Shown here: positions 1 through 64,000 of the stretch, piece by piece | Layout of the letters: every line of letters begins with the position of its first letter | Position numbering within the stretch: position 1 is the stretch's first letter | Source: a virus | Taxonomy: Duplodnaviria; Caudoviricetes | Reading direction: 5' to 3' (one strand) | Virus record (IMG/VR): IMGVR_UViG_3300020576_002361 | Span: 14,976-78,975 of that record | DNA length: 64,000 bases | Program-made: the position numbers and the translations under genes | Notes under the pieces: generated by a model | What the model saw: only the letters and a program-made list of their open reading frames with translations | Told to the model about the DNA's origin: nothing | The model's database searches: none

Positions 1-3000
1 CATATCCAGATAAAGGATCTCCTTCTACGTTTGCTGTTCCTGTTACTCCTTCCGAGGATACTACAATATAGTTTGTCTTGGTTAAAGTATCTGTATCATA
101 ACCATTGTCTATATCAAGTCTTACATTATAAGACCCTGCTCCAACATACTGATATGAAGCCGTAACTCCCTGACCGCTTGGACCAGTGAGAGTGCCGTGG
201 AAATACCACGTAGCAGTTCCGCCTGGATTCCAAGAATCTGACGAATCAAACACTACAGTTAATGGTGACTCTCCGCTTTGAATATTGGAATCAAAGAAAG
301 CATATACAGGATTCTTGCCATACGAATCAGGCGTTCCTATGAAATTTAGTTCTGGTTGATATGTATTCACTGGAACGTGAGTATAGATATCTTTCTGTAG
401 GAGCAGTTTGATGGCTCCACTAATACCAGTAGCTCCAGCAACTCCATAATTAGTATATTGCGGCTTATGTATTAGCCCTCTTGCGTCGAATACAAAGAAC
501 GGTCCGGCTCCGTTTTCCCAAACAGATCTTCTGATAAAGGTAAAGTAGTCATATTCAGACGGTCGGTGCATTATGGCTGTAGCACCTCTTGCTGTTCCAT
601 TTTGATATAACATCTGGAATAGAGGATAAGAAGTTGATACTTGTATTGCTTCTCTTGGCCATGGATTTTGAGTTGGAGTAGTAGAGGAAAGCGTATAACC
701 GTTTCCTGTCTGACTTCCATAACCAGCAGTTTCTGGCTCAGTTAGCCAAGGACAAATATACAAAGTCCTGTTTGACATTTCATCAAAATATGCCATATTA
801 TTAGACATTTGTTGTATTTGTTTCAAGCTATAATATAGACGGGCTTTAGTATAATCCTGTTGGTTTAAGAAGCTGTCTCCAAATGGAGTCGCATATCCAG
901 CCACACCCGTATTTACAGAATAAGTGCCTGTAAGATTAAATCCACCACTCACTCCTGTTATGCCCGCTTGATAACATTTTTCCAGAAATGTTCGATATGT
1001 CTTCTTATCAAACCATCCATCAGCTCCGGTCAAACCAGAAGAGGTAGGACCGGATGGACCAAAACCACTACCAACCCAGCCAGATCTATTAGCGGTCTGC
1101 TCTACTGGAGTATTACCAGCCGCAAGACCAAAGAACTGCTGAGCTTCTCTGTTTAAGCTGGTAGAATCAAAATAATTGAATCCCAGCAAAGAAGACACCC
1201 CATCTAGGTTAGGAGGGAATATACTTACGGCATCGTTTGGAGTATACGAACTTCCTGTATATCCAGACATTAAATCTATTTCATAAGTTAAGCTAGGTAC
1301 TTTTCCGCGATTACATGGGTATTGCTTGCTGCCCAACATATAATCGTATTCGCCTAATATCTTAATATTCGGGAAATAATTCTTTGCTTCTCCATAAATC
1401 TTACTCATTAACCAGTAAGTATGGGCATTGTGAAAACTAGTTAACCAGTTCTTAAATGTTGGGTTAATGTCTTCCGAAGATTGTCCAGGATCATGTGCGG
1501 TGTATCTGATATTAGCCACATCTAAAGTTATACCACCCGGATTAGTAGGATCATTACTTGGAGTTGCTGCGCCTATAAACTGAGCTGGTCTATACTGATT
1601 TGGGCTATAGTTACATCCCGAAGTAGTCGAGTGATTGAATGGTCCTGTTCTTCCCCACAAGTCCTTTAGAGTGATCTTATCAAAGAACTGATAGGTCGAT
1701 GCTCTAGGATCGTTGATTAGCTGAGGCCAGTATCCAGCATCATGTGTTTGCCCTGTTACTGCCGCTCCGAGAGGACCTGTATAACTAGAAGGAATATTAA
1801 CAAACAAATAAGGGGAGCTTATGTTTATGTAGGTAACATCTACTCCTCCTAAGTTCCTGGTGTAGTTTACCGCAGTCGAGGCATCTGTTATGGCATAAGT
1901 TCCAGAAGAGCTAGTTAAACCAATATATCCAGTTTTACCGGTCCACGTAGATGAAGTTCCTGTATTCAGTTTTACAACCTGTAAAGATCCAGTTGTTCCT
2001 CCAGAATAAGTATATTTTCTTATAGCTAACGGATAGCTTCTTGTAGCATCTAAGTTACCAGTAAGAGGAGAGAAAGGCCAAACTGGTGTAGTGTAAATAT
2101 TGTATCCAGTAAACGAACCAGCCGTAACACCTGTTAATCCCAGCGTCACGGTTGACACATAAGTTTGTTCCGCTACCGCCTGCGATCCTATTACCTGTGT
2201 TGGGAAATATTCGTTATCTGAGTTAATGAACTGAGGATAAGTTAATCCTGGTGTATATGGTATTCTTCTATCCAACTCGTTCTTCATGCTCTCGAATATT
2301 TTATTTACGCCATACATAGCACCAGACAAACCAGCCTGACAATATATGCTGCTCTTGCTAATATTTGAAGCATCTGTTACGCCGATTGCGAACGTTCCAC
2401 CAGCCATCGTAAGAACGTCGCTAGGATGATGCCAGACAGCCAACCATGAAGCAGTAGGTCCGCCAGATGTAATAGCACCAGCAGCTAAAGTAGTCGGCGT
2501 TGTATCTGTGTATTCGGCATACGGTCTGAACATGTTCAGAAGCATAACAGCCGGAATATAACAACCAGTCATACCTCTGTGGTTGTAATATCTGGTGTGC
2601 ATTTCAGCTTGCCAAGCTAATATTTTACCCAGATCCTGTTCTCTTGTTCCTGTTAGTTGATTAGTCCAATCAGCAACACTGGATTCACCAAAGGCGCCGG
2701 TTAATCCAGTCAATACATAGTTTCTAGCCACGTTACTGGAATAAGTATTCGTAGAATAGTTATTCATGGAAGCTTTATAGCTTTCCGACTGACGAGTAAC
2801 TACTGCTTGGCAAATAGGAGATGTATATTTGTGTATCTCATCAGAAAATACAGCAGCAGTTAATCCAGTAAAATACGAGTCTGGTCTCTGTCCATCTAAA
2901 CCAATAGGAGTAGTATGAAAAGGAGACGCCCAAGTATAAAATCTGGTGGCTACGTAAGCTGTTCCGCCTGGGTTATAAACTGGAATTTCTAGAGGATTGG

Positions 3001-3040
3001 TGATATCGGCTGTCGCAACAATGTTATTGTTAGCTGGCAT
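1..3040 (-). CDS. Large Gly/Thr/Ser-rich virion protein with C-proximal PKD domain (partial, runs off the window edge)
   Basis: Translated by hand from ATG at 3040 (MPANNNIVATADITNPLEIP...), open to base 1 (>1013 aa), so it is absent from the ORF track. PKD-like segment SGESPLTVVFDSSDSWNPGGTATWYF...SYQYVGAGSYNVRLDIDNGYDTDTLTKTNYIVV at ~60-310. GATAAATA late-promoter-like motif upstream (3075-3082). Confidence 0.85.
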   Translation of the reverse strand, partial: MPANNNIVATADITNPLEIPVYNPGGTAYVATRFYTWASPFHTTPIGLDGQRPDSYFTGLTAAVFSDEIHKYTSPICQAVVTRQSESYKASMNNYSTNTYSSNVARNYVLTGLTGAFGESSVADWTNQLTGTREQDLGKILAWQAEMHTRYYNHRGMTGCYIPAVMLLNMFRPYAEYTDTTPTTLAAGAITSGGPTASWLAVWHHPSDVLTMAGGTFAIGVTDASNISKSSIYCQAGLSGAMYGVNKIFESMKNELDRRIPYTPGLTYPQFINSDNEYFPTQVIGSQAVAEQTYVSTVTLGLTGVTAGSFTGYNIYTTPVWPFSPLTGNLDATRSYPLAIRKYTYSGGTTGSLQVVKLNTGTSSTWTGKTGYIGLTSSSGTYAITDASTAVNYTRNLGGVDVTYINISSPYLFVNIPSSYTGPLGAAVTGQTHDAGYWPQLINDPRASTYQFFDKITLKDLWGRTGPFNHSTTSGCNYSPNQYRPAQFIGAATPSNDPTNPGGITLDVANIRYTAHDPGQSSEDINPTFKNWLTSFHNAHTYWLMSKIYGEAKNYFPNIKILGEYDYMLGSKQYPCNRGKVPSLTYEIDLMSGYTGSSYTPNDAVSIFPPNLDGVSSLLGFNYFDSTSLNREAQQFFGLAAGNTPVEQTANRSGWVGSGFGPSGPTSSGLTGADGWFDKKTYRTFLEKCYQAGITGVSGGFNLTGTYSVNTGVAGYATPFGDSFLNQQDYTKARLYYSLKQIQQMSNNMAYFDEMSNRTLYICPWLTEPETAGYGSQTGNGYTLSSTTPTQNPWPREAIQVSTSYPLFQMLYQNGTARGATAIMHRPSEYDYFTFIRRSVWENGAGPFFVFDARGLIHKPQYTNYGVAGATGISGAIKLLLQKDIYTHVPVNTYQPELNFIGTPDSYGKNPVYAFFDSNIQSGESPLTVVFDSSDSWNPGGTATWYFHGTLTGPSGQGVTASYQYVGAGSYNVRLDIDNGYDTDTLTKTNYIVVSSEGVTGTANVEGDPLSGY

Positions 3041-3087
3041 TATGAGTCCTTGAGGTTATAAATATTACTGTGGATATTTATCTCCAC

Positions 3088-3115
3088 TTGACTATAGATT
3101 TCTGCTGTATATAAT
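3088..3115 (+). promoter_or_regulatory. Sigma70-like early promoter TTGACT-N16-TATAAT
   Basis: TTGACT at 3088-3093 and TATAAT at 3110-3115, directly upstream of the plus-strand tRNA block. Confidence 0.8.
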
Positions 3116-3140
3116 ATATAGATATCTGTATATAGATCGA

Positions 3141-3213
3141 TTACCGAAGTAGTGTCAACGGCAGCACGCTTGTCTCCAAAACAAGAGGAACGGGTTCAAA
3201 TCCCCTCCGGTAA
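3141..3213 (+). tRNA. tRNA-Trp(CCA), atypical or degenerate acceptor/T stem
   Basis: D arm GTGTCAACGGCAGCAC, anticodon arm CTTGT-CTCCAAA-ACAAG, T loop GGGTTCAAATCCC. The acceptor and T stems cannot both be completed in one register. Confidence 0.7.
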
Positions 3214-3298
3214 GTTAAAAACTCAGGTTAGCTAAACCTGCTAAAAAATGAGTATCTCTAGTTTTGACTTGGGAAACCAAGGAGTTCTAGAAGTTTAT

Positions 3299-3371
3299 GG
3301 TGGCTATAGTTCAAAGGCTAGAATACTGGGTTGTGAGTCCGGGGGTACGGTTTCAAGATCCGTTAGCCACC
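3299..3371 (+). tRNA. tRNA-His(GTG) with encoded G-1
   Basis: GGTGGCTA...TAGCCACC acceptor, anticodon arm CTGGG-TTGTGAG-TCCGG, T arm ACGGT-TTCAAGA-TCCGT. Confidence 0.9.
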
Positions 3372-3374
3372 CTT

Positions 3375-3524
3375 ATGAGAAAAAGTACATGGAAACTGTC
3401 AGACGCAGAAATCAAGGTTTTAATAGAAGCCATCAACTCCATAGATTCAAATAAAATGGCTAAAGAAGATCTGGTACTTCTCTGTGCCCTAAAAGCTAGA
3501 TTCGAAGCCAGTCTAAATAACTAA
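3375..3524 (+). CDS. Small hypothetical protein (49 aa) between tRNA-His and tRNA-Gln
   Basis: The 3' part of track ORF 3297..3524 (MRKSTWKLSDAEIKVLIEAI...) fills the spacer exactly. The 5' part of that track ORF is tRNA-His. Confidence 0.45.
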   Translation: MRKSTWKLSDAEIKVLIEAINSIDSNKMAKEDLVLLCALKARFEASLNN

Positions 3525-3528
3525 AGAT

Positions 3529-3599
3529 TCCCTGGTGGTGTAACGGTAGCACGCAAGGCTTTGGTCCTTGTTGTAGGGGTTCAAATCCCTTCCGGGGTG
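3529..3599 (+). tRNA. tRNA-Gln(TTG)
   Basis: TCCCTGG/CCGGGGT acceptor, anticodon arm CAAGG-CTTTGGT-CCTTG, T arm AGGGG-TTCAAAT-CCCTT. Confidence 0.92.
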
Positions 3600-3613
3600 T
3601 TAGGAGGGTTATC

Positions 3614-4105
3614 ATGAATAGATTAGTACTTGTGTTGGCTTGTTTGGCCGCGGTTACATCTACTTCCTTGATATCTCAAAATAAGGTTAACCTTACTTAC
3701 AACGTATCATCTTCACAAAAAGCTGGATGGTCAGAAGGAATCAGTGACTATGATGGTCAGGTTTTCTCTACTATCGTGGAACACAAATCTTTACATAGAC
3801 CATCCATATCCATAAAATATTATTCTACTTTGGGTCAAGTACACACTTTCAATAGGTTTATCAATCTAAAGACAAAAAGCAAAACCATATCAAAAGAAAA
3901 CATAGAATCTCCTTCCACAATCAGCAAAGGAGATTTGTTGGTTTTATCAAGTGGCAAAGTCTACGAAGTAGTAGGCACAACGGAACAAAATATAACATTA
4001 AACGAATCATTTGACTCCAAAAAATATTCTTCAGAAAACGAATCTTCTTACTTTATTTGTCTTCCTGTTTCAGCAAGAGATATCACGGTAAAGCTTTCGG
4101 AATAA
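3614..4105 (+). CDS. Hypothetical protein with N-terminal signal peptide
   Basis: GGAGGG RBS; hydrophobic N-terminus MNRLVLVLACLAAVTSTS. Confidence 0.75.
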   Translation: MNRLVLVLACLAAVTSTSLISQNKVNLTYNVSSSQKAGWSEGISDYDGQVFSTIVEHKSLHRPSISIKYYSTLGQVHTFNRFINLKTKSKTISKENIESPSTISKGDLLVLSSGKVYEVVGTTEQNITLNESFDSKKYSSENESSYFICLPVSARDITVKLSE

Positions 4106-4122
4106 TATTATAGGAGAAGAAA

Positions 4123-4731
4123 GTGATCTTACTAAGAACTTTAGGGAAGAAGACCGATAAGTTTCTAGAAATAAGTCAAGATATCCTACATGACAACAAA
4201 GGTAAGATTTTCATTACTCCCACGAAATCAGATTCTTACTTTGATTTCGACACCAATGTAATGGGAATATTTCCAGTAAGATATGGTAAAAAAGTATGGT
4301 TAGAAACATACATTCACGAATATTGTCATTTTCTACAGAAATACTATAGAACAAAAACATTTAAGAAATACATGGAAAGACGAACCAGTTGCTATGAAAT
4401 AATAACAAGCTGGATTTTTCAGAGTAAAATACCGCCAGAAAAACAAATAAAAGAAGCATTTCATCTTACAAGAATGCTGGAGCATGAGTGCGAACAAATG
4501 TCAGCCAGCCTAGTAAGAGAATTTGATCTACCGGTGGATACAAGAAGGTTACAAAAGAAGGGCAATGCCTATCTTATCTTCTATCACGCGGTAGAAAAGA
4601 ACAGGAAATGGTCTACCAAAAAATCTATATACACCCAAGATATACTACAAAATATGCCAAATGTCATTCAAGATAAATACATAGAATGTGCACCGAAAAC
4701 AAAATTAAAACTGCTAGAAAATTGTTTCTAA
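4123..4731 (+). CDS. Putative zinc metallopeptidase-like protein (HExxH)
   Basis: YIHEYCHFLQ motif with a downstream E (LEHECE). Confidence 0.6.
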   Translation: MILLRTLGKKTDKFLEISQDILHDNKGKIFITPTKSDSYFDFDTNVMGIFPVRYGKKVWLETYIHEYCHFLQKYYRTKTFKKYMERRTSCYEIITSWIFQSKIPPEKQIKEAFHLTRMLEHECEQMSASLVREFDLPVDTRRLQKKGNAYLIFYHAVEKNRKWSTKKSIYTQDILQNMPNVIQDKYIECAPKTKLKLLENCF

Positions 4732-4740
4732 GGAAATCAA

Positions 4741-5169
4741 ATGCTAGATAACCCAGAAGACAACATCTTTGGAGGCGACGACGATTCCGAAGACCAAGAA
4801 AATTTTCAATCCCATTTCCTGAATGGTTGTAATGCCTTTGTTTTTATAGCTAGTCAAATCAAGGGAGATAATAGACCCTCGGATGAAATAGTGATGGCTA
4901 TTATAAAGGAAATCATAGGCAACAGGAATACCAAAACTGTAAAATTCCAAGACATACTGGAACGCCTATATAATAGGATCGTGGAGTATTGTACGGACTC
5001 CTTGGACATCATATCAATCATGGATGCGATGGAACAAGAAACCGACTATCAAGAGTACAAAGATAGCATTAGAGTTTATAGAAAAAGAAAGAAGATATCT
5101 TCAAAGAAAGTATCCACAAAAAAGAAAGTAAAAGTAAAAGCAAAAACTCCTAGGAAAGGAAAAAAATGA
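4741..5169 (+). CDS. Hypothetical protein (acidic N-terminus, Lys-rich C-terminus)
   Basis: 142-aa ORF whose stop overlaps the next start (ATGA). Confidence 0.75.
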   Translation: MLDNPEDNIFGGDDDSEDQENFQSHFLNGCNAFVFIASQIKGDNRPSDEIVMAIIKEIIGNRNTKTVKFQDILERLYNRIVEYCTDSLDIISIMDAMEQETDYQEYKDSIRVYRKRKKISSKKVSTKKKVKVKAKTPRKGKK

Positions 5170-5534
5170 GTACGGTGAATGTTATACGATTGAAGACTGG
5201 TGAAGATTTGATTGCGTTCGTGGAAAGCTCAGATATGAATAGCGGATCTATTACTATTAAGGATCCGTTTCACATCTTTATGCCCCAGCCAGGAAGAATA
5301 GCTATTCTTCCGTTTATTCCATTCTGTGATATTGGTGATGGCTTGAAGCTAGACGCCAGCGATATTATGTGGAAATGCCAAGCCGAGAAGGAAGTCGAAG
5401 CTCAGTATCGTAGTACGATTTCTCAGCAACGAAACGAAGCGGCTGGATTGGTTGTTCCACCAAAGGGGCTAGTGGTTCCTGGTGGAGTGAGCAACGCAGC
5501 AGGAAAGGCCAGTAGCTTAAAGCTTAGTACCTAA
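5166..5534 (+). CDS. T4-like Sm-like fold small protein
   Basis: VIRLKTGEDLIA...IKDP...ILPFIPF pattern, typical of the small Sm-like proteins of T4-like phages. Confidence 0.6.
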   Translation: MSTVNVIRLKTGEDLIAFVESSDMNSGSITIKDPFHIFMPQPGRIAILPFIPFCDIGDGLKLDASDIMWKCQAEKEVEAQYRSTISQQRNEAAGLVVPPKGLVVPGGVSNAAGKASSLKLST

Positions 5535-5553
5535 CTAAAATCAAAACAGAAAC

Positions 5554-5583
5554 AAAGAAGCCCCGATTGTTCGGGGCTTCTTT
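5554..5583. terminator. Bidirectional Rho-independent terminator
   Basis: AAAGAAGCCCCGA-TTGT-TCGGGGCTTCTTT between convergent genes. Confidence 0.9.
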
Positions 5584-5588
5584 CATTT

Positions 5589-6503
5589 TTAAGATCTAGG
5601 TATTGTTGGTGCTATCTTTTTCTTGAGTTTATTTTCTCGGATCTCTAATACTTTCTTCTTTGTCTTTTCTGTTTGAATAGTATGAGCTATTCCGGGTTTT
5701 GCTCTATCACCAAATATCTCTATTTTCTTATCTATTGGAAGTTCTTGTTTTACAACTTCTAGAAGTTCTACGTTTTCTTCGGTTGCTTGTTCAAGGTCGT
5801 TCTTCTTCTTGTTTTCTACTATTGTAGTATATACTAGGTACACCAGTGTTCCGATAATCGACACTCCAAGGACAATGGCTCCTATTAGAGCCAAGTATTT
5901 CAGATAGAAAGTAGCCCCCGCAGCTAAGCACAAAGCAACGACTCCCATAGAGGCAATCGTTATACCAACCTTCTTGCTATAAAAGAAGGATAGTGCTACA
6001 CCGACTAGAACAACAACAGTGCCTATAAAGAATATGATTCCCAAATAGGAATACAGTTTCTTGACAGCATCTTGCTTTATCTTATCATTTTCTTCTTGTA
6101 ATGATTTGATTGTATTTTCTAGTTTCTGAACGCTGTTATTGGCCGCAGTTAACTTATCTGCTGATTTGATTATTTCTTTGGCTTTGTTATCTATATTATC
6201 CAGATTTTGATGGATCTTATCGGCTTCGGTTTTTACTATACTTACAGATTTCTTTATGGTATCAGGTATATCATTTCTGGTAGATATTTCTAGGTCAGCT
6301 TGATACGATTCCTTTTTTATGATATCTGCGCTGGTTTTTGCTTCTGCTACGCTCTGTTGGGAGGACTTTGCTGTTTCTAGTATATTCTCTTTGATATCAC
6401 TGATCTTCTCGCCGGTATAGGTAGGGACATCGTCGTTGCCTCTCCTTTGTTGAGACCCGCAACCAACTAAAAACATTATAAAGAATAGATAAAAGTACTT
6501 CAT
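5589..6503 (-). CDS. Predicted lipoprotein with coiled coil and about 3 transmembrane helices
   Basis: Lipobox FLVGC at the N-terminus, a long heptad-rich segment, then hydrophobic stretches (YLGIIFFIGTVVVLVGVALSFF; VGITIASMGVVALCLAAGATF; LALIGAIVLGVSIIGTLVYLVY). Confidence 0.75.
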   Translation of the reverse strand: MKYFYLFFIMFLVGCGSQQRRGNDDVPTYTGEKISDIKENILETAKSSQQSVAEAKTSADIIKKESYQADLEISTRNDIPDTIKKSVSIVKTEADKIHQNLDNIDNKAKEIIKSADKLTAANNSVQKLENTIKSLQEENDKIKQDAVKKLYSYLGIIFFIGTVVVLVGVALSFFYSKKVGITIASMGVVALCLAAGATFYLKYLALIGAIVLGVSIIGTLVYLVYTTIVENKKKNDLEQATEENVELLEVVKQELPIDKKIEIFGDRAKPGIAHTIQTEKTKKKVLEIRENKLKKKIAPTIPRS

Positions 6504-6504
6504 C

Positions 6505-7086
6505 TTATCTCCTATAGAGTCTCTTTTTCCCGGCTTTCTTTCTCAGATCGAGGTATGACTTGATAGGAGGCTGTTCTCCTGGAGAAGTACCTGCTATCTT
6601 TCCACCGCCCACATTATTTACCGGAGCTTCTTCTTTTACGTCTTCTTTTTCTTTGTCGTCTTCCTTCTTTTTACGACCACGGTGGCGACCTTCTATCTTA
6701 GCAATCATATCGTAATATCTAGGATTCTCGTATACATGGTCCTTAGCTATTTCTCTAGCCACAGCAGCATTTGTAGTGTGCTCTTTTTCTATACGGGTAC
6801 CTCTGCGAATAGCAGCTTCGGCCGCAGCAGCGGATATACCATGCTTTCTTGCGATGTCAGAGACAGTCTTTCCTTCAGCCTTACCACCAGGAATAAGACC
6901 TCTGCGTCCTCTTCTTCTTTTCTTGGAATACAGCAAAGATTCTCCCACAGCATGTAAGCGAACCTTAGGAGTTTTACTAGTGTTAATATCGTCAATAGCC
7001 TTTCTATATCGTTCACTGTCACTAAGCTTCTTGGTAGTTGCTTGGCGTATTCTAAGTTTGTCTCTTAATTTTTTCCACTTTGACAT
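6505..7086 (-). CDS. Basic head-associated protein (DUF5661-like)
   Basis: RGTRIEKEHTTNAAVAREIAKDHVYENPRYY motif plus a C-terminal EEAPVNNVGGGKIAG motif seen in T4-like phage late proteins. Confidence 0.6.
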   Translation of the reverse strand: MSKWKKLRDKLRIRQATTKKLSDSERYRKAIDDINTSKTPKVRLHAVGESLLYSKKRRRGRRGLIPGGKAEGKTVSDIARKHGISAAAAEAAIRRGTRIEKEHTTNAAVAREIAKDHVYENPRYYDMIAKIEGRHRGRKKKEDDKEKEDVKEEAPVNNVGGGKIAGTSPGEQPPIKSYLDLRKKAGKKRLYRR

Positions 7087-7093
7087 GGTTTCC

Positions 7094-7468
7094 TCACAAG
7101 TTTCTTAGTTTATTTACAATAAAGTCATCCATATTTATGTGTATGAATGACTTATTATCTGGCTTTATATAGTTCAAGTATACCAGGAAAGATTTGATAA
7201 CTGGTAGTAGGTTCTTCTCTAACTTGAATAGTAAGATTTTTGTAGCGGGCTCAATATCAAATACATTGTATAGAGTGATTATATGATTTATTATAAGCCT
7301 CTCTCGTAACTCTCCTCCGTTCAAGTATTTCTTGACAAGCCGTTTAATATAGACTATACGAAGCAAATCTTCATTAAACTCGTCTATACTCTTACATTGA
7401 GGATTATTATAGTGGCTTACAGCATAAATGACAAAATTATCATCGTTTAGTTCTTTGAAGTCCATCAA
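7094..7468 (-). CDS. Conserved T4-like hypothetical protein (YNNPQC family)
   Basis: FKELNDDNF..YA..HYNNPQC...EFNEDL.RI.YIKRL...ELRERLIINHII.LYNVF pattern. Confidence 0.8.
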   Translation of the reverse strand: MMDFKELNDDNFVIYAVSHYNNPQCKSIDEFNEDLLRIVYIKRLVKKYLNGGELRERLIINHIITLYNVFDIEPATKILLFKLEKNLLPVIKSFLVYLNYIKPDNKSFIHINMDDFIVNKLRNL

Positions 7469-8004
7469 TCAACCATTATTACCTGAGCAGTAGGATATAC
7501 TAGGGATCCACCAGACGAGTAAGTTATTCGTAGCTTGAGATGCTTTCCGAGTCTATGGTAAATACCATCGTCTTTACCAATGGTACCCGTATTGTTCAGG
7601 ACACCTATTCTACCACCCATATAAGAAAGAGGAAACTCTTCTGGATTTATTTCTATGGTGTAAGAAGGAGTACCGGGATATGTATTAGTAGGATATGCAT
7701 TAGTAGCAACTTGAGGCTTCTTTACAACGTATGGTCTCTTTTTAGGAAACTGAAAATACAGACCTATAATCGATAACTTCCGTTGAATATAACCTAGAAT
7801 ATAATTAGGATCTATACATGGTTTGTAGTTTAACGAAGCAAGGTAAGCATTAATCTTAGCAATAGATTCTGGTTGGACTACATCGAAAACACTAGAATCA
7901 GTGCCATCTATGGCATGATCCACTGGATGTAAGCCGGGCCCTGACGTATAGGGCCCGACTCCTTCGTGTTCCGATAAAGATCTAATATCAGAAAACTTCT
8001 TCAT
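7465..8004 (-). CDS. Hypothetical late protein
   Basis: 179-aa ORF coupled by ATGA overlap; begins MKKFSDIRSLSE. Confidence 0.75.
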   Translation of the reverse strand: MKKFSDIRSLSEHEGVGPYTSGPGLHPVDHAIDGTDSSVFDVVQPESIAKINAYLASLNYKPCIDPNYILGYIQRKLSIIGLYFQFPKKRPYVVKKPQVATNAYPTNTYPGTPSYTIEINPEEFPLSYMGGRIGVLNNTGTIGKDDGIYHRLGKHLKLRITYSSGGSLVYPTAQVIMVD

Positions 8005-8018
8005 GTTGAATATCTTCC

Positions 8019-8744
8019 TTATACTACGCGAATAGTAAACGATGCGCTTCCTGTCAATCCACCCGGAGAACGGCTATCAAATACTGATGCAGTAAGACCG
8101 TGAGTGCCAGTAGTTAGTCCGGCGTTAATACGAAGAACGGCTGCTCCGTAAGTCACACCACCCCAACCACCGAATGGGAAAGCCGCAGTAGTTACGCCAG
8201 CAGCCTGATAGAAGCTACTTCCTATAGCAGCCGTAGTGCCAGCGGTGATAGCTGTTATTAAGAGCGTGTTATTCCATACAGAAGTTGCACCAGTTGTGCT
8301 GAAGGCAAATGAAGTACCGAATTCCGTGCTGTTACAATCAGCCGCAATAACAGGAATATATGCTGTTACACCAAAGCTAACTCTATACTGATCTCCACCA
8401 AACGGAATAGTTAGGTAAGGTGCATAGTTTGGGTTTCCTGCTGCGTTAGTAGCAGTCGCTCCTGGTACACCTTGGGTTTGACCTCTGTTAGCAAAGTAAG
8501 TTTGCGTAACACCGGTTGGAGATGGATCCAGAGGAATAGCAACTAAAAGCTCTGTAGGAACTACAGCAACGCCGCTACTGGTCACGTATGATTGATTAAA
8601 AGGATTAGCAGTAGTTCCAGTAACACCGGCACCTACTAGCGGAATCTCCCAACCTCTGACAGTACGGAAACATACTCTCTTCTGTTCCTCGGTGAGCCAT
8701 GATGGTTTTGAGCTTTCTCTATCGTTTGAGTTCCAAAGTGCCAT
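8019..8744 (-). CDS. Gly/Thr/Ala-rich putative virion protein
   Basis: MALWN..D start typical of T4-like structural ORFs; about 11 G-x-T motifs. Confidence 0.7.
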   Translation of the reverse strand: MALWNSNDRESSKPSWLTEEQKRVCFRTVRGWEIPLVGAGVTGTTANPFNQSYVTSSGVAVVPTELLVAIPLDPSPTGVTQTYFANRGQTQGVPGATATNAAGNPNYAPYLTIPFGGDQYRVSFGVTAYIPVIAADCNSTEFGTSFAFSTTGATSVWNNTLLITAITAGTTAAIGSSFYQAAGVTTAAFPFGGWGGVTYGAAVLRINAGLTTGTHGLTASVFDSRSPGGLTGSASFTIRVV

Positions 8745-10172
8745 TTACTTCTTCTCCTGTTTTGTATTCTTCTTAATCTTGGCTAACAACTCGGCTTGAG
8801 ATAGTACTTTAGCGTTGCCTACTCTATCGGCATTTCTGGCAGCAATAGCAGCTAATCTTTCAGCAGCCGACTTCTGCTCTCCGGATGACATTATCTGCGC
8901 TTTGCCTGGGGTATTAGAAACCGAAGATTCGCCTAATCCTCCAGGATTTCCCCCGCGTCTCCGTCTTTTCTTTGCCGCTGGTGCAGTAGTCGGTGTAGAC
9001 GGTGGAGTGACAGTAGAAACTGCTTTCTTATTTTTAATTTTACCGAGAGGCGTGTTCTTGCTAGGTCGAGCGTTCTTTCTGCCCTTTACGGCATCTACCT
9101 TATTGGCATAACGACCCTGCTTAGTGAGGAAGTTGACTCCCTTACCAACAGCATACTTGACAGCGTGCTTAATTTTCTTACCAACGCTTTTGATACCGTT
9201 CCAGCTCTTCTTGATAAAGTTAGAGGTACCAGACTTAGCAGAAGCATAAGCTTGCTTGGTCTTGTCTCGGCCTCTACGAGCTGCGTTTGTAGCAGCGTTA
9301 GTAGCACCCTTGCGTACAGAGTCAACATACGACTTGGCTGCTGCCAATCCAGCTCCAGCAGCTCTAACAGGCGCGCCAGCCGCCTTCTTCATACCGGCGT
9401 ACTTTCTAGCAGCCTTCAAAGCAAACGCACCAATCTTTCTTACTGTATTGCGCCCCTTGTATCTGGCGCCCATTTCAGAGTGGGCTTTGCTCTTCTTATA
9501 AGCAGCAGAAGCAGCTGCCTTAGCATCGCTACCAATACCTTCTTCTAATATCTCATTGCTTTCACAGACATACTCATAGGCATCAATAACGCTTTCTAGT
9601 TCTTCTTCTGTTAATGACTCAACTACTTCGTCCAGGGTTTCTTCATCTAGATGAGAAATATCTTCTGCTATACTGTCTAAGGTGAAGTCGTAGTCGTCAA
9701 GGACTGTAGCCATTAGCTCTAGTTGATTTTCTTCACTCAACGATTCAGCCAAAGTATCGAACTCAAAATCAGAAATAGACTCTAACAAAGGAAGAATCTC
9801 TTCGTAAGAAGACTTGATTGGCTTCGGTCTGATGGCAGTTCTAGCTTCTTTCTTAGATTCTGTAATAAACTCTTTGGAAGCTGTCTCTGGAGACCCTTCA
9901 GTTGGGCGAGCATAGGCGGCCTTACGCATAACCTCATTCTCAAAGGCTATACGAACATTCTCGCCATAGCCAGTATCGTGTTCATTAAACACATCTCTGA
10001 TGAACTCTTTGCGATCTTCTTGAACAAGAATCTTTACTACTTCCTGAGCAGTAAGCTGCGCTAGGTTCATTAGATCTTCCGAAAGAGATACGTTATTCGT
10101 TGAAGACGCGCTCTTCAGGAAATCTGTGATAGCGTCGATTTGTTCTTTATTTGATCCGTGGCTGGAAAGCAT
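8745..10172 (-). CDS. Putative prohead core / internal head protein (acidic N-half, Lys/Ala-rich C-half)
   Basis: Repeated LSE/LTE/LEE motifs resembling gp21 cleavage sites, an abrupt charge switch after ILEEG, and a late promoter upstream. Confidence 0.65.
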   Translation of the reverse strand: MLSSHGSNKEQIDAITDFLKSASSTNNVSLSEDLMNLAQLTAQEVVKILVQEDRKEFIRDVFNEHDTGYGENVRIAFENEVMRKAAYARPTEGSPETASKEFITESKKEARTAIRPKPIKSSYEEILPLLESISDFEFDTLAESLSEENQLELMATVLDDYDFTLDSIAEDISHLDEETLDEVVESLTEEELESVIDAYEYVCESNEILEEGIGSDAKAAASAAYKKSKAHSEMGARYKGRNTVRKIGAFALKAARKYAGMKKAAGAPVRAAGAGLAAAKSYVDSVRKGATNAATNAARRGRDKTKQAYASAKSGTSNFIKKSWNGIKSVGKKIKHAVKYAVGKGVNFLTKQGRYANKVDAVKGRKNARPSKNTPLGKIKNKKAVSTVTPPSTPTTAPAAKKRRRRGGNPGGLGESSVSNTPGKAQIMSSGEQKSAAERLAAIAARNADRVGNAKVLSQAELLAKIKKNTKQEKK

Positions 10173-10199
10173 AGTGTTCCTTTTTATTGATTATAGAAG

Positions 10200-10207
10200 T
10201 ATTTATA
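10200..10207 (-). promoter_or_regulatory. T4-type late promoter TATAAATA
   Basis: + strand TATTTATA, 28 nt upstream of ORF 10172. Confidence 0.8.
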
Positions 10208-10214
10208 AAAATCC

Positions 10215-11204
10215 TTATTTAGATTTTTTACTACCGGAGTGCTTGATTTTCATGGTATCTTCTCTCTTATTCTTCTTGGATCTATAGATACCATCTTTAC
10301 CGCGTGTCCACTTGGATCTTGGAAGTTCAGTTTTTCCTCTGCCAAGCCACTTTCCGTGAATCTTTCTGGATACCGAGAAATAAACTCGTCTCCAGTCTTC
10401 TCCGTAGTCTTTCTTGAATCTAGCTAATACATCGCCCTTAGCATTGAATCTTCTAGCTGGTCCACCATATGGTCCGGGATACTTATCATCCGGGGCTACT
10501 TCCGAGCCACGCTTATACTCTGGCTTCTCGTAATCTGGATCATCCTTATAGGACTTTCTCTTTTTCTTTGGTTTAGCTTTATCTGATTTCTTGGCTGGAG
10601 CCTTCTTCTTAGAGGCTTTCTTTTCTTTCTTTGCTTCAGAAAGATCCAATAGATAAAACTCAAACTCTTCATTTATATCAGTAGGTGCGTTATCTGTGTA
10701 ATCCTGATAAGCACAGTCTTTTTCGTGTTGAATATACTCTTCCAGAATAGGAAAGAATATGGTTGACATGGATTCATGATTTTCTGGATTTTGCTCTGCT
10801 TCTTCCCGAAGAGCTATGAGGTTTACGTAGTTCTTCTTGCTATTATCGGTCAAAGTCGAGTTAAGGTACTCGCATATTTGCGATACTAATGGATCCATTT
10901 TTTTCCTCTTTCCTACTAAAAATTTGAGAAACCCGAAGTTATTTTCTGGATTTTGTTCTAAAAATAAAGCTTCCCCCAATATATGTATATACTGGAGGAA
11001 GTTAGAAGAAGCCTTAAAGTATTCGGATTTCTTATGTTCGTTTACTGTATTTATGTACTTTAGATAGCATTTGGTGTATAGTTCCTTGGCTATGTTAGCT
11101 TTCGTTTCGACGGTCAATAACAACGAATTCAGTTTTTCTATAGATTCTATAGAAGACTTTTCATCCTTATAACGAAAGTCTGATATATTGACTTTATCTG
11201 TCAT
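10215..11204 (-). CDS. Hypothetical protein with acidic core and Lys-rich C-terminus (possible internal head protein)
   Basis: Charge switch at YLLDLSE|AKKEKK. Confidence 0.7.
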   Translation of the reverse strand: MTDKVNISDFRYKDEKSSIESIEKLNSLLLTVETKANIAKELYTKCYLKYINTVNEHKKSEYFKASSNFLQYIHILGEALFLEQNPENNFGFLKFLVGKRKKMDPLVSQICEYLNSTLTDNSKKNYVNLIALREEAEQNPENHESMSTIFFPILEEYIQHEKDCAYQDYTDNAPTDINEEFEFYLLDLSEAKKEKKASKKKAPAKKSDKAKPKKKRKSYKDDPDYEKPEYKRGSEVAPDDKYPGPYGGPARRFNAKGDVLARFKKDYGEDWRRVYFSVSRKIHGKWLGRGKTELPRSKWTRGKDGIYRSKKNKREDTMKIKHSGSKKSK

Positions 11205-12292
11205 GGAATATTAACAGAGTACTCCTTGTTATACTTGAACACCAAAGTCGGGAGAAGCTGAGGAACATATGATCCATCGGAGAGCATCAATCCTTTTCTT
11301 CCATTATCTGCGTTTCTTATGCAAACACACACGCTTTCGTGTAAATTCTTGTCGGACGGGCAGATGATATCATTAGCTAGATAAACCAGTTCGTTCTGCG
11401 ATGGAGCTGAAAATCTATGTTCTATCTCAAAAACATCATCAGCCACTATACACACAAAATCGCACTGGTCTGCACCAGCACCAAACAAAGCTTTATGAAT
11501 AGTATCTTCTTCTGGAATATGTAGATATACTCTCTTTGGATTTGTTAACTTATTATCGGTTATAGAAAACTCAGTAGTATTTATATCATTAATACGCTTA
11601 ATCTTTAGAGCTGATTCGCTTTTATCTATATCGTAATGTCTTCTTATAGCACTATTTATCAGTGTATTCTGTTTAGATACATATTCAGCATTTGATAGCT
11701 TCAATGAAATATGAAATGGAGTACTTCCGAGAGAAGAATATAAAGCAATATCAGCCTTTCCGCCACTGCTGCCTACATGCACGCATTTCGTGAAGTAATG
11801 GTATCCCAAATCATATCCGTAGTTGGCTTCATCGTTGGTTATAAAACTTAGCTTTGTAATCTTTCTGGATTGAAAATGGGATGTTAAAATTTCAGCAAGC
11901 CGTTCTTCGCATTCTCTGTAATCATAGGTTCTATTTATAGGCTTACATACCACACTTATACGGCGAATCCTGTTATTTTTAAAACAAGAAACACCGGCTA
12001 CAGGGCGTATAGTAATCTCTCCCGCGGAAGACCTGCTGCTTTCAGTAGAAAGCTTACAATCAACATATTTAGGAAAATTGCTCCACGCAGCATATAAATC
12101 CTTCAAAAAGGCTCGCCGATCAAATGAAGATTTCCAGTTGCCATATATTATAACATTGGAGTCTCCCTCTGTTTCTGTAGCTATACACAGATCCGGTGTT
12201 TCTACATAATCTTCTTTTGAAGATAAAAACTTAACTTTGATCTTGCTAGTCAACAAAGACGATATTACAAAACCGGTATCAATACAAATCAT
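11201..12292 (-). CDS. Hypothetical protein, possible PD-(D/E)XK nuclease fold
   Basis: GGKADIALY...FHISLK resembles the catalytic D...(S/E)xK motif. Confidence 0.5.
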   Translation of the reverse strand: MICIDTGFVISSLLTSKIKVKFLSSKEDYVETPDLCIATETEGDSNVIIYGNWKSSFDRRAFLKDLYAAWSNFPKYVDCKLSTESSRSSAGEITIRPVAGVSCFKNNRIRRISVVCKPINRTYDYRECEERLAEILTSHFQSRKITKLSFITNDEANYGYDLGYHYFTKCVHVGSSGGKADIALYSSLGSTPFHISLKLSNAEYVSKQNTLINSAIRRHYDIDKSESALKIKRINDINTTEFSITDNKLTNPKRVYLHIPEEDTIHKALFGAGADQCDFVCIVADDVFEIEHRFSAPSQNELVYLANDIICPSDKNLHESVCVCIRNADNGRKGLMLSDGSYVPQLLPTLVFKYNKEYSVNIP

Positions 12293-12791
12293 ACCATTTT
12301 TTCCATGTGGACTTAGCTCTGCTAGACAGAGAAAAGATCAAAGAATGCTTAGTTGGTATATAAGGCTCTCTCAGCAGAGGCATTCCAGCTTCGTCTGGTG
12401 TAGCATCAGCCTTCTTAGCATTACAATACTTACAACAAGAAACTACATTAGTCCACTCATGCTTACCACCACGACATCTTGGTACCACGTGGTCAAGAGT
12501 TTCGACTTCTTTACATAGAGTTTCTCCGCAATATTGACACTTATAATGGTCTCTTTTGAAGACATTGTTTCTAGTCAGAGATGCGGATTTATATGGAATT
12601 CTGGTGTATTCATTTAGGACTAATACACTGGGAAGATCATAGTATCCCGTAGGAGTAGCTATGCGATAAAAATCCTCAAAGTTGTGAGGCTTCCCTGCTT
12701 TTCCAGAAAAAACAAGATTCACTGCTCTTTTCCAAGAAATCAGTGATAACACTTCTTCTGAAGAGTTTAGTAGCAAAACAGCATTTTTCAT
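12279..12791 (-). CDS. HNH endonuclease (McrA/HNH_5 type)
   Basis: RDHYKCQYCG...TLDHVVPRCRGGKHEWTNVVSCCKYCNAKK. The likely start is MKNAVLLLN at 12791, because the track start lies inside the tRNA-like RNA. Confidence 0.9.
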   Translation of the reverse strand: MKNAVLLLNSSEEVLSLISWKRAVNLVFSGKAGKPHNFEDFYRIATPTGYYDLPSVLVLNEYTRIPYKSASLTRNNVFKRDHYKCQYCGETLCKEVETLDHVVPRCRGGKHEWTNVVSCCKYCNAKKADATPDEAGMPLLREPYIPTKHSLIFSLSSRAKSTWKKWYDLY

Positions 12792-12794
12792 AAA

Positions 12795-12897
12795 GTGCCT
12801 TGGAGGGATTCGAACCCACGTATCTCGCATATAGATATAAATTTACGTTCCGAATCTATACCCGCTTGCGTTTCCTTATCCGCTCGGACACAAGGCA
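12795..12897 (-). ncRNA. tRNA-like RNA (103 nt) with expanded anticodon arm
   Basis: Perfect 7-bp acceptor TGCCTTG/CAAGGCA, D arm TCC-GAGCGGATAA-GGA, T arm GTGGG-TTCGAAT-CCCTC. CGCA/TGCG stem encloses 37 nt instead of 7. Confidence 0.75.
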
Positions 12898-12898
12898 A

Positions 12899-12971
12899 AG
12901 GTCGCGGTTGGATTTGAACCAACGTATATTCGCTTTGCAGGCGAACCCTTTGGCCACTCAGGCACACGACC
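12899..12971 (-). tRNA. tRNA-Cys(GCA)
   Basis: GGTCGTG/CGCGACC acceptor; TTCGC-CTGCAAA-GCGAA anticodon arm. Confidence 0.93.
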
Positions 12972-12975
12972 GAAA

Positions 12976-13059
12976 TAGGATCGGCGGGACTCGAACCCGC
13001 ACGTTCTTTCGAACGGAGGATTTTAAATCCTCCCGGTCTGCCAATTCCACCACGATCCT
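12976..13059 (-). tRNA. tRNA-Leu(TAA)
   Basis: AGGATCG/CGATCCT acceptor; GAGGA-TTTAAAA-TCCTC anticodon arm; long variable arm CGTTC-GAAA-GAACG. Confidence 0.93.
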
Positions 13060-13065
13060 ATGAAG

Positions 13066-13140
13066 TCGACCCGGGGAGAATTGAACTCCCGACCTGACGA
13101 TTATAAATCATCTGCTCTAAACCATCTGAGCTACGAGTCG
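13066..13140 (-). tRNA. tRNA-Ile(TAT)
   Basis: CGACTCG/CGGGTCG acceptor; GATGA-TTTATAA-TCGTC anticodon arm; GGGAG-TTCAATT-CTCCC T arm. Confidence 0.9.
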
Positions 13141-13150
13141 TACACAGAGT

Positions 13151-13178
13151 ATTATACACTCTATTTATCTCAAGTCAA
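13151..13178 (-). promoter_or_regulatory. Sigma70-like promoter TTGACT-N16-TATAAT for the tRNA cluster
   Basis: + strand ATTATA 13151-13156, AGTCAA 13173-13178. Confidence 0.8.
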
Positions 13179-13184
13179 ATCGTT

Positions 13185-14663
13185 TTAATTCCACTCATTG
13201 AACTCTTGAGAAACTTGCTTTCCAGTAAATATATTCTTGTGAGTATACTCTTCCTCCTTCTTAACCGGAGCTATAGAACCCCCAGAGAATAACTTAGGAG
13301 CATTGACTGTTGGTTTAGCCTTCTGTTGAGGTGCTGGAGTTGGTTGCGGAGAAGGTGTACTAGGTGGAGCATTGACAGAAGCATTAACGTCAAAGAATCG
13401 CATCTTTGGTTTATCTAGCCCAAGAATAAACTTTCTATTCCTAGAAATATCAGAGTATCTATTCTTGAGTTGTTTGATCATAACCTGGCCATATGCTTCT
13501 AGTTCATCTGTAGTAACAATAGCAAACATCAGGTCTGCTGTATGATTCAATCCTGCGCTTTCTGCGACATTCTCTTGACCAGGATCTGTACTAGCAGCGC
13601 CTTCTCTATTAAACTGAGCGGCTGTCAAAATAGGCACATCAAAATCTTGCGCCATAGCTCTCAACTCTTCTGCTACGGACTTGACTAAGGTATAGGAGTT
13701 GGCTGAAGTATTTTTCTTGAACTTGTAGGATTCGCAGATGTTTAAATAGTCGATTATGATAACATCAGGAGTAAACTTTTTCTTGGACTTCAACTCTTCC
13801 AGTAAATGTCTGAAATTCAGAGCATTAGCAGAAGAAGTAGGATACTCTTTGATAATCAACTTTCCTTTATAGGCTGATTGTACTTTGTTAATCTTAGCCA
13901 TAAAGTTTTGCTTAGTCATATACTTGATGCTGGACAACTCTACGTCAATAAGATTAGCGTCTATTCTTTCTGCGATTCTTTCTTCTGCCATTTCGCAGGT
14001 AATATACAGAACATTCAAATTTTGCTTCAGAGAAGAAGCAGCATAGTGGCAAAGAAAAATAGACTTACCACCACCAGGAGGAGCCAGGACTATGTTTAAT
14101 GTCTTTCTGGATAGACCACCTTCTGTAATATCATTCATCAACTCAAGATCAAATGCTATCTTGTGCTGAGGTTGACTATACAAATCAAATCGATTACTAG
14201 CATCGTCGAAGTATTCGTGACCGACTTGAACATCAAAAGAGATGGACAGAGCTTGTTGAAGAAGCTCTGGAATAATATTCGGAGATTTGTTTGATTTGGA
14301 TTTATTATCCAGTATTTCTACGGCTTCTAGTATAGCATTGTAAACCGCTTTGTTTTTACAAAACTTTTCAGTTTCATCCAGAAGCCAGTCTTCAAGCTCT
14401 CCACCGGCGTAGGAATAGATTTCTGATAGTTCTTTTTTATATTCGTTTATGTCTTCTTGACGCAAAGACAGAGCATCTATAGCTATGGAGATAGCTGACT
14501 CCGTAGGAGCTTTTCCATAGGAATCATAGAACTCGGATACCAATTCAAAGAGTTTCTTCTCTGACGGATTAGAAAAATACTCTGGCTTAATAAAAGCCAG
14601 AGATTTTCTTCTAAACGAATCGTTTGTTATCAGATTCGCTAGGATTATTCTTTCTATATTCAT
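13185..14663 (-). CDS. 41: Replicative DnaB-like helicase (T4 gp41)
   Basis: MNIERIILANL start, Walker A APPGGGKS, LYITCEMAEERIAERIDAN, IIIDYLN, KQLKNRY. Confidence 0.96.
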   Translation of the reverse strand: MNIERIILANLITNDSFRRKSLAFIKPEYFSNPSEKKLFELVSEFYDSYGKAPTESAISIAIDALSLRQEDINEYKKELSEIYSYAGGELEDWLLDETEKFCKNKAVYNAILEAVEILDNKSKSNKSPNIIPELLQQALSISFDVQVGHEYFDDASNRFDLYSQPQHKIAFDLELMNDITEGGLSRKTLNIVLAPPGGGKSIFLCHYAASSLKQNLNVLYITCEMAEERIAERIDANLIDVELSSIKYMTKQNFMAKINKVQSAYKGKLIIKEYPTSSANALNFRHLLEELKSKKKFTPDVIIIDYLNICESYKFKKNTSANSYTLVKSVAEELRAMAQDFDVPILTAAQFNREGAASTDPGQENVAESAGLNHTADLMFAIVTTDELEAYGQVMIKQLKNRYSDISRNRKFILGLDKPKMRFFDVNASVNAPPSTPSPQPTPAPQQKAKPTVNAPKLFSGGSIAPVKKEEEYTHKNIFTGKQVSQEFNEWN

Positions 14664-14671
14664 CGTAGTGT

Positions 14672-14699
14672 ATTATAGCACTTACTATACTTAAGTCAA
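14672..14699 (-). promoter_or_regulatory. Sigma70-like promoter TTGACT-N16-TATAAT for gp41
   Basis: + strand ATTATA 14672-14677, AGTCAA 14694-14699. Confidence 0.8.
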
Positions 14700-14705
14700 C
14701 ATGAT

Positions 14706-17261
14706 TCAAGTATATAGATCTTTTATTGATAGGAACTTGGTGCCTTTATCTGAAAGCTCTTTGTTATTTTTCTTTATATCTTCATAGAAGTTCCAAGCTA
14801 ACACCACAATCAAATCTGGCTTAATAGTATTTGCTATACTACGATCCTTTATGGGAATATTAACACCAGGAATATACTTTCCATTCTTTAGAGCATTATC
14901 CTCTATTGTATATACGATATCTTTGTCTGTTATTCCAAAGAAGTTTAGACCTGTTGTGGCTTTTGCTGGAGATCCATAGGCTGCTATCGTACGGAATATT
15001 TTTTTTTGCTCTTCCATGTTCTTTCTAACAGTTTCTCTTAACTTGTAAACTCTTTCACCGAATGATCTATAAGCCCGTATGCTATCAAGCCCATATTCTC
15101 GTTCTGTTTGTATAAAAGCAGCCACGTTTTTAGATTCGGTGGAAGACCGGCTTACATACACTCGAATAGATCCACCGTGCGTATTGATATGCTCAACGTC
15201 ATTCACAAAGTATCCGCAACTTCTGAAAAAGTTCTTTAAGGACAACACTGACCAATAGTTAGTATGTTCGTGGTATATATTATCAAAAGTCAAATCCTTC
15301 ATAGTATCTAACAAATACTGAACTTCAATGATAAACGTACCATTTTCCTTCAACAAACGAAACGCAGCATGGGCTATATCTTTTAGTTTATCAGAGTGCG
15401 CAAATACATTCGAGGCTGTAACTATATCAGCCCATCCAAATTCATGTGTTACGCTATCAGCAACATTACTGTCAAAGTATCGGTTATACGTGAGTACCCC
15501 GGATTCATTAGCTAACTTTGCTATGTTTTTGGCTGGCTCAATTCCGAGTACCTTTATTCCTTTTTTCTGGAAAGGTTTCAACGCAATACCATCGTTACTT
15601 CCTATATCAACCACAAATGATTCGTTTGTCAGATTAAATCTAGACACATAGGAATCAGCCGCATCTTCGAAGTGCTTTCTGAAAGTTTGAGATGTGGAAG
15701 AAACATACAGATAGTTATCGAACATCTTTTCGGGAGGTACAACTACAGAAAGCTGGCAGTTATGGCAAGAAGGGCAATATTTCATCTCAAGAGGGAATAA
15801 CTCTTCTTTTTCTTGTTTTTCATTTTTTAAACTGTTGGCTAAAGGAGAAAGACCCAACGAAACTACATCTTCCAAATGCTTATTACCGCAGGATCGGCAA
15901 GACTTCTTGTATGTCTCCAAGAGCTGCTTACGCATGGATTCATCTACAAGAATATACGGTATCGTGTGAGTAATACCATAATTTTCATGTTCTCTTTCGC
16001 CTCTTACGAGATTAAGGAATATAGAATCTTCCGTAAACACCATAGTATGCGCTACGTTTGGTTTGATTATGGCTATATCACCCTCATTAACTAAACGAGT
16101 TTCAACTGGTGCATTTTCTGTAAGCAAATCTTTAGTTACGCTAATGTACTGACCTTTAACCAGTAAGCATTTTTGCTCTTGAATAGGATGATAGTGATTT
16201 GCTCTTACTGTTTCTGCTTTGGATTCAATATATCCTATCAGGTTAATAGGCTCGGTAAGTTCATAATTTCGTATGATGCCTCTATTGTCAACATACTCCT
16301 TTCCCCCTTTGTCCATATACTCCAAAGACGGATTGATATCCTTCTTTGACCAGTGATGGATCATTTCTTCGAGGCACTTCTTTAGTGAATATCGGAAAGT
16401 GAACCCGGTTTTCAGAAGATTTTCATTAGAAATAGTATACCCTAGATTAGGAATTTCGTCCTTTGTTTCTACTATAGTAACATTAGGATTTATTTCCTTA
16501 CAAAGATTAGCAACTTCCTTGATGGTAGTAGATTCGTTGGAAAGATGAAAAAGTTTTCTAGAAATATCGGATCTTTCCTCCATAAACTTCATACATCTGG
16601 CGACATCATAGACAGATACTAGACTCTTTAACTGAACTCCACCAGAGAACAAACTTATGGTACCATTCATCGAAGTTATCTTTGAGAACAAATTAGGCAT
16701 TATTCCCATTCTCATAGTATCTGTAGAGTAACCGTAGACAGAAGCTAAACGAAGAATAACAAAGTTTCTGTTTGAAGCAAACAGATCTTCTTCGTTCTGA
16801 ACCTTTACTTTGGCATAAGTTAGGACCGGGCAAGGAGGAATGCATTCAGAAATATCAGTTTTGGTTTCAGAAAATCCTTCATATACTACGTGTGTTGATG
16901 GGAAGATAATCTTTGCGTTTGGATTAGAATATTTGATAACATTTCGAGTACCTTCCACGCCGACGCAAATTATTTGCTTATCGTGTTCCTCGTTAGATTG
17001 TGTCTTGACATAAGCCACGTCTGTTATACCAGCTAGATGAATAATCACATCAGCTTTTGAAAGGTGGGGTTCTAAAGCTTTCTCATCTAAAATAGAAGCC
17101 TGAACATAATCAATACCCCAATTTCTTAATTGTGATACCCTTTCCGATACAAATCTATTATCTATTACTGTAATTTTATTTACTCTAGATTCCCCAGAAT
17201 AAATCTTACAAAGCTCACAACCAATATAACCGAGACCACCGGTAATCACTATATTTTTCAT
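14706..17261 (-). CDS. Tri-domain fusion: NAD-dependent epimerase/dehydratase + cupin + NDP-sugar C-methyltransferase
   Basis: ITGGLGYIG and YAKVK (SDR domain); RANHYHPIQEQ...HTM (cupin); CRSCG...CPSCHNCQL, DIGSNDG, IYHEH, HGGSIR, YGSPAK (C-methyltransferase). Confidence 0.9.
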   Translation of the reverse strand: MKNIVITGGLGYIGCELCKIYSGESRVNKITVIDNRFVSERVSQLRNWGIDYVQASILDEKALEPHLSKADVIIHLAGITDVAYVKTQSNEEHDKQIICVGVEGTRNVIKYSNPNAKIIFPSTHVVYEGFSETKTDISECIPPCPVLTYAKVKVQNEEDLFASNRNFVILRLASVYGYSTDTMRMGIMPNLFSKITSMNGTISLFSGGVQLKSLVSVYDVARCMKFMEERSDISRKLFHLSNESTTIKEVANLCKEINPNVTIVETKDEIPNLGYTISNENLLKTGFTFRYSLKKCLEEMIHHWSKKDINPSLEYMDKGGKEYVDNRGIIRNYELTEPINLIGYIESKAETVRANHYHPIQEQKCLLVKGQYISVTKDLLTENAPVETRLVNEGDIAIIKPNVAHTMVFTEDSIFLNLVRGEREHENYGITHTIPYILVDESMRKQLLETYKKSCRSCGNKHLEDVVSLGLSPLANSLKNEKQEKEELFPLEMKYCPSCHNCQLSVVVPPEKMFDNYLYVSSTSQTFRKHFEDAADSYVSRFNLTNESFVVDIGSNDGIALKPFQKKGIKVLGIEPAKNIAKLANESGVLTYNRYFDSNVADSVTHEFGWADIVTASNVFAHSDKLKDIAHAAFRLLKENGTFIIEVQYLLDTMKDLTFDNIYHEHTNYWSVLSLKNFFRSCGYFVNDVEHINTHGGSIRVYVSRSSTESKNVAAFIQTEREYGLDSIRAYRSFGERVYKLRETVRKNMEEQKKIFRTIAAYGSPAKATTGLNFFGITDKDIVYTIEDNALKNGKYIPGVNIPIKDRSIANTIKPDLIVVLAWNFYEDIKKNNKELSDKGTKFLSIKDLYT

Positions 17262-17264
17262 AAT

Positions 17265-18146
17265 TTATTTCCTTTTATCAAGCCATTCGAAAAGATTTAT
17301 AGTTGGTTTCCAATCTAACTTCTGCCTAATATTATTTATATCTGCCAGTGTGTCCTTTGCCTCGCCTGGTCTTTCTTCATGAAACGTTATATTAGAATTG
17401 ATAAACTTTGCAATATCCAAAATAGAATAATTTTTACCAGATCCTACGTTAAAAATTTCTCCGTTTATGTTACTATTATAATTCATAGCAAGTATATTAG
17501 CACTTATTACATCATAAACATGGATAAAATCTCTTCTTTTAGATCCATCTCCCATAATGTGGAGCATATTTTCTTTGTTTTGTTCCAAAAACAATCCAAT
17601 AACAGGGCAATATTGGCCCTTTATTGGCGATCTTTCTCCGTAGACATTGAAATATCTAAAAATACAAGTATCTAATCCATACAGAGAAGAATACATTTTA
17701 CAGAATTGTTCGCCTGAATATTTACTTACAGAGTAAGGATTTAAACAATCTATAGAGCATAATTCCGATGTAGGCAATTCATTCGTGAGGCCATATACAG
17801 ACGAAGTTGACGAATACAAAAATCTTTTTACTCCATAATACCTAGATTGTTGAAGTAGATGTACAGTACCCAAAACATTTGTCTCAGACGCTAAAATCGG
17901 ATTTTCTATAGCCAAAGGAATTCTAGATTCGGCCGCTAAATGAAATACGTAATCTATTTTACCTATTTTTTCAAAAGAAAAATCAATTATGTTTTCTTTA
18001 TAGTACGTTGCATTTTTGTTGTAATAAAAACAATCGTTACATCCAGATAGATTATCTACAACATAAACATCATTTCCATCGTCTATTAACCTATCAACCA
18101 AATGCGATCCTATAAATCCATTGCCACCGGTAACAAGACATTTCAT
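17265..18146 (-). CDS. NAD-dependent epimerase/dehydratase
   Basis: VTGGNGFIGSH, SSTSSVYG, YSVSK, RYFNVYG. Confidence 0.93.
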   Translation of the reverse strand: MKCLVTGGNGFIGSHLVDRLIDDGNDVYVVDNLSGCNDCFYYNKNATYYKENIIDFSFEKIGKIDYVFHLAAESRIPLAIENPILASETNVLGTVHLLQQSRYYGVKRFLYSSTSSVYGLTNELPTSELCSIDCLNPYSVSKYSGEQFCKMYSSLYGLDTCIFRYFNVYGERSPIKGQYCPVIGLFLEQNKENMLHIMGDGSKRRDFIHVYDVISANILAMNYNSNINGEIFNVGSGKNYSILDIAKFINSNITFHEERPGEAKDTLADINNIRQKLDWKPTINLFEWLDKRK

Positions 18147-19120
18147 AGATAATTCCCTAATATCTTAGATCCACTATAATCGACAGCAAATTCTAATTTG
18201 GAATACCCTATACTATTCATATATTCTTCCAATTTTCTATGGTTCTTATAAACATATACCATAAAAAACCCTCCGCCTCCGGCTCCTATTATTTTACCAC
18301 CAAGAACATTATATTGCTTTCGTAAATGCTCATATAAGGTATCAAAAGAATTTACAGAAATGTTAGACGAAAGTTTCTTTTTCAACTCCCAATATTCATG
18401 CATGAGTATACCATATTCATCGAAATTTTGACATTCTATAATTTCAAGCGTTTTATAACCATATTCTTTTATTTTCAATAATAAATCTTCTGTATTACCC
18501 TTCATCTTTGATTGTTCTTGTAATACATCTGATGCATTCCTTTGTACGTTTAAGTAATAAACTTGAATATTAGATAAAAATAAACTAAAATTCGTGTGTG
18601 AAATATTAATGTTCTTAACATTAACATTTCCATATGAATCTATAGTCAAAGTTTTCAGACCACCATACGAAGAAATATATTGATCTTGTTTACCAACTGG
18701 TTCATGTAATTTGTTGATTTCTATATCACATGCCTCTTCTGCTATTTCGGTAGGATGTCTAGATATTCGTTTGAATTCTCGCAAGGTATTGATCATTCCT
18801 ACCAAAAAGCTACCAGAAGATCCTAGTCCAGTATTGGTTGGCACATCTGCTATACTGCATATTTCCGCCGAAGTAATTTGATTCCTCAACAAAACTTCTC
18901 TTGCTCTTGTATTTTTTAATTCCGAGACATTTTTTACTTTTTCGTTTTCAGAATATCTCAGTATTATAGTATTATCAAATACGTTTGGCTTGAAAGTTAT
19001 GTAACAATACTTATCTATAGCCATTGTCACTACAAATCCACCATGCCTTTGGTAGAAGGAAGGCAGATCAGTTCCACCACCACCCAGTGTCATACGAAAA
19101 GGAGATCTTGATATAATCAT
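18143..19120 (-). CDS. hddA: GHMP kinase, D-glycero-alpha-D-manno-heptose-7-phosphate kinase-like
   Basis: SRSPFRMTLGGGGTDLP, PTNTGLGSSGS, VGKQDQY, GKIIGAGGGGF. Confidence 0.85.
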   Translation of the reverse strand: MIISRSPFRMTLGGGGTDLPSFYQRHGGFVVTMAIDKYCYITFKPNVFDNTIILRYSENEKVKNVSELKNTRAREVLLRNQITSAEICSIADVPTNTGLGSSGSFLVGMINTLREFKRISRHPTEIAEEACDIEINKLHEPVGKQDQYISSYGGLKTLTIDSYGNVNVKNINISHTNFSLFLSNIQVYYLNVQRNASDVLQEQSKMKGNTEDLLLKIKEYGYKTLEIIECQNFDEYGILMHEYWELKKKLSSNISVNSFDTLYEHLRKQYNVLGGKIIGAGGGGFFMVYVYKNHRKLEEYMNSIGYSKLEFAVDYSGSKILGNYL

Positions 19121-19824
19121 AATTCAAATCCAGCTTTTACTGCATCATTATAAAACATCTTAACCGTCTCTAGAGAATATTCTTCCAAATCTTTCCCACG
19201 TAACTCATTGAATTTTGTAATTAAATCAGAAGGCACGGTAATGATATCGCAACTAATAGCATCAGCTTGGTATATATTATACACTTCTCTCGGAGAAGCC
19301 CATAGCACTTCGACATTATCGGATGGCTTACACTCAACCGCATGAAGTATACTTACGGTGGGATTTATACCAGTATCCGCGATTCTTCCACCAAAAATCG
19401 ATATTACAGATTGGATGCTAGTATTTAGAGACTGATATACACTATCAATTTGCTGCTCAGTGAATACAGCCGTAACATTTAATTTAATACCAGAATTCGA
19501 TAATTCTCGTATAAGATTGTATGATGTTTGTTTTTTTGTATTCATTACTGGTATTTTGACATATACGTTATCAGCTAGATCAGAAAGTATCTTTGCCTGC
19601 CTATGCATATCATCAAAATCATCTGCGAAAACTTCAAATGAAATCGGGCATTCCTTGACTGTTGCCAGCACACGTTTAGCGAACCCAATATAATCAGAAA
19701 CTCCAGATTTTCGCATCAAAGTTGGGTTTGTAGTAAATCCACTGATTCCATTAATAGATCTATTATTGTAAATATTTGTAATTTGATCGTAATCGGAACC
19801 GTCAGCATAGATTTTAATTTTCAT
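19117..19824 (-). CDS. tal: Transaldolase (short type)
   Basis: GFTTNPTLMRK, ISFEVFADD, VYVKIP, LNVTAVF, SIFGGRIADTG, LWASPRE. Confidence 0.92.
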   Translation of the reverse strand: MKIKIYADGSDYDQITNIYNNRSINGISGFTTNPTLMRKSGVSDYIGFAKRVLATVKECPISFEVFADDFDDMHRQAKILSDLADNVYVKIPVMNTKKQTSYNLIRELSNSGIKLNVTAVFTEQQIDSVYQSLNTSIQSVISIFGGRIADTGINPTVSILHAVECKPSDNVEVLWASPREVYNIYQADAISCDIITVPSDLITKFNELRGKDLEEYSLETVKMFYNDAVKAGFEL

Positions 19825-20435
19825 AATTTATGTCCATAAAAACAATCATTTTCGTTTGCCATTCCTAGAAATTTATAACCATACGGCTTCAAAAAATCAT
19901 GCATTCTATCTTTTCTAAATTGAAAAGTAGATGTCTCTATTCTCATAAATTTAGGCGGGTTTTTTGCAAAATCAAGCCCTTTCAAAACTTGTATTTCATA
20001 ATCTTCTACATCAAGAGAAAGGTAATCAATATGAGAAATATTGTGTTTATCTAGTATGGACTGTAAGGTGAATGCAGGCACTTCTATATTGACTCGTTGT
20101 CGTTTTTCTAGTAATGCATTTATAGATTCGATACAAGAACAATACTCCGCATCCTTAGTTATTTGCCCGCTGAGGCTATCGCCCACAGAATTTTCTACAA
20201 AATTTCCACAAATAGTAGGTTCTGTATAATCAGCAGAAACTAAGGCTCCGTGTTCGATTATGTTGGTAGTACTTCTGTTTTTTAGACACTCTGTATATCT
20301 GTAAAAATTAGGCTCTACTAAAATTCCAGACCAACCTAATTCCTTTTCAAGATGTAATGTATTCGACTGATCTATACCGTTATTACACCCAGCTTCTATG
20401 TAAAAACCATTGCGAAAATTCAAATATTCCAACAT
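19821..20435 (-). CDS. FkbM-family methyltransferase
   Basis: YIEAGCNNGIDQSNT, WSGILVEP, YLSLDVEDYE. Confidence 0.88.
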   Translation of the reverse strand: MLEYLNFRNGFYIEAGCNNGIDQSNTLHLEKELGWSGILVEPNFYRYTECLKNRSTTNIIEHGALVSADYTEPTICGNFVENSVGDSLSGQITKDAEYCSCIESINALLEKRQRVNIEVPAFTLQSILDKHNISHIDYLSLDVEDYEIQVLKGLDFAKNPPKFMRIETSTFQFRKDRMHDFLKPYGYKFLGMANENDCFYGHKL

Positions 20436-21058
20436 TATTTTTTCCTCAACAAAGTATGGAATGAGTCTCCATATCTAACTTTATTTGCAAACGGCAATTC
20501 AAAAACTCTAAAATACTTAGGAAGAATTTCATTAAACCATATTTCTTTAGGAAATACGCTTTGGTGTAATGCATGTCCGTTTATTACATCGGGATTAGGA
20601 GCAATACTGGCGCAAAAAATGGAATCATCGTGCATGTGGTTCAGTATATTGTTAAAAAAAGATTCTAAATCATCGGGATGTATGTGTTCAACAACCTCCC
20701 ATGAGGTGATCAAATCAAACATAATTTGTTCGGAATTATCCAAAACTTTATACTCTTTCGTGGCGTCACACGTAAAGAGAAGTTTATTATAGAATTCTGG
20801 CCAATTAGCTCTTGCGTGTTTTACACTATAATCGCTTCCTTCTATACCTACCGCAAGATGTCCCCTCCTATGAAAATCTATAGTAAGTTGACCACCTGAG
20901 CAACCAACGTCTAACGTCTTTATTTTCTTGTGCCCAAAGAACTTTTCTATTTCAAAAATAAATCCATAATCAGTTGTATTATCCCGCATCGTCCCCCACG
21001 GGCATATATGATCGGGTGAATTATATGCAACCGGATACTTGGTGTCAACACGAATCAT
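20435..21058 (-). CDS. Class I SAM-dependent methyltransferase
   Basis: LDVGCSGG, IEGS, DLITSWEVVEH. Likely start MIRVDTKYP at 21058 (ATGA overlap with gmhA). Confidence 0.85.
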   Translation of the reverse strand: MIRVDTKYPVAYNSPDHICPWGTMRDNTTDYGFIFEIEKFFGHKKIKTLDVGCSGGQLTIDFHRRGHLAVGIEGSDYSVKHARANWPEFYNKLLFTCDATKEYKVLDNSEQIMFDLITSWEVVEHIHPDDLESFFNNILNHMHDDSIFCASIAPNPDVINGHALHQSVFPKEIWFNEILPKYFRVFELPFANKVRYGDSFHTLLRKK

Positions 21059-21618
21059 TTCGATTTTTCCTTTATAATAGATACAACCATATGCCAAATT
21101 ATACTCTGCCATTCTTCTGCGTGCGGGGTAATTCTACTATCAACTATAGTAGGAATATGTACACAAGCATTAGAACACTTCTTTGCATATCCACCATCAC
21201 GGCCAACTATAGATAGTATAGATGCACCGATCTTTTGTGCATATTTCATACAAGATACCAAATTAACTGAAGTGGTCTCGGAACCTCCCCCAACGCTCAA
21301 AACCAAAACCATATCATTCTTTGAAAAAGAAGAAACTTTAAGCCAATTGACATAACATAATTCCCAGCTTTCATCATTAATTCTCGCGGTGAGTTCAGAA
21401 ACATTATCTGTCACACAATACGACTCTATTCCTAATATTTTTCGGAAATCATTTACAGCATGAGAAGAATTTCCGGCACTTCCGCCAACCCCCAAGATAA
21501 AAAGCCTACCGGCATTTCTTTTTAGTGTTTCGATTTGATAAATAAAATCTTCGATGCTATTTTGATCAATCGAATCGGCAATGTTCTTTACTTCATTCAA
21601 ATACAATTGTATGCTCAT
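21055..21618 (-). CDS. gmhA: SIS-domain phosphoheptose isomerase
   Basis: LFILGVGGSAGNSSHAVNDF, ELTARINDESW, LSVGGGS, TPHAEEWQ. Confidence 0.85.
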   Translation of the reverse strand: MSIQLYLNEVKNIADSIDQNSIEDFIYQIETLKRNAGRLFILGVGGSAGNSSHAVNDFRKILGIESYCVTDNVSELTARINDESWELCYVNWLKVSSFSKNDMVLVLSVGGGSETTSVNLVSCMKYAQKIGASILSIVGRDGGYAKKCSNACVHIPTIVDSRITPHAEEWQSIIWHMVVSIIKEKSK

Positions 21619-21623
21619 GATTA

Positions 21624-22316
21624 TTACTCCAATACAAAGCAAGCCTGCGAATAATCTCTGCCTGGATGAAATGCTAAAATCTTATATTCAAATCCAGTTT
21701 TGAGTAAAAACTCTGCAAATGCCTTAACTTCATGATTTTTGTCTTTGAACTCTGGATATCCAGGAAAGTCATCAAAACAAATAACCGTTCCTTTAATGAA
21801 CCTAGATTCCAATTGTTCAAAAATAGTCTTAGCAGAGCTATACAAATCGGAATCTATATGAATAAATGAAATAGATTCCTTATTATTTTTAATAAATTCG
21901 GGAATAGTCTTCTCGAAAAAACCAGCATACAATCTAACATTCGTAGGCCAAGGAATAGTTGCCCGAGTTGGAGAAGAATCGTACATTCCTGGATTTGAAA
22001 ACTCGTTACTTAAATCTATAGCTCCATCAGGAACTTTGCCATTTAAGGAATAAACACCCAAAGGATTATTTGCATCCCAGTGTTCATGCAATCCATAAAA
22101 ACTATCAAAACCATGAACTATGTTATCTGTATTTTTTGCTATATGCTGTATAGTCTTTCCTCTATAAACTCCCATTTCCAACCACAATCCCTGTAATGTC
22201 GGGTATGTGGTACACTGATACATCCAAGTTTTATGGTTATCTAATACTGTTTTAATCCAAGGTGCTTTATCTAACGTAGACAATATTTCATCAATTTTTT
22301 CATTTACTGTCATCAT
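21624..22316 (-). CDS. TylF/MycF-like O-methyltransferase
   Basis: LEMGVYRG, HGFDSFYGL, GFFEKT, IHIDSDLYSS, CFDDF. Confidence 0.85.
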   Translation of the reverse strand: MMTVNEKIDEILSTLDKAPWIKTVLDNHKTWMYQCTTYPTLQGLWLEMGVYRGKTIQHIAKNTDNIVHGFDSFYGLHEHWDANNPLGVYSLNGKVPDGAIDLSNEFSNPGMYDSSPTRATIPWPTNVRLYAGFFEKTIPEFIKNNKESISFIHIDSDLYSSAKTIFEQLESRFIKGTVICFDDFPGYPEFKDKNHEVKAFAEFLLKTGFEYKILAFHPGRDYSQACFVLE

Positions 22317-23007
22317 AAATCCTTTTTCTTAATTCACTAGAAGACCAATCATGATTTCTATCATGATAGTATATATTCTTACACCACTCTTCGCCTGTTA
22401 TAGGTTTTCCTTTGCAATCTGATCCTAATATTCTAATATCTGGTTTTATTTTACATAATATATTTTTTAAATCCTCTTCTGTATGATATATTATAATTTC
22501 ATCTACATTTCTATTAGATTGTAACTGTAACAATCTTTCATCCAGACTTTGTATGGGCTTATTTTTACTAGGTCTTTCTACACTCGGGTCGTCATGAAGG
22601 CCTGCAATTAGATAGTCGCATACTTTTTTTGCTTCATTCAAATACAAGCAATGTCCGGCGTGGAGCAAATCAAAACAACTAGCAACAAATCCAACCAATC
22701 TAATATCATTATTTTTGCGCCAATCTATACTATTTATGGCCTTATCGTCAATAAAGCAGTCATAACTTGGCTTTTTCAATATCAATCTATGATATTTTAG
22801 ACCCCAAGATTTCAATTGCGATTCTGTCAATTCTCTGTAATCTATACCAGAAGTACTACCTCTTGCTGTAAAAATTGTTATATCATGCCCGCTATTATAC
22901 AAACCATTGATGAAAGATATTACCTTATCATAAGGAATAGCTTCGCTGTATATACGAGAAGACGGGGTTAAACATATAGTTTCATCTAAATCAAAGCAAT
23001 ATTTCAT
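22300..23007 (-). CDS. HAD phosphatase + cytidylyltransferase-like fusion
   Basis: FDLDETIC...FTARG...FIDDKA (HAD) followed by ASCFDLLHAGH...LIAGLHDD (HxGH nucleotidyltransferase). Confidence 0.88.
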   Translation of the reverse strand: MKYCFDLDETICLTPSSRIYSEAIPYDKVISFINGLYNSGHDITIFTARGSTSGIDYRELTESQLKSWGLKYHRLILKKPSYDCFIDDKAINSIDWRKNNDIRLVGFVASCFDLLHAGHCLYLNEAKKVCDYLIAGLHDDPSVERPSKNKPIQSLDERLLQLQSNRNVDEIIIYHTEEDLKNILCKIKPDIRILGSDCKGKPITGEEWCKNIYYHDRNHDWSSSELRKRIYDDSK

Positions 23008-23684
23008 TTGACTTTCTCATAAAAAGAATCTGCGCAGGCTGTAATAAATTTTCGATATCCAAACTCGGCAAGATAATTTGCAACCCCACCCTCATCATTA
23101 TTCTCACAACTGATAAGCCCAACGCTGTAATTTCGCAAGTCAAGACCTCGCAAAATCTCCAATTCGTGTCCTTCGCAATCAATTGAAAGATAATCGACGT
23201 GTTGTATGTTATTATCTTTCAATATACTATTCAAGGTAAGACAAGATACATCAGTTTTTTTTAGTTTACTTCCGTGTATTATCAATTCCTTTTGGATTCT
23301 TTCTTCCGACGCAGCATCAACGCACGAAGCAAGTCGAGAAAGACCGTTTGCACCAGTATCAATTTCATAAAATTTGGCTATACCCTCTGACGAGGCACAA
23401 GCACAATCATAGAATTTATTCTTATCCGAGCTTCTATTTTTTGTCAATTGCTCAAAGAGATACTTATTTGGTTCAATACAAATTCCACTCCATCCATAGA
23501 AATCCTCCAACATAAGAGTATTGTCCCATGCAATACCATCATTGGCTCCAACATTCACATAAAATAGATCTCTTTTACCATGATAATACCGTACAGGGAT
23601 TTCGGCTGGTTGTGGCCTTTGGATGCCGCAATCTCCATTAAATCCGGGGTATTTCCTTAAAAATTCTTCCAAAGGAACATTCAT
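23004..23684 (-). CDS. FkbM-family methyltransferase
   Basis: VNVGANDG..DNT, WSGICIEP, YLSIDCEGHE. Confidence 0.88.
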   Translation of the reverse strand: MNVPLEEFLRKYPGFNGDCGIQRPQPAEIPVRYYHGKRDLFYVNVGANDGIAWDNTLMLEDFYGWSGICIEPNKYLFEQLTKNRSSDKNKFYDCACASSEGIAKFYEIDTGANGLSRLASCVDAASEERIQKELIIHGSKLKKTDVSCLTLNSILKDNNIQHVDYLSIDCEGHELEILRGLDLRNYSVGLISCENNDEGGVANYLAEFGYRKFITACADSFYEKVK

Positions 23685-24754
23685 TTTATAGCACTCTCCA
23701 ACGCATTACAAATTGCGGTTTTAACTGTTGTGTACTCATATTTATCCTTGTATTTTTGAAGAACCGCGAGAGAAGATGTATTACGATACGCGTCATCGTT
23801 TCGCAAACGAATCATTTCGTCAGTATATTCTTCTATGCTGTTAGCAATTTTATCACATCCCTACAACATTTCAACATGCCCCTGATCTACATCTGATGGA
23901 TGTGAAATAAGAGGCAATCCATGGGACATAGCTTCTATGATACAAGCAGAGCATACTTCGCCAAAAGGTTTTGCGTGCGTATAACAATTTATTGTTCGTA
24001 AGAATTTGTGAATAACTTCTGTATCCGATGTATGATTTAAAAAATGTACATTTTTAATGTTACGATCTTTGGCATACTGTTTATACTTATCACATCCACC
24101 AAGAAGAATAAAATGACTGTCTTGAATTCGAGAAAAAGCATCTAATGGAATGGTAGAAAATAATCCAGAATCATTTCGCTGATGAAACCCATAAACATAT
24201 TCAGAATCACCGATTCCAAAATCTTTTCTAAAATCATCATTCTGTTGCGGTGGAATAAAAACGATGGATGGAATAATATGTAATTTAGAAATATCTCCCC
24301 CGTTATGTATCCATTTTTTAGCCTGCCATTGGCAAAGTAAAATATACTTTACAATATTATTTTGTTTGTGTACGTGAACTCCATGAACAGTATCTACAAT
24401 AGGAGTCTTTGTAATATGGGTAAATGGATACTCTGGATATCCACCGCGTGCAGAAACTACTAAATCATAATCATTTTCATTGAATTTAGAAAACAAATCT
24501 GTTCCATACCACATAGAATTGCTAATCAGATCAACATGAACTGGAATTGTATTGATTCCAAAAGATTCAATGTATTGTTTTCTCATCGGATCATTTGGTG
24601 GATGCCGCCAATCGGTCCCTTCTGACGGAGCATTATTAGTGTAAAAATAATCTACAGAATGACCGCGTTCGGCCATAAAAGCAGCTATAGTTTGCAAATA
24701 TCGCTCGCCACCACCGGAACTCAATCCTGCCGTTTTAATAAATGCTATTCTCAT
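23681..24754 (-). CDS. GT4-family glycosyltransferase interrupted by an in-frame TAG at 23861-23863
   Basis: GGGERYL, EVCSACIIEAMSHGLPLI. After the TAG the frame stays open for 59 codons to a TGA that overlaps the next ATG. Confidence 0.8.
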
Positions 24755-24770
24755 TACTATTATTTCCTTA

Positions 24771-25445
24771 TTATCTCATTGATGTTTTATAAACACCGAT
24801 TTCCGAGCCTTGTAGAACCAACGGCGGCTCCCACCAATATACCTCGTGATTGTGAAGATCCATCTGGTAATTCAGCTCCCAATCAATACACAAACTAAAT
24901 GGAATAATAGTTTCAAGTAAGGTTTGACATGTTTCTTTTTTGATAACTGTCGCAGATACACATCTCGCCGCCGGATGCCCCTTTAAATAAACAGATTTGC
25001 CATCTACTATATTTTCCGCGTGTAAATTACAACCAGAGCCGAGAAATATCATATCATACGTTTTTGGAGTTTCCTCATACATTTTACGAAATTTTAAAAC
25101 AAAATCTGTATCCAAGATAGAATCGTCTTCTAAAATTAGAGCATAAGGATCATTTCCTTCAGCAATCTTCTTATAAACTTCTATATATTTAATGGTAACT
25201 GAGTAATCAGAAAGGCGCATCTCCCGTGGCTGCGCATGAGGAAACCACTTTTTGAATCTATTATATTGCTCTTCAAAAGACAAGTTACAATATTTTTCAA
25301 TAATATCATTCGTTAACTCATTACCATCAAAATCTTCATAAAAACCGTAATTTGAAAATCTATGAAACTTCATCTGACTAATCATCATATCTTTTCGTTT
25401 TTTTAATGTTTTACAATGGATGATGTAAGTTTTTAAGTCAAACAT
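24771..25445 (-). CDS. GT25-like glycosyltransferase
   Basis: TYIIHCKTLKKRK, ALILEDD, IDWELN. Confidence 0.8.
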   Translation of the reverse strand: MFDLKTYIIHCKTLKKRKDMMISQMKFHRFSNYGFYEDFDGNELTNDIIEKYCNLSFEEQYNRFKKWFPHAQPREMRLSDYSVTIKYIEVYKKIAEGNDPYALILEDDSILDTDFVLKFRKMYEETPKTYDMIFLGSGCNLHAENIVDGKSVYLKGHPAARCVSATVIKKETCQTLLETIIPFSLCIDWELNYQMDLHNHEVYWWEPPLVLQGSEIGVYKTSMR

Positions 25446-26341
25446 TTCTCAATAGCTCCTAATACATTAGATGGCAATATGCTTTCCGGTACTCTATTAT
25501 TAACAAACCAAGGCTCTTTGAGCATCGAAACATACAAATCAAAATCGGTATATACGTTTGTAATTTTTTCAAATACGTGTTCGTCACTTAAATCATTGGC
25601 ATTTATGAAGCTTTTTACGTTAAACTCTTCGGATACTCTGGGGCTTCCCCAATAAATTGGAATACTATTAGCAAACATCGGGTGAATCAACTTTTCTGTT
25701 GTGTACCCTTCTGATTGTGTGTGTTCAAATGCAACAGTAAACTTGAATTGTTTCAAAAATTGAAATTTTTCTATCGTATCGCTGCGTCCAGGAAGGCGAC
25801 TGCCGGTATTGTTATACATAGAACCCGCAGACACAATAGAATTTGGAAATACATTCATTAACTTTGGTACAAATGATACTCTGCGACCTGTTGGATTAGA
25901 TGATACAAAATTGCAAAATTTAGTCTTTGTTTTCAAATGAGATGTCATATCTATCTTTTTTTCAAGAAAAGCATCCAAAGAATAATGAAATGCATGATCT
26001 CTATTTGAATTATATGGTCGATTAAACCAATTAAAATACATCGCCCATAAAGGAAGACGATAATTTTTCCCATTCTCTACGTACGAAAATGTGAATGCCA
26101 AATCACATTCATCCCAATTTGGCAAACTATTTTCTCCCGTGTAATAAATCATCTTAGCTCTTGTACCCAAATATCGTTGTTTTTCATTCTTCCGATCATA
26201 GTCCACCGAGTAAAACACAATATCTGGATCAGTCTCATCTATAATTACTTTATACTTTGTAGATAGTAGATTGTAAAAATAGTTATCATCTTTGAAATGA
26301 TTAGCCCAGAAATCGACAAAATTAACTCGTAAAGTTTGCAT
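25433..26341 (-). CDS. GT10 (alpha-1,3-fucosyltransferase-like) glycosyltransferase
   Basis: KFCNFVSSN, FKFTVAFE, GYTTEKL...SIPIYWG. Confidence 0.85.
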   Translation of the reverse strand: MQTLRVNFVDFWANHFKDDNYFYNLLSTKYKVIIDETDPDIVFYSVDYDRKNEKQRYLGTRAKMIYYTGENSLPNWDECDLAFTFSYVENGKNYRLPLWAMYFNWFNRPYNSNRDHAFHYSLDAFLEKKIDMTSHLKTKTKFCNFVSSNPTGRRVSFVPKLMNVFPNSIVSAGSMYNNTGSRLPGRSDTIEKFQFLKQFKFTVAFEHTQSEGYTTEKLIHPMFANSIPIYWGSPRVSEEFNVKSFINANDLSDEHVFEKITNVYTDFDLYVSMLKEPWFVNNRVPESILPSNVLGAIEKCLT

Positions 26342-26981
26342 TTATAAAAATGAGCCCTCTATTGGAGAAGTGATTATCCCCATACTGTTTATTAAATGTT
26401 CTTCCATCAGATCTAGCAATTTCTTGCCATAACAAGGATTCTTCCTTATTATAAATTAATCCGTATTTTTTAAAGATATCAATCCAGTAGTCTTTCGATT
26501 TACAGTTAACATGATGATGCCCAGCCTGGCCAACGTCAGCATATGTAATGGCTGCTCTTTTTGATTGGGCAAATATTGTCATATAATTATCTTGAAACTT
26601 CTCTTCTACATGTTCAAGGAATTCGCACGACCAGGCTAAATCATAAATTTTTGAATCTTTCCATTTATCTCTAGAAAAATCATGCGCGATAATTTTATCT
26701 TTTACTACACTGTTTGACAAAACATATTCGGATCCATCTATTCCAGCGACAGTGGGGACATACTTTAAAAATTCTATTATAGAATATCCCATGCCACATC
26801 CAATATCGATGACAGATTGTACATTATATTTTTTGCACATTAATCTCCACATTAATGGTGTAAAAGTGGCTGGGTCATTTTCTGCAATAAATCCTCCCAA
26901 ATGACCCTCATCTATCATTGTTAAATTGTTACCAAGATTTATAGTTTTAATAATCCAACCTCCACTGTTGTCCAGCAGCAA
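26322..26981 (-). CDS. Class I SAM-dependent methyltransferase
   Basis: VIDIGCGMG, IDGS, DLAWSCEFLEHV, GHHHVN. Start position uncertain. Confidence 0.85.
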   Translation of the reverse strand: MLLDNSGGWIIKTINLGNNLTMIDEGHLGGFIAENDPATFTPLMWRLMCKKYNVQSVIDIGCGMGYSIIEFLKYVPTVAGIDGSEYVLSNSVVKDKIIAHDFSRDKWKDSKIYDLAWSCEFLEHVEEKFQDNYMTIFAQSKRAAITYADVGQAGHHHVNCKSKDYWIDIFKKYGLIYNKEESLLWQEIARSDGRTFNKQYGDNHFSNRGLIFINANFTS

Positions 26982-27687
26982 AATGCCTTATTATACAATT
27001 ATCCTTTTTACTTCTTGCTATATTGTATTGAAAAATACCATCAGGAATACTGTTTCTATCCTCAGACAAAATAGTAGAATTCCATTCTGGTCCAAGAATC
27101 TCTACATTATTATACAAATCATCCAGAGAATATTTTATCTTATTTTTAAAGAACTCGTCTTGTGTTTGATGCCATCCTCGGTGAGGAAGTATTCTGAAAT
27201 CAACCCAACTATGTCTAGGAACACCCGATAAGGTATACCATGCAGCCTGTTCGCGCCATAATTGCCACAATTCGGTATCTTTACATTCATTCCATAGTTT
27301 CTCATCTAATATAGACAAGATCATATCGTTAGTCCATTCCGTTATTCTCATAGAATAATTACCCATACAATGAGAATTTCCATTATCTATAGCATATGTA
27401 AAATTTTTAGAATGAGGATATTCTATACTGGTATCCTTTATAATCATATCAGCATCTAAGTGAAGTATTATGTCATTTTCTTTTACAATACCAGTTTGTA
27501 TCAAATGCAAAGGAACTGTAAATTTCCACCATGTAGGGTTATTTCTAAAAATTTCAATGCCTGATGATACGATGTATTCATACCCATGCCGCTGACAATA
27601 CTCTTTGTTTCTGGGAGAGTAATAGTTATCAAAGATTTCTTGCCTCTGATCTTTATAATTCGCAACTACCAGCATGAACTTTTTCAT
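26947..27687 (-). CDS. GT-A fold glycosyltransferase (GT34-like)
   Basis: EYCQRHGYEY, WWK, HLDADM (DxD), IRHFAAG. Confidence 0.75.
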   Translation of the reverse strand: MKKFMLVVANYKDQRQEIFDNYYSPRNKEYCQRHGYEYIVSSGIEIFRNNPTWWKFTVPLHLIQTGIVKENDIILHLDADMIIKDTSIEYPHSKNFTYAIDNGNSHCMGNYSMRITEWTNDMILSILDEKLWNECKDTELWQLWREQAAWYTLSGVPRHSWVDFRILPHRGWHQTQDEFFKNKIKYSLDDLYNNVEILGPEWNSTILSEDRNSIPDGIFQYNIARSKKDNCIIRHFAAGQQWRLDY

Positions 27688-28523
27688 ATATTTACTCTTT
27701 TTTCTATATTTTCACACACACCAGTCAAACTAAAATATGCATCGTAGTGTTTTTTTATATTGTGTCTTATAGTATTTTTTCTTTCTTGTGAGACAGAACG
27801 AAGTATTTCATCTATATTATCAATTTCTGTATCCTTTACTATTATACAATAGTCATCCCAATTTAACTCATCACTCCAGGGAAGATAATGAGAATCGCTT
27901 ATATAAACAGGAATAGATCCCAGTTGCATACTTTCATAAAGCCTGCAACTGCTTCTACCATATCCTCTTGGGCACAAACAAAATTCACTTCTCTCTGTAA
28001 TATCCTTAAATAATTCAAAACGTTCAGCCGGTACAGAAGCTTTCCAAGAGTCTATATTTAAACTATATTCCGGATTATCTTTTAATAAAGAACACATCTT
28101 GTTTCGTATTTCGTGAGTAGACGACCCCACAAAAGAACAGAAAATATCTCTTTTTTTAGAGAGATTTGGGTTTTTTATCTTCGAACATATAGACGGCAAA
28201 GGAATCAAAGGTTTGTCATAGAAATGACCACCAGAAGAGAATATGATAGTATCCTTGGGCAATCTCTCCCGAGGGGCATCATCATGCTGGCAAACTGTGA
28301 AATATTTTCCGTTGGGATCTAATCTATTCAATATATTTTGAATATTAATCTGATGTTGATCACAATATAAAGTAGTCCAAAATATAGGCAAATAGGTACG
28401 ATTGAAAGACTTGCCTTTTGACCATTCATAGAAATAGTCCTCTAAATACAATCCTTCGTGATAAGGAGGGTATGTTGGATATTTCGGTGATGGACGTAAC
28501 ACATCAGGTATCATATAAACCAA
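27684..28523 (-). CDS. Exostosin-like (GT47) glycosyltransferase
   Basis: SEFCLCPRGYG..S.RLYESMQLGSIPVYISD...LPW. Confidence 0.85.
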   Translation of the reverse strand: MVYMIPDVLRPSPKYPTYPPYHEGLYLEDYFYEWSKGKSFNRTYLPIFWTTLYCDQHQINIQNILNRLDPNGKYFTVCQHDDAPRERLPKDTIIFSSGGHFYDKPLIPLPSICSKIKNPNLSKKRDIFCSFVGSSTHEIRNKMCSLLKDNPEYSLNIDSWKASVPAERFELFKDITERSEFCLCPRGYGRSSCRLYESMQLGSIPVYISDSHYLPWSDELNWDDYCIIVKDTEIDNIDEILRSVSQERKNTIRHNIKKHYDAYFSLTGVCENIEKRVNI

Positions 28524-29191
28524 TTCCCATACTGCTTAAACATAGCGATTTTGTTTTCCAACCCAATCATATGATTATTGTGTATGATATGGGTGTTCTC
28601 TTTATTTATCTCAGTCTTATAAAAGACATGACCATTCGGATATTTTTCTATAGGCAATAGTTGTATTTTTTCAGATAAATTCAAATCAGATACCATCTTA
28701 TTAAAGATTATCTGATCGTCCATATGATTATTGGCGCAAGAATTTATAATCGAGGTGCTTTCATCTGATTTTGAAAAATACATAAATCCAGTGCAATATA
28801 GAGATCCTGGTCTATCACACTGGATGCATATCTTCTTTCCATACGAAAGAAGATCAGCTTCAACATTTTTCTTATATACTATATCTGTATCAGTAAAAAC
28901 AAACTCACCTTGTTCTTGATAAAACTTACGTATGATTTTCCATTTCCAGCTCACGATCTTAGAGAAAGAAGAAGATTCGTCGAAAGACCACGTTTGATAG
29001 CCCTGAAGATCTTCTGATAACTTCTTCCACGTATATACATTACACCCTGTATCAGTTAGACGAGAATAACTATCATCATCAAAGCAATGGATATAAATCT
29101 GCGAGGCATCTACACCCGTTTTACACAAACTATGAATCATGTTTTTACATAAGTCAACGCATCCACTGTTGGTGTATGTCAAGTATTTCAT
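28511..29191 (-). CDS. Nucleotide-diphospho-sugar transferase (GT77-like)
   Basis: FTDTDIV (DxD), CTGFMY, DDQIIFN, HNNH...K. Confidence 0.8.
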   Translation of the reverse strand: MKYLTYTNSGCVDLCKNMIHSLCKTGVDASQIYIHCFDDDSYSRLTDTGCNVYTWKKLSEDLQGYQTWSFDESSSFSKIVSWKWKIIRKFYQEQGEFVFTDTDIVYKKNVEADLLSYGKKICIQCDRPGSLYCTGFMYFSKSDESTSIINSCANNHMDDQIIFNKMVSDLNLSEKIQLLPIEKYPNGHVFYKTEINKENTHIIHNNHMIGLENKIAMFKQYGNWFI

Positions 29192-30015
29192 CTAGTTCTC
29201 TTTATTAACTCAAAGAGGCTATCGTCTGCCATCTTAAGAGTGTTTACATGTTCTAAGTTATTCATTATAGCTTGCATTTTACTAAAGTAAAGATCCGATG
29301 TCAAAGAATTGATATCAAATTTATCATCAAGAAAGATGATGCCGTTTTCATCAAAATCCTCAACAATTCTATCAGTACCCCAATAAATAGGGATTGTGCC
29401 AGTTGCGAAACAATCAGTAATCTTCTCTGTATAATACTTGTCAACCTTGCAGTTTTCTATGACTATAGAAAACATATAAGGAAGCATACCCTGTGACTTA
29501 TCTGGGTGAATACCCTCACCTAACTTTTGACTATCTAGAGTACCACCAAACAAATCAATTTTTCCTTGATACTTTTCTGCTATTTCGTTTCTTAAGAAAT
29601 GCCCAGGAGCATATCTCTTTCTAGAAGCAAACATGGAGCATAACTTTTCTTTAACCGGAATCTCTCGTTTTTTTATCCAAGGTAGATTAGATCCAGCTGG
29701 GCAATATATGAAATTGGGTTCTAGACCAACTAATTCATCTATACATGTATATAAAGCAGAATATGAATAGGAAATAAGTTTTCTATTGACCTTTATGTAC
29801 TGTACGAGATTTCCCAATAAAGCAGGAGATTCTACTAACCACGCATACTTTTTTTGATTTAACTTAATTCCATGAGGTATGTAGTTATCGCATACCACAA
29901 CCGGATCCTCTACAGTAGAATATGCCCGCCAATTAAATAAGGACGGGCATATTGTAGAGCAACTGCTATACGAAACATCAAAAGGTGGATTATATATTTG
30001 TAGGGTTTCTGTCAT
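29188..30015 (-). CDS. GT10-like glycosyltransferase
   Basis: YMFSIVIEN..YYTEKITDCFATGTIPIYWG. Confidence 0.8.
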   Translation of the reverse strand: MTETLQIYNPPFDVSYSSCSTICPSLFNWRAYSTVEDPVVVCDNYIPHGIKLNQKKYAWLVESPALLGNLVQYIKVNRKLISYSYSALYTCIDELVGLEPNFIYCPAGSNLPWIKKREIPVKEKLCSMFASRKRYAPGHFLRNEIAEKYQGKIDLFGGTLDSQKLGEGIHPDKSQGMLPYMFSIVIENCKVDKYYTEKITDCFATGTIPIYWGTDRIVEDFDENGIIFLDDKFDINSLTSDLYFSKMQAIMNNLEHVNTLKMADDSLFELIKRTR

Positions 30016-30634
30016 ATATTTTCAATGATTTATTTGTCAAATCTTCCCATTTATTTTCGCTTTGTTTACTATTTGATTGATAGAAATAGGGTCTTATAGG
30101 AGTCAATACGTTATAAGAAGACAGCAAATTAGACATTGCTATATCAAACGGAGCCAACTTATCTATTAAGCATTCCTTAGAAGCTGTCATGGCTGCTGAA
30201 AGAAATGTTGGAGAAATGTAGATAATAGCATGAGCTGCCAGTACATTAAATATTCTGGCATAATTTTGATTTATCTTTATACCAAACGGATTGCCTGCTG
30301 TAGATACACCAAGATAAACTGCGTCTGTATTATCTGGAATATCAAGTATTGGATTAAAATGTGGAGTAATATCCACATCATCTTCTAATATAAGAGAAGG
30401 CAGAGAAGGCTGACATTGCCTCATTGCATTGAGCTGAGCCAATCCAACCCCCATATAATGATTAATGGATTGATGATAGGCTTTGCCCTCAAAACCAGCA
30501 ACTCGTATACCAGGAGTTCTCTGGTGGTTAATAAATCCATGGCTAGATAGCAAACTATTCATCGATCTATGATTTTCTGTATGCTCTATAAGATTTATCC
30601 AAAAAGTCGGTATTTTTCTTATATCAATAATCAT
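29990..30634 (-). CDS. GT25-like glycosyltransferase
   Basis: FWINL, LILEDD, AVYLG, LAAHAIIY. Confidence 0.7.
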   Translation of the reverse strand: MIIDIRKIPTFWINLIEHTENHRSMNSLLSSHGFINHQRTPGIRVAGFEGKAYHQSINHYMGVGLAQLNAMRQCQPSLPSLILEDDVDITPHFNPILDIPDNTDAVYLGVSTAGNPFGIKINQNYARIFNVLAAHAIIYISPTFLSAAMTASKECLIDKLAPFDIAMSNLLSSYNVLTPIRPYFYQSNSKQSENKWEDLTNKSLKIYDRNPTNI

Positions 30635-30637
30635 AAT

Positions 30638-31666
30638 TTATGCATCCGTATCGCTTGCGTATCTAAACTCTTTGGCTGCGGCTTTGTCAATCAACTCCAA
30701 AATATCAGCAGTGAAGTACTTTTCTGGTTCTTCGTTGATTTGCTTCTCAAAAACCTTGGTTCCATCAGCCATTTCATATCTGGTACTAACTTTCTTAAAG
30801 ATACCATGCTTTTCAGCTAACTCAAGAAGACCGTAGTATCTGTTCAGACCAGAATCGTAGCGAAGAAGCAAATCTACTTGGCTATTCTCCTTGGTCTGTC
30901 TACCTTTATTTATTTTGGCATGAATGACATTTCCTACTACCTCATCTCCATCCTTCTCTTTTCTCTTGGATAGGAACACGATGGTAGAAGCAGCATACTG
31001 GATTCCCGTTCCTCCGCTGGCTACCTTTGGCGCATAGGCACTCAAGGAATTATAGGTATGATTAGTTAATAGCAATGGAACTCCAGCCTTGCCCAGCTTC
31101 AGTGTAAGCACACGGAAAACAGACTTGATAACTCTGGCTCTTGTCATGTCCGCAGTATCTTTACCTTCTGCGGTATCAGCCATTTCTTTGCTTGTAGACA
31201 ACATACCAAGAGAATCCAGAACAAGAAGCAAAGGCTTTTGTTCTCTTTCGTCGGGGGGCATTTTTAAGTATTCGTCTACTACTTTTACACACTGATTTCT
31301 GAACTCTTCTACGGTGGTAACTCCAACCATAGCCATTCTGGATGTATCTATCTTTCTATTGCGAATCATATCACTTGTTATGGCTGATTCAGTCTCGAAA
31401 TATACACACTCTCCATGAGGATGTTGATCCAAAAATGTCTTGACTATACCAAGCGAGAGATAAGTTTTTCCTACCCCGCTGTCACCGGCTAGTGCTATTA
31501 CTTTATTATTTGCGATACCTTTATAGATAGACCCAGACAACAAAGCATTCAGAGCATAACAACCTGTATCTAGATACCCAGTGATATCGTTAGCCTCAAT
31601 ACCATCCTCTACTATACCAGAATATTCATTACCGGTTATTTTCTTTATGTTTTTAATAAAACTCAT
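30638..31666 (-). CDS. uvsX: RecA-like recombinase UvsX
   Basis: DTGCYALNALLSG, GDSGVGKT, LDSLGMLST, DMTRA, GGTGIQYAAS. Confidence 0.96.
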   Translation of the reverse strand: MSFIKNIKKITGNEYSGIVEDGIEANDITGYLDTGCYALNALLSGSIYKGIANNKVIALAGDSGVGKTYLSLGIVKTFLDQHPHGECVYFETESAITSDMIRNRKIDTSRMAMVGVTTVEEFRNQCVKVVDEYLKMPPDEREQKPLLLVLDSLGMLSTSKEMADTAEGKDTADMTRARVIKSVFRVLTLKLGKAGVPLLLTNHTYNSLSAYAPKVASGGTGIQYAASTIVFLSKRKEKDGDEVVGNVIHAKINKGRQTKENSQVDLLLRYDSGLNRYYGLLELAEKHGIFKKVSTRYEMADGTKVFEKQINEEPEKYFTADILELIDKAAAKEFRYASDTDA

Positions 31667-31668
31667 GT

Positions 31669-32475
31669 TTATTCCTGTATTTTGTTTATTACACTATTAC
31701 ATTCTTCATTTATTCTTTGCTTGGCTAATTCTATATATTGTTCTGCTATGTCTCCGCCTACGAAATTTCTATTTAGTTTTTTAGACATAACAGCAGTAGT
31801 TCCAGATCCAAGAAAAGGATCAAATATAATATCATCTGGCTTGCTGAAACATTCTATTAAATCCCCACACAATTTATCTGGATATGGTGCAGGATGCAAA
31901 TTCTTTGTTTTATTGGATTCACTAGAACTTCCCGAATATTCCCATACTGTTCCAGGACATTTTGTATCTGCCTGAACTTTTTCTTCAATCTTGGTCATTG
32001 TACCATCAGTCATGCGCTGAGTGCCATGCCACTTAACTCCTGCATGTTTGGCTGGTATTTTAAGATGCTCTTTGGTGAACGTATTCGGTCTATCACCCTT
32101 CAAGAATAACAGGATATATTCATGGTCTACCCTAAATCGTCTACTCCACCATGCTCCAGGCTTGCCTGGTCTATTATAAATACAGCATTCAAATAACTTC
32201 CATCCAGAATCAACCCAAGAACATATAGTACGGTGTGTTGTTATAGATTTTCCATATTCTTTTGTGCCATCTTGAATAACCATGGCGCAAATACCTCCGT
32301 CTTTAGTTATTCTTAATAATTCTACTCCTAAAGAGTCCAGAGAAAGAGTACCTTTGGAGGTATAATCTCTTATTTGATCGTAAGGAGGAGAGGTAACAGT
32401 TAAATCTATATGATTTTCTGGTAAAGATTTACATAATTCTATGCAATCTATAACCTGAATGTTCGAATAAATCAT
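31669..32475 (-). CDS. DNA methyltransferase (N4-C/N6-A, beta class)
   Basis: TSPPY...HPAPYP...FDPFLGSGTT. Confidence 0.92.
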   Translation of the reverse strand: MIYSNIQVIDCIELCKSLPENHIDLTVTSPPYDQIRDYTSKGTLSLDSLGVELLRITKDGGICAMVIQDGTKEYGKSITTHRTICSWVDSGWKLFECCIYNRPGKPGAWWSRRFRVDHEYILLFLKGDRPNTFTKEHLKIPAKHAGVKWHGTQRMTDGTMTKIEEKVQADTKCPGTVWEYSGSSSESNKTKNLHPAPYPDKLCGDLIECFSKPDDIIFDPFLGSGTTAVMSKKLNRNFVGGDIAEQYIELAKQRINEECNSVINKIQE

Positions 32476-32523
32476 CTATACATTCCTAATTTTTGTGATT
32501 CTTTAATTAGATTATTCAAATTC

Positions 32524-32922
32524 TTATTTCTTTGTTCGTTCTTTGCGTTTCTTTTTAGTCTCGCTCGGTTTTTCCGGTGCTTTCTCGCTATGTTCACTTG
32601 TTTTGAGTTTGGCATTTGAATCATCCTTTAGTGTTTGCTTGTATCTATCATTATCGAAAACAAGCATATCATGAACAACCTTTAACGTTTCCCTTAATCT
32701 TTCTATCCCCCATTTCAGCCCTTCTTTTTCTGTTTTGTATTTCTCAGAAAATTCTAATGAGGTTCCCTCTATTAGTCTGGGCGCAATAGCTGCCATATAC
32801 ATGCTACCGGTTTTCTCTACAAACCCATATACTATAGATCTATAATAGTTAGTAGCATCGCCATACCAAAAATACAGCGTTCCTTTTATTCTTTCCATAT
32901 GAAATCTATTGTCATTTTTCAT
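32524..32922 (-). CDS. Hypothetical protein
   Basis: 132-aa ORF in the operon. Confidence 0.7.
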   Translation of the reverse strand: MKNDNRFHMERIKGTLYFWYGDATNYYRSIVYGFVEKTGSMYMAAIAPRLIEGTSLEFSEKYKTEKEGLKWGIERLRETLKVVHDMLVFDNDRYKQTLKDDSNAKLKTSEHSEKAPEKPSETKKKRKERTKK

Positions 32923-33287
32923 TCAATGTTTTCTATTATCTCTAACCTTCCCTGATCGTGGTCTTTTATATATGTCATCATTTCATCATATAGAAGGTAA
33001 GTGTCAGAATATTTTTCATGAGCAACGTCTATGTCCAACCCATAAGCTGCTATTACTTTACACATTTTCTTCAAGGCTTCTTCTATAGTAGGATGAGCTT
33101 GTGTTAAAATTGGATTCTCGTCACGAAATCCACAATCGTACACACCTTCCTGCATGGTATTATGAAAATACACAGCATGATGCTCAGCAGATCTACTGGT
33201 ATACAAAACTATTCCAGATGTTTTCTTTAGCTCTGGATAAGATCTTTTCAACTCGGACTTCTTTTTCTTTACAACACTTTTCCGCAT
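32919..33287 (-). CDS. Hypothetical protein
   Basis: 122-aa ORF with ATGA overlap. Confidence 0.7.
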   Translation of the reverse strand: MRKSVVKKKKSELKRSYPELKKTSGIVLYTSRSAEHHAVYFHNTMQEGVYDCGFRDENPILTQAHPTIEEALKKMCKVIAAYGLDIDVAHEKYSDTYLLYDEMMTYIKDHDQGRLEIIENIE

Positions 33288-33460
33288 ATGTTACACTCCG
33301 TAGAACCATCTGGATAGACGTGTTTATCTTCGTGAGTACATTTTTCGCGCAAAGCTTCAAGCTGCTGCCTGATATTCTTCATATTCTTAGAATAGGTAGC
33401 TAGCTCGCTTACCATCTTATCTTCAAGTATTAAGATTTCCTTTTTCAAATCTATATTCAC
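33269..33460 (-). CDS. Small coiled-coil/zinc-ribbon hypothetical protein
   Basis: C-terminal CTHE...ECNICG. Confidence 0.6.
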   Translation of the reverse strand: MNIDLKKEILILEDKMVSELATYSKNMKNIRQQLEALREKCTHEDKHVYPDGSTECNICGKVL

Positions 33461-33644
33461 CGTACAACTCCTTATTTGCTATCTTATACTGAAAATCAGC
33501 TTCGATATATTCTTGTTGTAGTCGAGTTCTTTCTTCGTTCGATTTATTCAGTTGCTCTAAAATTTTAGCTCTATTTTCCTCAGCACGAAGATGACGTTCT
33601 ATTTTAGCAATCTCGTCCAAGTTTTCTGGTAATCTAAAGTTCAT
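33423..33644 (-). CDS. Small coiled-coil hypothetical protein
   Basis: 73-aa ORF in the operon. Confidence 0.6.
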   Translation of the reverse strand: MNFRLPENLDEIAKIERHLRAEENRAKILEQLNKSNEERTRLQQEYIEADFQYKIANKELYGEYRFEKGNLNT

Positions 33645-33979
33645 TACTCGCCCCTATCATCCCCTATTTGTTCTAACCAACATTCTCTCAAGGCTTTGTG
33701 GTCTTTCTTTCCTTTCTTCATGTTTTTAAGCTTTTCTATGATTTCATTCGCATGATCTATTGTTAACTGAGGAAAGGTAATATTATAGCGTTTCTGTACT
33801 AGTTTAAACTTAGTATTCATAGTCCTTGCGTCATATCCATAAACAGGTTTGTATTCTTTATTCCAATTTATATACTCTAACATTTCGCTTATGAATTTTG
33901 TAGCAGTAGTTTGACTTTTGTTTAGTGCTGTTTCAGATACTCTTATTATTAGTTTACATTGTGTTTGTGTATTATTCAT
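33644..33979 (-). CDS. Hypothetical early protein
   Basis: First ORF after the promoter at 33999-34026. Confidence 0.7.
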   Translation of the reverse strand: MNNTQTQCKLIIRVSETALNKSQTTATKFISEMLEYINWNKEYKPVYGYDARTMNTKFKLVQKRYNITFPQLTIDHANEIIEKLKNMKKGKKDHKALRECWLEQIGDDRGE

Positions 33980-33998
33980 TTTATTGGTTTCCTAATAT

Positions 33999-34026
33999 AT
34001 TATAGCATAACTATTTCTAAAGTCAA
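33999..34026 (-). promoter_or_regulatory. Sigma70-like promoter TTGACT-N16-TATAAT
   Basis: + strand ATTATA 33999-34004, AGTCAA 34021-34026. Confidence 0.8.
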
Positions 34027-34051
34027 ATGACGATTCCTTCTCCTGATGAAA

Positions 34052-35647
34052 TTATGGCTTTTGAAACACAAATATAGGCTCGTATTTATGGTATTTTCCG
34101 TTTACTTTGCAATAATTTTTACATTTTGGTATACCATTAGAATCCAATCTTTGACTCCCGGGCATGGATGCTAAGGTCATCTTTAATGTTTCTCGGTATT
34201 TCATACCAAGAGAAAGCAAATAAGACTTAGAATCCTCTTCTAGTGGCATATAAACACCATCAACCAAAATATCAGCAATATTCCACGCAATGTATCCACC
34301 AGATTTCAACCAATTATAGCAAGTAAGTAGGGTTGGACGTAAAAACCCATCCCTCCACGATTCATACGAAGAACCGTATTTAACGCCGGCTTGGTTTGGA
34401 TCTTTAGAATAAAGTTCCCTTTGCCAATAAGGCGGGGAGGTAAATATTAAATCAACTTTACCCTTATATTGCTGGAATCTAGGATGTTTATGTATTTCTT
34501 CTGATCCCTCTTGGTAAATATCGTAAGTATTCTGTTGCCCAAATATAGGATTGTTTCTATACGTGTGCGTATTTACAAAATCGGCTACGTGTTGATATTT
34601 GGATTTACCATCTGTATGAATGTTATCTGGGTTTGGATCTGTTCCAACGTAGTGAATCTTGCGGTCTGTCGCAACAGTCATAGCCCCTAATATTCTTCCA
34701 GCCCAACCAGACGAGGGATCATAAACGATAATAGGGTCTACTTTATCCACAAGATGATCAGTGTATTTCTCATAGATATACTTAGCAGTCAAAGGTGGAA
34801 AGTTAATAGGCACAGAAATGTATCCTATTCGATAAGCCGTAAATGCTTTCGGATAAAGCTTCTGACCTTTTTCAAAAAGTCTAATAAGATAGATATGCCC
34901 ATCTTTTAGCTGGTTTATCGTAATATTAGCTAAGTTGATATGACTAAATCCATACTTCCCATGGACTTCTAATAACTCTTCTTTAGTTAGAGCCAAAAAA
35001 TCACTTTGTTTTACTTGATAATACCCAGTAGACACTTCAGTATTCACTTCGGATTCTTGAATCCAGAAGTCGTAATCTTGAAAAATCGTGTCTTTGTGTG
35101 TATAATATTCATGTATCCACTCGACACCACTATCAACATCTACTAAAGCTGACTTTACATCATGCTTCTTTATACACAAACTGTAATGGTAGAACGAATC
35201 TCTTCGGAAGTGCCTACGACTTCTCTTTAGCATAGAAGGCAAATACTTGTCGTTAGCAAACATGTCATAAACAGAGTATCCATTAGTACTCATACCATAA
35301 CACATAGCTACCTTCATCATATTAGAAAAGAACTGGTCTACCTCTGTTCCAAGATGAAGATTATTAATGATAACTGACCCCTTTTCATTAGGGGTCAGCT
35401 CATCGTCATATTTGAATTTCGATACAGGAGCACTGGTCATATCATTGAAACCAGATACCATCTCTTCAAAAGAACGCCCAGATCTGGCTGGGCATCCGTA
35501 GGTATTCCATGCTTCTAATATTTTGGATCTAGAATGCTTAACCCATTCATCAAATTCGTCTAGTGTCATAGACAGAATTTGATCGAAGGTTACGTTAACA
35601 GTAGGATCTTTGAGTATAGGGTTCTTTTGGTAGTATGGATCACTCAT
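34052..35647 (-). CDS. Large amino-type DNA methyltransferase
   Basis: NFPPLTAKYIY, YDPSSGWAGRILGA, IFTSPPYW.RELY, GYIAWNIAD. Confidence 0.85.
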   Translation of the reverse strand: MSDPYYQKNPILKDPTVNVTFDQILSMTLDEFDEWVKHSRSKILEAWNTYGCPARSGRSFEEMVSGFNDMTSAPVSKFKYDDELTPNEKGSVIINNLHLGTEVDQFFSNMMKVAMCYGMSTNGYSVYDMFANDKYLPSMLKRSRRHFRRDSFYHYSLCIKKHDVKSALVDVDSGVEWIHEYYTHKDTIFQDYDFWIQESEVNTEVSTGYYQVKQSDFLALTKEELLEVHGKYGFSHINLANITINQLKDGHIYLIRLFEKGQKLYPKAFTAYRIGYISVPINFPPLTAKYIYEKYTDHLVDKVDPIIVYDPSSGWAGRILGAMTVATDRKIHYVGTDPNPDNIHTDGKSKYQHVADFVNTHTYRNNPIFGQQNTYDIYQEGSEEIHKHPRFQQYKGKVDLIFTSPPYWQRELYSKDPNQAGVKYGSSYESWRDGFLRPTLLTCYNWLKSGGYIAWNIADILVDGVYMPLEEDSKSYLLSLGMKYRETLKMTLASMPGSQRLDSNGIPKCKNYCKVNGKYHKYEPIFVFQKP

Positions 35648-36284
35648 GCTCTTCTTTCCATTGAGTTATTCTTTCAATACTCATATCAAAAACTTCTTTG
35701 ACTATTTCGGATCCTATATAATCTCTGCCGTTATTTAAACAACCAATAGCAGTAGTTCTTGATCCCATAAAAGGATCGTATATAGTTTGTCCTTGTTTGG
35801 TATAACCCAAGATAAATGGATTAATCACTTCAGTAACGAAGTTATCATTATACTTCTTGTGCTTCTCAAACGGAATAACAAACACATCGGGCAGGGATGG
35901 ATTAATCTTAATAGAAGGATTCTTAAAAAATGTCATTATGTAAGTATAGTTAAATCTATATAAATTTACTTTAGTAGACTTAACCCAAATCTTCTGGGTG
36001 CTGATTCGCCAGCCCATATTTTCCATAATACTATTGACTATAGCATGTTTCTGTATTAAACTACCATTACACTTTCTATCGGACATGAATATAGTCATGT
36101 ATCCGTTAGATGGAGTCAAATTTGTTAGCCGTTTGCTAAGGAAAAACCCATAGTTATCGTCACCAGGTTTCATTCCTATCTCTTCGTAATCGGGAGGAGA
36201 AGTTAGCACATAATCATACTTTATTTCTCTGTTCTGTGTTGTATAGCAATCCTCATTATACATCATATTCTTCGTTCTCCCCAA
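35640..36284 (-). CDS. DNA methyltransferase (N4-C/N6-A type)
   Basis: TSPPDY and YDPFMGSRTT motifs. Confidence 0.8.
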   Translation of the reverse strand: MGRTKNMMYNEDCYTTQNREIKYDYVLTSPPDYEEIGMKPGDDNYGFFLSKRLTNLTPSNGYMTIFMSDRKCNGSLIQKHAIVNSIMENMGWRISTQKIWVKSTKVNLYRFNYTYIMTFFKNPSIKINPSLPDVFVIPFEKHKKYNDNFVTEVINPFILGYTKQGQTIYDPFMGSRTTAIGCLNNGRDYIGSEIVKEVFDMSIERITQWKEEHE

Positions 36285-36810
36285 ACAAGAATGCGTACAT
36301 CAACAAGAATCTAAATTTAGATTTCTCTTGTGTCCATGGATTGATTACTATATCCAAAGGAAGAACCGGATTACTAAAATCAGCAGATCCCCCGGTTATA
36401 AGATTATCTGCCTCAGTAAAGAGTATTCTGTTGTCAACTTCAGACACTATACTAGAATACTTATCAGGAATAGGCATATTAAACTTCTCATATATTACTT
36501 TTTGGCATTTATCTTCATATAATCGATAGTTTCCTAGCTTATACTTCAATGGTCTTGGAACATCCACACAGTATGCTTCGGAAGCATCGTGAAGCAATGC
36601 GTACTTGGCTGCTTCCTTATCATAGGTAGTCTCAAAGACCCACTTAGCACAGAGCGTCGAGTGTTGGGCTACACTATAGAAACTTGTGCATTGTCCAGCA
36701 AATCGACATTGGTTGGATAAGGCGTGTGCGATATCCGCAATATCAATCATATCTGGAGTAGGTTCATCATAATAATATTTCTTGCCGGTAAACGTTTTAA
36801 TAAAACTCAT
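36256..36810 (-). CDS. HD-domain 5'-deoxynucleotidase (YfbR-like)
   Basis: DIAHALSNQCRFAG..YSVAQHS...ALLHDASEAY..D.PRPLK. Confidence 0.88.
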   Translation of the reverse strand: MSFIKTFTGKKYYYDEPTPDMIDIADIAHALSNQCRFAGQCTSFYSVAQHSTLCAKWVFETTYDKEAAKYALLHDASEAYCVDVPRPLKYKLGNYRLYEDKCQKVIYEKFNMPIPDKYSSIVSEVDNRILFTEADNLITGGSADFSNPVLPLDIVINPWTQEKSKFRFLLMYAFLFGENEEYDV

Positions 36811-36839
36811 AGTAAATCATACTCTTTCTTTATCTTAAG

Positions 36840-38792
36840 TCAAGACATCTTGCTGAAATTGTTCTTCTTTTCCACTCTAATAGATCTGTCAAATTTGTCT
36901 GTTAATATATCTCCCTTATGGGAAATAACGAATACGTGAGTATTCACACTAAGATGCTTGAGTAACTTCAGAAAATCTTCTGTTCCAGAAGCATCCAATG
37001 AGCTATCAAATACCTCATCCAATATAAGGATATTAGTATTAGTGCTGTTCTTGGCTCTTGCTATTTCTCTCCAGGTTAACATCAAAGCCATATCGATTCT
37101 GAATTTCTCGCCTTCAGAAAACGAGTTATACTCAAAGTCATCTCGGTGCCTACTCTTTATCTTTTCCTTAAACGATTCATCTAGGTTGAAATTAACAAAG
37201 AAATCCATAGCACTCAAATACTTGTTAATATACTTGTTCATAAGAGGCAGATACTGCTTGACTATTTTGGACTTAATACCGTTATCTTTCAATAAAACTT
37301 GAATAATATCGTAGTCATATTTTCTCAGCATTATCTCTTCTTTTTTAGCGAGATTATCCTTTATATTCTTTCTGAGTAACTCTACCTTTTCCTCTTCCTC
37401 CTTTATAGTTTCATCTATATTTAGGTCCAATGTGTTTCGGATTTTAAGTATGTAGTTATTTGACTCGGAAATCCTAACATCAATCATAGAAATACTAGAA
37501 GATATATCCTGAATTTCTCTTAATATTTGCTTAGCAGCATCGATATTTTTTCTTGTTTTGTCTATCTTCTTGTCTATCTTGGTTACAGCAGAGTTGATTT
37601 CTTCTAACTTCTTAGACATAGAACTGACTGTCTCGTCTCTGAATAGAGCATCTATAGCTCTTTTACAAGTAGGACAGGAATCATTTTCATTATAAAATTG
37701 AATAGACTTAGTTATATTCTTTCCTTCTGTTCCTATAGTAATACGTAGGGAAGTAAATTCCTTTATTTCATCTTCGCATTTAGAAAAAGGCAGCAAAGAT
37801 TCTTTCTTTTCTTCTAACACTTTCATCAATGCTTTCTTTTCTTCCGCAAGCTTAGCATTAGAAGACTCGGCTTCCTTTATTTGTTGTATCTTCTCTTGTC
37901 TATCTTTATTATTTCTGGACTTCAGCTTAGCTATGTGGTCTTCATGAATCTTACATTTTCCTTCATCAGAAGAGATTTCAGATTCTATGGATTTTATATC
38001 CTCTCTTAGGAGAGAATACTTTTCCTTTAGAACTCCATTCATTCTAGTGAAAACCTTAAGATCCAACAGCTCCTCGATCACTTCTCGTCGTTGGCTGCTC
38101 GTTAACTGCATAAATGGGACATAGTTAGCAGAACCCAAGACTACCAATTGAGCAAAAGAATCAAAGTTAAGCTTCAATATGTTTTGCTCTAGATGCTTCT
38201 GATAGTCTAGATTCTTAGCGTCTTGATTTAAAAGTACACCGTCGCAATAGATCTCAAATACAACTGGTTTTAATCCACGTATTATTTTATATTCTTGCTT
38301 TCCTACGCTAAACTCTAACTCAGTAATACAATCTTTATCATTTATGCTATTCACTATTCTGGGTTTGTTTATAAATCTATAAGCCCTACCGAATAGCGCA
38401 AAGGTCAACGCACACAAGAATGTGGAATTGTGTGACACTATTCCATTAGTATAATATTCCTTTACTGTGTTTACCTGTAAATCATATAAATCTTCTGTAA
38501 ATTCGCAACAAGAAACACGTCTGATCTCTTTTTTGCCTGTTTTTGTTAAAACAATATCACCAACTTGACAATCTTTCAGTTTTTTCCATCCGTTGTTTAC
38601 AAAAATCTTATGATCCGGAGAACCTTCCAAATATTGATCTTCTGTTTCTATCTTTAAGATAGGCGAATCATAAGCCGTAATATCCGCCCATTCTATGTCA
38701 TAAAACCCATGACGAGTTTCGACTTTTATCTTACCAATACAATCGGGATTTTGTTGGTAAAATTCTACTATATCTCCAACGGTGCATTTCAT
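36840..38792 (-). CDS. 46: gp46 (Rad50/SbcC-like) C-terminal part fused to split-intein C-fragment
   Basis: 122-aa intein fragment (SPDHK, LYDLQV, YYTNGIVSHN), then STFLCALTFALFG...CPTC...FSEGEK...LILDEVFDSSLD. Confidence 0.93.
   Translation of the reverse strand: MKCTVGDIVEFYQQNPDCIGKIKVETRHGFYDIEWADITAYDSPILKIETEDQYLEGSPDHKIFVNNGWKKLKDCQVGDIVLTKTGKKEIRRVSCCEFTEDLYDLQVNTVKEYYTNGIVSHNSTFLCALTFALFGRAYRFINKPRIVNSINDKDCITELEFSVGKQEYKIIRGLKPVVFEIYCDGVLLNQDAKNLDYQKHLEQNILKLNFDSFAQLVVLGSANYVPFMQLTSSQRREVIEELLDLKVFTRMNGVLKEKYSLLREDIKSIESEISSDEGKCKIHEDHIAKLKSRNNKDRQEKIQQIKEAESSNAKLAEEKKALMKVLEEKKESLLPFSKCEDEIKEFTSLRITIGTEGKNITKSIQFYNENDSCPTCKRAIDALFRDETVSSMSKKLEEINSAVTKIDKKIDKTRKNIDAAKQILREIQDISSSISMIDVRISESNNYILKIRNTLDLNIDETIKEEEEKVELLRKNIKDNLAKKEEIMLRKYDYDIIQVLLKDNGIKSKIVKQYLPLMNKYINKYLSAMDFFVNFNLDESFKEKIKSRHRDDFEYNSFSEGEKFRIDMALMLTWREIARAKNSTNTNILILDEVFDSSLDASGTEDFLKLLKHLSVNTHVFVISHKGDILTDKFDRSIRVEKKNNFSKMS
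38427..38792 (-). mobile_element. Split intein C-fragment (gp46)
   Basis: Block B TxxH-like motif (GSPDH), blocks F/G ending HN, followed by +1 Ser. Confidence 0.9.
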
Positions 38793-38858
38793 AATAAAGT
38801 TTCCACAAAAGTATCACATTCCTCTTTATTCCACAACAAACGCACTGAAATAACCGGA

Positions 38859-39077
38859 TCAGGGAAGATTTTGCCTATTTTTCAAAAATTCTTCAAATTT
38901 TTGCTTTACAGCAGGGTCTTCTATAGAAATATCTATTTCCGTAAGCTTTCTCACACATTTACCTTGACCATTTTGACCAGAAATCAAAGTAGTAGGAGAT
39001 TGCGTAAGGTCTACTTCAGTCCAGTAGTTACCATACGAAAGAAAATTCTTCCATTTTACTTTTTTGAAACAAATCAA
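38859..39077 (-). CDS. 46: gp46 N-terminal part (Walker A) fused to 32-aa split-intein N-fragment
   Basis: FKKVKWKNFLSYGN...LISGQNGQGK|CVRKLTEIDISIEDP...; intein Cys1 at 38957. Confidence 0.92.
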   Translation of the reverse strand: MICFKKVKWKNFLSYGNYWTEVDLTQSPTTLISGQNGQGKCVRKLTEIDISIEDPAVKQKFEEFLKNRQNLP

Positions 39078-39080
39078 ACA

Positions 39081-40139
39081 TTACTCCTTGTCTTCAGAAG
39101 ACAAATCATAACTTTCATTATACAAATCATTTATTATAGTTTTTAACCTATCAGCACAAACATCAGTTAGAGAATCTATTTCCTTAGAAATGATGCTAAC
39201 GGTGTCCTGTGTCTGGTCAACTGTATCAGTTGTATCTACAAAGAGGTCAACCTCTTCGATGATGTTAAATTCCGCTAGATTGGCTTGATAAAATCGATCA
39301 ATTATTTTTTCAAGATCTTTTGGTTTTGTTTTCTTTCTCACCACAAACTTTACATAGCAATCTTTATACTTATCATAATCATAAACAGGAACAGAAGTGG
39401 TGTCATCGTAAACCAGCCTATAGAATATCTTATATGGATTTTCAATAAACTCTAAATCTCCGTTACTTAAGTCTATTGTATGAAATCCTTTGCGTTCGTC
39501 TACATCTGCGAACGTCATATCATACTGAGTTCCAAGGTAGTATATCTGCCCATCATCATGCTTCTGGTGAAAGTGTCCAGAGAAGACCTTGTGAAACATA
39601 CCAACTTCTTCTTTATCTATTCCTTCTTCGCTTAAGATACCACGAAGAACCTGAAAACCCTTGATTGCGAAGTGACCAAATGACAAGGTAGACTTTGTTT
39701 CCTTGACAAAATCATGAAATCTAGACATATTATTGTCGTTTAACCATGGAATCAAAGCTACGGTGTTGCCTTCTATAGAAACATCCGTTGGCTCGGAATA
39801 CACCTTTACGTTAGGATAGTGTGAGTATAACTCCGTGGTGGAGTTTACTTCGGAAGTATTACGGAATACAATATCATGATTACCAAGAATCATGTGAAGA
39901 GTTATTCCCATTTTCATTAATGGTTCAAAGAACTCTGTTCTGCTAAACCGCAAAGTCTCTATATTTACATACTTCCTCTTATCCAGAAAATCACCAAGAA
40001 AGATGATAGTCTTGATGTCGTGTTCCTTAATATAAGGAAGTAGCAGATTATCCAAAAATGTCTTAATGTAAATACGGAATACAGGAGAATCCGATTTTAG
40101 CCCAAAATGCAGGTCATTTAATAACAACACCTTACTCAA
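39081..40139 (-). CDS. 47: gp47 recombination nuclease (Mre11/SbcD-like)
   Basis: LNDLHFG, LGDFLD.RK, ILGNHD, FGHFAI.GF, SGHFH. Confidence 0.95.
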   Translation of the reverse strand: MSKVLLLNDLHFGLKSDSPVFRIYIKTFLDNLLLPYIKEHDIKTIIFLGDFLDKRKYVNIETLRFSRTEFFEPLMKMGITLHMILGNHDIVFRNTSEVNSTTELYSHYPNVKVYSEPTDVSIEGNTVALIPWLNDNNMSRFHDFVKETKSTLSFGHFAIKGFQVLRGILSEEGIDKEEVGMFHKVFSGHFHQKHDDGQIYYLGTQYDMTFADVDERKGFHTIDLSNGDLEFIENPYKIFYRLVYDDTTSVPVYDYDKYKDCYVKFVVRKKTKPKDLEKIIDRFYQANLAEFNIIEEVDLFVDTTDTVDQTQDTVSIISKEIDSLTDVCADRLKTIINDLYNESYDLSSEDKE

Positions 40140-40765
40140 GGATCTTTCTCCATAAACTCATTCAACGGAGATATTTTCTTTGGTTTTTGGTTCTTATTTT
40201 CTTTAATTTTACTGGTTTTCTTATCGAAATATTCTACATCATTTTCATTAAGTTTAAAGAATTCTGCGTATATGTTATTCTTATCCGGATCTATCTCATA
40301 CTTCTTGATTATGTGATCCTTCAAGGCTCCAGTAGTGTCAGCCCTTTCAAACAACTTCATCTTTACATAACATTGCTTCTTTTCCTTTTGGATCCTTCGC
40401 AAGAAGGCAAAGAATATGATTTGTGTAATATACGCAAAAGGATTCTTGGATTTCTCTGGATCAAAGTTATCCAGGTACATTATGGCATTTTCTATGCCAT
40501 CGGAGACCATTTCTTCGCGAAACGTATACCCTGCAAAATTTGGTCTAGATGATAGCCTTTCCGCAATTTTAAGGATTGCTGAACCTATGTACTCCGAAAT
40601 CCTAGGTCGTGTAGTAAGTTCACCGGACGCAAACTTATTCATCTCTGTCTTATAAAGAATCATTTCTTTTAATAAAGTGTCATTATTTACATAATGGTTT
40701 GCGGTACACTCCTTTTCAATAACTACTATTTCTTCTTCCGCCTTCTGTATTATTTCTTCTTTCAT
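40136..40765 (-). CDS. 55: Late sigma factor gp55
   Basis: HYVNNDTLL, YTFREEMVSDGIEN, KSKNPFAYITQIIFFAFLRRIQKEKKQ. Likely start MKEEII at 40765. Confidence 0.95.
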   Translation of the reverse strand: MKEEIIQKAEEEIVVIEKECTANHYVNNDTLLKEMILYKTEMNKFASGELTTRPRISEYIGSAILKIAERLSSRPNFAGYTFREEMVSDGIENAIMYLDNFDPEKSKNPFAYITQIIFFAFLRRIQKEKKQCYVKMKLFERADTTGALKDHIIKKYEIDPDKNNIYAEFFKLNENDVEYFDKKTSKIKENKNQKPKKISPLNEFMEKDP

Positions 40766-40789
40766 TGTAGACCCTTTGTGTACTAGTGT

Positions 40790-40817
40790 ATTATAGTACA
40801 CCTTTGTTCAAAGTCAA
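40790..40817 (-). promoter_or_regulatory. Sigma70-like promoter TTGACT-N16-TATAAT for gp55
   Basis: + strand ATTATA 40790-40795, AGTCAA 40812-40817. Confidence 0.8.
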
Positions 40818-40819
40818 GT

Positions 40820-41102
40820 CCTTCGCTGAGGCTTTGCGAAGCGATTTGCGAAGCAAACAATGAAATCCATTACGAATAGAATACCTCTACTAAAAACCAC
40901 TTTAATAGTTCTCTCTGGATTTTAAAGAACCAGTCAACTTCACCTGTGCGACTCCGCAAAGCCTCCGTCACAAAGATCTCGTCGCTTCGCTCCTCGATCT
41001 TGGTTGTTTTGTTTTTCAAGAAAATTAGGTTTTACAAAACCTGGGTTCTGGGTTACCTGGTTACTCAAGGTACTGTACCCTGGTTACTCAGTTCTTCCTA
41101 AC
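40820..41102 (-). other. Promoter-driven non-coding structured interval (candidate ncRNA or origin)
   Basis: No >=60-aa ORF on the transcribed strand; 11-bp inverted repeat at 40828-40838/40955-40965; AAGATC/GATCTT hairpin; short CTGG(G)TT repeats. Confidence 0.5.
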
Positions 41103-41108
41103 TGGGTG

Positions 41109-41137
41109 ATTATATGCTCGCTGGATACAAAAGTCAA
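41109..41137 (-). promoter_or_regulatory. Sigma70-like promoter TTGACT-N17-TATAAT firing into the non-coding interval
   Basis: + strand ATTATA 41109-41114, AGTCAA 41132-41137. Confidence 0.75.
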
Positions 41138-41156
41138 GGAAGAAATAGAAATATTT

Positions 41157-41597
41157 TCAATCAATATTGAACCTTGGTTTGTGTTGCCAAGAATCTGGAT
41201 TCTTCATATCTCTATCATATTCCTCGTCAGCGTCTAGCTTATGCGATGTCATTCCAGATTTTATATTAGATAGTGCCATCTTCTTGTTTATAGAGTCTTC
41301 TCTAGCCATGGCTTCTGTATACATGGCTAAGACATCGGAATCTGGGTCAGCAAAGGTTACTATCATTGATCTAGGAAGAAAATAGAACTCGTCAGATGAG
41401 TATTCTATCCAAGTTTTTAGCATTATGGTTGTTTTCTTAACTTTCCATGCTTTATCGAATATAGTCTCTGTGCTGATTACCATAGGTCGTTGTAGTATGA
41501 ATGAATTTTTGTCTCTTGATAATCCAGCTATTAGAGTCTCGCCTGTAGATATCCTGATAATTTTGTATTTCGCGGAAGATTGAGATTTATCGCTCAT
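41157..41597 (-). CDS. T4-like Sm-like fold protein
   Basis: YKIIRISTGETLIA...RPM...LKTWIEYS, located downstream of uvsW as in T4-like phages. Confidence 0.65.
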   Translation of the reverse strand: MSDKSQSSAKYKIIRISTGETLIAGLSRDKNSFILQRPMVISTETIFDKAWKVKKTTIMLKTWIEYSSDEFYFLPRSMIVTFADPDSDVLAMYTEAMAREDSINKKMALSNIKSGMTSHKLDADEEYDRDMKNPDSWQHKPRFNID

Positions 41598-41608
41598 ATA
41601 GAAATCCT

Positions 41609-43123
41609 TTATATTCTGATTGTAAACATATCAAAGTCAAACTGCTCCTCATTGTAAATCTTCAATCTATCCATAAAATGCTTTAATGTATAGTTTACAT
41701 GAGATTTGTGATGAAGATCGTCTGAAATATCATAGAGAGTTGCTATTTTCTTGTCATCTGCTTTTCTTAGCTGTCTACCGATGCTTTGTAACACTCTTAT
41801 TCGACTTTTTGACGGAGAGGCAAAGATAATATTATGCAGTTTCTTAATATTAATTCCGATGGAAAATACACCTACCGAAGCAACTATGATAGCATTGTCT
41901 TCTAGTTCCGTGAGAGTTCTAACTGATTCTCTGACCTCGGCTTCGGTTTTACCGTGAACAAAGAAAACCTTTCTATCTTCAGGAACCTTAGACTTTATCA
42001 GCTCGTAAAGTACTTCTCCGTGCTTTTCTACGAACTGAAACAAAACCAACGTATTACCCTTTATTGTAGTAGCCAAGTCTGATATAAAGCTATTTCTCTT
42101 ATCATGAAAAACTAAGTATTCTAGTTCTTCTTGATAAGATTTGCCCTTCATATTTAGGCAATCTTCTTCTTTGTGTTTTAGAGTAATACAGTTTATTTTT
42201 AGAGCAGAAAGAAGGTCTTTATCCATCAACTCTTTGGTAGAAATAACCTTTTGTACTTTACCGGTTAAGCCTTCTATGACCAGTTTGTTGGTGAGCATAC
42301 CGTCAAGCGTACCAGTTAAACCGACTTTAATAGGACTGCGTGTGCATGACTCGAATATGGATGTAATTGACTTGCTTTTTGCGGAGTGAACTTCGTCGCA
42401 TATAACTACAGAAAACTGATCAAAGTACTCTTTTGGTTGATTAATGGCTGATTGCCATGTAGTTATTACAACACTCTTATTTGTTGTTTTCTCTTGACCA
42501 GAGTATATACAATGACAGTTGTTATCTGTACTCCATTTATTTAGAGCAGAGTATTCCTTGAAGTCGTTAAACATCTGTGTTACTAGAGATACGGTAGGAA
42601 CTATAAGAAGAACTTTACCTTCTAGATTATCCAGATAAAATCTTATTAGTCCATAGATAATAAGACTCTTGCCAGACCCAGTTGGGGAAAGCAACAAGCC
42701 TCTAGCGTTTTCTAGTATATACTTGACTCCTTCTACTTGATGATCCATAGCAGTAAGAAGACTGCCTTTGTACGCAGGCTGAAGTTCTTTGAAGAAGGCT
42801 TGTATCTGTTCAGTAGTGAATACAAATCTTGGAGTTTTCTTGAATAACTCTGGATCTAAACCTACTGTATAGTTTCTAGACTTAGCAAATTCCAATATAT
42901 GAGAAAGCAACCCTTTGTATATTAGCTTAGTTCCAAGCGAAAACAGTCTTATTTTACCATCCCATATCTTTGCTTTTACTTTAGGATGAAAGCGGTGATT
43001 GGGTACGTAAAAAGTAAAAGCCTCGCTAAGTTCGACTAGTTTGCCGAAATCTTGCGAGGATATTTTTACGTAAACGTGATCGTGGTTATGTACTTCTAAG
43101 TCATTCATTTCAAGAGATACCAT
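41609..43123 (-). CDS. uvsW: UvsW SF2 DNA helicase
   Basis: WDGKIRLF, SPTGSGKS, CDEVH, GLTGTL, QSIGRQLRK. Confidence 0.96.
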   Translation of the reverse strand: MVSLEMNDLEVHNHDHVYVKISSQDFGKLVELSEAFTFYVPNHRFHPKVKAKIWDGKIRLFSLGTKLIYKGLLSHILEFAKSRNYTVGLDPELFKKTPRFVFTTEQIQAFFKELQPAYKGSLLTAMDHQVEGVKYILENARGLLLSPTGSGKSLIIYGLIRFYLDNLEGKVLLIVPTVSLVTQMFNDFKEYSALNKWSTDNNCHCIYSGQEKTTNKSVVITTWQSAINQPKEYFDQFSVVICDEVHSAKSKSITSIFESCTRSPIKVGLTGTLDGMLTNKLVIEGLTGKVQKVISTKELMDKDLLSALKINCITLKHKEEDCLNMKGKSYQEELEYLVFHDKRNSFISDLATTIKGNTLVLFQFVEKHGEVLYELIKSKVPEDRKVFFVHGKTEAEVRESVRTLTELEDNAIIVASVGVFSIGINIKKLHNIIFASPSKSRIRVLQSIGRQLRKADDKKIATLYDISDDLHHKSHVNYTLKHFMDRLKIYNEEQFDFDMFTIRI

Positions 43124-43547
43124 TTGTAAATTTTCGCCAGTCGATTATAGATCTTATAACCCACTGCCTATTATTTATCTCTTTGATAACGCCTTCCAAA
43201 TACTCCAATTTATATTTCTGAAGGTCTAGTTTTACCTTCAATTCTATTAACTGTTGATCGGCATTAATGTAAATATCAAGATCGCTCTTTAGTATCTTCA
43301 ACGGAAAAGGATCTATGTTGAGTTTGGTTAAGACCTCTTCGTCGATTTTGCCGGTATAATATTCCCACTTAAACTTCAACATCTCGGCGTATTCTTTTTC
43401 CAGCTTCTTGTAAATATACTTCTCGTCTAAGAATATTCCAAGATATTTACCGTGAAGCTGTGGTATTCTAATGGCTTCGACATCTAGCTGTAAAGAATCC
43501 AGTTGTGTATCTTTGTCTACGAGTTCTTTCAATTTTTCAATATTCAT
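43110..43547 (-). CDS. uvsY: UvsY recombination mediator
   Basis: IPQLHGKY...KWEYYTGK...IKEINNRQWVIRSIIDWRKF. Confidence 0.92.
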   Translation of the reverse strand: MNIEKLKELVDKDTQLDSLQLDVEAIRIPQLHGKYLGIFLDEKYIYKKLEKEYAEMLKFKWEYYTGKIDEEVLTKLNIDPFPLKILKSDLDIYINADQQLIELKVKLDLQKYKLEYLEGVIKEINNRQWVIRSIIDWRKFTNGIS

Positions 43548-43562
43548 TATATAATCCTAAAG

Positions 43563-44081
43563 TCATTGTTCTTTTATTTGATATGTAGTAAATGCTAGTT
43601 CCACGGTGGAAAGAAGAATGTTTGTTTCCGTAGCTGCTGAGTCGAACTCGACGTAAGATAGACTTACTGGAAAGCAGTTAGAAAACTCAACCTTGTGTGA
43701 TATGTTATGCGTGTTGGTGAGAATAGTCAAGAGAACATCATCTGAAAAGTGCGTTTCTTGAGGTCTGTACTCTAAGTGGTCAGTATAGTTCGAACACTGT
43801 AAGATCCAGTTTCGGATCTCTTTCCAGTTTTCTAAGTTCTCGTCTACTATGAAAGATACCGAAAGGTTCTGGTGTTCTACTTCACCTGCGGGTCTCTTTA
43901 TAGTATTGAATGGGGTTCTTTGATTAGCTACACCAATAGAAAGACCAGGTAACAACACACTTTGGCACATGTAGGTAGTGTTTGGTAATCTCTTTACCAT
44001 CATCCTAAATCTAGTCGAAAACAAGTTATTCTTGTTTTGTGGTTGATTTTGATACAAACCAAAAGCCAGATCTTCGTTCAT
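43563..44081 (-). CDS. 3: Tail completion / tube terminator protein gp3
   Basis: NNLFSTRFRM..KRLPNTTYMCQSVLLPG...FIVDENLENWKEI..WI...FPVSLS. Confidence 0.88.
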   Translation of the reverse strand: MNEDLAFGLYQNQPQNKNNLFSTRFRMMVKRLPNTTYMCQSVLLPGLSIGVANQRTPFNTIKRPAGEVEHQNLSVSFIVDENLENWKEIRNWILQCSNYTDHLEYRPQETHFSDDVLLTILTNTHNISHKVEFSNCFPVSLSYVEFDSAATETNILLSTVELAFTTYQIKEQ

Positions 44082-44265
44082 TTGCTTACCTTCTTATTTT
44101 AGCACATGCGTATATTTTAGAAATATCGATGGAGTTTTTCCATGACATATCTGGAATATTTCGAATATGCTTGCTTGAAGTTTTGATCAAAAAAGCCCAC
44201 AGTGGTACCATAACGTACCATCTATTTTTCCATATTTTAGTTAGTAACATACTATTGTATTTATA

Positions 44266-44547
44266 TCAAGCGTTATAGATATTGGGTGCTGCTGTCTTGT
44301 TCTTGGTTGGCTGCTGAGGTGTGTTGCCGGTTGGTCCAGTTAAAGAGAGCAACAGACATTGAGCAACTAACTGCGCACGGTTGATATCTTGACCTATTGG
44401 GGTTTGTAAAATTAAGTAAGTTATTGCGTCTTTGAAGCTTATCAAAGACGAAAGATTATACATTTGTTGCGATGTAGTACCATAATTTTGAATAATCAAT
44501 GCGGTCGGATTACTAAACTCTTGGTTACCTACATATAGTTGATACAT
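44266..44547 (-). CDS. Hypothetical late protein
   Basis: 93-aa ORF directly after a TATAAATA promoter. Confidence 0.7.
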   Translation of the reverse strand: MYQLYVGNQEFSNPTALIIQNYGTTSQQMYNLSSLISFKDAITYLILQTPIGQDINRAQLVAQCLLLSLTGPTGNTPQQPTKNKTAAPNIYNA

Positions 44548-44564
44548 GTATAATCCTTTTTATA

Positions 44565-44572
44565 TATTTATA
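44565..44572 (-). promoter_or_regulatory. T4-type late promoter TATAAATA
   Basis: + strand TATTTATA, 18 nt upstream of ORF 44547. Confidence 0.8.
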
Positions 44573-44575
44573 AAA

Positions 44576-45142
44576 TCAAATATTTAAGTTGGATTTTACA
44601 ATGTTCAATAACGACGGCATATCAAAGGATGTGACTTCTATATAAGGGAATTCCAAATTTTTTAGGGTGAGTCTAGCCATTGTATCAAGATTTATTGCTT
44701 CATCCAGTGATTGAAATCGACCTTTTCCGTTATATGGCTTATCGTGATCTCTTACCAGCATGACATGAAGAGCTGGATACTTGGCTTCGAAGGCTAGAGC
44801 TGCTTGCTTTAGCTCAGACCTACAATCCAAGTTATAAGCTACCGTGTACATATAAGAAAGCGGTAGTGGAGAATCTGTTATGATTACATCTACTCCATTC
44901 TTTAAGCATACTTCTTCTGATCTCATTTGCTTAGAAAAGATATAAAACTGATCGAATCCAGTTATTTTTCTTCCTTCCCAAGCCCATGTTTTAACGTATT
45001 CTCTAACTAGCTCGTATTGCTTTACGTGGTTGTTGCTATTACTATGCATTTTCATTTCATAGTATAGCCCGGCTGCCATAGTAGACTTACCAGTACCAGG
45101 ACCGCCGTATAAGTTTATTCTTCTAATCGTCATATCGTGCAT
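44576..45142 (-). CDS. P-loop NMP-kinase/AAA_28-like protein
   Basis: INLYGGPGTGKST, EYVK.WAWE, ITDSPL, GR.Q. Confidence 0.85.
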   Translation of the reverse strand: MHDMTIRRINLYGGPGTGKSTMAAGLYYEMKMHSNSNNHVKQYELVREYVKTWAWEGRKITGFDQFYIFSKQMRSEEVCLKNGVDVIITDSPLPLSYMYTVAYNLDCRSELKQAALAFEAKYPALHVMLVRDHDKPYNGKGRFQSLDEAINLDTMARLTLKNLEFPYIEVTSFDMPSLLNIVKSNLNI

Positions 45143-45617
45143 CCCTATGATGTAAAATTGTTATACCATTAAGATGGTCTATTTCGTGTTGTAAACAAAT
45201 GGATTCCAGTCCATCTAACTCAAAGAACTCTTCTATATTAGAAATAGGTGTGTGCGAGAAGGTGGACTTATTCCATCTTCTGACACAAACATATTTATTT
45301 GGAATAGACAGACAACCCTCTTCCGTAACAATAGTATTCCCCTCTTCTGCGCTGGCTCCTATCCACTTAGGATTGATATAAGATTTTATATTACCATTGC
45401 ATTTAGTAATAGCAACTCTGAGATCAACGCCTATTTGGTTAGCGGCTAACCCAATACCGCCTTCGGCTATCATGACTTCAGTCATTCTTTCTATAAGTTC
45501 ATTTACCGTATCTATCATAACCAGATCATCCATATTTACCCAGTTGCACGGTCGAAGTAATGTATGATGAGGATATGTTACTAGATTATGCCCGCTAAAT
45601 TGATTCTTCTTTTTCAT
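45123..45617 (-). CDS. def: Peptide deformylase
   Basis: GIGLAANQIG, EGCLSIP, QHEIDHLNG. Start position uncertain. Confidence 0.93.
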   Translation of the reverse strand: MKKKNQFSGHNLVTYPHHTLLRPCNWVNMDDLVMIDTVNELIERMTEVMIAEGGIGLAANQIGVDLRVAITKCNGNIKSYINPKWIGASAEEGNTIVTEEGCLSIPNKYVCVRRWNKSTFSHTPISNIEEFFELDGLESICLQHEIDHLNGITILHHRDARYDD

Positions 45618-45969
45618 ATGCTTTTTTTATTTTCCAAAGAACTTCGGCTTGACAGAGATGCCCTGGTTGACCAAACATATCAGATAGACCAGATTTGGAT
45701 AGCAAAATGGGCACAAGATTTTGTTCATGTACCCACTCCCACCACCATTTATGGTATTGTTCTTTACATTCTTTTATATTGATTGGGGTTTTGCCCTTGG
45801 CTTCTTTCCAGCTTAACCCCGTGGAGCCATCTGGAAAGATTTTCATAGCCTGGTACGCTTCTTCGATGGATCTTCCACCAAGAGATTTTGGTCTAGCGTA
45901 GAAAGCAGAAAATCGCTTATCCCCTCTAGACGAACACTCGTAATACGGTTCGTGCCCATATTTTAGCAT
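45595..45969 (-). CDS. NADAR-like protein (putative ADP-ribosylhydrolase)
   Basis: RFSAFY...GRSIEEAYQAMKIF resembles the NADAR FSNFY...EHYYQAxKF motif. Confidence 0.5.
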   Translation of the reverse strand: MLKYGHEPYYECSSRGDKRFSAFYARPKSLGGRSIEEAYQAMKIFPDGSTGLSWKEAKGKTPINIKECKEQYHKWWWEWVHEQNLVPILLSKSGLSDMFGQPGHLCQAEVLWKIKKAYEKEESI

Positions 45970-45974
45970 ATGTT

Positions 45975-46002
45975 ATTGTAGATCAATGGAAAGAAAAGTC
46001 AA
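45975..46002 (-). promoter_or_regulatory. Sigma70-like promoter TTGACT-N16-TACAAT
   Basis: + strand ATTGTA 45975-45980, AGTCAA 45997-46002. Confidence 0.7.
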
Positions 46003-46118
46003 GTAGATTTAGTTTTAACTTTCTTTTTCTTTCCAAATATACGTTCGTAATTTTGATCGTATTTGACTTTATCCACTGGTCTAGGAGAATCTCCTTTGCC
46101 GGCACCTTCGGACTTCAT
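45999..46118 (-). CDS. Small basic protein (39 aa), below the ORF-track cutoff
   Basis: MKSEGAGKGDSPRPVDKVKYDQNYERIFGKKKKVKTKST; GGAA RBS-like sequence upstream; fills the gap between neighbours. Confidence 0.7.
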   Translation of the reverse strand: MKSEGAGKGDSPRPVDKVKYDQNYERIFGKKKKVKTKST

Positions 46119-46130
46119 TTCAAGATTCCT

Positions 46131-46526
46131 TCAATTATGGCTATTCCATGTTTCTCTTAACCGACTATGATCGACTGGATATAGTTCTTTGCCATTATAT
46201 CCGTGGTATCTGCCGTCTTCTATGTCACAAATATACTCTTCGTCGTGACCACCGCAGTCGTTTACTACTCTTAGATCGTCAAGAGGACAATCTCCGATGA
46301 ATTTTAGTAGCTTTTGGGCTATTTCTTCTGCGTATTCTTTGTCAAATCCGTCTTTACCCTCAGAACTTACAAAGTAGGTATTATCATCGCGGTGCAAATC
46401 TAAGATATATTTACCTAAAGTTGTTGGTTTCAGACATTGAGCAAAGTCAAAGTTGGACCAGAACCCCTTACCTAGTTCAAACAATTTCTTTTTCTTAGGA
46501 TGATACACATAATATTCGATACCCAT
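46131..46526 (-). CDS. Hypothetical protein
   Basis: 131-aa ORF with AGGA RBS. Confidence 0.75.
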   Translation of the reverse strand: MGIEYYVYHPKKKKLFELGKGFWSNFDFAQCLKPTTLGKYILDLHRDDNTYFVSSEGKDGFDKEYAEEIAQKLLKFIGDCPLDDLRVVNDCGGHDEEYICDIEDGRYHGYNGKELYPVDHSRLRETWNSHN

Positions 46527-46541
46527 AATATTTCCTTATAC

Positions 46542-47276
46542 TTATTTCTTATTTCTCATTATTCGCAACTCGTCATTTACGTCTTTTTGATTTTGCGGAA
46601 CATTATCCACTTGCTTTGATCGAGTTATCTTTGGATATTTAGTCTTCATCATGTCATGTCCTAACAACCCAGCTGCTCCTATACCAGCCGCAGCTACTAT
46701 GGCTTTACCTGTTTTTAGGGCTTCGCGGGACTCTCCAATTTCTTGTCGTCTTTTTAGAACTTTATTGTCTCTGTGCCATTGGGCTATATCACTGTCTCTA
46801 TGTATGAGAGCTTTTCTACGAAGATTATGAAGAGCTGCGTCCATTTTCTTCACCCGTACCTGGGGTTGACGGCTATCTCTAGTCTTCATTTTTTTAGACG
46901 TGGGTATATGAGAAGGAAGATCGGAATTGGGAACATGTTTCAAGTAAGCCGCACCATCTTCAAACGAATCTCTGTCTGGTTCTCCGTATTCTTTCTTATA
47001 TAGTGTATATGATCTAGAAAGATGCTTTCTTCTTAGTTTATCTGCATGATCTAGGGCAGATTTGTGTTGCCATGCTCTAGTTTTAAGAGTAGTATTTTCT
47101 TTTATGTTATTCTTTGCGTTTTTTCTCAACAAAGACATACTACTCTTGTAAATCATTCTATGACCTATGTCATTGGTCCATCTTGAAGGACCACCTTTTC
47201 CTGCTGCCATTCTTTTTCGATTTAGAGATTTTAGCCCACCAGAACCTTCGAAAATGAACTGAATGAATGTTAACAT
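46542..47276 (-). CDS. Basic putative internal head protein with capsid-targeting-like N-terminus
   Basis: MLTFIQFIFEG start; CATAAATA late-like motif at 47298-47305. Confidence 0.6.
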   Translation of the reverse strand: MLTFIQFIFEGSGGLKSLNRKRMAAGKGGPSRWTNDIGHRMIYKSSMSLLRKNAKNNIKENTTLKTRAWQHKSALDHADKLRRKHLSRSYTLYKKEYGEPDRDSFEDGAAYLKHVPNSDLPSHIPTSKKMKTRDSRQPQVRVKKMDAALHNLRRKALIHRDSDIAQWHRDNKVLKRRQEIGESREALKTGKAIVAAAGIGAAGLLGHDMMKTKYPKITRSKQVDNVPQNQKDVNDELRIMRNKK

Positions 47277-47300
47277 GAAATCTCCTGATTATTATAGTAT

Positions 47301-48824
47301 TTATGCGGTGTAGGATTTCACGAATACCTTATTTCCGCAATCATAAATCTTGGAATATCCAAGAGATTCTGCCATCTGAAACTCTGTCTGTGTGTCTGAA
47401 AATCCATAGGTTTCTATCATCTTTTTCTTAGTTAGGCTTTGCCGGTTGAATCTTTTTCCATTTTTTACGTAATAATAAGATGGATTGCTAGTGTGTGAGT
47501 ATTCAAACCCAAGAGATTCGTACATTTTACCTGATCCATAGCGAAGATTACAATAAGAAATGAGATTCGTTGGATTATGTGTCTTCTCGAAGTGAGTCAA
47601 CAACTTGGATCCACCACCTACAACAGAACCATCCGTAGCATAACGTAGTAACTCATATTCGTATTTTTTATTATAACGGGGAGTGCCAAAGGACATGATA
47701 GCAATTAGGGTTCCTTTGAATTCCAACCCAATACAGACTTTAGATGCTACGTATCCCTGTATATGATGCTTGTTTAAGAATTCCCGCTCAGCCTCGACAC
47801 TAACGGTTACTATTTCGCACTTTCTGGCGTAAACAGGGAAAGATTGAAGTAAATGATGTTGTATTTTACCCTTGATTATTTCTGGATTATTATTCCATTC
47901 ATCCTCGAAGACAGTAATAAGAGTGATATCCTTCTTTTCGCATTCTAGATATTTGTTCTGATGGTATTTTGTATCTTTTATAAACTCATCTGAATGCCAA
48001 TACAACCCACAAAATTCTATGGCTAAATTGTGTTCTGGTATGTAAATATCTAGTTCCTTGGGTGATATGATGGATCGGTTAGATTGTTCAATTTGCCCCT
48101 GGTATACAGATTGAATATACTTCAAAATTTCGTTTTCTAAACTAGATATTTGAGTTTTTATTATTTCTATATTATGTCTATGCATAGCATCAGATATTGT
48201 TTTTGTAGATCCAGATAGTCCAAGTTCTTTTGATATTTGAGTCAATGACTTTTGGTGTGTGTGGTGCTGATCTATTAGCCACTCTTTGTTGCTTAATTTT
48301 TCAACAGATCCTGGTGGCATCTGTAATTGTGAGTTGCACGGAACACCATACTTGTCTATATTTTGTTGACGTATTTTATCTTTAAATTCCTGTGTTTTGA
48401 ACACGCAAGAAACTCCATATTTTTCTATATTGGAATTTAATATTTTGTTTTTGATGTCTTCTGATGCTATATGGTATTCGTTACCGTATTTCGCCAGGTT
48501 AGTTTCCTTTGTTTTTGCTTGCCCTTCTACCGAATTTGCAGCCACAGAACACCCATATTTTTCTATATTGGTTTGTGTTCGTTTCGTAGTCATTTTTTCG
48601 TAATTACCTGTAATCTTATTACTTTCTACTGATTTCTTTACCTTACAGTTTTTACAGGCGTCTTTATTCACTACCTGTTTATTTGACGTATTGTATTTGT
48701 AATATGACATTGTATAATCTGTGTTACAATAATCACACGTAACTGCTACCTTCTTGTGGGATCCGTTAGATAACTCAGAGGGAAGGTAACCGTAATCTGT
48801 TTTTGTTTTTTCGTTGTTTATCAT
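47301..48824 (-). CDS. Hef-like free-standing homing endonuclease
   Basis: Repeated TN(I/L)(E/A)KYG units, ELDIYIPEHNLAIEFCGLYWHS, ITVFEDEW, C-terminal YDCGNKVF. Confidence 0.8.
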   Translation of the reverse strand: MINNEKTKTDYGYLPSELSNGSHKKVAVTCDYCNTDYTMSYYKYNTSNKQVVNKDACKNCKVKKSVESNKITGNYEKMTTKRTQTNIEKYGCSVAANSVEGQAKTKETNLAKYGNEYHIASEDIKNKILNSNIEKYGVSCVFKTQEFKDKIRQQNIDKYGVPCNSQLQMPPGSVEKLSNKEWLIDQHHTHQKSLTQISKELGLSGSTKTISDAMHRHNIEIIKTQISSLENEILKYIQSVYQGQIEQSNRSIISPKELDIYIPEHNLAIEFCGLYWHSDEFIKDTKYHQNKYLECEKKDITLITVFEDEWNNNPEIIKGKIQHHLLQSFPVYARKCEIVTVSVEAEREFLNKHHIQGYVASKVCIGLEFKGTLIAIMSFGTPRYNKKYEYELLRYATDGSVVGGGSKLLTHFEKTHNPTNLISYCNLRYGSGKMYESLGFEYSHTSNPSYYYVKNGKRFNRQSLTKKKMIETYGFSDTQTEFQMAESLGYSKIYDCGNKVFVKSYTA

Positions 48825-48867
48825 GAGTGTATTCTATGCTATCTATTACTAATGAATCAAGCACCTC

Positions 48868-48875
48868 TATTTATA
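48868..48875 (-). promoter_or_regulatory. T4-type late promoter TATAAATA for the Hef-like gene
   Basis: + strand TATTTATA immediately after the gp23 terminator. Confidence 0.7.
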
Positions 48876-48877
48876 GA

Positions 48878-48903
48878 AGAAGGGAGACATAAGCCTCCCT
48901 TCT
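48878..48903 (-). terminator. Rho-independent terminator after gp23
   Basis: AGAAGGGAG-GCTTATGT-CTCCCTTCT hairpin on the minus strand. Confidence 0.85.
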
Positions 48904-48942
48904 TTGTTACTTTTGTATTGCTCTAACGATTAGCAGCAAGTC

Positions 48943-50289
48943 TTAGAAGAGGTTCGAAATTAGCACTTTCCGATAATATTGGTTTCTACCAGATCCAAGC
49001 CTCATCGCGTCTGGGTTACCGTCGGCGCCGAATACGAATGGATTCGAAACGATGCCGTAACGGGTCTTGAAACCGATCTTAGGCTGGAAGCTGTCTTGAC
49101 CAACGGCTCTTACCATTTGAAGAGGTACGTATGGACAGTAGAAGATACCCGCATCGTACGGTGAACTACCCTTATAACCAACGCAGAAGAAGTTACGAGT
49201 AGTAGCAACGTAAGGATCGATGTAAACCTTGATCTTACCGTTTAGGGTACCGGCGAAGGTATTACCTGTATCGTCTACTTGTAGGTTGGTGCTTAGAGCA
49301 GGAGCGTAATCTAGTACGCCAGCCATGCTTAGAGCAGCAGCGGTATCAGAGTCGCATAGGAGGAAGTTACCCTTACCTCTACGAGTTTCCTTAGCGATAG
49401 CGTTGCATTCACGCTCGATTTGGAACAACATACCCTTGAACTTTTCAACGCTCCAACGACCGTTCGAGTCAACGTTCAAGTCGAAAGTACCAGCTGTCTG
49501 GGTTTGACCTGTACGAGCGCCGGTTCTGGCTACGTTGTAGATGGTTCTAACAACTTCACGGTTGATTTCAGCCATAATTTCGTTAGAAAGAATGTTGGTC
49601 AACTCGGTTTCAGCGTCAAGACCGTGGGTGGCCTTCAAGTCTTGCTGCATTTCTAGAGACCATTCGGCCTTGAGGGCGCGGGTCTTGGCTTCAACAATCG
49701 TCTTCTCGATTGTGAATGCCATTTCCTTGAATGGGTTAGAAGTAGAGTCACCAAGAGCTTCACCGCGGGAGGTGATCATACCCTGGCGATCTGAGTCAAG
49801 AGGTGAGCTGAATGGATCTACGGCTCTCGAATCTGTATCGAAGTTGTAGCCACCAGTGAAACCTACGCCGGAATAACCAGCGGTAGCGCCCGAACCACCG
49901 AACTTCGCGTCAGCCTCTAGGAAGAGTGCTTCATCGCCGTCCTGGTTATTATACTTAGATCTTAGTGCGAAGATAAGCCCTGTTGGTCCGTTCAGAGGCT
50001 GAACGCCACAGATATCATACGCAATAAGGTTTGGCATAGAACGACGTACCAACGAGATTAGGATTGGATCCCAAGTGTTGACACGGGTCTGATCGATGCT
50101 GGTACCAAAGGAACCAGGGTTGTCGCCAATGCTGTTGGATGGAGCAGCTTCTGCTAGATTAGCTTGCTGATTCTCCAACAGAACAGTCGTTACATGCTTA
50201 CGGTACGAATCTTTGATTTCACCGAATGCTTTGTGTTCGATGATAGATGCCCACTTTTTCTGCAATCTTTCGGAAACTTTGATTTCCAT
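48943..50289 (-). CDS. 23: Major capsid protein gp23
   Basis: LISLVRRSMPNLIAYDICGVQP..GPTGLIFALRS, EMAFTIEK..VEAKTRALKAEW, FYCPYVPLQMVRA, KIGFKTRYG. Confidence 0.98.
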   Translation of the reverse strand: MEIKVSERLQKKWASIIEHKAFGEIKDSYRKHVTTVLLENQQANLAEAAPSNSIGDNPGSFGTSIDQTRVNTWDPILISLVRRSMPNLIAYDICGVQPLNGPTGLIFALRSKYNNQDGDEALFLEADAKFGGSGATAGYSGVGFTGGYNFDTDSRAVDPFSSPLDSDRQGMITSRGEALGDSTSNPFKEMAFTIEKTIVEAKTRALKAEWSLEMQQDLKATHGLDAETELTNILSNEIMAEINREVVRTIYNVARTGARTGQTQTAGTFDLNVDSNGRWSVEKFKGMLFQIERECNAIAKETRRGKGNFLLCDSDTAAALSMAGVLDYAPALSTNLQVDDTGNTFAGTLNGKIKVYIDPYVATTRNFFCVGYKGSSPYDAGIFYCPYVPLQMVRAVGQDSFQPKIGFKTRYGIVSNPFVFGADGNPDAMRLGSGRNQYYRKVLISNLF

Positions 50290-50317
50290 GTTATTCTATC
50301 TCCTTTGAGTTCTTTAG

Positions 50318-50325
50318 TATTTATA
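50318..50325 (-). promoter_or_regulatory. T4-type late promoter TATAAATA for gp23
   Basis: + strand TATTTATA 29 nt upstream of the ATG. Confidence 0.85.
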
Positions 50326-50346
50326 AAATCTGATTTTTAGGTCAGT

Positions 50347-51477
50347 TTACTTGATTCCATATTGCTGAGAAATAGCCTTAGCAATATTACTGATTTCTTC
50401 TGAAATGGTCTCTGGCTGTGATTCGCCGCTGTTCTCTTCTGGGGTCAAGTCGTCTTCCTTCTTGGAAGTCTTTTGGTTCTTCGGAGTGAAGTAGCTTTCC
50501 TTGATGGTTGAGAGCTTTTCAACCAAATCTTCTGCGGAATCATAGCTAATGTTCTCGGCCAACTGAACAAACTTGTCGAACTGAGTGTCGTTCAGATCTT
50601 CTCCGATTTGAACGATAGAAGCTTCCCGGGTTTGTTCGCTTACGAGTGAAGTTAGTTCAATATTGCGTTGAACTTCGGTGTTTAGTGATTCTTCTAGATC
50701 TTCGATTCTACCATAGAGTTCTTCCATCAAGTCAGCATCACCTTCTGGGACTTGAATACCATGGTTCAAGAAGAGATCGCGAAGACCTTCAATGAAGGAT
50801 TCTGTGATTTCGTTCTTGATGCCGTTCTCTACAGCAATTTCATTCTCCTTGACCCACTCGGAAGCAACATATTCCAGATACTGGTTGAGCTGCTCGACTA
50901 GTTCAAGACGGTTATTCTCGATTTCCTCAGCGATGAACTCTTCGTATTCTTCGGCGATTTCTTCACGAAGAGATTCGACTCTTTCGTTTAGAGCGGCTTC
51001 GAAGATTGTAGATGCTTTGGACTTGAAGTCTTCGGTCAAAGAAGATTCGTTGGCAAACAAAGCGTTCATATGAGCTTGGATATCGAAAGACTCTTTCTTA
51101 GTCTTCTTTTCTTCCTTATCATCTTCCTCTTCGTCGTCGTCTTCCTTATCGTCCTCTTTAGAGTCTTCCTCTTCGCCCTTATCATCTTCGTTGTCATCTT
51201 CCTTATCGTCATCTTCAGATGAATCATCCTTAGAGTCAGATTCCTTGCCCTTCTTTAGCCAAGGAGGAAGAGTTCCTTCGTTGGTATCAGCCTTCTCAGC
51301 AGATCCCTTGGATCCGGGTAGTAAAGGCTGCTTCTTGCCAGCATTGCCAGCCTTGTCTGCTTCGTCTACGCCAATGCCCTTTAAAACTTCCTTCGCCTTG
51401 GATTCTGAAATATCTCCGGCGTTCTCAAGAAGTTCCTTAATTTTTTCTAAAACTGGATTTTTTTCCATGAAAGTCAT
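50347..51477 (-). CDS. 22: Prohead core scaffold protein gp22
   Basis: Acidic; LTEDFKSKASTIFEAA, YLEYVASEWVKENEIAVE.GI..EITESFI.GL..LF. Confidence 0.93.
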   Translation of the reverse strand: MTFMEKNPVLEKIKELLENAGDISESKAKEVLKGIGVDEADKAGNAGKKQPLLPGSKGSAEKADTNEGTLPPWLKKGKESDSKDDSSEDDDKEDDNEDDKGEEEDSKEDDKEDDDEEEDDKEEKKTKKESFDIQAHMNALFANESSLTEDFKSKASTIFEAALNERVESLREEIAEEYEEFIAEEIENNRLELVEQLNQYLEYVASEWVKENEIAVENGIKNEITESFIEGLRDLFLNHGIQVPEGDADLMEELYGRIEDLEESLNTEVQRNIELTSLVSEQTREASIVQIGEDLNDTQFDKFVQLAENISYDSAEDLVEKLSTIKESYFTPKNQKTSKKEDDLTPEENSGESQPETISEEISNIAKAISQQYGIK

Positions 51478-51493
51478 CTCCTTATATACTTAA

Positions 51494-51501
51494 TATTTAT
51501 A
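51494..51501 (-). promoter_or_regulatory. T4-type late promoter TATAAATA for gp22
   Basis: + strand TATTTATA upstream of the ATG. Confidence 0.75.
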
Positions 51502-51504
51502 CAT

Positions 51505-52149
51505 TTATAGATTTCGCAAGAAATCTTTGAACAGGTTTAGTTTCATTTCCTCTAGTTTTCTTGAACTAGCACTCAAAATAAGTTTTTTGTACTCTTCTAT
51601 TTGACGTTCTTTTACTATTCCGCTTTCTATAATCCATTCTTTTGATTCCAGAATACCGCGTACAAAGGCTTCTGGAGCAGACGGATCAGCTACAATATCA
51701 GCCGCGGTGGCTAGCTTAAAATCGCTATTAACGAAATTAGCTCCATCGCGTTCTGTTAATGTTCCTAGTCCTCTTGACGAGACTCCTAGTTTGGCTCCCT
51801 CATCAAGAAGATTTTTGACTATCTTGCCATAGGGGGTATCCACTATTTTAGCTTTTCCTATGAAGTTGGATCCCTCTTTCCTGAGGTCCAATATCATGTG
51901 TGAGACTCTTTCCATGTTAACTGTTGGGTTTTCTGGATGTCCGAGTTCACCAAAAGCTCTTTTCTGCGAAACGAAGTCTTTAACATATCTCTGTACTTCT
52001 TTTTCCAGAATACTGAGTGGATAGACGCGTCCGTTTCTGTTTTTCAGGTCTCCCTGAAGAAATACACCCTCTATGAAGTATTTCTTCTCTCCACCCACGT
52101 CTTCTTTGATTACTTTGATGTCTTGTATAGTTTCTGTGATTAGTTTCAT
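51505..52149 (-). CDS. 21: Prohead protease gp21
   Basis: MKLITE, KNRNGRVYP, RAFGELGHP, LGVSSRGLG, ADIVADPSAPEAFV. Confidence 0.97.
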   Translation of the reverse strand: MKLITETIQDIKVIKEDVGGEKKYFIEGVFLQGDLKNRNGRVYPLSILEKEVQRYVKDFVSQKRAFGELGHPENPTVNMERVSHMILDLRKEGSNFIGKAKIVDTPYGKIVKNLLDEGAKLGVSSRGLGTLTERDGANFVNSDFKLATAADIVADPSAPEAFVRGILESKEWIIESGIVKERQIEEYKKLILSASSRKLEEMKLNLFKDFLRNL

Positions 52150-52152
52150 TTT

Positions 52153-52650
52153 TTATCCTGTTATTCCAAACCCTGAAACCTTATCAACTTCTATAAAGAT
52201 AGAAAATGCTGTAGAGTCTGTACCAGTAATAGAAGTAGCATTATAAATGTCTATTTGATTTATTCTTTGCGCACCAGTAAGAGGGTTGGCTAACTTAATG
52301 CCATGCTCATTGAAATCCCATTGTCCGTTTCCGGATAGATAGACAGCTACGTTTCCGGCTGTCATTGCGGCTGATGGAATACCCCAAGAAACTGCTACAG
52401 ACGGGGTATAAGATGTAGCTGCTCCGTTTGGTGCATTGCTGATAGACCAATATATCTTCGAGATATCTACCAGAGAAGTGCTGGCTGTAGATCCAGACAA
52501 ACCATAACTCAAATCAGTCCACAAAATCGATGAAGTTAGTCCACCTGTGTTGAGAACTTGAGGTGAAACCACAGCATCTGTATAATAAGTAAACTTATAT
52601 ACAGCTCTCTGTAAGGTATCTGTTAGTTTCTGTTTATTAAAACTAGCCAT
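52153..52650 (-). CDS. Hypothetical virion protein in the head gene cluster
   Basis: 165-aa beta-rich, G/T/S-rich ORF between portal and protease. Confidence 0.75.
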   Translation of the reverse strand: MASFNKQKLTDTLQRAVYKFTYYTDAVVSPQVLNTGGLTSSILWTDLSYGLSGSTASTSLVDISKIYWSISNAPNGAATSYTPSVAVSWGIPSAAMTAGNVAVYLSGNGQWDFNEHGIKLANPLTGAQRINQIDIYNATSITGTDSTAFSIFIEVDKVSGFGITG

Positions 52651-53105
52651 TATTCGCCCTCTTCAGTTACTTGTTCAACAAACTCTAACATAGTATCAAA
52701 GTCCTTGATGGATAAGCACATTTGCTCAATGAGCCTGTCAGCATTTGTTTGGTTTAGTGAGTCATAAGTGAGACTAATGCTCTCGGCTATTTCTGGTGTA
52801 ATACATACCTTCTCACCAGAAAGAAGAGTAACTTCTGACTCTTCTTTCGTTCTATAGGAGTGTATTACACTCTCTAGAAGATTATTGGCGAAGTCTTCGT
52901 ATTCTTCGGATTCCAACGACTCTTTGATTACGTCATTATAAGAAGATATTGCTTCAAGATCATCTATCATTTCTTGAATGCGTTCTTTAACGCACTCATC
53001 TTCGAAAAGATTAAGTACGTTTTGTAAAGAAAGAATACTTTCTTGTATTTCTACAGGAGTTAAATTTGATTCGTTGTCGTTTCTTATTTCTGAAAAGTTT
53101 TTCAT
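52650..53105 (-). CDS. Putative prohead core protein (gp67/gp68 position)
   Basis: Acidic 151-aa ORF with MKNFSEIR start and IxE/LxE motifs, located after gp20. Confidence 0.6.
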   Translation of the reverse strand: MKNFSEIRNDNESNLTPVEIQESILSLQNVLNLFEDECVKERIQEMIDDLEAISSYNDVIKESLESEEYEDFANNLLESVIHSYRTKEESEVTLLSGEKVCITPEIAESISLTYDSLNQTNADRLIEQMCLSIKDFDTMLEFVEQVTEEGE

Positions 53106-53116
53106 ATATTTACCCT

Positions 53117-55963
53117 TTAGAACCGCGGAAAATTCCCTTTCTTGTTTCCATATTTATTAGTTGGAACATTTACGTTTGGATCAAGCTGAGGATCTAATGT
53201 ATCTTCTTGCCCAGGAGGGAACCCATCATAGGGTTGTTCGCCGCCCTGTATAGGAGAATCAAAGTTGTTATCTAATCCAAAAGCATCATCTCTTTCTTCT
53301 TGATCTATTTGGTTTTGCTCGTCTTTCAAGTTTTCTTCTTCCATCTGTAGGTCCATAAGCTCAATATCAGCGTCATTCTGACGAAGAATATTCTTTCTTA
53401 CCCATTCCTTAGAATAGAAAGTACCTATAAATGGAGAAATAGCAGTCAACGAGTTCAACCTTTCGTTTTCAACTTCTAGTTCCTTAAGTTCAGAGAAATA
53501 CATGTCATGAGCAAAGTGGAAGTGAGCTTTCTTCTTGAAAGTGTCTTCCCATTCGTCTTCAGTCATTATTCCTTTAAGAAGTAGTTGCTTCTTTAGTAGT
53601 TCGTAAAACACTTCTGAGAATTTTGTTCTAAGCCGTTCAATAAACTTGGCAAACTTTATTTCATCTCTAGAGATTTCCATAGAACGACCGATCTGGAAAC
53701 TCTTTTGTTCGTTTTCTACTCTAGAATAAGGTATGTTCAGAGCTTTAGAAAGCTTACGAAGGAAGTAGTTTATATCGGAAATTTCACCAATATTGGAGTT
53801 CTTTGTAAAGACTCCGCATGAAAGAGCAAAAGTGTGATGGTTATGATATATTTCGTTACCATCTATAGTAAGAGTTCCTACTTCGATAGGATCTGCTATG
53901 TATTCTATAGAAACTATTCTATGATTATGTAACGAATGTTGTTTGCGCAACTCTGTCCATGATGAATATCCAAACTCTTTTATAGCTGATTTGATAATCG
54001 TAGGGCTAAATCCATCAGATATATTCCAGTTTGGAACTGTCTTAGATTCGTTTAGTTTATTCAAACAAGAACGCATAGCATCGGATTCGTTTAGCAAAGA
54101 AACAACGTCTTTGATAGTAACTTCGTGCGTTGATTTCCCCTTTATATTATCTATAATAAAGCAAAGTATTCCGTCTTTTCTAGAAGAAATAATAGACTGT
54201 TTTTCCTCTTCTGACTTAGAATTCCAGGAATCCTTCAACGAACAACTTACCTTTTCACAATAAGCCGCGTAGTTTTCTGGATCGTTGTTTTTCATATACT
54301 CTATTTTTTGCCTTAATGCTGCTGCGCCCAACTTAGCATTTTCAATACCAAAAGAATGATCTGTGTGATATACAGAGTGGTCATCCCAAGACATATAGCA
54401 AAGATTTTCTGGAGTATTATTAAATCTATCGTGATCCTTGTGGTGTATTACGTTTTTGTTGTATTCGGCATATGATTCGTTGTAAATAAAGTCGTGTACT
54501 TCAGTATTCTTAAAGAAAGATGCTACCATGCTATGAGTATATACCCATTGTTTGGTGGCATTATCATATACCATTTCATAGTCTTTCTTCTTGTTACCGC
54601 CTATTGTCTTTTTCTGACTATAGAAAGGAATAAGTGAAGATCCAGTAGATAACTCATCTGCTCTAACAAATCCTACTCCGTATACAGGGAATTTGTGGTC
54701 AGGAGTACATATAATGTGCTTACCATTATCAAAGGTTATTTTCATTACCTTTGCTGATTTTTGAGTAACTCCCGCCCATGTTATAATACCCGGCTTAACT
54801 TCTCCGGTTACTTCGTCGCACGAATATGCCCACAATTTCTTTCCAGAATTCATTTCTTCTGTTATTTGAGAAATGGTCAACTCACGACCATCTAACAGAG
54901 GAACCTTTGTATCCATAGCCAAGCACGCACCAGGTAAAGTATTAATTTCCGTTCCTTTGCCGCCTTCTCTTCTTGGTAGCCAGTAGTCTTCAAGTACAGA
55001 TAAGTAACGTCTTTCGTCTCTTACTTCTCCAGTGTTCGCATCATAAGAAAGCTTATTTCTATATCTGTTAATAAGCTCTTTCATGTACTGTTCGGCTTTG
55101 GCCTTTGGAAGGTTACCTACATCAATATAGAAAGCACGTCTTTCTGGTGCTCTGGCTAAGCGATAGATAACTACGGAGTCCTCCATCATCTTTAGCTGAT
55201 TGAGAGGTCTAATAGCCTTATGAAGATAACCAAATACCAATTTCTTTTGAGGATCATATAATCCCGATGTTACATACACGATTACATCCGGACTAATCTT
55301 AATACCGGAGATAGAAATACCGGTTCCTCTATTTACTTGAGGAAGAGAAGTGTCTATGATTGTTTTATTGTAAACATAGAACTCATTCTTGATCGTAATG
55401 ACTTCTATGCCATTCGGATCTAGTTTCTTTTCAATCTCTCTGACCTTTTTCATGTTCAAAGGATCGATATAGCGTATTTCCTTTATTCCGTCTTCTGGAT
55501 TCTTTTCGTCTATAATAGTATGAAAATAACATCTAGCGTCAATATACCAGCGTCTAAAGTAATCATACCCTTTTGTCCTAAAATTGAGAAGCCCCAGTAT
55601 TGTATCAAACTCTCTGTATATCTTGTGCTTCGTGGATTCAGAATAATCTAGCTGATCCATGATGAGTTTGACGGGTTCTTCAACCTCGTCCGTCACTATA
55701 GCTTCGTTAGTGATTTCTTCTATAGCAGTATCTATTTCTGGGTGTATGGACATCGATCTATAACGTACAACTAAATCTGTATCGTTTTTATAAGAACCAT
55801 CGATATCAACATACTGACTGCTGAAATGAGAACCCCCGATACCTCGGGCATTCTCAATAGTTATGGCGCCATCGTCAAAAGCAGGTGGAGCAAAGGATTG
55901 TCTAGATTCTTGCTCTTTCTTTTGTTCTTTCGAAAACGGGAATTGAAAACCAAATAAATTCAT
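53117..55963 (-). CDS. 20: Portal protein gp20 containing an intein
   Basis: HPEIDTAIEEI.NEAI, RRWYID.R, YRLARAPERRAFYIDVGNLPK.KAEQY, EDYWLPRREGGKGTEI.TLPG, then after the insert NIGEI.DI.YF..KL.KALNIP. Confidence 0.96.
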   Translation of the reverse strand: MNLFGFQFPFSKEQKKEQESRQSFAPPAFDDGAITIENARGIGGSHFSSQYVDIDGSYKNDTDLVVRYRSMSIHPEIDTAIEEITNEAIVTDEVEEPVKLIMDQLDYSESTKHKIYREFDTILGLLNFRTKGYDYFRRWYIDARCYFHTIIDEKNPEDGIKEIRYIDPLNMKKVREIEKKLDPNGIEVITIKNEFYVYNKTIIDTSLPQVNRGTGISISGIKISPDVIVYVTSGLYDPQKKLVFGYLHKAIRPLNQLKMMEDSVVIYRLARAPERRAFYIDVGNLPKAKAEQYMKELINRYRNKLSYDANTGEVRDERRYLSVLEDYWLPRREGGKGTEINTLPGACLAMDTKVPLLDGRELTISQITEEMNSGKKLWAYSCDEVTGEVKPGIITWAGVTQKSAKVMKITFDNGKHIICTPDHKFPVYGVGFVRADELSTGSSLIPFYSQKKTIGGNKKKDYEMVYDNATKQWVYTHSMVASFFKNTEVHDFIYNESYAEYNKNVIHHKDHDRFNNTPENLCYMSWDDHSVYHTDHSFGIENAKLGAAALRQKIEYMKNNDPENYAAYCEKVSCSLKDSWNSKSEEEKQSIISSRKDGILCFIIDNIKGKSTHEVTIKDVVSLLNESDAMRSCLNKLNESKTVPNWNISDGFSPTIIKSAIKEFGYSSWTELRKQHSLHNHRIVSIEYIADPIEVGTLTIDGNEIYHNHHTFALSCGVFTKNSNIGEISDINYFLRKLSKALNIPYSRVENEQKSFQIGRSMEISRDEIKFAKFIERLRTKFSEVFYELLKKQLLLKGIMTEDEWEDTFKKKAHFHFAHDMYFSELKELEVENERLNSLTAISPFIGTFYSKEWVRKNILRQNDADIELMDLQMEEENLKDEQNQIDQEERDDAFGLDNNFDSPIQGGEQPYDGFPPGQEDTLDPQLDPNVNVPTNKYGNKKGNFPRF
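53798..54925 (-). mobile_element. Contiguous 376-aa intein with HNH endonuclease domain in the portal gene
   Basis: TLPGA|CLAMDTKV...CTPDHKF...VIHHKDHDRFNNTPENL...HTFALSCGVFTKN|SNIGE. Confidence 0.92.
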
Positions 55964-55973
55964 TATATAACCT

Positions 55974-56261
55974 TTATTTTACTGGCGGCGAAGCTCTGCT
56001 TCCAACATAAGGGGCAACTCCTCGTACTGCTGCTCTTAGTTGAGAATCTTTTCCATAATGAGATGATTTTGCTCGATTGATGTGTCTTCCGGTTGGATTG
56101 CTTTTGCTAAATTTCTCTGCTTTCCTTTGCCTTCTATTATAGAAAAGTTTCTTGCCAGCATAAAACGGAGCTACCTCGCCGGAGTCTCCCGGATATGCCT
56201 TCCAAGCACGACGGTTTAGACGTTTGTTGCCTTCTGAAATAAACTCTTTAAACGTAAGCAT
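55974..56261 (-). CDS. Small basic putative internal head protein with T4 capsid-targeting sequence
   Basis: MLTFKEFISE|G start; the remainder is Arg/Lys-rich. Confidence 0.7.
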   Translation of the reverse strand: MLTFKEFISEGNKRLNRRAWKAYPGDSGEVAPFYAGKKLFYNRRQRKAEKFSKSNPTGRHINRAKSSHYGKDSQLRAAVRGVAPYVGSRASPPVK

Positions 56262-56269
56262 ACAACCCT

Positions 56270-56806
56270 TTATGACGAAGTACCTTCCATCTGGTAGTAC
56301 TGATATTCTATGGTTACTTGAAATGTTTCGATAGCAGTCTGTGCTTCCCAGTTTAGGTCTATTGGTCCAATGTCAGAAGGCCAGCAATCAATGAAAGTAT
56401 AGTTCTTGATATCTCTGCCTTCTCTGTCTAGTTGAGTAACATACCATTGCTGAGCGTATGACGACAGAGCATTTCGACCGATATTGGTCTCCACTCTGTT
56501 CATGATATCGCTCCACTTTTCAAAGGCGTTTCTCAAAGCAAAGTTATTGTCATTATAAACGTTTATTACCCAAGATCCAAATTGGCGGTCGCCTGCTACC
56601 TTTAGCTCACGACCTTGAAATGGCACACGAACTACACCAAGGGTGACTTGTGGTAGTTGAGCTGCATAGCATAAAAACTGGATTGTGTTTGATGGATTAA
56701 GTCCAGCAGCCGCAACAGCAGCAGCAGGAAACGTTCCGTTTACTCGGAACTGGTTAGCTCTTGCTCCAGACCCGGAAAGCTGATTTTTGAATTCCGATAT
56801 GTTCAT
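56270..56806 (-). CDS. 19: Tail tube protein gp19
   Basis: GARANQFRV, FQGRELKVAGDRQFGSW...YND, WPSDIGPIDLNW. Confidence 0.96.
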   Translation of the reverse strand: MNISEFKNQLSGSGARANQFRVNGTFPAAAVAAAGLNPSNTIQFLCYAAQLPQVTLGVVRVPFQGRELKVAGDRQFGSWVINVYNDNNFALRNAFEKWSDIMNRVETNIGRNALSSYAQQWYVTQLDREGRDIKNYTFIDCWPSDIGPIDLNWEAQTAIETFQVTIEYQYYQMEGTSS

Positions 56807-56877
56807 GTTACCGCATCTCCTTAAGGGATTCTATCAGAAATAATCTGGCACAAAGTTATTTATGCCAGATTTGATTA

Positions 56878-58644
56878 TTATCGAGGACTGTTTAGAGAGG
56901 TGATTTCTTCGAACGAAACACCAGATCTAGTTGCGATGAAGTTTAGCTGGATATAGTTGATCGAACGCGATGGTTTGATGAATATATCTGCTACAAATCT
57001 ATTGCTATCGATTATCTCCGAGGTATTATTTGTTTCATCGCAAATAACCTTGAAGTCATAGACACCTCTTCGAGATTGAACATCTCTGAGGAATGGTTCT
57101 ACCATGCTTACGAACATGGCTCTAGTAAACGCATCGTTGAACTCGAACAACTGATACTTAGCAGCAATGGAAGTTGCTTTCTCTAGTACAATGAAGAGTC
57201 TGCGGACGTTGATTCTATCGAAGGCGCTTGGCTTGGTCTGAGCGGTCTTATCACCATATAGAACTGTTCCTTCTCCAGGAAGCGTTACTACTGGGTTGAT
57301 GGATCTAGCGTACAGATAATCTCTTTCAGCCTTTGTAGGATTGAATGCTAGCTTAGCAACACCCTTAATCTGACCTCTGTTGAAACCAGCTGGAGACCAC
57401 CAAGGATCGTTGGTGAGGTCTGTTCTGGCACACAAGCCAGCGATATCTGCGTTTAGAGGCACCCAACGCCATACGTCGTTATATCTATCGTACTGATACT
57501 TATATCCAGTATCAATAAATGCGTACGAGTTGTTTCCGATAGCATTTCTTAGAGTTTCACATGCAGCAATCTTTGTGGCAGAAGTAGCTGTTGGGTTAGA
57601 AACAGCAGGAGACACGAAAGCCACGCAGTCAACTCTAGCCTTTGCTATGTTAGCAACGTTGGCGCTGGCGCTTGAATCTAGTGGTCCAGCAATCAAGAAC
57701 GACACATCAACAAAATCTGGATCAGCGAACAGACCATATCCAACTGTGTTTCCTGAAGATGGGGCGATATCTGAGTCAGCGGTTGGCGAAGAAGCTGTTC
57801 CTCCAAGGAAGGAATAAATTGCACCACCGGTTACACCGCCGTTCCAAGAGAACGCGCTTCCTGGGTTGCTAATCGTACCGTAAGTACCGCCGTCGCCAGC
57901 AGGGTGTACAGAAATACCAGTTGGGTGGTTGAGCCACCAAACATACTTGGATTCATTGTTAATAACATTGACATAGTAGTTGGAAGATCCATCTGGGCGT
58001 CTAGCGTTGTTAGCCTTGGAAACGCCTTCGTATTTCTCAAGCAACGTACCAGTAAGTCCAGAAAATCTACCATCTTCGTCGATGATAGCAATGTGCATTT
58101 CGTCGTACGTTCCACCATAGCCTTCAGCAAATGGGGAAGTTGTAGGAGCAGCAGCAAACTGACCAGAAAGGCTCCATGAAGCAAATGCAGCAGTTCCGTC
58201 ACACAACTCGATTCGGAGTGAGTTGCCCAATGGACCAGCATACTTAGCAGCAAACTGAGCCGTAGCGCCTGCTCCGGAGTAAGCTATTGTTCCAGAAGAA
58301 GTATTGTTATCATATACTTCACTGTTTTTAATCAATATTGATTGATTTCCAGAAGTTGGTCCGGCGACCGCGTTCTTGGAGCTTGAATGTACTGTTCTAA
58401 CCACCTGAAGGTTATTTCCATAACTTAGAAAGTTGGCAGCTGAGAAGAAGTATTCGTAGGTATCGTTATCTGGAGCACCAAATAGCTGCACCAAATTCGA
58501 TTCGCTATCTACTAGAATACGCTGATCAGCAGGACCCCACTGAAAATAACCCGCAATTCCGGCTGGAGTGGTAGCCACGGCAGGAATAACGGAGCTAAAA
58601 TCCCGTTCCTGAACCAAAACACCAGGGCTAACTTGAAATGCCAT
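56878..58644 (-). CDS. 18: Tail sheath protein gp18
   Basis: MAFQVSPGV, FQWGP, WWSPAGFNRGQI, SAFDRINVRRLF, SRSINYIQLNFIATRSG. CATAAATA after it (56857-56864) could drive gp19. Confidence 0.97.
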   Translation of the reverse strand: MAFQVSPGVLVQERDFSSVIPAVATTPAGIAGYFQWGPADQRILVDSESNLVQLFGAPDNDTYEYFFSAANFLSYGNNLQVVRTVHSSSKNAVAGPTSGNQSILIKNSEVYDNNTSSGTIAYSGAGATAQFAAKYAGPLGNSLRIELCDGTAAFASWSLSGQFAAAPTTSPFAEGYGGTYDEMHIAIIDEDGRFSGLTGTLLEKYEGVSKANNARRPDGSSNYYVNVINNESKYVWWLNHPTGISVHPAGDGGTYGTISNPGSAFSWNGGVTGGAIYSFLGGTASSPTADSDIAPSSGNTVGYGLFADPDFVDVSFLIAGPLDSSASANVANIAKARVDCVAFVSPAVSNPTATSATKIAACETLRNAIGNNSYAFIDTGYKYQYDRYNDVWRWVPLNADIAGLCARTDLTNDPWWSPAGFNRGQIKGVAKLAFNPTKAERDYLYARSINPVVTLPGEGTVLYGDKTAQTKPSAFDRINVRRLFIVLEKATSIAAKYQLFEFNDAFTRAMFVSMVEPFLRDVQSRRGVYDFKVICDETNNTSEIIDSNRFVADIFIKPSRSINYIQLNFIATRSGVSFEEITSLNSPR

Positions 58645-58688
58645 TATTTTATCTCCTTAAATGTCTTTATATCTTGCTTCGCACGAAG

Positions 58689-58696
58689 TATTTATA
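58689..58696 (-). promoter_or_regulatory. T4-type late promoter TATAAATA for gp18
   Basis: + strand TATTTATA upstream of the ATG at 58644. Confidence 0.8.
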
Positions 58697-58716
58697 AAAA
58701 TAGCGATTTCTGCCCA

Positions 58717-60513
58717 TTACCATTCAAAATCCATCTTTTTGCTTTTGGGTTTATTTGGAGTCTCCTCTTCAGCTAGCCATTGTTCAAAGCTTCTATTGTC
58801 TTCTTCAAACATGCGACTTGTGATATCGTCTACTCCATCCTCTAGAAATCCAAATAATGTAATGTCATCTTCAGCTTTCTTTATCTTGTCTTCAAACAGT
58901 CTCTTTTTGACATCTGTGCTTGTATACTCTTGAAAGAAAGGCTGAGATGTTAACCAACAAAATACTACCAAAGACATAACTACGTCATCATGATTGCCTT
59001 CTGATGCAGCATAAGTGTTCTTTGTTTTGACAAACGTGCTGAATTCGGAAACAATATCAAAGTCATTGACTATTATCTTTCTGTTTTCTATGAAATCCTT
59101 CAAAACTGAGCATCCATAGTTTTTGATCTGGTAGCTCATCTTGACACCTTTTCTGGACCTACCACTAAACCCACCGTCTGCTTTTTGACCATGTTTTTGA
59201 GTAGAGCAAGACACGTAAATAAGATGCTCATATTCCAATTCTTCAACCAAGCTAGTAGCTATGCTATCACCCGTTGGATCGTTATTTTCTATTAGGGTAT
59301 ATGCGTTGTTGTATTGCTTTGCTATCTTATGAATGATATTAGATAGTAACTGTGGCGAAAGCTGATTATTTCTGTAGACTGCTACTACCTTGTATGGGAA
59401 TTTAGTGCAGTCTATTACGGTTACAGCATGGTAATCTAGGTCTATACCTTGAGACGGGTCTACACATATAGTATATAAATGCTTCTCTATAGGAGGCTCG
59501 TAAATCTTAAATCCGTCTGTTGTTTTCATCACTGGCTCGTTATAAACCAACGAAGCTAGAGCAGACGGAGAAAGAAGTGTATTATCAGATCCTAAGAACT
59601 CTACTTCAAACTCAGCACTCCATCTGGCTTCTTTGTTGCCAGCGAAGTTTGCCATGATTTGCTTTTTGAACTCTTCATCTCTACCAGGAACTTCATTCCA
59701 TTTAGCTTCTACTCGTACATACGTGTTTCTGTTATTTACGGAATCCATCCACATTTTATAGAATAGGTTTAGCCCGTTTGGAGTAGAAATAACTACTAGT
59801 TTAGTATTAGTACCAGCCGAGATCGTTGGAAATACGGAGCTGAAGAAGTCTTCAGCCAAGTTTGCTGGAACGAATGCGAATTCGTCCAGAATAACAACGT
59901 TATGCGTACCACCTCTGGCAGATGAAGACGAGGTAGACGCTACAGTGACTTTAGATCCATTTTCCAACTGAATGCTGTGTTTGTTCCATTCGACAACACC
60001 TTGTTGCATCCATTTTGGAAGATGCTCAAATGAGTTCTTAATCATGTTCAGCAAGTTCTTTGCCGTAGTTTGCTTGTTAGCTAGTACGGCAATAGAAATG
60101 TTGGGATTAAATAAAAGCTGATGAAGTGCCCAACTCATTGTTGTGGTGGAATTGTGTGAAACTATTCCGTTAGTATAATACAAGTTGCCGTCTTCGACAT
60201 CAATCAAATCGTACATGTTATCGGATTCGTTTGTTTCTTCTACAGAAAGAACTTCTTCAAACGCATCTCCTTCGCAAAAAATCATATCACCTACTTGTAG
60301 GTCGCATGTATATACTTCCATTAGACAAGTAGGGTCATCCAAATCTCTGCGTATTACAATATGATAATCCGCACAAACAAGTTCTCTGTTTGCGGTTTTT
60401 ATTATCCACTTGGTGTATTCTTTGGTTTTACCAATACCAGAAAAAGATTGATACCCTGTTGGAGTTTCTACCTCCCATTCATCGGTTAAAACTTCTTCTA
60501 TAAACTCAGCCAT
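58717..60513 (-). CDS. 17: Large terminase gp17 C-terminal part fused to split-intein C-fragment (121 aa)
   Basis: WEVETPTG...CADYH...MYDLIDV...YYTNGIVSHN|STTT (intein ends at 60151), then ILDEFAF, ISTPNG, DPSQG..LDY, HDDVVM. Confidence 0.94.
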   Translation of the reverse strand: MAEFIEEVLTDEWEVETPTGYQSFSGIGKTKEYTKWIIKTANRELVCADYHIVIRRDLDDPTCLMEVYTCDLQVGDMIFCEGDAFEEVLSVEETNESDNMYDLIDVEDGNLYYTNGIVSHNSTTTMSWALHQLLFNPNISIAVLANKQTTAKNLLNMIKNSFEHLPKWMQQGVVEWNKHSIQLENGSKVTVASTSSSSARGGTHNVVILDEFAFVPANLAEDFFSSVFPTISAGTNTKLVVISTPNGLNLFYKMWMDSVNNRNTYVRVEAKWNEVPGRDEEFKKQIMANFAGNKEARWSAEFEVEFLGSDNTLLSPSALASLVYNEPVMKTTDGFKIYEPPIEKHLYTICVDPSQGIDLDYHAVTVIDCTKFPYKVVAVYRNNQLSPQLLSNIIHKIAKQYNNAYTLIENNDPTGDSIATSLVEELEYEHLIYVSCSTQKHGQKADGGFSGRSRKGVKMSYQIKNYGCSVLKDFIENRKIIVNDFDIVSEFSTFVKTKNTYAASEGNHDDVVMSLVVFCWLTSQPFFQEYTSTDVKKRLFEDKIKKAEDDITLFGFLEDGVDDITSRMFEEDNRSFEQWLAEEETPNKPKSKKMDFEW

Positions 60514-61555
60514 TTATAAACTCCAAACATGTAGATATAACTCGATTGGGATCTTTTTTATAATCCCTCTCGGATATATGTAGTATTTTATATCCGTCTT
60601 GAATTAAAACCTGATCTCTATCTTTATCTCTTTGCTGGTTTCCTCTGGCTTCACCGTGCCAGTAGTCTCCATCAAATTCAATTATGAGTTTTTTGGATTT
60701 TAGGAGGAAGTCAAAGAAAAATTTCTTTCCCGACGGAGATATATAGAAATATTCTTTAGAAGAAACACCGTGGTCTAATTTTTCGTTATTCTCTCCTAAT
60801 GTAGCAAAATATATATCTTCGTATTGTTCGCGTACCAGTTCGTATACTTTCCAAAATAATTCTTGAGACATTTTTGAATACCCCAAACCATTCATCATTT
60901 TTGCTCGGGTTATTCTTTCTATTTCCTCTGGAGGTTTGGAATTTAAGTTATTCTGCCATTTTTCTTGACGCTTGTTCCAAATATCTCGACCTTTTTCTTC
61001 CCCGTGTTTAGCAATACATTTTTCCAGAGAAAATGTGGATTGTCTTTCGGCTATCTTTAATTTGGCTTCTTCTTGTGTAAATCCTTGTTTAATCCAAAAT
61101 TCTGTGGTAGTGTTGTTATTCCCGTTTTCTTTATTAGACTTGCTTATTTTTTCTAGTACTTCTTGTTTATTTGTTGTACTGGCGTGAATAAATTTATCCG
61201 AAAGAGCAGAAAATTTCCCACCGTGTTGATATCCTGGATTATCTTTACCTGATGTAAACGTCGATATTTTATTACTATATGTTTCGCTGCATACGGGCTT
61301 GTTATATGTTTTGATATATTCTTCTGTATCTATTTTATGAATACGCTTTATATGGGTGGAGATATTATGGGATTTAAGACCACATATTTCACACGCAACC
61401 ATATCTGGTTCTTCTTGAAACTTTTCTTTACGCTTATTCATTTGTTGGCATCTGAGGCAGCAAAACATCCTGGTATGTCGTTTCGCCGGGAATACGGTAT
61501 TACAATGGAGGCAAGTTTTCTGGATTTGTTTTGTTTTGTTTTTCATGCAAGTCAT
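60506..61555 (-). CDS. Free-standing Vsr/DUF559-like homing endonuclease between the terminase halves
   Basis: N-terminal CxxC/CCxxC and C2H2-like motifs; C-terminal FFDF...IIEFDGDYWHG...QQRD..RD...GYKILHI.E. Confidence 0.85.
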   Translation of the reverse strand: MTCMKNKTKQIQKTCLHCNTVFPAKRHTRMFCCLRCQQMNKRKEKFQEEPDMVACEICGLKSHNISTHIKRIHKIDTEEYIKTYNKPVCSETYSNKISTFTSGKDNPGYQHGGKFSALSDKFIHASTTNKQEVLEKISKSNKENGNNNTTTEFWIKQGFTQEEAKLKIAERQSTFSLEKCIAKHGEEKGRDIWNKRQEKWQNNLNSKPPEEIERITRAKMMNGLGYSKMSQELFWKVYELVREQYEDIYFATLGENNEKLDHGVSSKEYFYISPSGKKFFFDFLLKSKKLIIEFDGDYWHGEARGNQQRDKDRDQVLIQDGYKILHISERDYKKDPNRVISTCLEFING

Positions 61556-61895
61556 TATAGAGTGCTCCTATGGTGGTGTCAAGAATTTCACCCGTCTTTT
61601 TGTTGCGAATTCTTATAGGAGTATTTAGACAAACACACTTTCCGCTCTGACGTGCGATCTTACAAATTGTAAACCTATTTTCGTGAATGGTCTTTACTAT
61701 GTTTTTTTGAAAGTTATACATCTTGAAAGGAGTTATTCCGTGGTCAAGGGAAACAATCTTAACATAGTTTTCCATAAAATAAATGGGATCGTCAGCGCAT
61801 TTTTGTAGTTCTAGAACTTGCTCTGGAGTAAAATTTATCCTGACTCCTGCGCTCTTTAGCGTAGGATTACCCATATAATTTTCATTGTTGCTCAT
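61500..61895 (-). CDS. 17: Large terminase gp17 N-terminal part fused to split-intein N-fragment (45 aa)
   Basis: YMGNPTLK...KCADDPIYF..NYVKIVSLDHG..PF.MY.FQ...KIARQSGK|CVCLNTPIRIRNKKTGEILDTTIGALY; Cys1 at 61637. Confidence 0.93.
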   Translation of the reverse strand: MSNNENYMGNPTLKSAGVRINFTPEQVLELQKCADDPIYFMENYVKIVSLDHGITPFKMYNFQKNIVKTIHENRFTICKIARQSGKCVCLNTPIRIRNKKTGEILDTTIGALYNDLHEKQNKTNPENLPPL

Positions 61896-62316
61896 CGGTT
61901 TTAGCTCTCAGTGACTTCAAATTTTCTAATAGTTCTTTGGTTGATCCTATGAAAATAGCATTGTTGGTAACCGTAGGGTTACTCATGTTTTCCATTGTTT
62001 CTATTTCTTTTTTCTTCCGATGTAGTTCCAATAACTTTTCGTTGGCTTGTACGCAAGAGTCTATAAGTTTAGCCACCACTTCGAATGCTCTTGGACTGTC
62101 CGATTCTTCTGCTACTTCCATTAGCTTTTCTATAGCCACCGTATTTGTTTTGATTATAGATTTCAGATTTGTTCTGACTTCGTTATAATCAGCAGTAGTT
62201 AAATCCTGGGGTATAGCTGGTACCGCGGGTATAGGAACCTGACTTATTTCTTCTGGTTCATTATACAAATCTAAAATATCTGCTAGCTTGTCTTTTTTCT
62301 CTAGTTCATCACTCAT
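61882..62316 (-). CDS. 16: Small terminase subunit gp16
   Basis: DYNEVR.NL...A.ESDSPRAFEV...NNAIFIGSTKEL. Confidence 0.93.
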   Translation of the reverse strand: MSDELEKKDKLADILDLYNEPEEISQVPIPAVPAIPQDLTTADYNEVRTNLKSIIKTNTVAIEKLMEVAEESDSPRAFEVVAKLIDSCVQANEKLLELHRKKKEIETMENMSNPTVTNNAIFIGSTKELLENLKSLRAKTDEQQ

Positions 62317-63101
62317 AATTCACCATAATCAATGCGTCTTTCGTATATTGTTCCTGTAGCTCCTATAGATCCGGCTGTTGCTCCTCCCGTTACAGAGAAG
62401 ATGAGAGAAAGTGCTGTAGCACCAGTTGCTCCCAGTACTAAACTATCCATATCATACTGGTCGTAGAAGTTTACCTCGGACTGAGTAATAATCTTACTTG
62501 TTGTAGAAGGACCATATAGATGTACCTTAGCAACAAACTGTATACTTAATGTAAATGATTTGAACTGAGAGAAATCTTCTTCGTAGTCTTCAGATTTCTC
62601 TATTTTCAAAATAGAAATAGGTACATCTATCTTAGAATCTGGAGTTATTTCAGATAACGTAACATTAAAATCTGGACCAAAGTATGGCAATATTTGTTCT
62701 AGTATTTGTAGCGCGTCGTCTGTGTTCTTGGACACAATATGTAAAGTTATAAAGATATTATACGGAACTCTTTCCATTCGTTCATACATTGAAGTATTAG
62801 TAGATTGAACGGGGAATACAGACTTCTGTACGGTGTTTAGTTTTCTGGCTACATCATATTGAATATCTACAAACTCATATCCCATTCTGGGCAAATCCAT
62901 ACCAAACTGGCGAGATAAGTCAGGGTTTGAACTATCAGCTCTGATTACAAACTTCTGCTTTGGTCCATAAGCCAATGGTATTTTTATTCGTTCAAGTTCT
63001 TCACTCTGGGAGTTTCTTCTAGAAACATAGATATCATCAAATAGCGTGCCAAATGCTACGATAACTTTTCTGATTATACCGTGATAGAAGTAAGTTAACA
63101 T
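62313..63101 (-). CDS. 15: Tail terminator / sheath stabilizer gp15
   Basis: FYHGIIRKVIVAFGTLF, IKIPLAYGPKQKF, LPRMGYE, QILEQILPYF; G/A/T-rich C-terminal extension. Confidence 0.95.
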   Translation of the reverse strand: MLTYFYHGIIRKVIVAFGTLFDDIYVSRRNSQSEELERIKIPLAYGPKQKFVIRADSSNPDLSRQFGMDLPRMGYEFVDIQYDVARKLNTVQKSVFPVQSTNTSMYERMERVPYNIFITLHIVSKNTDDALQILEQILPYFGPDFNVTLSEITPDSKIDVPISILKIEKSEDYEEDFSQFKSFTLSIQFVAKVHLYGPSTTSKIITQSEVNFYDQYDMDSLVLGATGATALSLIFSVTGGATAGSIGATGTIYERRIDYGEL

Positions 63102-63961
63102 TAGAACTCCCCAAACGGATTATCTTCAGAGAAGTCCAGAATATCATCTGCTTCGCTTTGAATCTCAGCATTATCATCAGTCACGTCTATTGTATCGGAT
63201 ATAGCAGTGACTTCCATATAAGCAGTTGTACCTTGCGAGACATACCGAGTGATTGTACTGCTGGATGGTTGCCAGTTTCCTTTTACGTCCTCTATGGATA
63301 CTGTACTTCCATCGAATGCTTCTATTGTAGCAGAGGCATTTGCACCAGATAGTCCGGCTGTCGCAGATCCATTGGACCATTGATATACTTGTGAACCAAT
63401 CGCGAAGGTTCCAACGCCACCAGTGACAGACAGATATTTTCTATAGTCAACAGCTTCCACGAGGTTGTCGATCTCTGTTTCGCCGGTGGTAAAGACTTCT
63501 TCGCTGTAACGGAAGAGTTCGCAAGATAACTTGAATACATAGTTTTTGCCTAACTGATAAAATGGATATTCGTGTTCGACGAACTTTAGTTCGAAGAATC
63601 CTTTGGTTAATGGAAAGTAGATAATGTCGCCTTCCATCGGCCTTTCCATGTTTGTTTCTTTTTGAAACCTTTTCTTAGAAACTATAAAGGTAGCATTATC
63701 ATGAACTTCTAGACCAAACTTAGCCAGTATATCTCCAGACCCCTCAAAAGAGTTAGCTGTTTCTAAGTACATTTCTATTGGTCTGGCATCACCAAACAGA
63801 GATCTTGGATCTTCGCCAAACAACCAATCTTTATTCATCATCGTTCTAGGAAGATAAAAAACATCCATCCCTTTGATCTTGATACTTTCTATAACAAGAT
63901 CTTCTACGAGATTCTGTTCGTTATATTGCCTGATATGATTGAAATAATGGTTGGTTGACAT
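63101..63961 (-). CDS. 14: Neck protein gp14
   Basis: EQNLVEDLVIESIKI.G, YLPR, KFGLE, RPMEGDIIYFP, FYQLGK, LDFSEDNPFG. Confidence 0.96.
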   Translation of the reverse strand: MSTNHYFNHIRQYNEQNLVEDLVIESIKIKGMDVFYLPRTMMNKDWLFGEDPRSLFGDARPIEMYLETANSFEGSGDILAKFGLEVHDNATFIVSKKRFQKETNMERPMEGDIIYFPLTKGFFELKFVEHEYPFYQLGKNYVFKLSCELFRYSEEVFTTGETEIDNLVEAVDYRKYLSVTGGVGTFAIGSQVYQWSNGSATAGLSGANASATIEAFDGSTVSIEDVKGNWQPSSSTITRYVSQGTTAYMEVTAISDTIDVTDDNAEIQSEADDILDFSEDNPFGEF

Positions 63962-64000
63962 ATGAAGTATTTATGCTTTCTTCGGATCTATTGGATTTTC

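Follow-up and report, generated by a model that had tools for sequence, protein, structure and literature searches.

Freeman et al. 2023 (Cell Host Microbe) reportedly found that mycobacteriophage-encoded glycosyltransferases decorate the capsid and tail proteins of the phages that encode them; these phages are said to be siphoviruses of Actinobacteria whose C-terminal regions are modified, without a defined G-x-T-[GA] sequon. To our knowledge, some mycobacteriophages are the only tailed phages with established virion glycosylation, and it has no known acceptor sequon. We also know of no G-x-T sequon for GmaR, the flagellin O-GlcNAc transferase of Listeria, or for the glycocin S-glycosyltransferases SunS and ThuS. 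All three are cytoplasmic enzymes that attach sugars to proteins or peptides, holding the substrate with a helical repeat domain (PMC9638930). In C. difficile, the GT-A+TPR enzyme SgtA puts O-GlcNAc on the threonines of GPT triplets in BclA3, and sgtA adjoins bclA3 (PMC7157674). The LPS/O-antigen islands of cyano- and pelagimyophages have been proposed to modify the host surface or DNA (PMC7029224, PMC12801897).

Here we analyse a 64,000-nucleotide stretch of an uncultured aquatic T4-like phage (the window), whose own contig, G000 among the records compared, is rated 44% complete. Judging from sequence patterns, we regard it as moderately probable that the motif G-x-T-[G/A] serves as an acceptor sequon for threonine O-glycosylation on the outward parts of the virion. 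Our literature search found no publication describing such a virion sequon.

Results

The motif is concentrated in virion proteins

The preliminary description of this DNA had noted a clustering of G-x-T motifs in structural proteins and had proposed counting them per protein class against shuffled controls. The count bears the observation out. With 2000 composition-matched shuffles per protein as the null, virion and putative virion proteins hold 41 G-x-T-[G/A] sites against 5.3 expected (about 8-fold), and non-virion proteins hold 6 against 5.8. The set assigned to the virion by homology only (gp13, gp15, gp18, gp19, portal, gp23 and a tube-like protein) carries 12 sites against about 1.8. 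For individual proteins, the sites and shuffle means are 20 and 2.2 (a PKD-domain protein), 7 and 1.0 (ORF8019), 4 and 0.1 (gp15), 4 and 0.6 (gp18), and 3 and 0.5 (gp23). When all 8000 a.bc patterns were scanned in the virion proteins, G.TA (p=3e-12) and G.TG (p=6e-12) were the top two, with the runner-up eight orders of magnitude behind, and the same scan of non-virion proteins gave nothing similar. Shuffle controls showed no enrichment for the reversed motif, G-T-x-[GA], G-x-x-T-[GA], A-x-T-[GA] or G-x-T-[not GA].

G.SG is weakly enriched, and G.V/I[GA], in which Val or Ile stands in place of Thr, is not (ratio 0.85); the motif needs a hydroxyl residue. Synonymous codons differ among the sites at all three fixed positions, indicating that the signal acts at the protein level and ruling out a DNA-level motif. 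A sortase substrate of the LPxTG type was also rejected, as position 0 is always Gly and the 40 site contexts show no L-P context; no C-terminal sorting signal was found in them.

The motif could in principle be a by-product, either of decayed collagen-like G-x-T repeats spread by fibre-gene recombination or of G/T/A-rich low complexity, an explanation to which we give very little credence. It would fit the fibre proteins with long (G-x-T)n runs in relatives and in P-SSM2, and the mild enrichment of Gly at -3 and +6 around the sites. However, runs of at least four G-x-y triplets in the window's genome total 12 residues and hold 1 of its 47 sites, which rules out collagen-like triple-helix repeats as the source in the window; half of the sites have Ala rather than Gly at position 4; and P-SSM2, despite its collagen fibres, has a fibre and baseplate module without scattered motif excess. 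The excess persists when shuffling is restricted to 30- and 12-residue blocks, ruling out low complexity and local composition. In the P-SSM2 fibres and some relatives the raw excess does come from collagen runs; the cross-genome counts were therefore redone with such runs masked, and the excess survives this masking in all genomes. The masked and local-shuffle controls thus largely refute a by-product origin.

Sites map to variable and inserted regions

The virion features and the island described below lie on the minus strand. The PKD-domain protein (2..3040), a putative fibre or adhesin, is present as the N-terminal 1013 of 1148 aa, with a weak PKD_4 match and 20 scattered sites. A 71% identical homologue keeps 16 of the 20, with x varying, and adds five of its own; no cultured relative of the protein was found. 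ORF8019 (8019..8744, 241 aa), a putative virion decoration or fibre accessory protein, begins with a conserved stretch of 35 aa, after which come Ig/cadherin-like beta-sandwich domains. Its AlphaFold model (pLDDT 79.7) gives Foldseek matches to cadherin, Ig, S-layer and Hoc-like structures, and its matches in cultured phages, S-SSM7 and S-SSM6a, cover the N-terminal 32 aa only. The preliminary description had put its G-x-T number at about 11; we count 13, of which 7 are G-x-T-[GA]. All homologues (81/81) are enriched, with 3-14 sites against about 1, and the site positions turn over, which indicates selection on motif density.

In the major virion proteins the sites occupy distinct regions. 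gp23 (48943-50289) has an extra surface loop at aa 131-146 (49852..49899) with GATA and GFTG; the window, L047, G013 and G016 share the loop with its motifs, and the motif-free G021 and G022 have a deletion there. All four sites of the tail sheath protein gp18 (56878-58644) fall in its variable outer region, aa 93-294 (57763..58368), and only aa 1-92 and 295-581 align well with T4-type sheath structures. The alignment of gp18 with relatives confines the sites to the variable part, at lineage-specific positions, and the G013 protein has inserted loops dense in the motif. The C-terminal extension of gp15 (aa 224-250, 62352..62432; gene 62313-63101) does contain the four GAT previously reported, all as G-A-T-[GA]. 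Among its orthologues 36/41 are without sites; tail sites occur in L047, L001, G013 and G016, and none in G021 or G022. A 165-aa ORF (52153..52650) lying between the genes for the portal and the prohead protease has two sites against 0.3, one of them C-terminal, and the G013 ORF at the same position has four against 0.5. The neck protein gp13 (63101..63961; PHROG head closure), the last gene before the contig end, has one site. All motif instances quoted earlier were recovered apart from GLTS in the 165-aa ORF; there the strict form of the motif matches GSTA and GITG. By these alignments, the motif sits on outward-facing parts of virion proteins.

The same placements bear on a structural explanation, in which Gly forms a turn, Thr starts a beta-strand and a small residue follows, all unmodified, in beta-sandwich and fibre families expanded in the clade. 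Several sites in the ORF8019 model (including 125 and 229) do lie at loop-to-strand starts, and in the family T127 is invariant and G125 nearly so, suggesting that some sites may be structural. The GPTG at aa 101 of gp23, conserved in all relatives including the motif-free ones, is by this alignment a feature of the fold, and the most strongly enriched proteins are beta-rich, Ig- or PKD-like. We nevertheless consider this explanation unlikely for the motif as a whole: the positions of most sites shift between homologues, Thr is not replaced by Val or Ile, an excess is seen neither in generic PKD proteins nor in the large structural proteins that G021, G022 and P-SSM2 encode, and sites are also found in the sheath, the capsid loop and the gp15 tail, which are unrelated folds, frequently on G/A/T-rich loops that are insertions.

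The motif excess is clade-specific

Proteome-wide, G.TG and G.TA rank 1-2 in G000, G013, G016 and G007 and are at expectation in G018, G020, G021, G022 and G023, all of which are without epimerase genes. G018, G020 and G023 are also without GT2 matches; the structural region of G021 contains an unrelated 261-aa GT2-like ORF, and a weak GT2 match occurs in G022. G009, G005 and G019 have sugar genes and little or no proteome-wide excess. The excess is thus specific to one clade. Because the motif-bearing genomes form this clade (gp23 identity, shared gp23 loop), the co-occurrence of motif and enzyme is confounded by common descent.

Several candidates for an enzyme acting on the motif were rejected. 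A BLAST phyletic profile (present in G000, G013 and G016, not in G021 or G022) returned only an epimerase and unknown small ORFs adjacent to ORF8019. A GT47-like gene is present in just 3/24 records. The island GT2 family of about 200 aa in relatives found no support as the counterpart of an unannotated 214-aa window ORF (29990-30634; hhalign probability 0.15%). In G013 and G016 the large gene product encoded beside ORF8019 (1000-1200 aa) is no glycosyltransferase; it is a RimK-like ATP-grasp/Zn-protease/nucleotidyltransferase fusion.

A candidate GT2+TPR glycosyltransferase

A gene for a GT2+TPR protein is found in G013, G016, G007 and the closest relative (G024/L001) and is absent from G018 and G020-G023. 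No match was found in G000, whose contig ends 39 nt past the gp13 start. In L001 the gene (505-1602) lies directly upstream of a collagen-like fibre gene with (G-A-T-G-S-T)n repeats (1653-4100), 4.4 kb beyond gp13 (6012-6866), the gene at which the window contig ends.

The protein has 386-420 aa, with PF00535 matches at E 4e-11 and 2.5e-7 in relatives and an invariant D-A-D (D-x-D) in their alignment. Profile matches in the PDB are GmaR (3e-11), SunS (4e-9) and ThuS. In the C-terminal half, consensus TPR proteins match positions 230-327 (E 3e-4), with Pfam TPR sub-threshold. Residues 182-384 are all-helical in the structure model, with pLDDT 77-93 over 180-300 and 59.5 overall (low confidence); Foldseek places SunS/ThuS on top over the full length and also finds TPR proteins. 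GmaR, SunS and ThuS are therefore the nearest solved relatives by profile and fold, at a remote similarity (GT domain E 1e-9 to 1e-11; fold model pLDDT 59.5), and they act on other substrates: flagellin, or small bacteriocin peptides, which SunS modifies on Cys. There was no match in cultured T4-like phages; the best match is to a different phage, Tunturiibacter phage Tunturi_5 (34%).

The gene occurs in at least 523 IMG/VR loci, of which 80 were fetched and 57 were evaluable. Pooled over the 80 loci and with collagen runs masked, the neighbouring ORFs contain 1276 motif sites against 369 (3.46-fold), and none of the 57 evaluable loci (0/57) falls below a ratio of 1.3. Comparison loci anchored on gp18 have a median ratio of 1.11 (Mann-Whitney p=2e-9 against the GT2+TPR loci). 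All 80 loci show the excess. As the relatives with the excess always encode a protein-type glycosyltransferase, the phage particle is probably sugar-coated.

The proposed system resembles SgtA/BclA3 (PMC7157674) in its cytoplasmic GT-A+TPR enzyme, in the Thr of a G-x-T-G acceptor, in the adjacency of the enzyme gene to a collagen-like G-x-T gene, as in L001, and in that SgtA accepts Ser less well and the phage G.SG excess is weaker. This likeness is drawn from the described architecture and acceptor, with the phage gene known from relatives and not from the window contig. Unlike in BclA3, the phage sites are mostly single and scattered in globular virion proteins, with no triple helix and with Gly or Ala equally at position 4, and the system is viral.

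An island of glycan synthesis and methylation genes

Between gp41 and uvsX, Pfam and PHROG matches define an island for glycan synthesis and methylation (14706..30015). Its sugar genes comprise two epimerase/dehydratases (one fused to a C-methyltransferase), a GHMP kinase, a transaldolase, a SIS-like protein and a nucleotidyltransferase. Six methyltransferases are encoded (two FkbM, three other SAM and the epimerase-fused one) and, where eight glycosyltransferase-like genes had been announced, we find seven: GT4, GT25, two GT10, GT47, GT77 and a weak GT34-like match. The island thus combines nucleotide-sugar synthesis genes with glycosyltransferases, as O-antigen/LPS islands do. Among the 20 island ORFs scanned, Pfam and PHROG gave no match to Wzx, Wzy, WaaL or polyprenyl-phosphate transferase families; the lipid-carrier primer, flippase, polymerase, ligase and known O-antigen Gtr set that were likewise not matched could be supplied by host enzymes. 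Like the cyano- and pelagimyophage islands, it is a hypervariable nucleotide-sugar and glycosyltransferase block in an aquatic T4-like phage; in contrast to them, it is without lipid-carrier, flippase and ligase genes and is found together with a Thr motif restricted to virion proteins and with the clade's protein-type glycosyltransferase.

Island gene content is not conserved among motif-bearing relatives, and the islands of G000 and G013 have no conserved glycosyltransferase in common. The preliminary description had taken the motif as the Thr acceptor for a methylated glycan coat and had proposed looking for co-occurrence of motif and island. The acceptor part is indirectly supported by motif density, placement, hydroxyl preference and co-occurrence, and sugar genes, chiefly GT2+TPR, do accompany the motif; the candidate enzyme, however, is not in the island, and the island's gene content does not follow the motif. 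Since this enzyme lies outside both island and contig and island content is not conserved, the passage of the island glycan to the motif is a step that we infer: it is plausible that the window's methyl-sugar glycan ends up on the motif Thr.

These observations also concern the possibility that something else reads the motif: a general host O-glycosylation system, a kinase or other Thr modifier, or a protein that binds it, for instance a decoration protein or an assembly chaperone. GT2+TPR and the island would then have other targets, perhaps only the collagen-like fibres, the host envelope or host proteins. A hydroxyl requirement suits any Thr modification, the island content is unrelated between motif-bearing genomes, such islands have been assigned to host O-chain modification (PMC7029224, PMC12801897), and the RimK-like ATP-grasp/protease protein beside the ORF8019 homologue in G013 and G016 is a possible protein modifier. 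Against this, which we judge improbable, the motif fits the acceptor (G-P-T-G) of the one characterised enzyme of GT2+TPR architecture (PMC7157674), the GT2+TPR gene sits among late virion genes and tracks the excess in 80 of the 80 fetched loci, and the phyletic comparison found no kinase or other conserved writer.

Discussion

From the motif and its distribution we infer Thr glycosylation of the virion, GT2+TPR as the enzyme and the island product as the glycan. Glycosylation would take place in the cytoplasm, with the clade's GT2 (GT-A, D-x-D) + TPR glycosyltransferase, encoded in the virion gene block, as the likely initiating enzyme; in the window phage its gene is predicted just past the contig end, upstream of gp13. 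It would add the first sugar to the motif Thr, a step equivalent to that of SgtA on BclA3's G-P-T triplets. Activated sugars, along with extending and methylating enzymes, would come from the hypervariable gp41-uvsX island, which in the window encodes heptose or deoxy-sugar synthesis, and each phage would thereby have its own glycan coat. We put forward, tentatively and with some doubt, the broader idea that a large clade of abundant, uncultured aquatic T4-like phages coats head, neck, sheath, baseplate and fibres with O-glycans through one conserved sequon and one conserved GT2+TPR initiator, the swappable islands acting as a phage serotype system. Were that so, a good number of the 'LPS auxiliary metabolic genes' in myophages from sea and fresh water would have to be reinterpreted as genes for virion glycans.

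A four-residue sequon and a named candidate enzyme would make virion glycosylation directly testable. If glycosylation of the sequon holds true, the glycosyltransferase-rich hypervariable regions of aquatic myophages, read now as host O-antigen modifiers, would change meaning. It would further suggest a glycan shield or adhesive coat on very abundant environmental viruses, and the sequon and its enzyme would form a compact tag-and-enzyme pair for cytoplasmic protein glycoengineering.

Finally, a late-promoter-like site, TATAAATA, lies at 10200-10207, upstream of the ORF8019 gene run. Such sites also precede gp18, gp22 and gp23, with a total in the window not above chance, and the glycan island contains a single, internal one at 17333.

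Genome organization and the glycan island

The window represents the final 64 kb of the single contig, 78,975 bp long, that makes up the virus record of an uncultured T4-like myovirus, with nearly all genes carried on the minus strand. Using PHROG and Pfam scans, we identified gp13 (63101-63961, -), gp15 (62313-63101, -), the small terminase, a large terminase split around an HNH-like ORF, gp18 (56878-58644, -), gp19, a portal gene with an HNH-like insert (53117-55963, -), gp21, gp22, gp23 (48943-50289, -), uvsW, uvsY, gp55, gp47 and gp46, as well as uvsX (30638-31666) and gp41 (13185-14663), which flank a 15-kb glycan island (14706-30015). For the ORFs at 5589-12292 and the 1148-aa PKD protein, these scans returned no family match except a weak PKD one.

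The island encodes sugar-synthesis proteins (two epimerase/dehydratases, one fused to a C-methyltransferase, a GHMP kinase, a transaldolase, a SIS-like protein and a nucleotidyltransferase), two FkbM and three other SAM methyltransferases, and glycosyltransferase-like proteins of types GT4, GT25, GT10 (two), GT47, GT77 and, weakly, GT34. The preliminary description gave eight such glycosyltransferase-like genes; we find seven, one of them weak. The transaldolase, SIS-like isomerase, GHMP kinase and nucleotidyltransferase genes cluster at 18143-23007 (-); judging by domain content only, these genes, taken with those for the epimerases and the O- and C-methyltransferases, resemble a pathway that starts from sedoheptulose-7-phosphate and yields a (deoxy)heptose in activated, methylated form.

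The portal gene encodes 948 aa, compared to approximately 500-580 aa in relatives, and matches portal profiles in two stretches and HNH-endonuclease profiles at aa 463-574; the extra sequence resembles either an intein or the insertion of a homing-endonuclease domain. The large terminase region (58717-61895, -) consists of two ORFs (61500-61895 and 58717-60513) that flank and overlap a 349-aa HNH/Vsr-like ORF (60506-61555), of which the related locus L047 has a 51%-identical copy.

Motif excess in virion proteins

The preliminary description had placed G-x-T-[G/A] motifs in structural proteins, and every instance it quoted was located except GLTS in ORF 52153 (52153-52650, -). Its suggested enrichment holds as well when counts are compared with 2000 composition-matched shuffles of each protein: 20 motifs are observed against 2.2 expected in the PKD protein, 7 against 1.0 in ORF8019 (a putative virion decoration or fibre accessory protein, 8019-8744, -), 4 against 0.1 in gp15, 4 against 0.6 in gp18 and 3 against 0.5 in gp23, whereas all non-virion proteins of the window together hold 6 against 5.8. 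Virion proteins defined by homology alone contain 12 motifs against approximately 1.8 expected, and the excess is therefore independent of picking proteins by their motif content. It also survives block shuffles, with the 20 motifs of the PKD protein compared to 2.8 (30-residue blocks) and 3.1 (12-residue blocks).

The signal is specific for the residues and their order. Counts in the window match expectation for the reversed motif and for G-T-x-[GA], G-x-x-T-[GA], A-x-T-[GA] and G-x-T-[not G/A]. Among all 8000 a.bc patterns in virion proteins, G.TA (20 vs 2.5) and G.TG (21 vs 2.9) rank at the top, eight orders of magnitude ahead of the next, and the same scan of the non-virion set gave nothing similar. 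Codons vary freely at the fixed positions, A, L and V are favoured at x, G and A are equally frequent at position 4, and the window sites share no conserved context beyond the motif.

Long collagen-like (G-x-T)n runs occur in fibre proteins of some relatives and of the cultured cyanophage P-SSM2; because they inflate raw counts, they were masked in all later cross-genome motif counts. That collagen remnants or low complexity produce the excess is nevertheless very improbable, since such a run holds only 1 of the 47 window sites. A structural motif at the start of beta-strands would be another explanation, but an unlikely one: generic PKD proteins and the large structural proteins of the related contigs G021 and G022 and of P-SSM2 (outside collagen runs) show no motif enrichment, and Val or Ile do not replace Thr. 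G.SG is mildly enriched. The motif excess is probably neither collagen-like nor a fold requirement.

Site turnover and placement

A homologue of the PKD protein with 71% identity keeps 16 of the 20 sites, with x altered in five, and has five sites of its own. All 81 ORF8019 homologues are enriched (3-14 motifs vs approximately 1 expected), their sites being scattered across about 65 alignment columns, only two of which carry the motif in most sequences. It is motif density that is kept under selection while positions shift.

ORF8019 is predicted to fold into Ig/cadherin-like beta-sandwiches after a conserved N-terminal peptide. In gp18, all sites fall within the poorly conserved aa 93-294, and solved sheath structures align well only at aa 1-92 and 295-581; the intervening region is the counterpart of domains I and II of T4 gp18, which face outward. 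Site positions in gp18 differ by lineage, and the related contig G013 has inserted G/A/T-rich loops packed with motifs. The gp23 sites lie in a loop that the window has in common with L047, G013 and G016, and that G021 and G022 lack through a deletion. Those of gp15 lie in a C-terminal tail, where 36 of 41 orthologues have no motif. By this placement, the motif sites appear to be on the outside of the virion proteins.

Beside the ORF8019 homologue, G013 (L142:13639-17241) and G016 (L155:11-3010) encode a 1000-1200 aa fusion of RimK-like ATP-grasp, putative Zn protease, DUF5824, DUF3140 and DUF6321 domains, with a nucleotidyltransferase domain in G013 only. At this place the window has three unannotated ORFs (8745-12292), of which only a short stretch of one matches the fusion.

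Distribution among relatives

Most of 80 gp18-anchored IMG/VR loci show no excess (median masked ratio 1.11); among those that do are the closest relatives, L001 (gp18 69% identical) and L047. In whole-contig scans, G.TG and G.TA rank first and second of 8000 patterns in the window's contig, G013 (168 kb, 93% complete), G016 and G007, and 7 and 15 in G012. Neither pattern departs from expectation in G018-G023. The top gapped pattern across the proteomes of the motif-free G021 and G022 (L161-L173) is C.YC, which each of them has 7 times vs 0.3 expected.

Of the 17 contigs that encode a full ORF8019 homologue, 16 have an NAD-epimerase gene and 15 have GT2 genes; no epimerase gene was found in G018 or G020-G023. 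Between gp41 and uvsX, G013 has a different glycan island (aminotransferase, three epimerases, GT2, GT47-like, methyltransferase), and in G021 and G022 the two genes adjoin. The proposed co-occurrence of motif and sugar genes is real but imperfect, as the motif excess is slight or absent in G005, G009 and G019 despite their sugar genes, and it is confounded by shared ancestry. There is some chance, though a small one, that the motif serves another reader or another modification and that the enzymes act elsewhere.

A candidate protein glycosyltransferase

A GT2 search yielded a 386-420 aa protein (GT2+TPR) within the virion gene block of G013, G016 and G007, with 73-82% mutual identity. G024, the contig to which L001 belongs, has the gene too, immediately upstream of a (G-A-T-G-S-T)n fibre gene and at a distance of 4.4 kb from gp13; none was found in G018 or G020-G023. 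Its absence from the window's contig is uninformative because that contig ends 39 nt past the gp13 start; in this phage the gene is predicted to follow at up to about 6 kb beyond gp13.

The protein combines a GT2 domain, in which a D-A-D is invariant, with a C-terminal half that is helical. In PDB profile searches it matches Listeria GmaR (3e-11), a flagellin O-GlcNAc transferase, and the glycocin S-glycosyltransferases SunS (4e-9) and ThuS, and consensus TPR proteins at positions 230-327. SunS and ThuS are also the top full-length Foldseek matches of its low-confidence model (pLDDT 59.5). The substrates of all three enzymes are proteins or peptides (PMC9638930).

At least 523 IMG/VR loci encode GT2+TPR. 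In the 80 of these that we fetched, neighbouring ORFs contain 1276 scattered sites, the only ones counted, against 369 expected (3.46-fold), compared to ratios of 1.22 for the reversed [GA]T.G, 1.17 for G.T[not GA], 1.50 for G.S[GA] and 0.85 for G.[VI][GA]. The 57 evaluable loci have a median ratio of 3.4 and none below 1.3, and their ratios exceed those of the gp18-anchored loci (Mann-Whitney p 2e-9).

One 132-kb contig, G030 (L296-L302), has the GT2+TPR gene and the gp22-to-gp13 block in common with the window's clade (gp18 69% identical). Outside that block, BLAST finds hardly any resemblance to the replication genes of the window, and the contig is either a mosaic genome or a chimeric assembly.

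Proposed mechanism

We predict, with slightly better than even confidence, that G-x-T-[G/A] is a Thr glycosylation sequon; that the island's product is the glycan on these residues is less certain. In Clostridioides difficile, the GT-A+TPR enzyme SgtA, whose gene adjoins bclA3, transfers O-GlcNAc onto Thr of G-P-T triplets and also accepts Ser (PMC7157674). The candidate GT2+TPR enzyme would act likewise on motif Thr, after which assembly and methylation of the remaining glycan would fall to the variable island. Enzyme type and minimal acceptor appear to be shared with SgtA, whereas the putative phage acceptors are single and scattered across many virion proteins, in their exposed loops and tails.

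Family scans of the island found no lipid-carrier, flippase or ligase genes, so stepwise cytoplasmic assembly on the protein fits; host enzymes could fill those roles. Such islands have been read as modifiers of the host O-chain or of DNA in pelagimyophages and cyanomyophages (PMC7029224, PMC12801897), and our literature search returned no account of this motif, nor of any virion system with GT2+TPR among T4-like phages.

Late-promoter-like sites

The T4 late-promoter-like TATAAATA occurs 12 times vs 9 expected, which is not above chance. Minus-strand sites at 10200-10207, 44258, 44565, 48868, 50318, 51494 and 58689 include ones just upstream of gp18, gp22, gp23, a second tube-like gene, the gene run containing ORF8019, and a 507-aa homing/HNH endonuclease gene (47301-48824, -) that lies directly downstream of gp23 and has a 45%-identical copy in L047.

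Follow-up and report, generated by a model that had tools for sequence, protein, structure and literature searches.

A tRNA-framed, anticodon-less RNA gene at the end of a T4-like phage tRNA cluster

What is the last member of a phage tRNA cluster when it has the frame of a tRNA and a long helix where the anticodon loop should be? The unit that raises this question, here called X, lies in the window, a 64,000-nt stretch of a 78,975-bp IMG/VR virus contig (IMGVR_UViG_3300020576_002361) that is estimated to be 44% complete and represents a T4-like myovirus found in aquatic samples. At the DNA level, the phage's gene for the gp41 helicase (13185-14663, minus strand) matches gp41 of cyanophages and pelagiphages, and its product shares only 47-54% amino-acid identity with the closest IMG/VR relatives. 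The original prediction had described a tRNA-shaped RNA at 12795-12897 with a 37-nt insert replacing the anticodon loop, and the sequence reads as described. By combining gene structure, constrained folding and comparison with near and distant relatives, we come to lean towards X being a processed and selected, non-decoding tRNA-framed RNA of the architectural class of T5 RNA1 and RNA2 and T4 rnaC. In saying so, we infer its expression, processing and stability, along with any role that it may have in trans.

A tRNA cluster and its last unit

All features of the locus lie on the minus strand, where the order runs from gp41 through a promoter, tRNA-Ile, tRNA-Leu, tRNA-Cys and unit X to the ATG of an HNH_5 endonuclease gene. 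The promoter is a near-consensus candidate of sigma-70 type (TTGACT-16-TATAAT, 11 of 12 hexamer matches; 13151..13178) just upstream of the cluster's first unit, tRNA-Ile(UAU) (13065..13140), and a TTGACT...TATAAT/TATACT block stands ahead of tRNA-Ile in the related contigs L157, L159, L082 and L160 as well. tRNA-Leu(UAA) (12975..13060) and tRNA-Cys(GCA) (12899..12971) follow; all three tRNAs are recognized by both ARAGORN and Rfam, and the first two are identical to their counterparts in L157 at 75 of 76 and 86 of 86 positions, respectively. Unit X, a tRNA-framed RNA gene of 103 nt without an anticodon (12795..12897), its structure read from the sequence, then ends the cluster, with spacers of 1 nt to tRNA-Cys and of 3 nt to the start codon of the 170-aa HNH_5 protein (12279..12791; Pfam PF14279, E 4e-13). 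Given the 11/12 promoter, the 1- and 3-nt spacers and the finding of no terminator-like site between X and the HNH ATG, the three tRNAs, X and the HNH gene appear to form one transcription unit. A 183-aa open reading frame that starts within X (12279-12830) is a gene-calling artefact, its N-terminal extension not being conserved among HNH homologues.

X had been predicted to be the last unit after Ile, Leu and Cys, with a perfect acceptor stem, GG in the D loop and a TTCGAAT T loop, all of which the sequence, ARAGORN and Rfam bear out. The acceptor stem (TGCCTTG/CAAGGCA) makes seven of seven Watson-Crick pairs, the D arm (TCC-GAGCGGATAA-GGA) has 3 bp and GG in its loop, and the T arm (GTGGG-TTCGAAT-CCCTC; 12803..12819) carries a single mismatch, U50.U64; U8 G9, A26, a GATAC variable region and a discriminator C complete the frame. 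X thus has the acceptor, D and T arms and the residues U8, A14, G18 G19 and T54 T55 C56 of the canonical tRNA (RF00005) frame. What it lacks is an anticodon stem of 5 bp and, closed by that stem, a 7-nt loop that has U33 and an anticodon; in their place a 4-bp base encloses 37 nt. Unlike a canonical tRNA, X is not detected by the Rfam tRNA model RF00005, even at E<=10, nor is it called by ARAGORN at default settings. Once any 30 nt of the insert have been removed in silico, ARAGORN reports a tRNA of 73 nt for each of the eight variants (8/8), which indicates that the frame is of full tRNA quality and that the insert alone blocks detection. Two other parses were rejected. With introns allowed, ARAGORN proposes a tRNA-Arg(tcg) whose variable arm pairs poorly and whose 'intron' would be 12 nt at 30/31; we take this parse to be an artefact. 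A class II reading, in which the long hairpin would be the variable arm, fails because no anticodon arm is left before the hairpin and because the CGCA/UGCG base encloses the whole insert.

Among the 19 tRNAs of the genome, the neighbouring tRNA-Cys(GCA) is the closest match to the frame of X, with 43 of 66 positions shared. The two have in common the 3-bp D stem, a GAGYGG..AA loop, a NATAC variable region, the CGC/GCG core of the anticodon stem and the T arm, whereas X differs in having 37 nt for the CUGCAAA loop, discriminator C for U and another acceptor sequence. This pattern is suggestive, not proof, of an origin of X by tandem duplication, with tRNA-Cys as its possible parent.

The insert itself (X 32-68; 12830..12866) stands in the place of the 7-nt anticodon loop. 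Its arm rests on a 4-bp base, CGCA (X 28-31) with UGCG (X 69-72) (12826..12870), which is the positional homologue of the anticodon stem and has an A27.A43-type mismatch outside it, a layout of A.A mismatch plus 4-bp stem that X shares with one unit of a relative (Xb of L159). With the tRNA frame of X held fixed, the preferred fold is an 11-bp helix with three G.U pairs (X 35-45/55-65; 12833..12863), capped by the 9-nt loop CGGAACGUA (X 46-54; window 12844-12852) and separated from the 4-bp base by an internal loop that is 3x3 in the window lineage and 1x1 in a second lineage discussed below. The insert had been predicted to be structured by a 7-bp stem of its own; that pairing is weaker than the 11-bp helix, which reaches -26.4 kcal/mol in the frame-fixed fold against -21.1 for the 7-bp stem with its 17-nt loop. 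Because a long helix replaces the 7-nt anticodon loop, X cannot read codons. 

The arm is also specific to one strand. Taken from X 27 to 73, so as to include the 4-bp base, it folds in the window lineage at -12.0 kcal/mol (z -2.5) in the sense direction and at -5.9 (z -0.7) in the antisense direction; in the sister lineage, the corresponding values are -14.0 (z -4.0) and -4.0 (z about -0.6). The gap stems from the G.U pairs, and this dependence marks the arm as an RNA feature rather than a DNA palindrome. Within the 79-kb contig the insert has no significant copy or antisense target, with only chance matches of <=12 nt. At 37 nt it is, as had been stated at the outset, too short to be a self-splicing group I intron, which needs a P1-P9 core and a length of ~200 nt or more, and it has no Rfam intron match; the same holds for a tmRNA, which default ARAGORN does not report and whose Rfam model matches at 7.4 bits, its gathering score being 47.

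The slot between tRNA-Cys and the HNH gene in distant relatives

The nearest gp41 and HNH homologues were used to reach four syntenic contigs, in which the slot occupied by X holds other units. In L157/L158 (gp41 65%) the order is Ile, Leu, Cys, Xa, Xb, HNH, where Xa is a 74-nt unit with a G1.G72 mismatch whose middle reads either as a 4-bp stem with a 9-nt loop or as 5 bp with a C.C mismatch and an 8-nt loop, and Xb is a 73-nt, Gln(UUG)-like unit with degenerate D and T loops. L159 (gp41 60%) has Ile, Ile, an ORF, Cys, Xa, Xb and HNH; here Xa (79 nt) presents the loop UUCUAGA, which contains CUA, on a lengthened stem, and Xb is a normal-size tRNA-Lys(UUU) whose D arm, in addition to the mismatch and 4-bp stem noted above, is as in X. 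L082 (gp41 59%) has Ile, Cys, X1, X2, X3 and HNH, with an X1 of 78 nt that carries a perfect 20-nt palindrome and whose anticodon arm is replaced by a perfect 10-bp hairpin with a tetraloop, an X2 of 84 nt, and an X3 of 115 nt with a Leu(UAG)-like loop and a 41-nt variable arm. In L084 a truncated Cys half is followed by an ordinary tRNA-Leu(UAG) that abuts the HNH gene. A further contig, L090, carries the HNH gene (85% identical) behind a methyltransferase gene and with no tRNA upstream, a context that points to mobility of the HNH gene.

Beneath this variety the slot units keep a common frame, TG-NNN-GAG(C/Y)GGA(Y)AA-(K)GN-A ... T arm. When all nine units (X and eight related units of the relatives) are aligned, 98.5% of the acceptor, D and T cells are paired and compensatory changes occur in 11 of 15 pairs; none of 500 shuffles reached these values of pairing and compensation, and slid controls gave 33-49% pairing. 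The covarying frame recurs far beyond chance. Variation among the units is concentrated in the middle; the covariation sought by the original prediction is found in the frame. The insert helix, in contrast, is not shared beyond two lineages: no more-distant relative has the insert of X, and hence there is no deep covariation of its helix.

The turnover is confined to the slot. Between the window and L157, identity is 93-100% over Ile, Leu and Cys and about 80% in the HNH gene (roughly 65-85% per 40-nt window), and it collapses exactly across the stretch between Cys and HNH, which on this sequence evidence appears to behave like a cassette site. Such turnover is perhaps aided by endonuclease-driven recombination at the constant tRNA ends.

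An adjoining, mobile HNH gene invites the reading that X is an element of DNA rather than RNA, its inverted repeat being a protein-binding site or a cleavage-immunity site for the HNH enzyme, for example a disrupted target tRNA gene. T4 SegB, which recognizes T stem-loop DNA and drives co-inheritance of flanking tRNA genes, provides a precedent for an endonuclease that targets tRNA-gene DNA (PMC2330249), and the perfect 20-nt palindrome of X1 in L082, together with the tRNA-free context of L090, accords with this view. Yet the helix of X relies on G.U pairs, and the opposite strand gives only a poor fold, as fits an RNA, and recognition of the SegB type is in the T arm, which is intact in X. 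We consider a DNA-level role improbable.

Wider searches set bounds on how far these units extend. Exact and degenerate DNA patterns built on the 3' half of X, its 5' half and the span from D arm to T arm gave no match in IMG/VR, and a looser pattern retrieved only ordinary tRNA-Ser, tRNA-Cys and tRNA-Met and a few uncalled stretches, none of the X family. The HNH protein likewise found no relatives in IMG/VR; in metagenomes it retrieved 65 loci, all at <=65% identity. A same-strand tRNA lies <=300 nt upstream of the HNH gene in four of these 65, only among the nearest loci, and an aberrant tRNA-like unit is present in none of them, small ORFs occupying the gaps. A scanner for an acceptor stem plus T arm returned mostly false positives, and its results were dropped.

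Two lineages of X and the evidence for constraint

Closer relatives are more informative about X itself. An HNH protein with exactly this sequence is found on nine contigs read from samples in JGI, ENA and Logan (eight distinct places are shown), and X is present in nine metagenome contigs from different samples. X is identical to that of the window in five of the eight places; the other three (L164, L167 and L168) belong to a second lineage. Comparison of the two shows 29 nucleotide differences in the HNH gene, none of which alters the protein (pS 0.24, dS about 0.29). Over its 103 nt, X differs at five to six positions: C16U, which falls in the D loop, the replacement of GCG33-35 by AUA, A68G and C71U. 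The last of these, at the 4-bp base, turns G29-C71 into a G.U pair and keeps pairing. The triple change adds A33-U67 and U34-A66 and converts G35.U65 into A-U, which lengthens the helix from 11 to 13 bp. A68G would turn a U-A pair into U.G in the 7-bp register and falls in the internal loop in the preferred fold. In the adjoining tRNA-Cys, the lineages differ by a classical compensatory change, C31-G39 to U-A.

Changes in X are few where the hairpin lies. The hairpin region X 38-68 (31 nt) has one change, and X 45-61 (17 nt), which holds the 9-nt loop, has none. Tested for too few changes against the synonymous rate, for which the figure of the HNH gene was the only one used, the whole of X gives P 3e-7, X 38-68 gives 0.0025 and X 45-61 gives 0.01, this evidence for constraint coming from two lineages only. 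These values have to be read together with an identical tract of 175 nt between the lineages, which comprises X 72-103 and nucleotides 1-140 of the HNH gene; the region is a mosaic, so the low divergence of X may partly reflect recent recombination. Similarly, the clustered GCG to AUA change could be the result of a template switch (quasipalindrome correction) rather than of selection.

Such considerations bring in the main rival, to which we allow an appreciable though minority chance: that X is an inert pseudo-tRNA, which arose when a 30-nt insertion or a quasipalindrome disabled the anticodon loop of a duplicated tRNA gene, and which is young, carried along in the operon and functionless. 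The 'insertion scar' named by the original prediction is in this form a live rival. It would explain why X is unable to decode and sits well with the U.U mismatch in the T stem, with a clustered triple change that resembles template switching, and with the rapid gain, loss and rearrangement of the slot in relatives, among them the truncated Cys half of L084 and the degenerate D and T loops of Xb in L157; the mosaic block of low divergence, moreover, could account for the apparent conservation of X. Against it stand the five to six changes in 103 nt set beside a pS of 0.24 in the adjoining HNH gene, the perfect acceptor (7/7) and D stems, and the nature of the changes themselves, since C71U keeps pairing and the triple change extends the helix, with A68G keeping pairing only in the 7-bp register. 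Nor does variation that is centred on the middle of the family units, around a covarying frame, form the pattern of uniform decay. The original prediction had taken a lack of conservation of the insert structure among homologues, together with the absence of a stable RNA, as the mark of a pseudo-tRNA; distant relatives do lack the insert, and the sister lineage keeps it with pairing-preserving changes. 

The same comparison weighs on a reading in which X is an intron-containing tRNA. A protein enzyme would excise about 30 nt from it, and the halves would be ligated into a tRNA able to decode, such as one with anticodon CUA. In overall shape, a mature domain whose anticodon arm is lengthened does resemble the pre-tRNAs of eukaryotes and archaea, one of the in-silico deletions yields a tRNA(cta) in ARAGORN, and the sister lineage retains CUA at X 64-66. 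X differs from those pre-tRNAs, however, in its bacterial phage setting, in its anticodon-loop residues, which are not conserved, and in lacking a bulge-helix-bulge (two 3-nt bulges and a 4-bp helix), the constrained fold having instead the 3x3 internal loop, or 1x1 in the second lineage. Splicing at 37/38 would produce the loop AGCGGGA in one lineage and AAUAGGG in the other, with G33 or A33 and anticodon CGG or UAG, respectively, and residues 32-37 of X, which would form this canonically spliced loop, are its least conserved part between lineages. A search for splicing enzymes in the 79-kb, 44%-complete contig found no PF01974 (tRNA_int_endo), PF01139 (RtcB) or PF09414 (Rnl2-type RNA ligase) domain, the ligase result being that of PF09414, since the positive control of the PF09511 (Rnl1) search stayed silent. 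Bacterial hosts are not known to have such a tRNA-splicing endonuclease. The CUA product that had been raised as a speculation is formally possible, in that ARAGORN accepts it, but it has U37, would require cuts inside the helix with no evident mechanism of cutting and joining, and would duplicate a canonical tRNA(CUA) already encoded at genome 2968-3040. Finally, the middles of the relatives' units are quite different, one having no loop at all. The protein-spliced intron proposed originally therefore fares poorly, and we regard it as very improbable.

Phage stable RNAs and possible roles of X

If X is instead a selected, non-decoding RNA, as we favour, its counterparts are to be sought among the stable RNAs of T5 and T4. 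T5 RNA1 and RNA2 (NC_005859, misc_RNA T5s03 and T5s06) are annotated as 'tRNA-like stable RNA with unknown functions'. Like X, both are part of a phage tRNA cluster, share the strand of its tRNAs and have HNH endonuclease genes close by, and in both a middle that is not an anticodon arm is framed by an acceptor stem and a canonical T arm; RNA1 further shares a tRNA-type D arm with X. The differences are of scale and of frame: RNA1 has a tRNA-Leu (class II) frame with a multi-hairpin middle in 144 nt, whereas X has a class I, Cys-like frame with one helix in 103 nt. The T5 RNAs have been seen as stable RNAs, whereas X is known here from its gene sequence alone. 

T4 rnaC and rnaD, annotated as 'small, stable RNA' species 1 and species 2 with no assigned function, are, like X, the last units of their tRNA cluster, which also has a homing endonuclease gene, segB. 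The 3' end of rnaC has the T arm CCGGG-TTCGAAT-CCCGG followed by a partly paired acceptor stem; unlike X, it has no recognizable D arm and carries two U.U mismatches in the acceptor stem, and both T4 RNAs are larger than X (139 and 119 nt, respectively). On every sequence-level feature, X appears to fit this class of T4/T5 tRNA-like stable RNAs. A blastn search with X against 50,697 phage records gave only short T-arm matches to ordinary tRNAs and no homology to the T4 or T5 RNAs, so the class is architectural and not one homologous family. In the literature on phage tRNAs, we found reviews and papers on tRNA-versus-defence interplay and no description of a unit of the X type.

X can be seen, then, as a further, small and simple example of these unexplained RNAs, with a single helix on a class I frame. 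Beyond the classic cases it brings a sister lineage, and with it a first test of constraint, as well as relatives that place differing middles within a covarying frame in one slot. Alone, it is a modest extension of the known RNAs and does not reveal their function. Should RNAs of this kind be products of selection, a class of phage genes is being overlooked by annotation pipelines, and the tRNA frame serves a purpose other than decoding.

We suggest the following course for its expression. X would be co-transcribed with tRNA-Ile, tRNA-Leu and tRNA-Cys from the single sigma-70-type promoter, with read-through into the HNH gene. Since the acceptor stem, D/T elbow and discriminator of X are intact, it would be a substrate for host RNase P, for RNase Z or exonucleases, and for the CCA-adding enzyme, the most likely product being an excised, stable RNA of about 103-106 nt.

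A trans role is possible, and a decoy for tRNA-directed enzymes, also raised by the original prediction, is the leading guess: the frame would bind a host enzyme of this kind (an anticodon nuclease, another tRNA-targeting defence, a modification enzyme or a sensor), and the helix would make it uncleavable or unusable, so that phage translation is protected. This reading, in which X acts as a sponge, takes account of an elbow and acceptor stem that are intact while the anticodon loop is gone, and of the hypervariable middle on a constant frame among relatives, as would be expected of an arms race. It also has a published precedent in phage tRNAs that counter tRNA-targeting defences via changes in the anticodon loop (PMC10264068, PMC11464382, PMC11555353). 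The known cases, however, are functional tRNAs that replace cleaved host tRNAs rather than decoys; binding by many anticodon nucleases depends on the anticodon loop; and the X locus has no linked defence or counter-defence gene. We hold this specific role to be unlikely. Also tentative, and in our view rather unlikely, is a more general scheme in which X is one allele of a system that uses the tRNA as a chassis, where the constant frame would express, process and stabilize swappable trans-acting RNA modules (for example, uncleavable decoys or riboregulators) that are exchanged via HNH-provoked recombination.

A role in cis would follow from the position of X in the transcript. RNase P cutting at its 5' end would leave a 1-nt trailer on tRNA-Cys, and the cut at its 3' end would free the HNH mRNA 3 nt before the AUG, so that X would punctuate the operon. 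For punctuation as such X would be dispensable, as in L084 an ordinary tRNA-Leu abuts the HNH gene. A junction of 2-4 nt between a tRNA 3' end and the HNH gene is found in four of six HNH contexts.

Start and 5′ region of the HNH gene

The HNH_5 endonuclease gene (window 12279-12791, minus strand) begins 3 nt past the tRNA-framed, anticodon-less RNA gene (window 12795-12897, minus strand). The ORF list places the start at an ATG at 12830 (minus strand), which adds 13 codons that reach into the RNA gene (window 12789-12830); homologues do not conserve this upstream extension, and the ATG at 12791 is therefore the true start. A conserved Shine-Dalgarno sequence is absent at this ATG, and the sole AAGG falls within the acceptor stem of the RNA gene.

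Comparison of window-type contigs with a sister lineage encoding an identical HNH protein reveals a 175-nt tract (window 12651-12826, comprising nt 72-103 of the RNA gene and nt 1-140 of the HNH gene) with 0 differences between the two phage lineages, while the remainder of the HNH gene carries 29 synonymous differences. The tract is either the product of recent recombination or a constrained 5′ mRNA region.

HNH genes in other contexts

In contig L090 (1-170), an HNH gene 85% identical to that of the window lies directly 3′ of a DNA methyltransferase-like ORF, not of tRNAs, and shares the junction TTTATGAAAAAT with the window's HNH gene; this arrangement suggests that the HNH cassette moves between sites. 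An orphan tRNA 3′ half (L097:187-245), consisting of a T arm and an acceptor strand ending in GCGCCA, is placed after tRNA-Arg(ACG) and immediately 5′ of an HNH homologue. In L084 (2876-2905), a truncated tRNA-Cys 5′ half (GGTCGGCACCTGAGCGGCATATTAGG) is continuous with an intact tRNA-Leu(UAG), which points to the slot between tRNA-Cys and the HNH gene having undergone deletion or recombination.

Units occupying the slot in relatives

In a related phage, the equivalent slot holds a 79-nt unit (L159:4606-4684) with a textbook amber-suppressor loop, UUCUAGA, and 4 additional nt 5′ of the anticodon stem that can extend it to ~8 bp. The anticodon arm of another tRNA-framed unit (L082:2705-2782) is a perfect 20-nt palindrome, GAATATGGTCGACCATATTC, with GTCGAC within it, and may represent the end-point of quasipalindrome correction.

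Further tRNAs in this and other phages

Downstream of gp41 in other T4-like phages, tRNA-Ile(UAU) genes of 91-97 nt (L076:5414-5504, L080:3826-3916 and L071:3192-3288) carry a long extra variable arm, an uncommon feature among Ile tRNAs. The last of these was parsed by ARAGORN with a 4-base anticodon (taag). Within the window, Rfam calls a tRNA at 41 bits (3143-3212, plus strand), unreported by ARAGORN, whose anticodon loop CUCCAAA reads Trp (CCA) and which directly precedes tRNA-His and tRNA-Gln. Outside the window, the same genome encodes a canonical tRNA(CUA) (genome 2968-3040) and a sub-threshold tRNA-like stretch (G000:C1:8190-8262) with a good T arm (ATGGG-TTCGAAT-CCCAT), which ARAGORN calls as Leu(taa) at a relaxed threshold only.

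Follow-up and report, generated by a model that had tools for sequence, protein, structure and literature searches.

The gp46 gene of this T4-like marine phage, which encodes a Rad50/SbcC-like ATPase, is cut between the lysine and serine codons of its Walker A motif. We consider it very probable that gp46 is made as two polypeptides, most likely rejoined by trans-splicing of an S1-type split class 1 intein at the Lys/Ser junction, and that an endonuclease gene between the two halves has been deleted. What is new is the host protein; the element itself is of a known kind (atypically split inteins, fractured genes), and no new mechanism is involved.

Anatomy of the gp46 locus

The locus lies on the minus strand of the window, i.e. 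the whole stretch of 64,000 nucleotides that was analysed. The N-fragment ORF (38859-39077, minus strand, 72 aa) consists of a 40-aa gp46 N-extein ending in GQNGQGK and a 32-aa intein part (IntN) that opens with Cys and is followed by TGA. The C-fragment ORF (36840-38792, minus strand, 650 aa) starts with MKCTVGDIV and carries a 122-aa intein part (IntC) that ends in HN, with IVSHN/STFL at residues 118-126, continuing from the Ser with 528 aa of gp46. Between the ORFs is a spacer of 66 nt (38793-38858) in a common frame with both of them, with TAA and TGA inside. What an earlier note had read from the sequence, namely the ORFs, the 66-nt spacer with its two stops and a Walker A motif cut as GQNGQGK/STFL, all holds. 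The features are as follows:

39081..40139, minus strand: gp47, Mre11-like nuclease partner of gp46 (Pfam Metallophos, E 8.8e-9; gene order gp47-gp46 as in cyanophage S-SM1)
38958..39077, minus strand: gp46 N-extein, 40 aa, ending in the Walker A lysine (54% identity to S-SM1 gp46 residues 1-40; Pfam AAA_23 over 1-32)
38862..38957, minus strand: IntN, 32 aa (invariant Cys and nearly invariant Phe24; complex-model interface; aligns to the N-terminal part of contiguous relatives)
38859..38861, minus strand: TGA stop of the N-fragment gene (ORF reading)
38850..38858, minus strand: first 9 nt of the spacer, also present just past the stop of the N-fragment gene in L101, the closest relative
38793..38849, minus strand: what is left of a deleted Vsr-like homing endonuclease gene, namely the last 19 codons at its 3' end (blastn, frame translation and DNA alignment against L101)
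38427..38792, minus strand: IntC, 122 aa, with alpha1 (TVGDIVEFY), block B (SPDH), block F (DLYDLQV) and block G (IVSHN) (profile matches to solved inteins; invariant catalytic residues)
36840..38426, minus strand: gp46 C-extein, 528 aa and stop, its first residue being the +1 Ser by which Walker A is completed (GK/ST) (tblastn; SMC_N and SbcC Walker B matches)

Over its full length (100%), the C-extein is 43% identical to the gp46 proteins of T4-like cyanophages (tblastn). In BLASTP against the intact gp46 of S-SM1, residues 1-40 of the N-fragment correspond to residues 1-40 and the Ser after HN to residue 41, so that the exteins abut exactly, with no extein residue lost or doubled, and Walker A is restored. 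At the nucleotide level the 4.2-kb region had no match among GenBank phages (megablast), and relatives were found at the protein level only. The gp47 gene is directly upstream, its stop being 3 nt ahead of the N-fragment start, a TTG codon preceded by AAGGAG. The ribosome-binding site of the C-fragment gene is weak (GGA at -12, inside the endonuclease remnant of the spacer), and an equally weak or absent site was seen in 25 of 58 genes checked in the window. A search of the spacer for promoter-like or terminator-like sites found none, and the two gp46 genes, which are adjacent, are probably co-transcribed.

Intein class and predicted fold

All catalytic positions of a class 1 intein are present and invariant. 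Cys1 (Cys41 of the N-fragment), directly after the N-extein, is invariant in 13 aligned N fragments. Block B of IntC is SPDH (residues 58-61), of which Ser58 and His61 are invariant, with Ser where Thr is usual (T-x-x-H), and in blocks F and G (DLYDLQV and IVSHN/S) D101, D104, H121, N122 and S123 (+1) are invariant. IntC matches Pfam Intein_splicing with E 3.2e-5, its 24.2 bits being under the curated cut-off of 35.8 bits. In the alignment to known inteins that the earlier note had proposed, the IntC profile matches the solved inteins gp41-1, NrdJ-1, Cat and VidaL (E 1.7e-11 to 2e-8).

A HINT fold is predicted for a relative that is naturally contiguous at this site, rather than for the joined chains of the window itself (AlphaFold2 model from a 53-row alignment, pLDDT 93.6, pTM 0.87). 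In structural comparison the model comes closest to VidaL (6vgv, E 6.8e-11, TM 0.83 normalised to target), with NrdJ-1 next, and its top Foldseek matches are all inteins, Ssp DnaB M86 among them. A single-sequence AlphaFold2 model of another contiguous relative, L038, reached pLDDT 43 and was not used. Catalytic residues, profile matches and exact extein abutment together bear out the naturally split intein in gp46 that had been proposed, and the locus is most likely a naturally split class 1 intein for which trans-splicing is predicted.

In the proposed mechanism, IntN would supply its first ~14 residues as the missing beta1-beta2 strands of an otherwise complete 122-aa IntC, while its C-terminal amphipathic helix would pack on helix alpha1 of IntC. 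A thioester would form at Cys1, the N-extein would pass to Ser+1, and cyclisation of Asn122 would release a 568-aa gp46 of about 66 kDa with an intact P-loop. We infer splicing, co-expression and stoichiometry from the sequence. If this is correct, the recombination nuclease complex of this phage would depend on post-translational ligation.

Position of the split and the IntN tail helix

The split is at the S1 site, i.e. just after strand beta2 and before alpha1, with the canonical alpha1 (TVGDIVEFY) in the C fragment. Residues 1-14 of IntN make up the block A strands beta1-beta2 with the catalytic Cys1. Residue 2 of IntC aligns to alpha1 of NrdJ-1, which leaves 13-14 HINT core residues for IntN, in agreement with the S1 split, the about 12 core residues and the T-V-G-D-I helix in the C-fragment that had been suggested earlier. 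In the contiguous-relative model the split maps to a loop at residues 33-36 between two helices. Residues 15-32 of IntN form a conserved amphipathic tail helix with a KFEEFL core, in which Phe24 (Phe64 of the N-fragment) is nearly invariant across 13 N fragments. With 13-14 core residues plus this 18-residue helix, IntN is short but not, as the earlier note had it, ultra-short: it has 32 aa, compared with 16 in VidaL and 15 in PolB16, natural atypically split inteins having an IntN of 15-37 aa (PMC13014065). The possibility that the IntN helix is itself alpha1, making this an S2 split like that of TerL, was rejected since IntC residues 2-15 align to NrdJ-1 alpha1, contiguous relatives without the extra helix retain the TV..V..Y helix, and the model has two successive helices.

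The tail helix also occurs in contiguous relatives, L104 and L105 among them, as seen in the alignment, and its residues are at the predicted interface with IntC. Its conservation, its occurrence in contiguous relatives and the predicted docking on IntC indicate that the tail is not dispensable filler. Two structure predictions, together with conservation, suggest that it packs against helix alpha1 of IntC. The IntN-IntC complex model scored 0.76, compared with 0.02 for the best of three controls; the mark applied is reached by 58 of 80 solved complexes and by 2 of 110 mismatched pairs. The model was built on custom alignments, and resemblance to solved inteins may have contributed to the score. 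Contacts agree between runs to at least 89%, with a partner pLDDT of at least 72. The model supports binding of IntN to IntC without demonstrating it.

More tentatively, the 18-residue tail could be a family-specific docking helix that clamps alpha1 of IntC and so compensates for the tiny S1 core of 13-14 residues. With its endonuclease gene lost, the locus would then be a two-gene module able to trans-splice on its own; we regard this reading as possible rather than probable. Such a helix might account for the ability of so small a core fragment to locate its partner. If the reading is true, a large natural family (at least 40 variants, Cys1/Ser+1) would provide a new design principle and scaffolds for short-IntN semisynthesis.

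The complex model speaks for association alone, not for chemistry, and would also suit intein halves that only hold the gp46 pieces together non-covalently, as an interaction module that does not splice. There is a precedent in a fragmented phage NrdA, assembled non-covalently via domains derived from a mobile element (PMC3045599). Binding alone, however, leaves unexplained why every class 1 splicing catalytic residue is invariant over at least 13 diverged loci, and with the cut between the P-loop Lys and Ser an unspliced insert of 154 residues would occupy the nucleotide-binding site. We find non-covalent assembly improbable.

Distribution of the split and loss of the endonuclease gene

The metagenome search for gp46 homologues with the same split that the earlier note had suggested found it at 40 distinct loci, with an IntN of 26-33 aa. 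Searching with the whole C fragment mostly gave intein-less gp46 genes, and an intein-only alignment was used instead. The split loci are all cut at the same point, with a stop ending the first fragment and a Met start opening the second, at intein identities of 35-87%. An intervening ORF of 336-437 aa is present in 27 of the 40, and the other 13 have gaps of 27-271 nt. In one relative, the intervening ORF has a homologue in the window itself, the DUF559/Vsr-like ORF by which TerL is split.

In the closest relative, L101, gp46 is split at the same codon and the endonuclease gene is still between the halves. Window positions 38840-37992 correspond to L101 positions 3953-4801 (blastn). The final 19 codons of the endonuclease gene retained by L101, its 3' end, make up the last 57 nt of the spacer in the window, where they are out of frame with gp46. 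The remnant frame translates to ...LLWNKEECDTFVETLL and a stop, compared with ...LLWTKQECDSFVGNLL and a stop at the end of the L101 ORF, and the TGA of the remnant overlaps the ATG of the C-fragment. Judged from this sequence comparison, the absence of the endonuclease gene is a secondary loss by deletion, of which the scar is visible; the earlier note was right that no endonuclease intervenes in the window, although 19 codons of one remain in the spacer. The locus would have started out as a fractured gene whose halves were separated by a free-standing Vsr-like homing endonuclease gene; in the lineage of the window a deletion of ~1.26 kb would have removed the latter and left the 66-nt spacer. 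The retained 57 nt also carry the start context of the C-fragment gene.

Contiguous inteins occur at the same gp46 site in relatives, and this, together with a spacer that is a deletion scar, could be taken to mean that a contiguous intein or gp46 was recently broken by nonsense mutations or deletion and that gp46 is non-functional. Such decay is highly improbable given the shared split point, stop and Met start at 40 loci of such divergent inteins, and given that L101 is split at the same codon with its endonuclease gene in place. The 650-aa ORF is unbroken and has every ATPase motif. Between the window and the closest relative dN/dS is 0.19 for IntN and 0.06 for IntC, which shows purifying selection on both intein halves. 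The split is an old form and a widespread one, and the locus is neither a fresh pseudogene, such as the recently broken contiguous intein that the earlier note had allowed for, nor an assembly error, which it had also considered.

Translational bypassing is known in T4-like phages, and two ORFs in one frame are reminiscent of T4 gene 60, but bypass or readthrough of the 66-nt gap, like an artefact of assembly or sequencing, is barely credible: there are three stops in 23 codons, as the earlier exclusion of readthrough had implied, the gaps of relatives range over 27-1590 nt in various frames and often with a whole gene inside, a readthrough product would still require intein removal, and the 140-nt junction is letter-identical in two other assemblies, L102 (JGI) and L103 (Logan), which have 3-4 substitutions relative to the window over about 4 kb. 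An intron, considered along with bypass and readthrough, was likewise rejected.

Comparison with known split inteins

VidaL, from an environmental metagenome (Lake Vida), is, like the gp46 intein, natural and cysteine-dependent and split right after beta2 (S1). It ranks first among the structural matches of the contiguous relative's model and matches the IntC profile (E 2.1e-8), but it differs in having only ~22% identity and another host protein, and the gp46 intein has Ser+1. The VidaL IntN has 16 aa (PDB 6vgv/6vgw; Burton et al. 2020 as cited in PMC13014065); that of gp46 is twice as long because of the 18-residue amphipathic tail helix. Engineered S1 split inteins such as Ssp DnaB S1 / M86, with an IntN of 11 aa (Sun et al. 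2004 as cited in PMC13014065; PMC3620165), share the topological split point but are artificial and without the tail helix, whereas the gp46 intein is natural and evolutionarily maintained.

In fractured genes, the two halves of a split intein lie on either side of a free-standing homing endonuclease gene (Dassa et al. 2009, PMC2677866), and gp46/SbcC is not among the hosts described there. The same layout is found in 27 of the 40 related loci, including the closest relative; the window differs in that its spacer has no ORF, only the 19-codon remnant. Taken together, the locus and its relatives capture the homing cycle at two stages, with the endonuclease gene still present in one fractured gene and lost from the other.

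Few natural split inteins with a short N-terminal half have been characterised (GOS-TerL, AceL-TerL, VidaL, PolB16 OarG; PMC13014065, PMC10189870), and such inteins are in demand, as their short half is accessible to synthesis for protein labelling. The gp46 locus belongs to a large, diverse and naturally maintained S1-type family whose host is unmentioned in the searchable literature: phrase searches included, gp46, SbcC or Rad50 was not found as a split-intein host in the literature open to searching, and to that extent the earlier impression that gp46 is not a described host stands.

The terminase inteins GOS-TerL, AceL-TerL and the consensus Cat share with the gp46 intein a phage P-loop ATPase host cut at GK/S or GK/T, a short IntN (25-37 aa) and a nearly identical block G (YYTNGIVSHN), and CatC (6dsl) is matched by the IntC profile with E 3.1e-9. 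These atypically split inteins are reportedly the subject of Thiel 2014 and of Bachmann and Mootz 2015. In the terminase case of Dassa 2009, IntC has 122 aa, equal to that of gp46 (PMC2677866). Terminase inteins are split after alpha1 (S2 site; PMC13014065), unlike gp46 with alpha1 in IntC (S1 site). The window's own TerL carries an atypically split terminase-type intein, which is similar to the gp46 intein only in the last ~53 residues, with 43% identity.

The split gp46 locus

The window covers the 3'-terminal 64 kb of an IMG/VR viral record of 78,975 bp. It carries gp46 as two adjacent genes, and the genes around them lie on the minus strand in a T4-like order:

40136-40801, minus strand: gp55-like late sigma factor
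39081-40139, minus strand: gp47, Mre11-like (Metallophos)
38859-39077, minus strand: 72-aa ORF, gp46 N fragment
36840-38792, minus strand: 650-aa ORF, gp46 C fragment

The 72-aa ORF, which starts at a TTG codon with an AAGGAG site ahead of it, consists of 40 residues of the gp46 N-terminus up to the Walker A lysine, a 32-residue stretch with Cys in first position (IntN) and a TGA stop. On its 3' side is a 66-nt spacer with TAA and TGA codons inside the same frame. The 650-aa ORF begins with 122 residues ending in His-Asn (IntC), after which Ser opens 528 residues of gp46, 43% identical along their full length to the gp46 of T4-like cyanophages. With the intact S-SM1 gp46 as reference (BLASTP), N-fragment residues 1-40 correspond to residues 1-40 and the Ser after His-Asn to residue 41, so that taking out the 32 + 122 residues gives back G-x-x-G-x-G-K-S-T exactly. 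The ORFs, stops and Walker A junction were re-checked, and the earlier note had described them correctly in all details. No promoter-like or terminator-like site was found on scanning the spacer, which is consistent with a single transcript for gp47 and both gp46 fragments.

Intein identity and position of the split

Cys1 is invariant among the aligned N fragments; Ser58 and His61 of block B (S-P-D-H) are likewise invariant, as are block F (D-L-Y-D-L-Q-V) and block G (S-H-N, then Ser+1). In the alignment to known inteins that the earlier note had proposed, the IntC profile matches the solved inteins gp41-1, NrdJ-1, CatC (the consensus atypical intein) and VidaL (E 1.7e-11 to 2e-8). The Pfam intein model matches IntC alone only below cut-off, and a contiguous relative above it (42.5 bits).

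In relatives, the same P-loop site holds contiguous mini-inteins (loci L024, L038, L039, P0009/L104, P0068/L105 and others). When both forms are aligned together, IntN of the split form matches the N-terminal part of these contiguous inteins and IntC the remainder, with the stop and the start both within one short loop. The T-V-G-D-I-V-E-F-Y helix of IntC (residues 2-15) aligns to NrdJ-1 from chain residue 18 on, where helix alpha1 lies, so that 13-14 IntN residues are left to form strands beta1-beta2. For the contiguous relative L104, AlphaFold2 (53 aligned rows; pLDDT 93.6, pTM 0.87) predicts a pair of short strands at the N-terminus and then two helices, an extra one (23-32) and alpha1 (38-47), separated by a loop of four residues to which the window's split maps; Foldseek with this model places VidaL (6vgv) top, with NrdJ-1 and Ssp DnaB M86 next. 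Natural atypical inteins are split after beta2 (S1: VidaL, PolB16) or after alpha1 (S2: AceL-TerL, GOS-TerL) (PMC13014065). By alignment and model, the gp46 intein of the window is of the S1 type, as the earlier note had placed it. Its description of the N fragment as ultra-short does not hold, as an IntN of 32 aa falls among the 15-37 aa of known natural cases (PMC13014065), but its overall interpretation was largely right.

Distribution and age of the split

The 140-nt junction is identical in two further assemblies, a 24-kb JGI contig (L102) and a Logan contig from a different run (L103), each with only 3-4 substitutions from the window in ~4 kb. By word-index search, 25 protein clusters share the N-terminal IntC, most of them 650-660 aa with Met 1-2 residues ahead of the T-V/I motif. 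An exhaustive HMMER search gave 540 representatives with E of 0.001 or lower, and for 110 of them E is 1e-10 or lower. Among 105 retrieved proteins with C-terminal intein motifs, 94 are IntC-first and 11 contiguous. The metagenome search for gp46 homologues with the same split, also proposed earlier, yielded 40 distinct loci with an upstream N fragment (80 IMG/VR loci and two others inspected). In these, IntN is always Cys-first, ends at the same alignment position and has 26-33 aa (two rows listed as 32 and 42 aa were counted from a GK-Ser that precedes Cys1), and IntC has 121-127 aa. The closest relative, L101, shows 72-80% nucleotide identity to the window, with dN/dS of 0.06 for IntC and 0.19 for both IntN and the N-extein. 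A freshly broken gene, or a recently broken contiguous intein, is therefore ruled out by the shared junction, the 40 loci with the same split and the low dN/dS (0.06-0.19).

Between the window (36840-39077) and L101, intein dN is 0.07 versus 0.29 for the C-extein, whose dS is saturated. The far better conservation of the intein would fit its recent exchange, through homing or recombination, and not strict co-descent.

Endonuclease genes and their loss

The window's large terminase (TerL) is a classical fractured gene (58717-61895, minus strand), with a free-standing endonuclease gene between the split-intein halves:

61500-61895, minus strand: TerL N fragment, 45-aa IntN including helix alpha1, S2-type split
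60506-61555, minus strand: 349-aa endonuclease ORF, DUF559/Vsr-like
58717-60513, minus strand: TerL C fragment, 121-aa IntC at its start

At the gp46 locus of L101, whose IntN shares 27 of 32 residues with that of the window, the N fragment is followed by a 431-aa ORF with a stop overlapping the C-fragment ATG. The corresponding 339-aa ORF between the gp46 halves of another relative, L006, has a 68-residue module in common with the 349-aa TerL endonuclease (54% identity), and an endonuclease of that family sits in the fractured genes that Dassa et al. 2009 (PMC2677866) described. The window aligns to L101 (blastn) in two blocks, 40606-38850 with 938-2688 and 38840-37992 with 3953-4801; ~1.26 kb of L101 is therefore absent from the window. 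The first 9 nt of the spacer equal the L101 stretch directly after the N-fragment stop, and its last 57 nt align to the 3' end of the endonuclease ORF, with the last 16-19 residues still readable in that frame (~12/16 identical). The comparison shows that the endonuclease gene was deleted in the window's lineage.

The gp46 halves are 1028-1590 nt apart at 27 of the 40 loci, with an ORF of 336-437 aa at 25, 158 aa at L041 and 200 aa at L040; at the other 13 the gap is 27-271 nt. At least four of seven other short-gap loci (L023, L025, L034 and L047; gaps 134-256 nt) retain a recognisable 3' remnant of the endonuclease ORF just upstream of the IntC start, with no nameable remnant at L027, L028 and L036. 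The differing breakpoints suggest repeated independent deletions that spared the region of the C-fragment start. Within the retained end lie the ATGA overlap and, at -12, a weak GGA that L101 also has; we infer that this end was kept because the start context of the C fragment lies in it.

The IntN tail and proposed trans-splicing

The segment of IntN residues 15-32 is kept in several contiguous relatives; N-fragment residue 64 (Phe) is nearly invariant, and positions 57, 61, 64 and 65 form a hydrophobic stripe (13 loci). The complex prediction suggested earlier paired IntC, extended by 9 extein residues, with residues 33-72 of the N fragment (13-row alignments each). It scored 0.76 in three runs versus 0.02 for the best of three controls, a score that may partly reflect likeness since split-intein complexes are already solved; at least 89% of contacts were common to the runs, with partner pLDDT of at least 72. 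As a rough guide only, with self-supplied alignments, 58 of 80 solved complexes attain that score mark, as do 2 of 110 mismatched pairs. As a prediction, the model supports binding of IntN to IntC. Predicted contacts are of two kinds: residues 46-52 with IntC 3-6 and 22-25 (the canonical strands), and residues 57, 60, 61, 64, 65 and 68 on one helix face. In the low-error pairs listed, residues 60, 61 and 64 face the invariant alpha1 Phe (IntC residue 11), and IntC 14-15 and 18 are likewise in the predicted interface. IntN 15-32 is thus, by conservation and modelling, apparently not filler, and the two predictions together with conservation point to a docking helix.

Both polypeptides would be translated separately, and IntN would complete the HINT fold of IntC. 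By standard class 1 chemistry a thioester would form at Cys1, the N-extein would pass to Ser+1, and Asn122 cyclisation and an O-to-N shift would yield a 568-aa gp46 with an intact P-loop. That the intein halves merely assemble the gp46 pieces without splicing is unlikely, given the invariant catalytic residues and a cut within the nucleotide-binding loop.

Relation to known split inteins

Fractured genes are known, including an atypically split terminase intein whose IntC has 122 residues (Dassa 2009, PMC2677866), the same length as in the window's gp46 intein. The known S1-type inteins VidaL and PolB16 OarG share its split site, whereas S2-type TerL inteins are split elsewhere. The literature searched contained neither gp46, SbcC or Rad50 as a split-intein host nor an S1-type split whose IntN has a helical tail. 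Two features are specific to the window: the endonuclease gene is gone but its deletion scar can still be read, and S1-type (gp46) and S2-type (TerL) split inteins are present within one genome. The gp46 split intein is of moderate interest for intein engineering and fractured-gene evolution.

Other inteins in the genome and its relatives

Positions 38422-38456 and 60146-60180, the ends of the gp46 and TerL inteins with the first two C-extein residues (Ser-Thr), are identical at 33 of 35 positions. Elsewhere the two inteins have diverged, with 43% identity across the last 53 residues only; gene conversion or a shared homing-site sequence is possible. The portal protein holds a full-size intein that includes an HNH endonuclease domain:

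53117-55963, minus strand: portal protein gp20 with intein (Pfam Intein_splicing 355-704, HNH_3 503-529)

In the contiguous inteins of L104 (1597-2088) and L105 (1237-1743), the full IntN tail helix is directly joined to the IntC start, and L105 has Leu at the position of the split forms' initiator Met; these may be split inteins re-fused by deletion. In the 99.9% identical strain represented by L102 (32-1657), the gp55-like sigma factor contains a 332-aa in-frame insert with a Cys start, a Gly-Asn end before Thr and a weak LAGLIDADG match, which the gp55 of the window (40136-40801, minus strand) is without. Judged by these motifs, this is an intein presence/absence polymorphism among near-identical phages.

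Follow-up and report, generated by a model that had tools for sequence, protein, structure and literature searches.

The window, by which we mean the whole 64,000-nt stretch of DNA from a marine T4-like phage analysed here, carries two genes that are each distributed over two ORFs, with all parts of both loci on the minus strand. The Rad50/SbcC-like gene gp46 consists of an N-terminal half at 38859-39077 and a C-terminal half at 36840-38792, with a 66-nt spacer between them, and the terminase gene TerL (gp17) of an N-terminal half at 61500-61895 and a C-terminal half at 58717-60513. The original prediction placed a split intein in both proteins at GK/CV...YYTNGIVSHN/ST (slashes mark the junctions), and translations of the ORFs bear this out, with the break falling directly after the Walker A lysine in each protein. 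Both inteins are naturally split: the ORFs are separate, with stop codons and starts of their own, each combines an extein part with an intein part, and there is no read-through. The intein halves are separated by the spacer in gp46 and by an endonuclease gene in TerL.

The gp46 N-extein (38958-39077) has 40 codons, begins at a TTG start and ends in the Walker A sequence GQNGQGK. Its residues 6-40 match Pfam AAA_23, and its beginning is alike in relatives. The IntN fragment that follows (38862-38957; 32 codons, starting with CVRK) consists of CVRKLTEIDISI and a family-specific helix, DPAVKQKFEEFL, and is closed by a stop codon at 38859-38861. Cys1 and Thr6 are invariant in an alignment of nine gp46 N-fragments. 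No free-standing endonuclease gene lies between the gp46 halves, where only the spacer (38793-38858) is found, a decayed sequence containing stop codons. In a relative, L028, a 431-aa ORF lies between the gp46 halves, and its final 48 nt are 83% identical by blastn to positions 38793-38840 of the spacer, which are what is left of a free-standing endonuclease gene after its deletion, namely its 3' end. The gp46 locus is therefore in a derived, endonuclease-less state, which arose through a deletion of ~1.26 kb. The IntC fragment (38427-38792; 122 codons) has the canonical first helix (TVGDIVEFY) at its start and YYTNGIVSHN at its end. The C-extein (36840-38426; 528 codons and a stop, starting with STFL) matches Pfam SMC_N and SbcC_Walker_B.

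The TerL N-extein (61638-61895; 86 codons, ending in ARQSGK) aligns with the uninterrupted TerL of a related phage, L047. As the latter reads ARQSGKSTTTMSY, the comparison confirms that the insertion separates the Lys of Walker A from its Ser. The TerL IntN (61503-61637; 45 codons, starting with CVCL, stop codon at 61500-61502) comprises strand 1, a hairpin, the helix TTIGALYNDL and a tail, with the secondary structure taken from a contiguous relative (P0084). The tail is the 5' end of the endonuclease gene read in another frame. This free-standing homing-endonuclease-like gene (60506-61555; 349 aa) lies between the intein halves, in the arrangement known as a fractured gene, and shares 56 nt with IntN (61500-61555) and 8 nt with IntC. 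Its product is DUF559/Vsr-like (Pfam DUF559, 7.9e-9; REase_MTES_1575, 1.9e-8) and has a 56-aa module in common with the gp46 endonuclease of L028. The IntC fragment (60151-60513; 121 codons) again ends in YYTNGIVSHN, and the C-extein (58717-60150; 477 codons and a stop, starting with STTT) matches Pfam Terminase_6N and Terminase_6C.

Fold and split positions of the two inteins

Both inteins have the residues of class 1 inteins: C1, SPDH (block B), LYDLQ (block F) and SHN/S in gp46, and C1, CADYH (block B), MYDL (block F) and SHN/S in TerL. All family-invariant residues are present in each. A Hint fold was found in AlphaFold models of contiguous relatives, rather than of the window's own halves. 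In the model of a contiguous gp46-type intein (P0127), the intein has a pLDDT of 88-98, and its best PDB matches are NrdJ-1, gp41-1 and VidaL (E ~1e-8), with target-normalised TM-scores of 0.75-0.89 against these three. The short IntN fragments, searched by themselves against the PDB, returned chance matches only.

The prediction that the two inteins are split at different positions held. In P0127, a strand (50-52) is followed by two helices (55-61 and 68-77), and by alignment and DSSP of the model the split of the window's gp46 maps between both helices. In the modelled contiguous TerL intein (P0084), strands are followed by a helix (104-110) and a low-confidence loop (114-124), and the TerL split maps to this loop. 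In terms of the S1/S2 classification of split sites (PMC13014065), the TerL intein is S2: the break follows the first alpha-helix, IntN is short and the length of IntC is within the ~104-122 aa of this class. The gp46 intein is S1-like, as it is split immediately before the first canonical helix but its IntN is 32 aa long and has a helix of its own, rather than the ~15-16 residues with only the first strands that are typical of S1. Across the gp46 family, IntN is 21-39 aa long and its own short helix (DPxxxxKFxxFL) replaces the hairpin. We also considered whether the differing split sites are an adaptation to co-residence in one genome, and rejected this, as each split site is fixed throughout its family.

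Relationship and mobility of the two inteins

The original prediction further held that one intein lineage moved between unrelated ATPases by way of the shared Walker A sequence. Part of this stands: the inteins occupy the same Walker A position and both belong to one broad phage mini-intein group with the block F/G signature YDL...[YF][YF][TAS]N[GND]I[VL]SHN/S. A recent move within this genome does not stand. The two inteins have ~33% identity (15 bits pairwise), and profiles score 170 and 154 bits within their own families and 59 and 57 bits across families. In an intein phylogeny, each lies inside its own site-specific clade (SH-aLRT 99 and 90), so they are not recent duplicates of each other; the tree has ~126 columns and its sequences were gathered with these two inteins as queries, so it cannot show whether the clades are sisters among all inteins. 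About 80 of the best 150 matches to the gp46 intein, each representing one 50%-identity cluster, have a gp46-like extein, in both split and contiguous forms, and the TerL P-loop family comprises 54 clusters. Searches for related loci returned zero and four loci with single IntC queries and four with alignment A2. As the two families are separate, only ~33% identical and each large in metagenomes, no recent transfer took place inside this genome.

Inteins nevertheless do hop between the P-loops of unrelated ATPases, as shown by L012 and more weakly by P0077. In L012, a TerL-type intein (140 bits with the TerL profile versus 79 with that of gp46) lies in the P-loop of a Rad50-like gene. In P0077, another TerL-type intein (134 versus 62.5 bits) precedes a DnaB-like C-extein, an assignment that is weak (DnaB_C, E 1.5e-4, 21.7 bits, under the 27-bit cut-off). 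Other Walker A ATPases in the window are intein-free, as had been claimed: gp41 (13185-14663), UvsX (30638-31666) and UvsW (41609-43123) are each encoded by one ORF of the usual length and gave no intein match.

Between phages, the inteins differ much less than their host genes do. At the TerL locus, nucleotide identity is 95% for the endonuclease gene (to the copy in L029) and 91% for IntC, compared with 75% for the extein; at the gp46 locus it is 83% for IntC and 66% for the extein. This indicates that the inteins behave as independent mobile cassettes. Intein content varies among close relatives, and in the closest relative phage (L028/L045/L047) the P-loop of TerL is uninterrupted and another intein is located at Walker B. 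Split inteins of the gp46 and TerL types also co-reside in G007, a 236-kb phage genome that is 98% complete.

Predicted trans-splicing and partner specificity, and the shared 35 nt

The two split inteins are real and of an already known kind. The reading we hold with good confidence is that they are selfish cassettes of the fractured-gene type, independent of each other, and belong to two old, site-specific sister families within the phage mini-intein group rather than being copies of one another. Each sits between the Walker A Lys and Ser, and the +1 Ser would double as the splicing nucleophile. Each host protein would be produced as two polypeptides, and the short IntN would dock on the long, nearly complete IntC to form the class 1 Hint fold. 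Protein trans-splicing, which is predicted for both pairs of halves, would then produce a complete gp46 of 568 aa and a complete TerL of 563 aa. The TerL intein, split at the S2 position, has retained its Vsr-like endonuclease gene; the gp46 intein, with its S1-like split and private IntN helix, has lost its own through the ~1.26 kb deletion. What the shared 35 nt encode is the block-G motif, which the two families have in common.

It seems highly improbable that either split gene is dead, a remnant from which no functional protein is made. The likeliest candidate would be gp46, which has no intervening endonuclease gene and whose spacer has decayed and contains stop codons. Against this, both gp46 ORFs are intact, the IntC start codon is positioned exactly as in L028, all family-invariant catalytic residues are kept, and searches of the 79-kb record (~44% complete) found no second gp46. 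In addition, dN/dS relative to L028 is 0.063 for gp46 IntC and 0.19 for gp46 IntN, at dS ~0.5-1.1, and it is 0.027 for TerL IntC. Both inteins are under purifying selection, and neither looks inactive. In the infected cell, cross-reaction of the two inteins would produce TerL-N/gp46-C or gp46-N/TerL-C chimeras, either as wasteful by-products or as a regulatory coupling of recombination and packaging. The inteins have Cys1-Val2, Thr6, the last 10 residues and the +1 Ser in common, atypical short-IntN split inteins are the most prone to cross-talk (PMC3443213, PMC7090010), and the IntN fragments of GOS-TerL and AceL-TerL are interchangeable according to a review (PMC11766414). Nevertheless, only 11/32 residues are shared between the IntN fragments. 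As the split sites lie one helix apart, gp46-N with TerL-C would miss this helix and TerL-N with gp46-C would have it twice. At least one further near-complete genome (G007) shows the same co-residence, which argues for tolerance, and selection is expected against chimeras of two essential proteins. We therefore regard cross-reaction as improbable and the pair as probably functionally orthogonal. Orthogonality is inferred, as atypical split inteins may cross-react through their short IntN fragments when these are 40-50% identical (PMC3443213), fragments that overlap can still splice (PMC7090010) and the first strands here share 5/12 residues. Different timing of expression had also been proposed to separate the two. 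The window has 12 matches to the T4-type late promoter TATAAATA where 9 are expected, which is no enrichment; matches lie just 5' of several structural genes, and none in the window lies directly upstream of TerL-N or gp46/47. As a result, early/late separation of gp46 and TerL remains an analogy with T4.

The near-repeat reported at the C-terminal junctions was recovered as described: 38422-38456, which holds the last 10 gp46 intein codons, the Ser codon and 2 nt of the Thr codon, matches 60146-60180, at the end of TerL IntC, at 33/35 positions (minus strand). It is mostly the product of a conserved block-G motif and codon bias. YYTNGIVSHN is found in seven gp46 and six TerL cluster representatives, and 9% of 75 cross-family pairs from different genomes differ at no more than two positions over the last 26 nt. 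This empirical control is based on the 32 loci found with a 26-nt pattern, as a degenerate 35-nt pattern for the full peptide had one match in IMG/VR and none in metagenome contigs. There is a modest excess of synonymous identity, which conservation does not fully explain: with the peptides identical, 9/11 codons match where 4.4 are expected from phage codon usage (p ~0.004 by the model, 0.09 empirically), and among the matching codons are TCA and TCC, which are minor codons for Ser. A short gene-conversion patch could have arisen if the phage's recombination machinery used the conserved block G as microhomology, with concerted evolution of the 3' ends of the co-resident intein genes. In line with this, the gp46 copy differs from its L028 ortholog at 6/35 positions and from the TerL copy at only 2/35, the TerL copy differs from its 97%-identical L029 ortholog at 4/35, and the TerL of L027, which encodes the same 12 residues, differs at seven synonymous sites. 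On the other hand, neither the flanks of the repeat nor block F nor the N-junction show similarity between the two loci, and in G007 the co-resident pair is not homogenised and has different block-G residues. In addition, no more than 11 synonymous sites carry information, and the repeat was spotted post hoc. Gene conversion is thus possible but unproven, and we consider it unlikely.

Comparison with known split inteins

Few short-IntN split inteins have been characterised from nature (AceL/GOS-TerL, VidaL, PolB16), and they are wanted for protein labelling. A natural pair that is related yet differently split, in one genome, is a candidate two-colour orthogonal ligation set and a direct test of what determines partner specificity. 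Across related phages, intein/endonuclease cassettes turn over faster than host genes, the same type of intein is found in the P-loops of different ATPases, and loss of an endonuclease gene leaves a host gene permanently dependent on trans-splicing. The known splicing mechanism is unchanged by these findings. A more ambitious proposal combines a third natural atypical-split architecture in the gp46-type family (S1-like cut, private docking IntN helix), an orthogonal pair with an S2-split relative and 3' ends homogenised by short-patch gene conversion; we consider this combination doubtful.

The closest precedent is the set of fractured genes described from environmental phages (Dassa, London, Stoddard, Schueler-Furman and Pietrokovski 2009; PMC2677866), in which split-intein halves flank a free-standing GIY-YIG or Vsr-like endonuclease gene. 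One of these is a gp17-like terminase locus whose C-part, unusually long at 122 residues, misses only motif N1, and the TerL locus in the window has exactly this layout. In contrast, the eight host types listed in that paper do not include gp46/Rad50, and our literature search for an intein in gp46, Rad50 or SbcC found nothing. The gp46 locus also differs in having lost its endonuclease gene. As that study was based on short metagenomic fragments, co-residence in one genome was not visible.

The TerL intein resembles AceL-TerL, GOS-TerL and the consensus Cat intein (S2 position; PDB 6DSL) in its short IntN, long IntC and split after the first helix. The best solved relative of its IntC is the consensus atypical TerL intein CatC (6DSL_B, E 3.3e-10), and both contain NLYYTNGIVSH. 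The characterised AceL/GOS-TerL inteins have Cys at +1 (table in PMC11766414), whereas the TerL intein of the window has Ser inside the P-loop. As a Cat-like IntC precedes CEFIGS in G007, a TerL site (CEF(I/L)GS) different from the P-loop, we infer that AceL/GOS-TerL probably occupy that site instead.

VidaL and PolB16 OarG (S1 position, IntN of 15-16 aa) are, like the gp46 intein, cut N-terminal to the first canonical helix, with nearly the whole fold in IntC. The model of the contiguous gp46-type relative superposes on VidaL with a target-normalised TM-score of 0.83, but there is no significant sequence match between VidaL and the gp46 intein (E 0.2). The gp46 IntN is longer than theirs, with its own short helix in place of the hairpin, and the host protein and insertion site differ. 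Finally, the natural phage-derived split inteins gp41-1, gp41-8, NrdJ-1 and IMPDH-1 are orthogonal and each recognises its own partner only (review PMC11766414; matrix PMC7090010), which is the behaviour predicted for the pair described here. Those inteins are canonically split, with a long IntN and a short IntC, and mutually unrelated, whereas the gp46 and TerL inteins are atypically split, distantly related and co-resident.

Architecture and split positions of the gp46 and TerL inteins

The window derives from an IMG/VR record of 78,975 bp, ~44% complete, that belongs to a marine T4-like phage, and all genes in it that are discussed here lie on the minus strand. The gp46 N-part ORF (38859-39077) encodes a 40-aa N-extein up to the Walker A motif GQNGQGK, followed by 32 residues starting at CVRK. 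After a 66-nt spacer, the C-part ORF (36840-38792) encodes 122 residues up to YYTNGIVSHN, then STFL and the remaining gp46. The gene for gp47 (Metallophos), the partner of the Rad50/SbcC-like gp46, is found at 39081-40139. In the terminase, the N-part ORF (61500-61895) encodes 86 residues to ARQSGK and a 45-residue IntN (N-terminal intein half) from CVCL, while the C-part ORF (58717-60513) encodes a 121-residue IntC (C-terminal half) to YYTNGIVSHN, then STTT and the remaining TerL. Between these halves lies a 349-aa endonuclease-like ORF (60506-61555) with DUF559 and REase_MTES_1575 (Vsr-like) matches, which overlaps both of them in different frames. The ORF translations of both loci bear out the original prediction that gp46 and TerL are each split as GK/CV...YYTNGIVSHN/ST. 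In a related phage TerL runs through the corresponding site without a break (ARQSGKSTTTMSY), so the insertion point falls between Lys and Ser of Walker A, at the same position in gp46 as in TerL. Also as predicted, gp41, UvsX and UvsW (41609-43123) are uninterrupted in the window.

The last 18 codons and stop of the TerL IntN (61500-61555) are the 5' end of the endonuclease gene read in another frame, and at 60506-60513 the endonuclease stop overlaps the IntC start ATG (ATGGCTGA). These overlaps suggest that the insertion produced the IntN tail as a by-product, and that translation of the IntC is coupled to the endonuclease gene.

The cuts were mapped by means of contiguous relatives, P0127 (gp46-type) and P0084 (TerL). 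The AlphaFold model of P0127 (intein pLDDT 88-98) has a standard Hint fold, with NrdJ-1, gp41-1, NpuDnaB and VidaL as top PDB matches, and contains a first strand, then a short helix at 55-61 and, at 68-77, the canonical first helix; the gp46 cut lies between these two helices. P0084 has a strand, a hairpin, a helix (104-110) and a low-confidence loop (114-124), within which the TerL cut lies. In the terms of PMC13014065, where S2 follows alpha-1 (as in AceL/GOS-TerL) and S1 precedes it (as in VidaL and PolB16), TerL is split at S2 and gp46 at an S1-like position, so the two split positions differ. Compared with VidaL and PolB16, the gp46 IntN is longer and has a helix of its own. Because each family keeps its own split position throughout, the difference did not arise within this genome.

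Relatedness of the two inteins

The inteins of gp46 and TerL share ~33% identity overall, and phmmer aligned their IntCs with only 15 bits, wholly within the last 50 residues. Both come from large families of environmental sequences. A search with the gp46 IntC retrieved 540 cluster representatives (E up to 0.001), and ~80 of the best 150 matches had a gp46-like extein. Split forms in the gp46 family are ~650 aa and all start at one intein position; contiguous forms are ~720 aa. The TerL P-loop family comprises 54 clusters, nearly all with one split position and two of them contiguous. In a tree built from the region they share, a single clade (SH-aLRT 99) holds the TerL P-loop inteins, and a separate one (SH-aLRT 90) holds the gp46 inteins together with those found in divergent Rad50-like proteins and a few hosted by helicases. 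Both clades lie within an unresolved polytomy alongside inteins of other TerL sites. Each window intein scored 154-170 bits on its own family profile and 57-59 bits on the other. These clades and scores show that the two inteins are homologues within one phage mini-intein group, but that their lineages are old and site-specific. No recent copying between the two genes took place in this genome.

The 35-nt repeat noted at the two C-terminal junctions is real (33/35 positions match), with no similarity in the flanks. It encodes the block-G signature found in both families, [YF][YF][TAS]N[GND]I[VL]SHN/S[TS]. The exact decapeptide YYTNGIVSHN occurs in seven gp46 and six TerL cluster representatives, and the engineered Cat intein has it as its consensus. 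When members of the two families were paired across different genomes, 9% of 75 pairs had at most two differences in the last 26 nt (mean 4.3), so the repeat mostly reflects conservation and codon bias. There is still an excess of identity, which a short gene-conversion patch could account for: given identical peptides, codons match at 9/11 sites versus 4.4 expected from phage codon usage (p 0.004), and the window copies differ from each other at two positions but from their own orthologs at six (L028, closest relative) and four (L029, close relative). However, the excess stems from only 11 sites in a repeat that was spotted post hoc, and nothing comparable is seen in the co-resident pair of another phage (G007); conversion is judged unlikely.

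The proposed transfer of inteins between ATPases through their common GK/S or GK/T site is sound in general, but it is not the history of the window pair. An 85-kb IMG/VR contig (L012, 1067-4342) carries a Rad50-like gene cut at the P-loop (NGTGK/CVGIN) by a split intein; the IntN has 39 aa, and a Vsr-like ORF of 367 aa accompanies it. With 140 bits on the TerL profile versus 79 on the gp46 profile, the IntC is TerL-type and not gp46-type, and this locus is a natural instance of one atypically split intein type in two unrelated ATPases. The protein P0077 also has a TerL-type IntC (134 versus 62.5 bits), and its host may be a DnaB-like helicase (Pfam DnaB_C, E 1.5e-4, 21.7 bits, under the 27-bit cut-off). 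The gp46-type IntC was also found in helicase-like proteins.

Selection, mobility and variable intein content

Neither intein lacks any catalytic or family-invariant residue. Relative to the nearest relatives, dN/dS is 0.063 for the gp46 IntC, 0.19 for the gp46 IntN and 0.027 for the TerL IntC (dS 0.5-1.1). Nucleotide identity at the TerL locus is 95% for the endonuclease gene and 91% for the IntC, versus 75% for the C-extein and 77% for the sheath gene; at the gp46 locus it is 83% for the IntC, versus 66% for the C-extein and 67% for gp47. The intein cassettes are far less diverged than their hosts, a gradient that marks recent homing.

The closest relative is one ENA contig (entered as L028, L045 and L047), and it differs from the window at every point compared: gp46, UvsW, TerL and portal. 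Its gp46 is split, and the two halves flank a 431-aa ORF. As 48 nt of the 66-nt gp46 spacer in the window are homologous to the 3' end of this ORF, the window's gp46 endonuclease gene was deleted while gp46 remained split. The 431-aa ORF and the window's TerL endonuclease have a 56-aa module in common (57% identity). UvsW of the relative is fractured (L028 3013-5835) into an N-part with intein N-part (347 aa) and a C-part (296 aa), both overlapped by a TnsA-like endonuclease ORF of 327 aa. Its TerL (L047 240-2501) has an intact P-loop and, next to Walker B, a contiguous intein of ~185 aa (SFN/CISG...IHVSN/CIILDEFAF) that ends in Ser-Asn, not His-Asn. Its portal is intein-free.

The window's portal gene (53117-55963, 948 aa) contains a contiguous intein that includes an HNH_3 domain (Pfam Intein_splicing at residues 355-704, HNH at 503-529); the portals of L047 and L029 have 576-601 aa and lack an intein. 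Elsewhere, an 851-aa ORF (14706-17261) encodes a fusion of an NAD-dependent sugar epimerase/dehydratase with a C-methyltransferase (Methyltransf_13/14), a putative sugar-modification enzyme in a phage genome.

Orthogonality and comparison with known systems

The two split inteins are likely to be functionally orthogonal, because their IntN fragments have only 11/32 residues in common, because their cuts lie one helix apart (one cross pair would lack the helix and the other would contain it twice), and because co-residence of the two types recurs. In G007, a 236-kb, 98%-complete IMG/VR phage genome, both reside with two further relatives: the related IntCs (L090, L096, L103-L105) occupy the TerL P-loop, a second, Cat/AceL-like TerL site (HN/CEFIGS) and the gp46 P-loop, and a fourth precedes a C-extein that is DnaB-like by eye (LASLEMS). 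Orthogonality is less than certain, as atypical split inteins have short IntN peptides that cross-react when they are 40-50% identical (PMC3443213), and as overlapping fragments are able to splice and cross-talk is concentrated among atypically split inteins (PMC7090010). By analogy with T4, early versus late expression might separate the two.

No description of an intein in gp46/Rad50 was found in the literature searched, which covers neither gp46 as a host nor its split architecture. The TerL locus has the same fractured-terminase layout as described by Dassa et al. 2009 (PMC2677866), and the intein there is related to the AceL/GOS-TerL/Cat group. As this intein has Ser at +1, in the P-loop, whereas AceL, GOS-TerL and Cat have Cys, it probably occupies a different TerL site. 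Together, the gp46 and TerL split inteins are real, well-preserved instances of a type of element that is already known.
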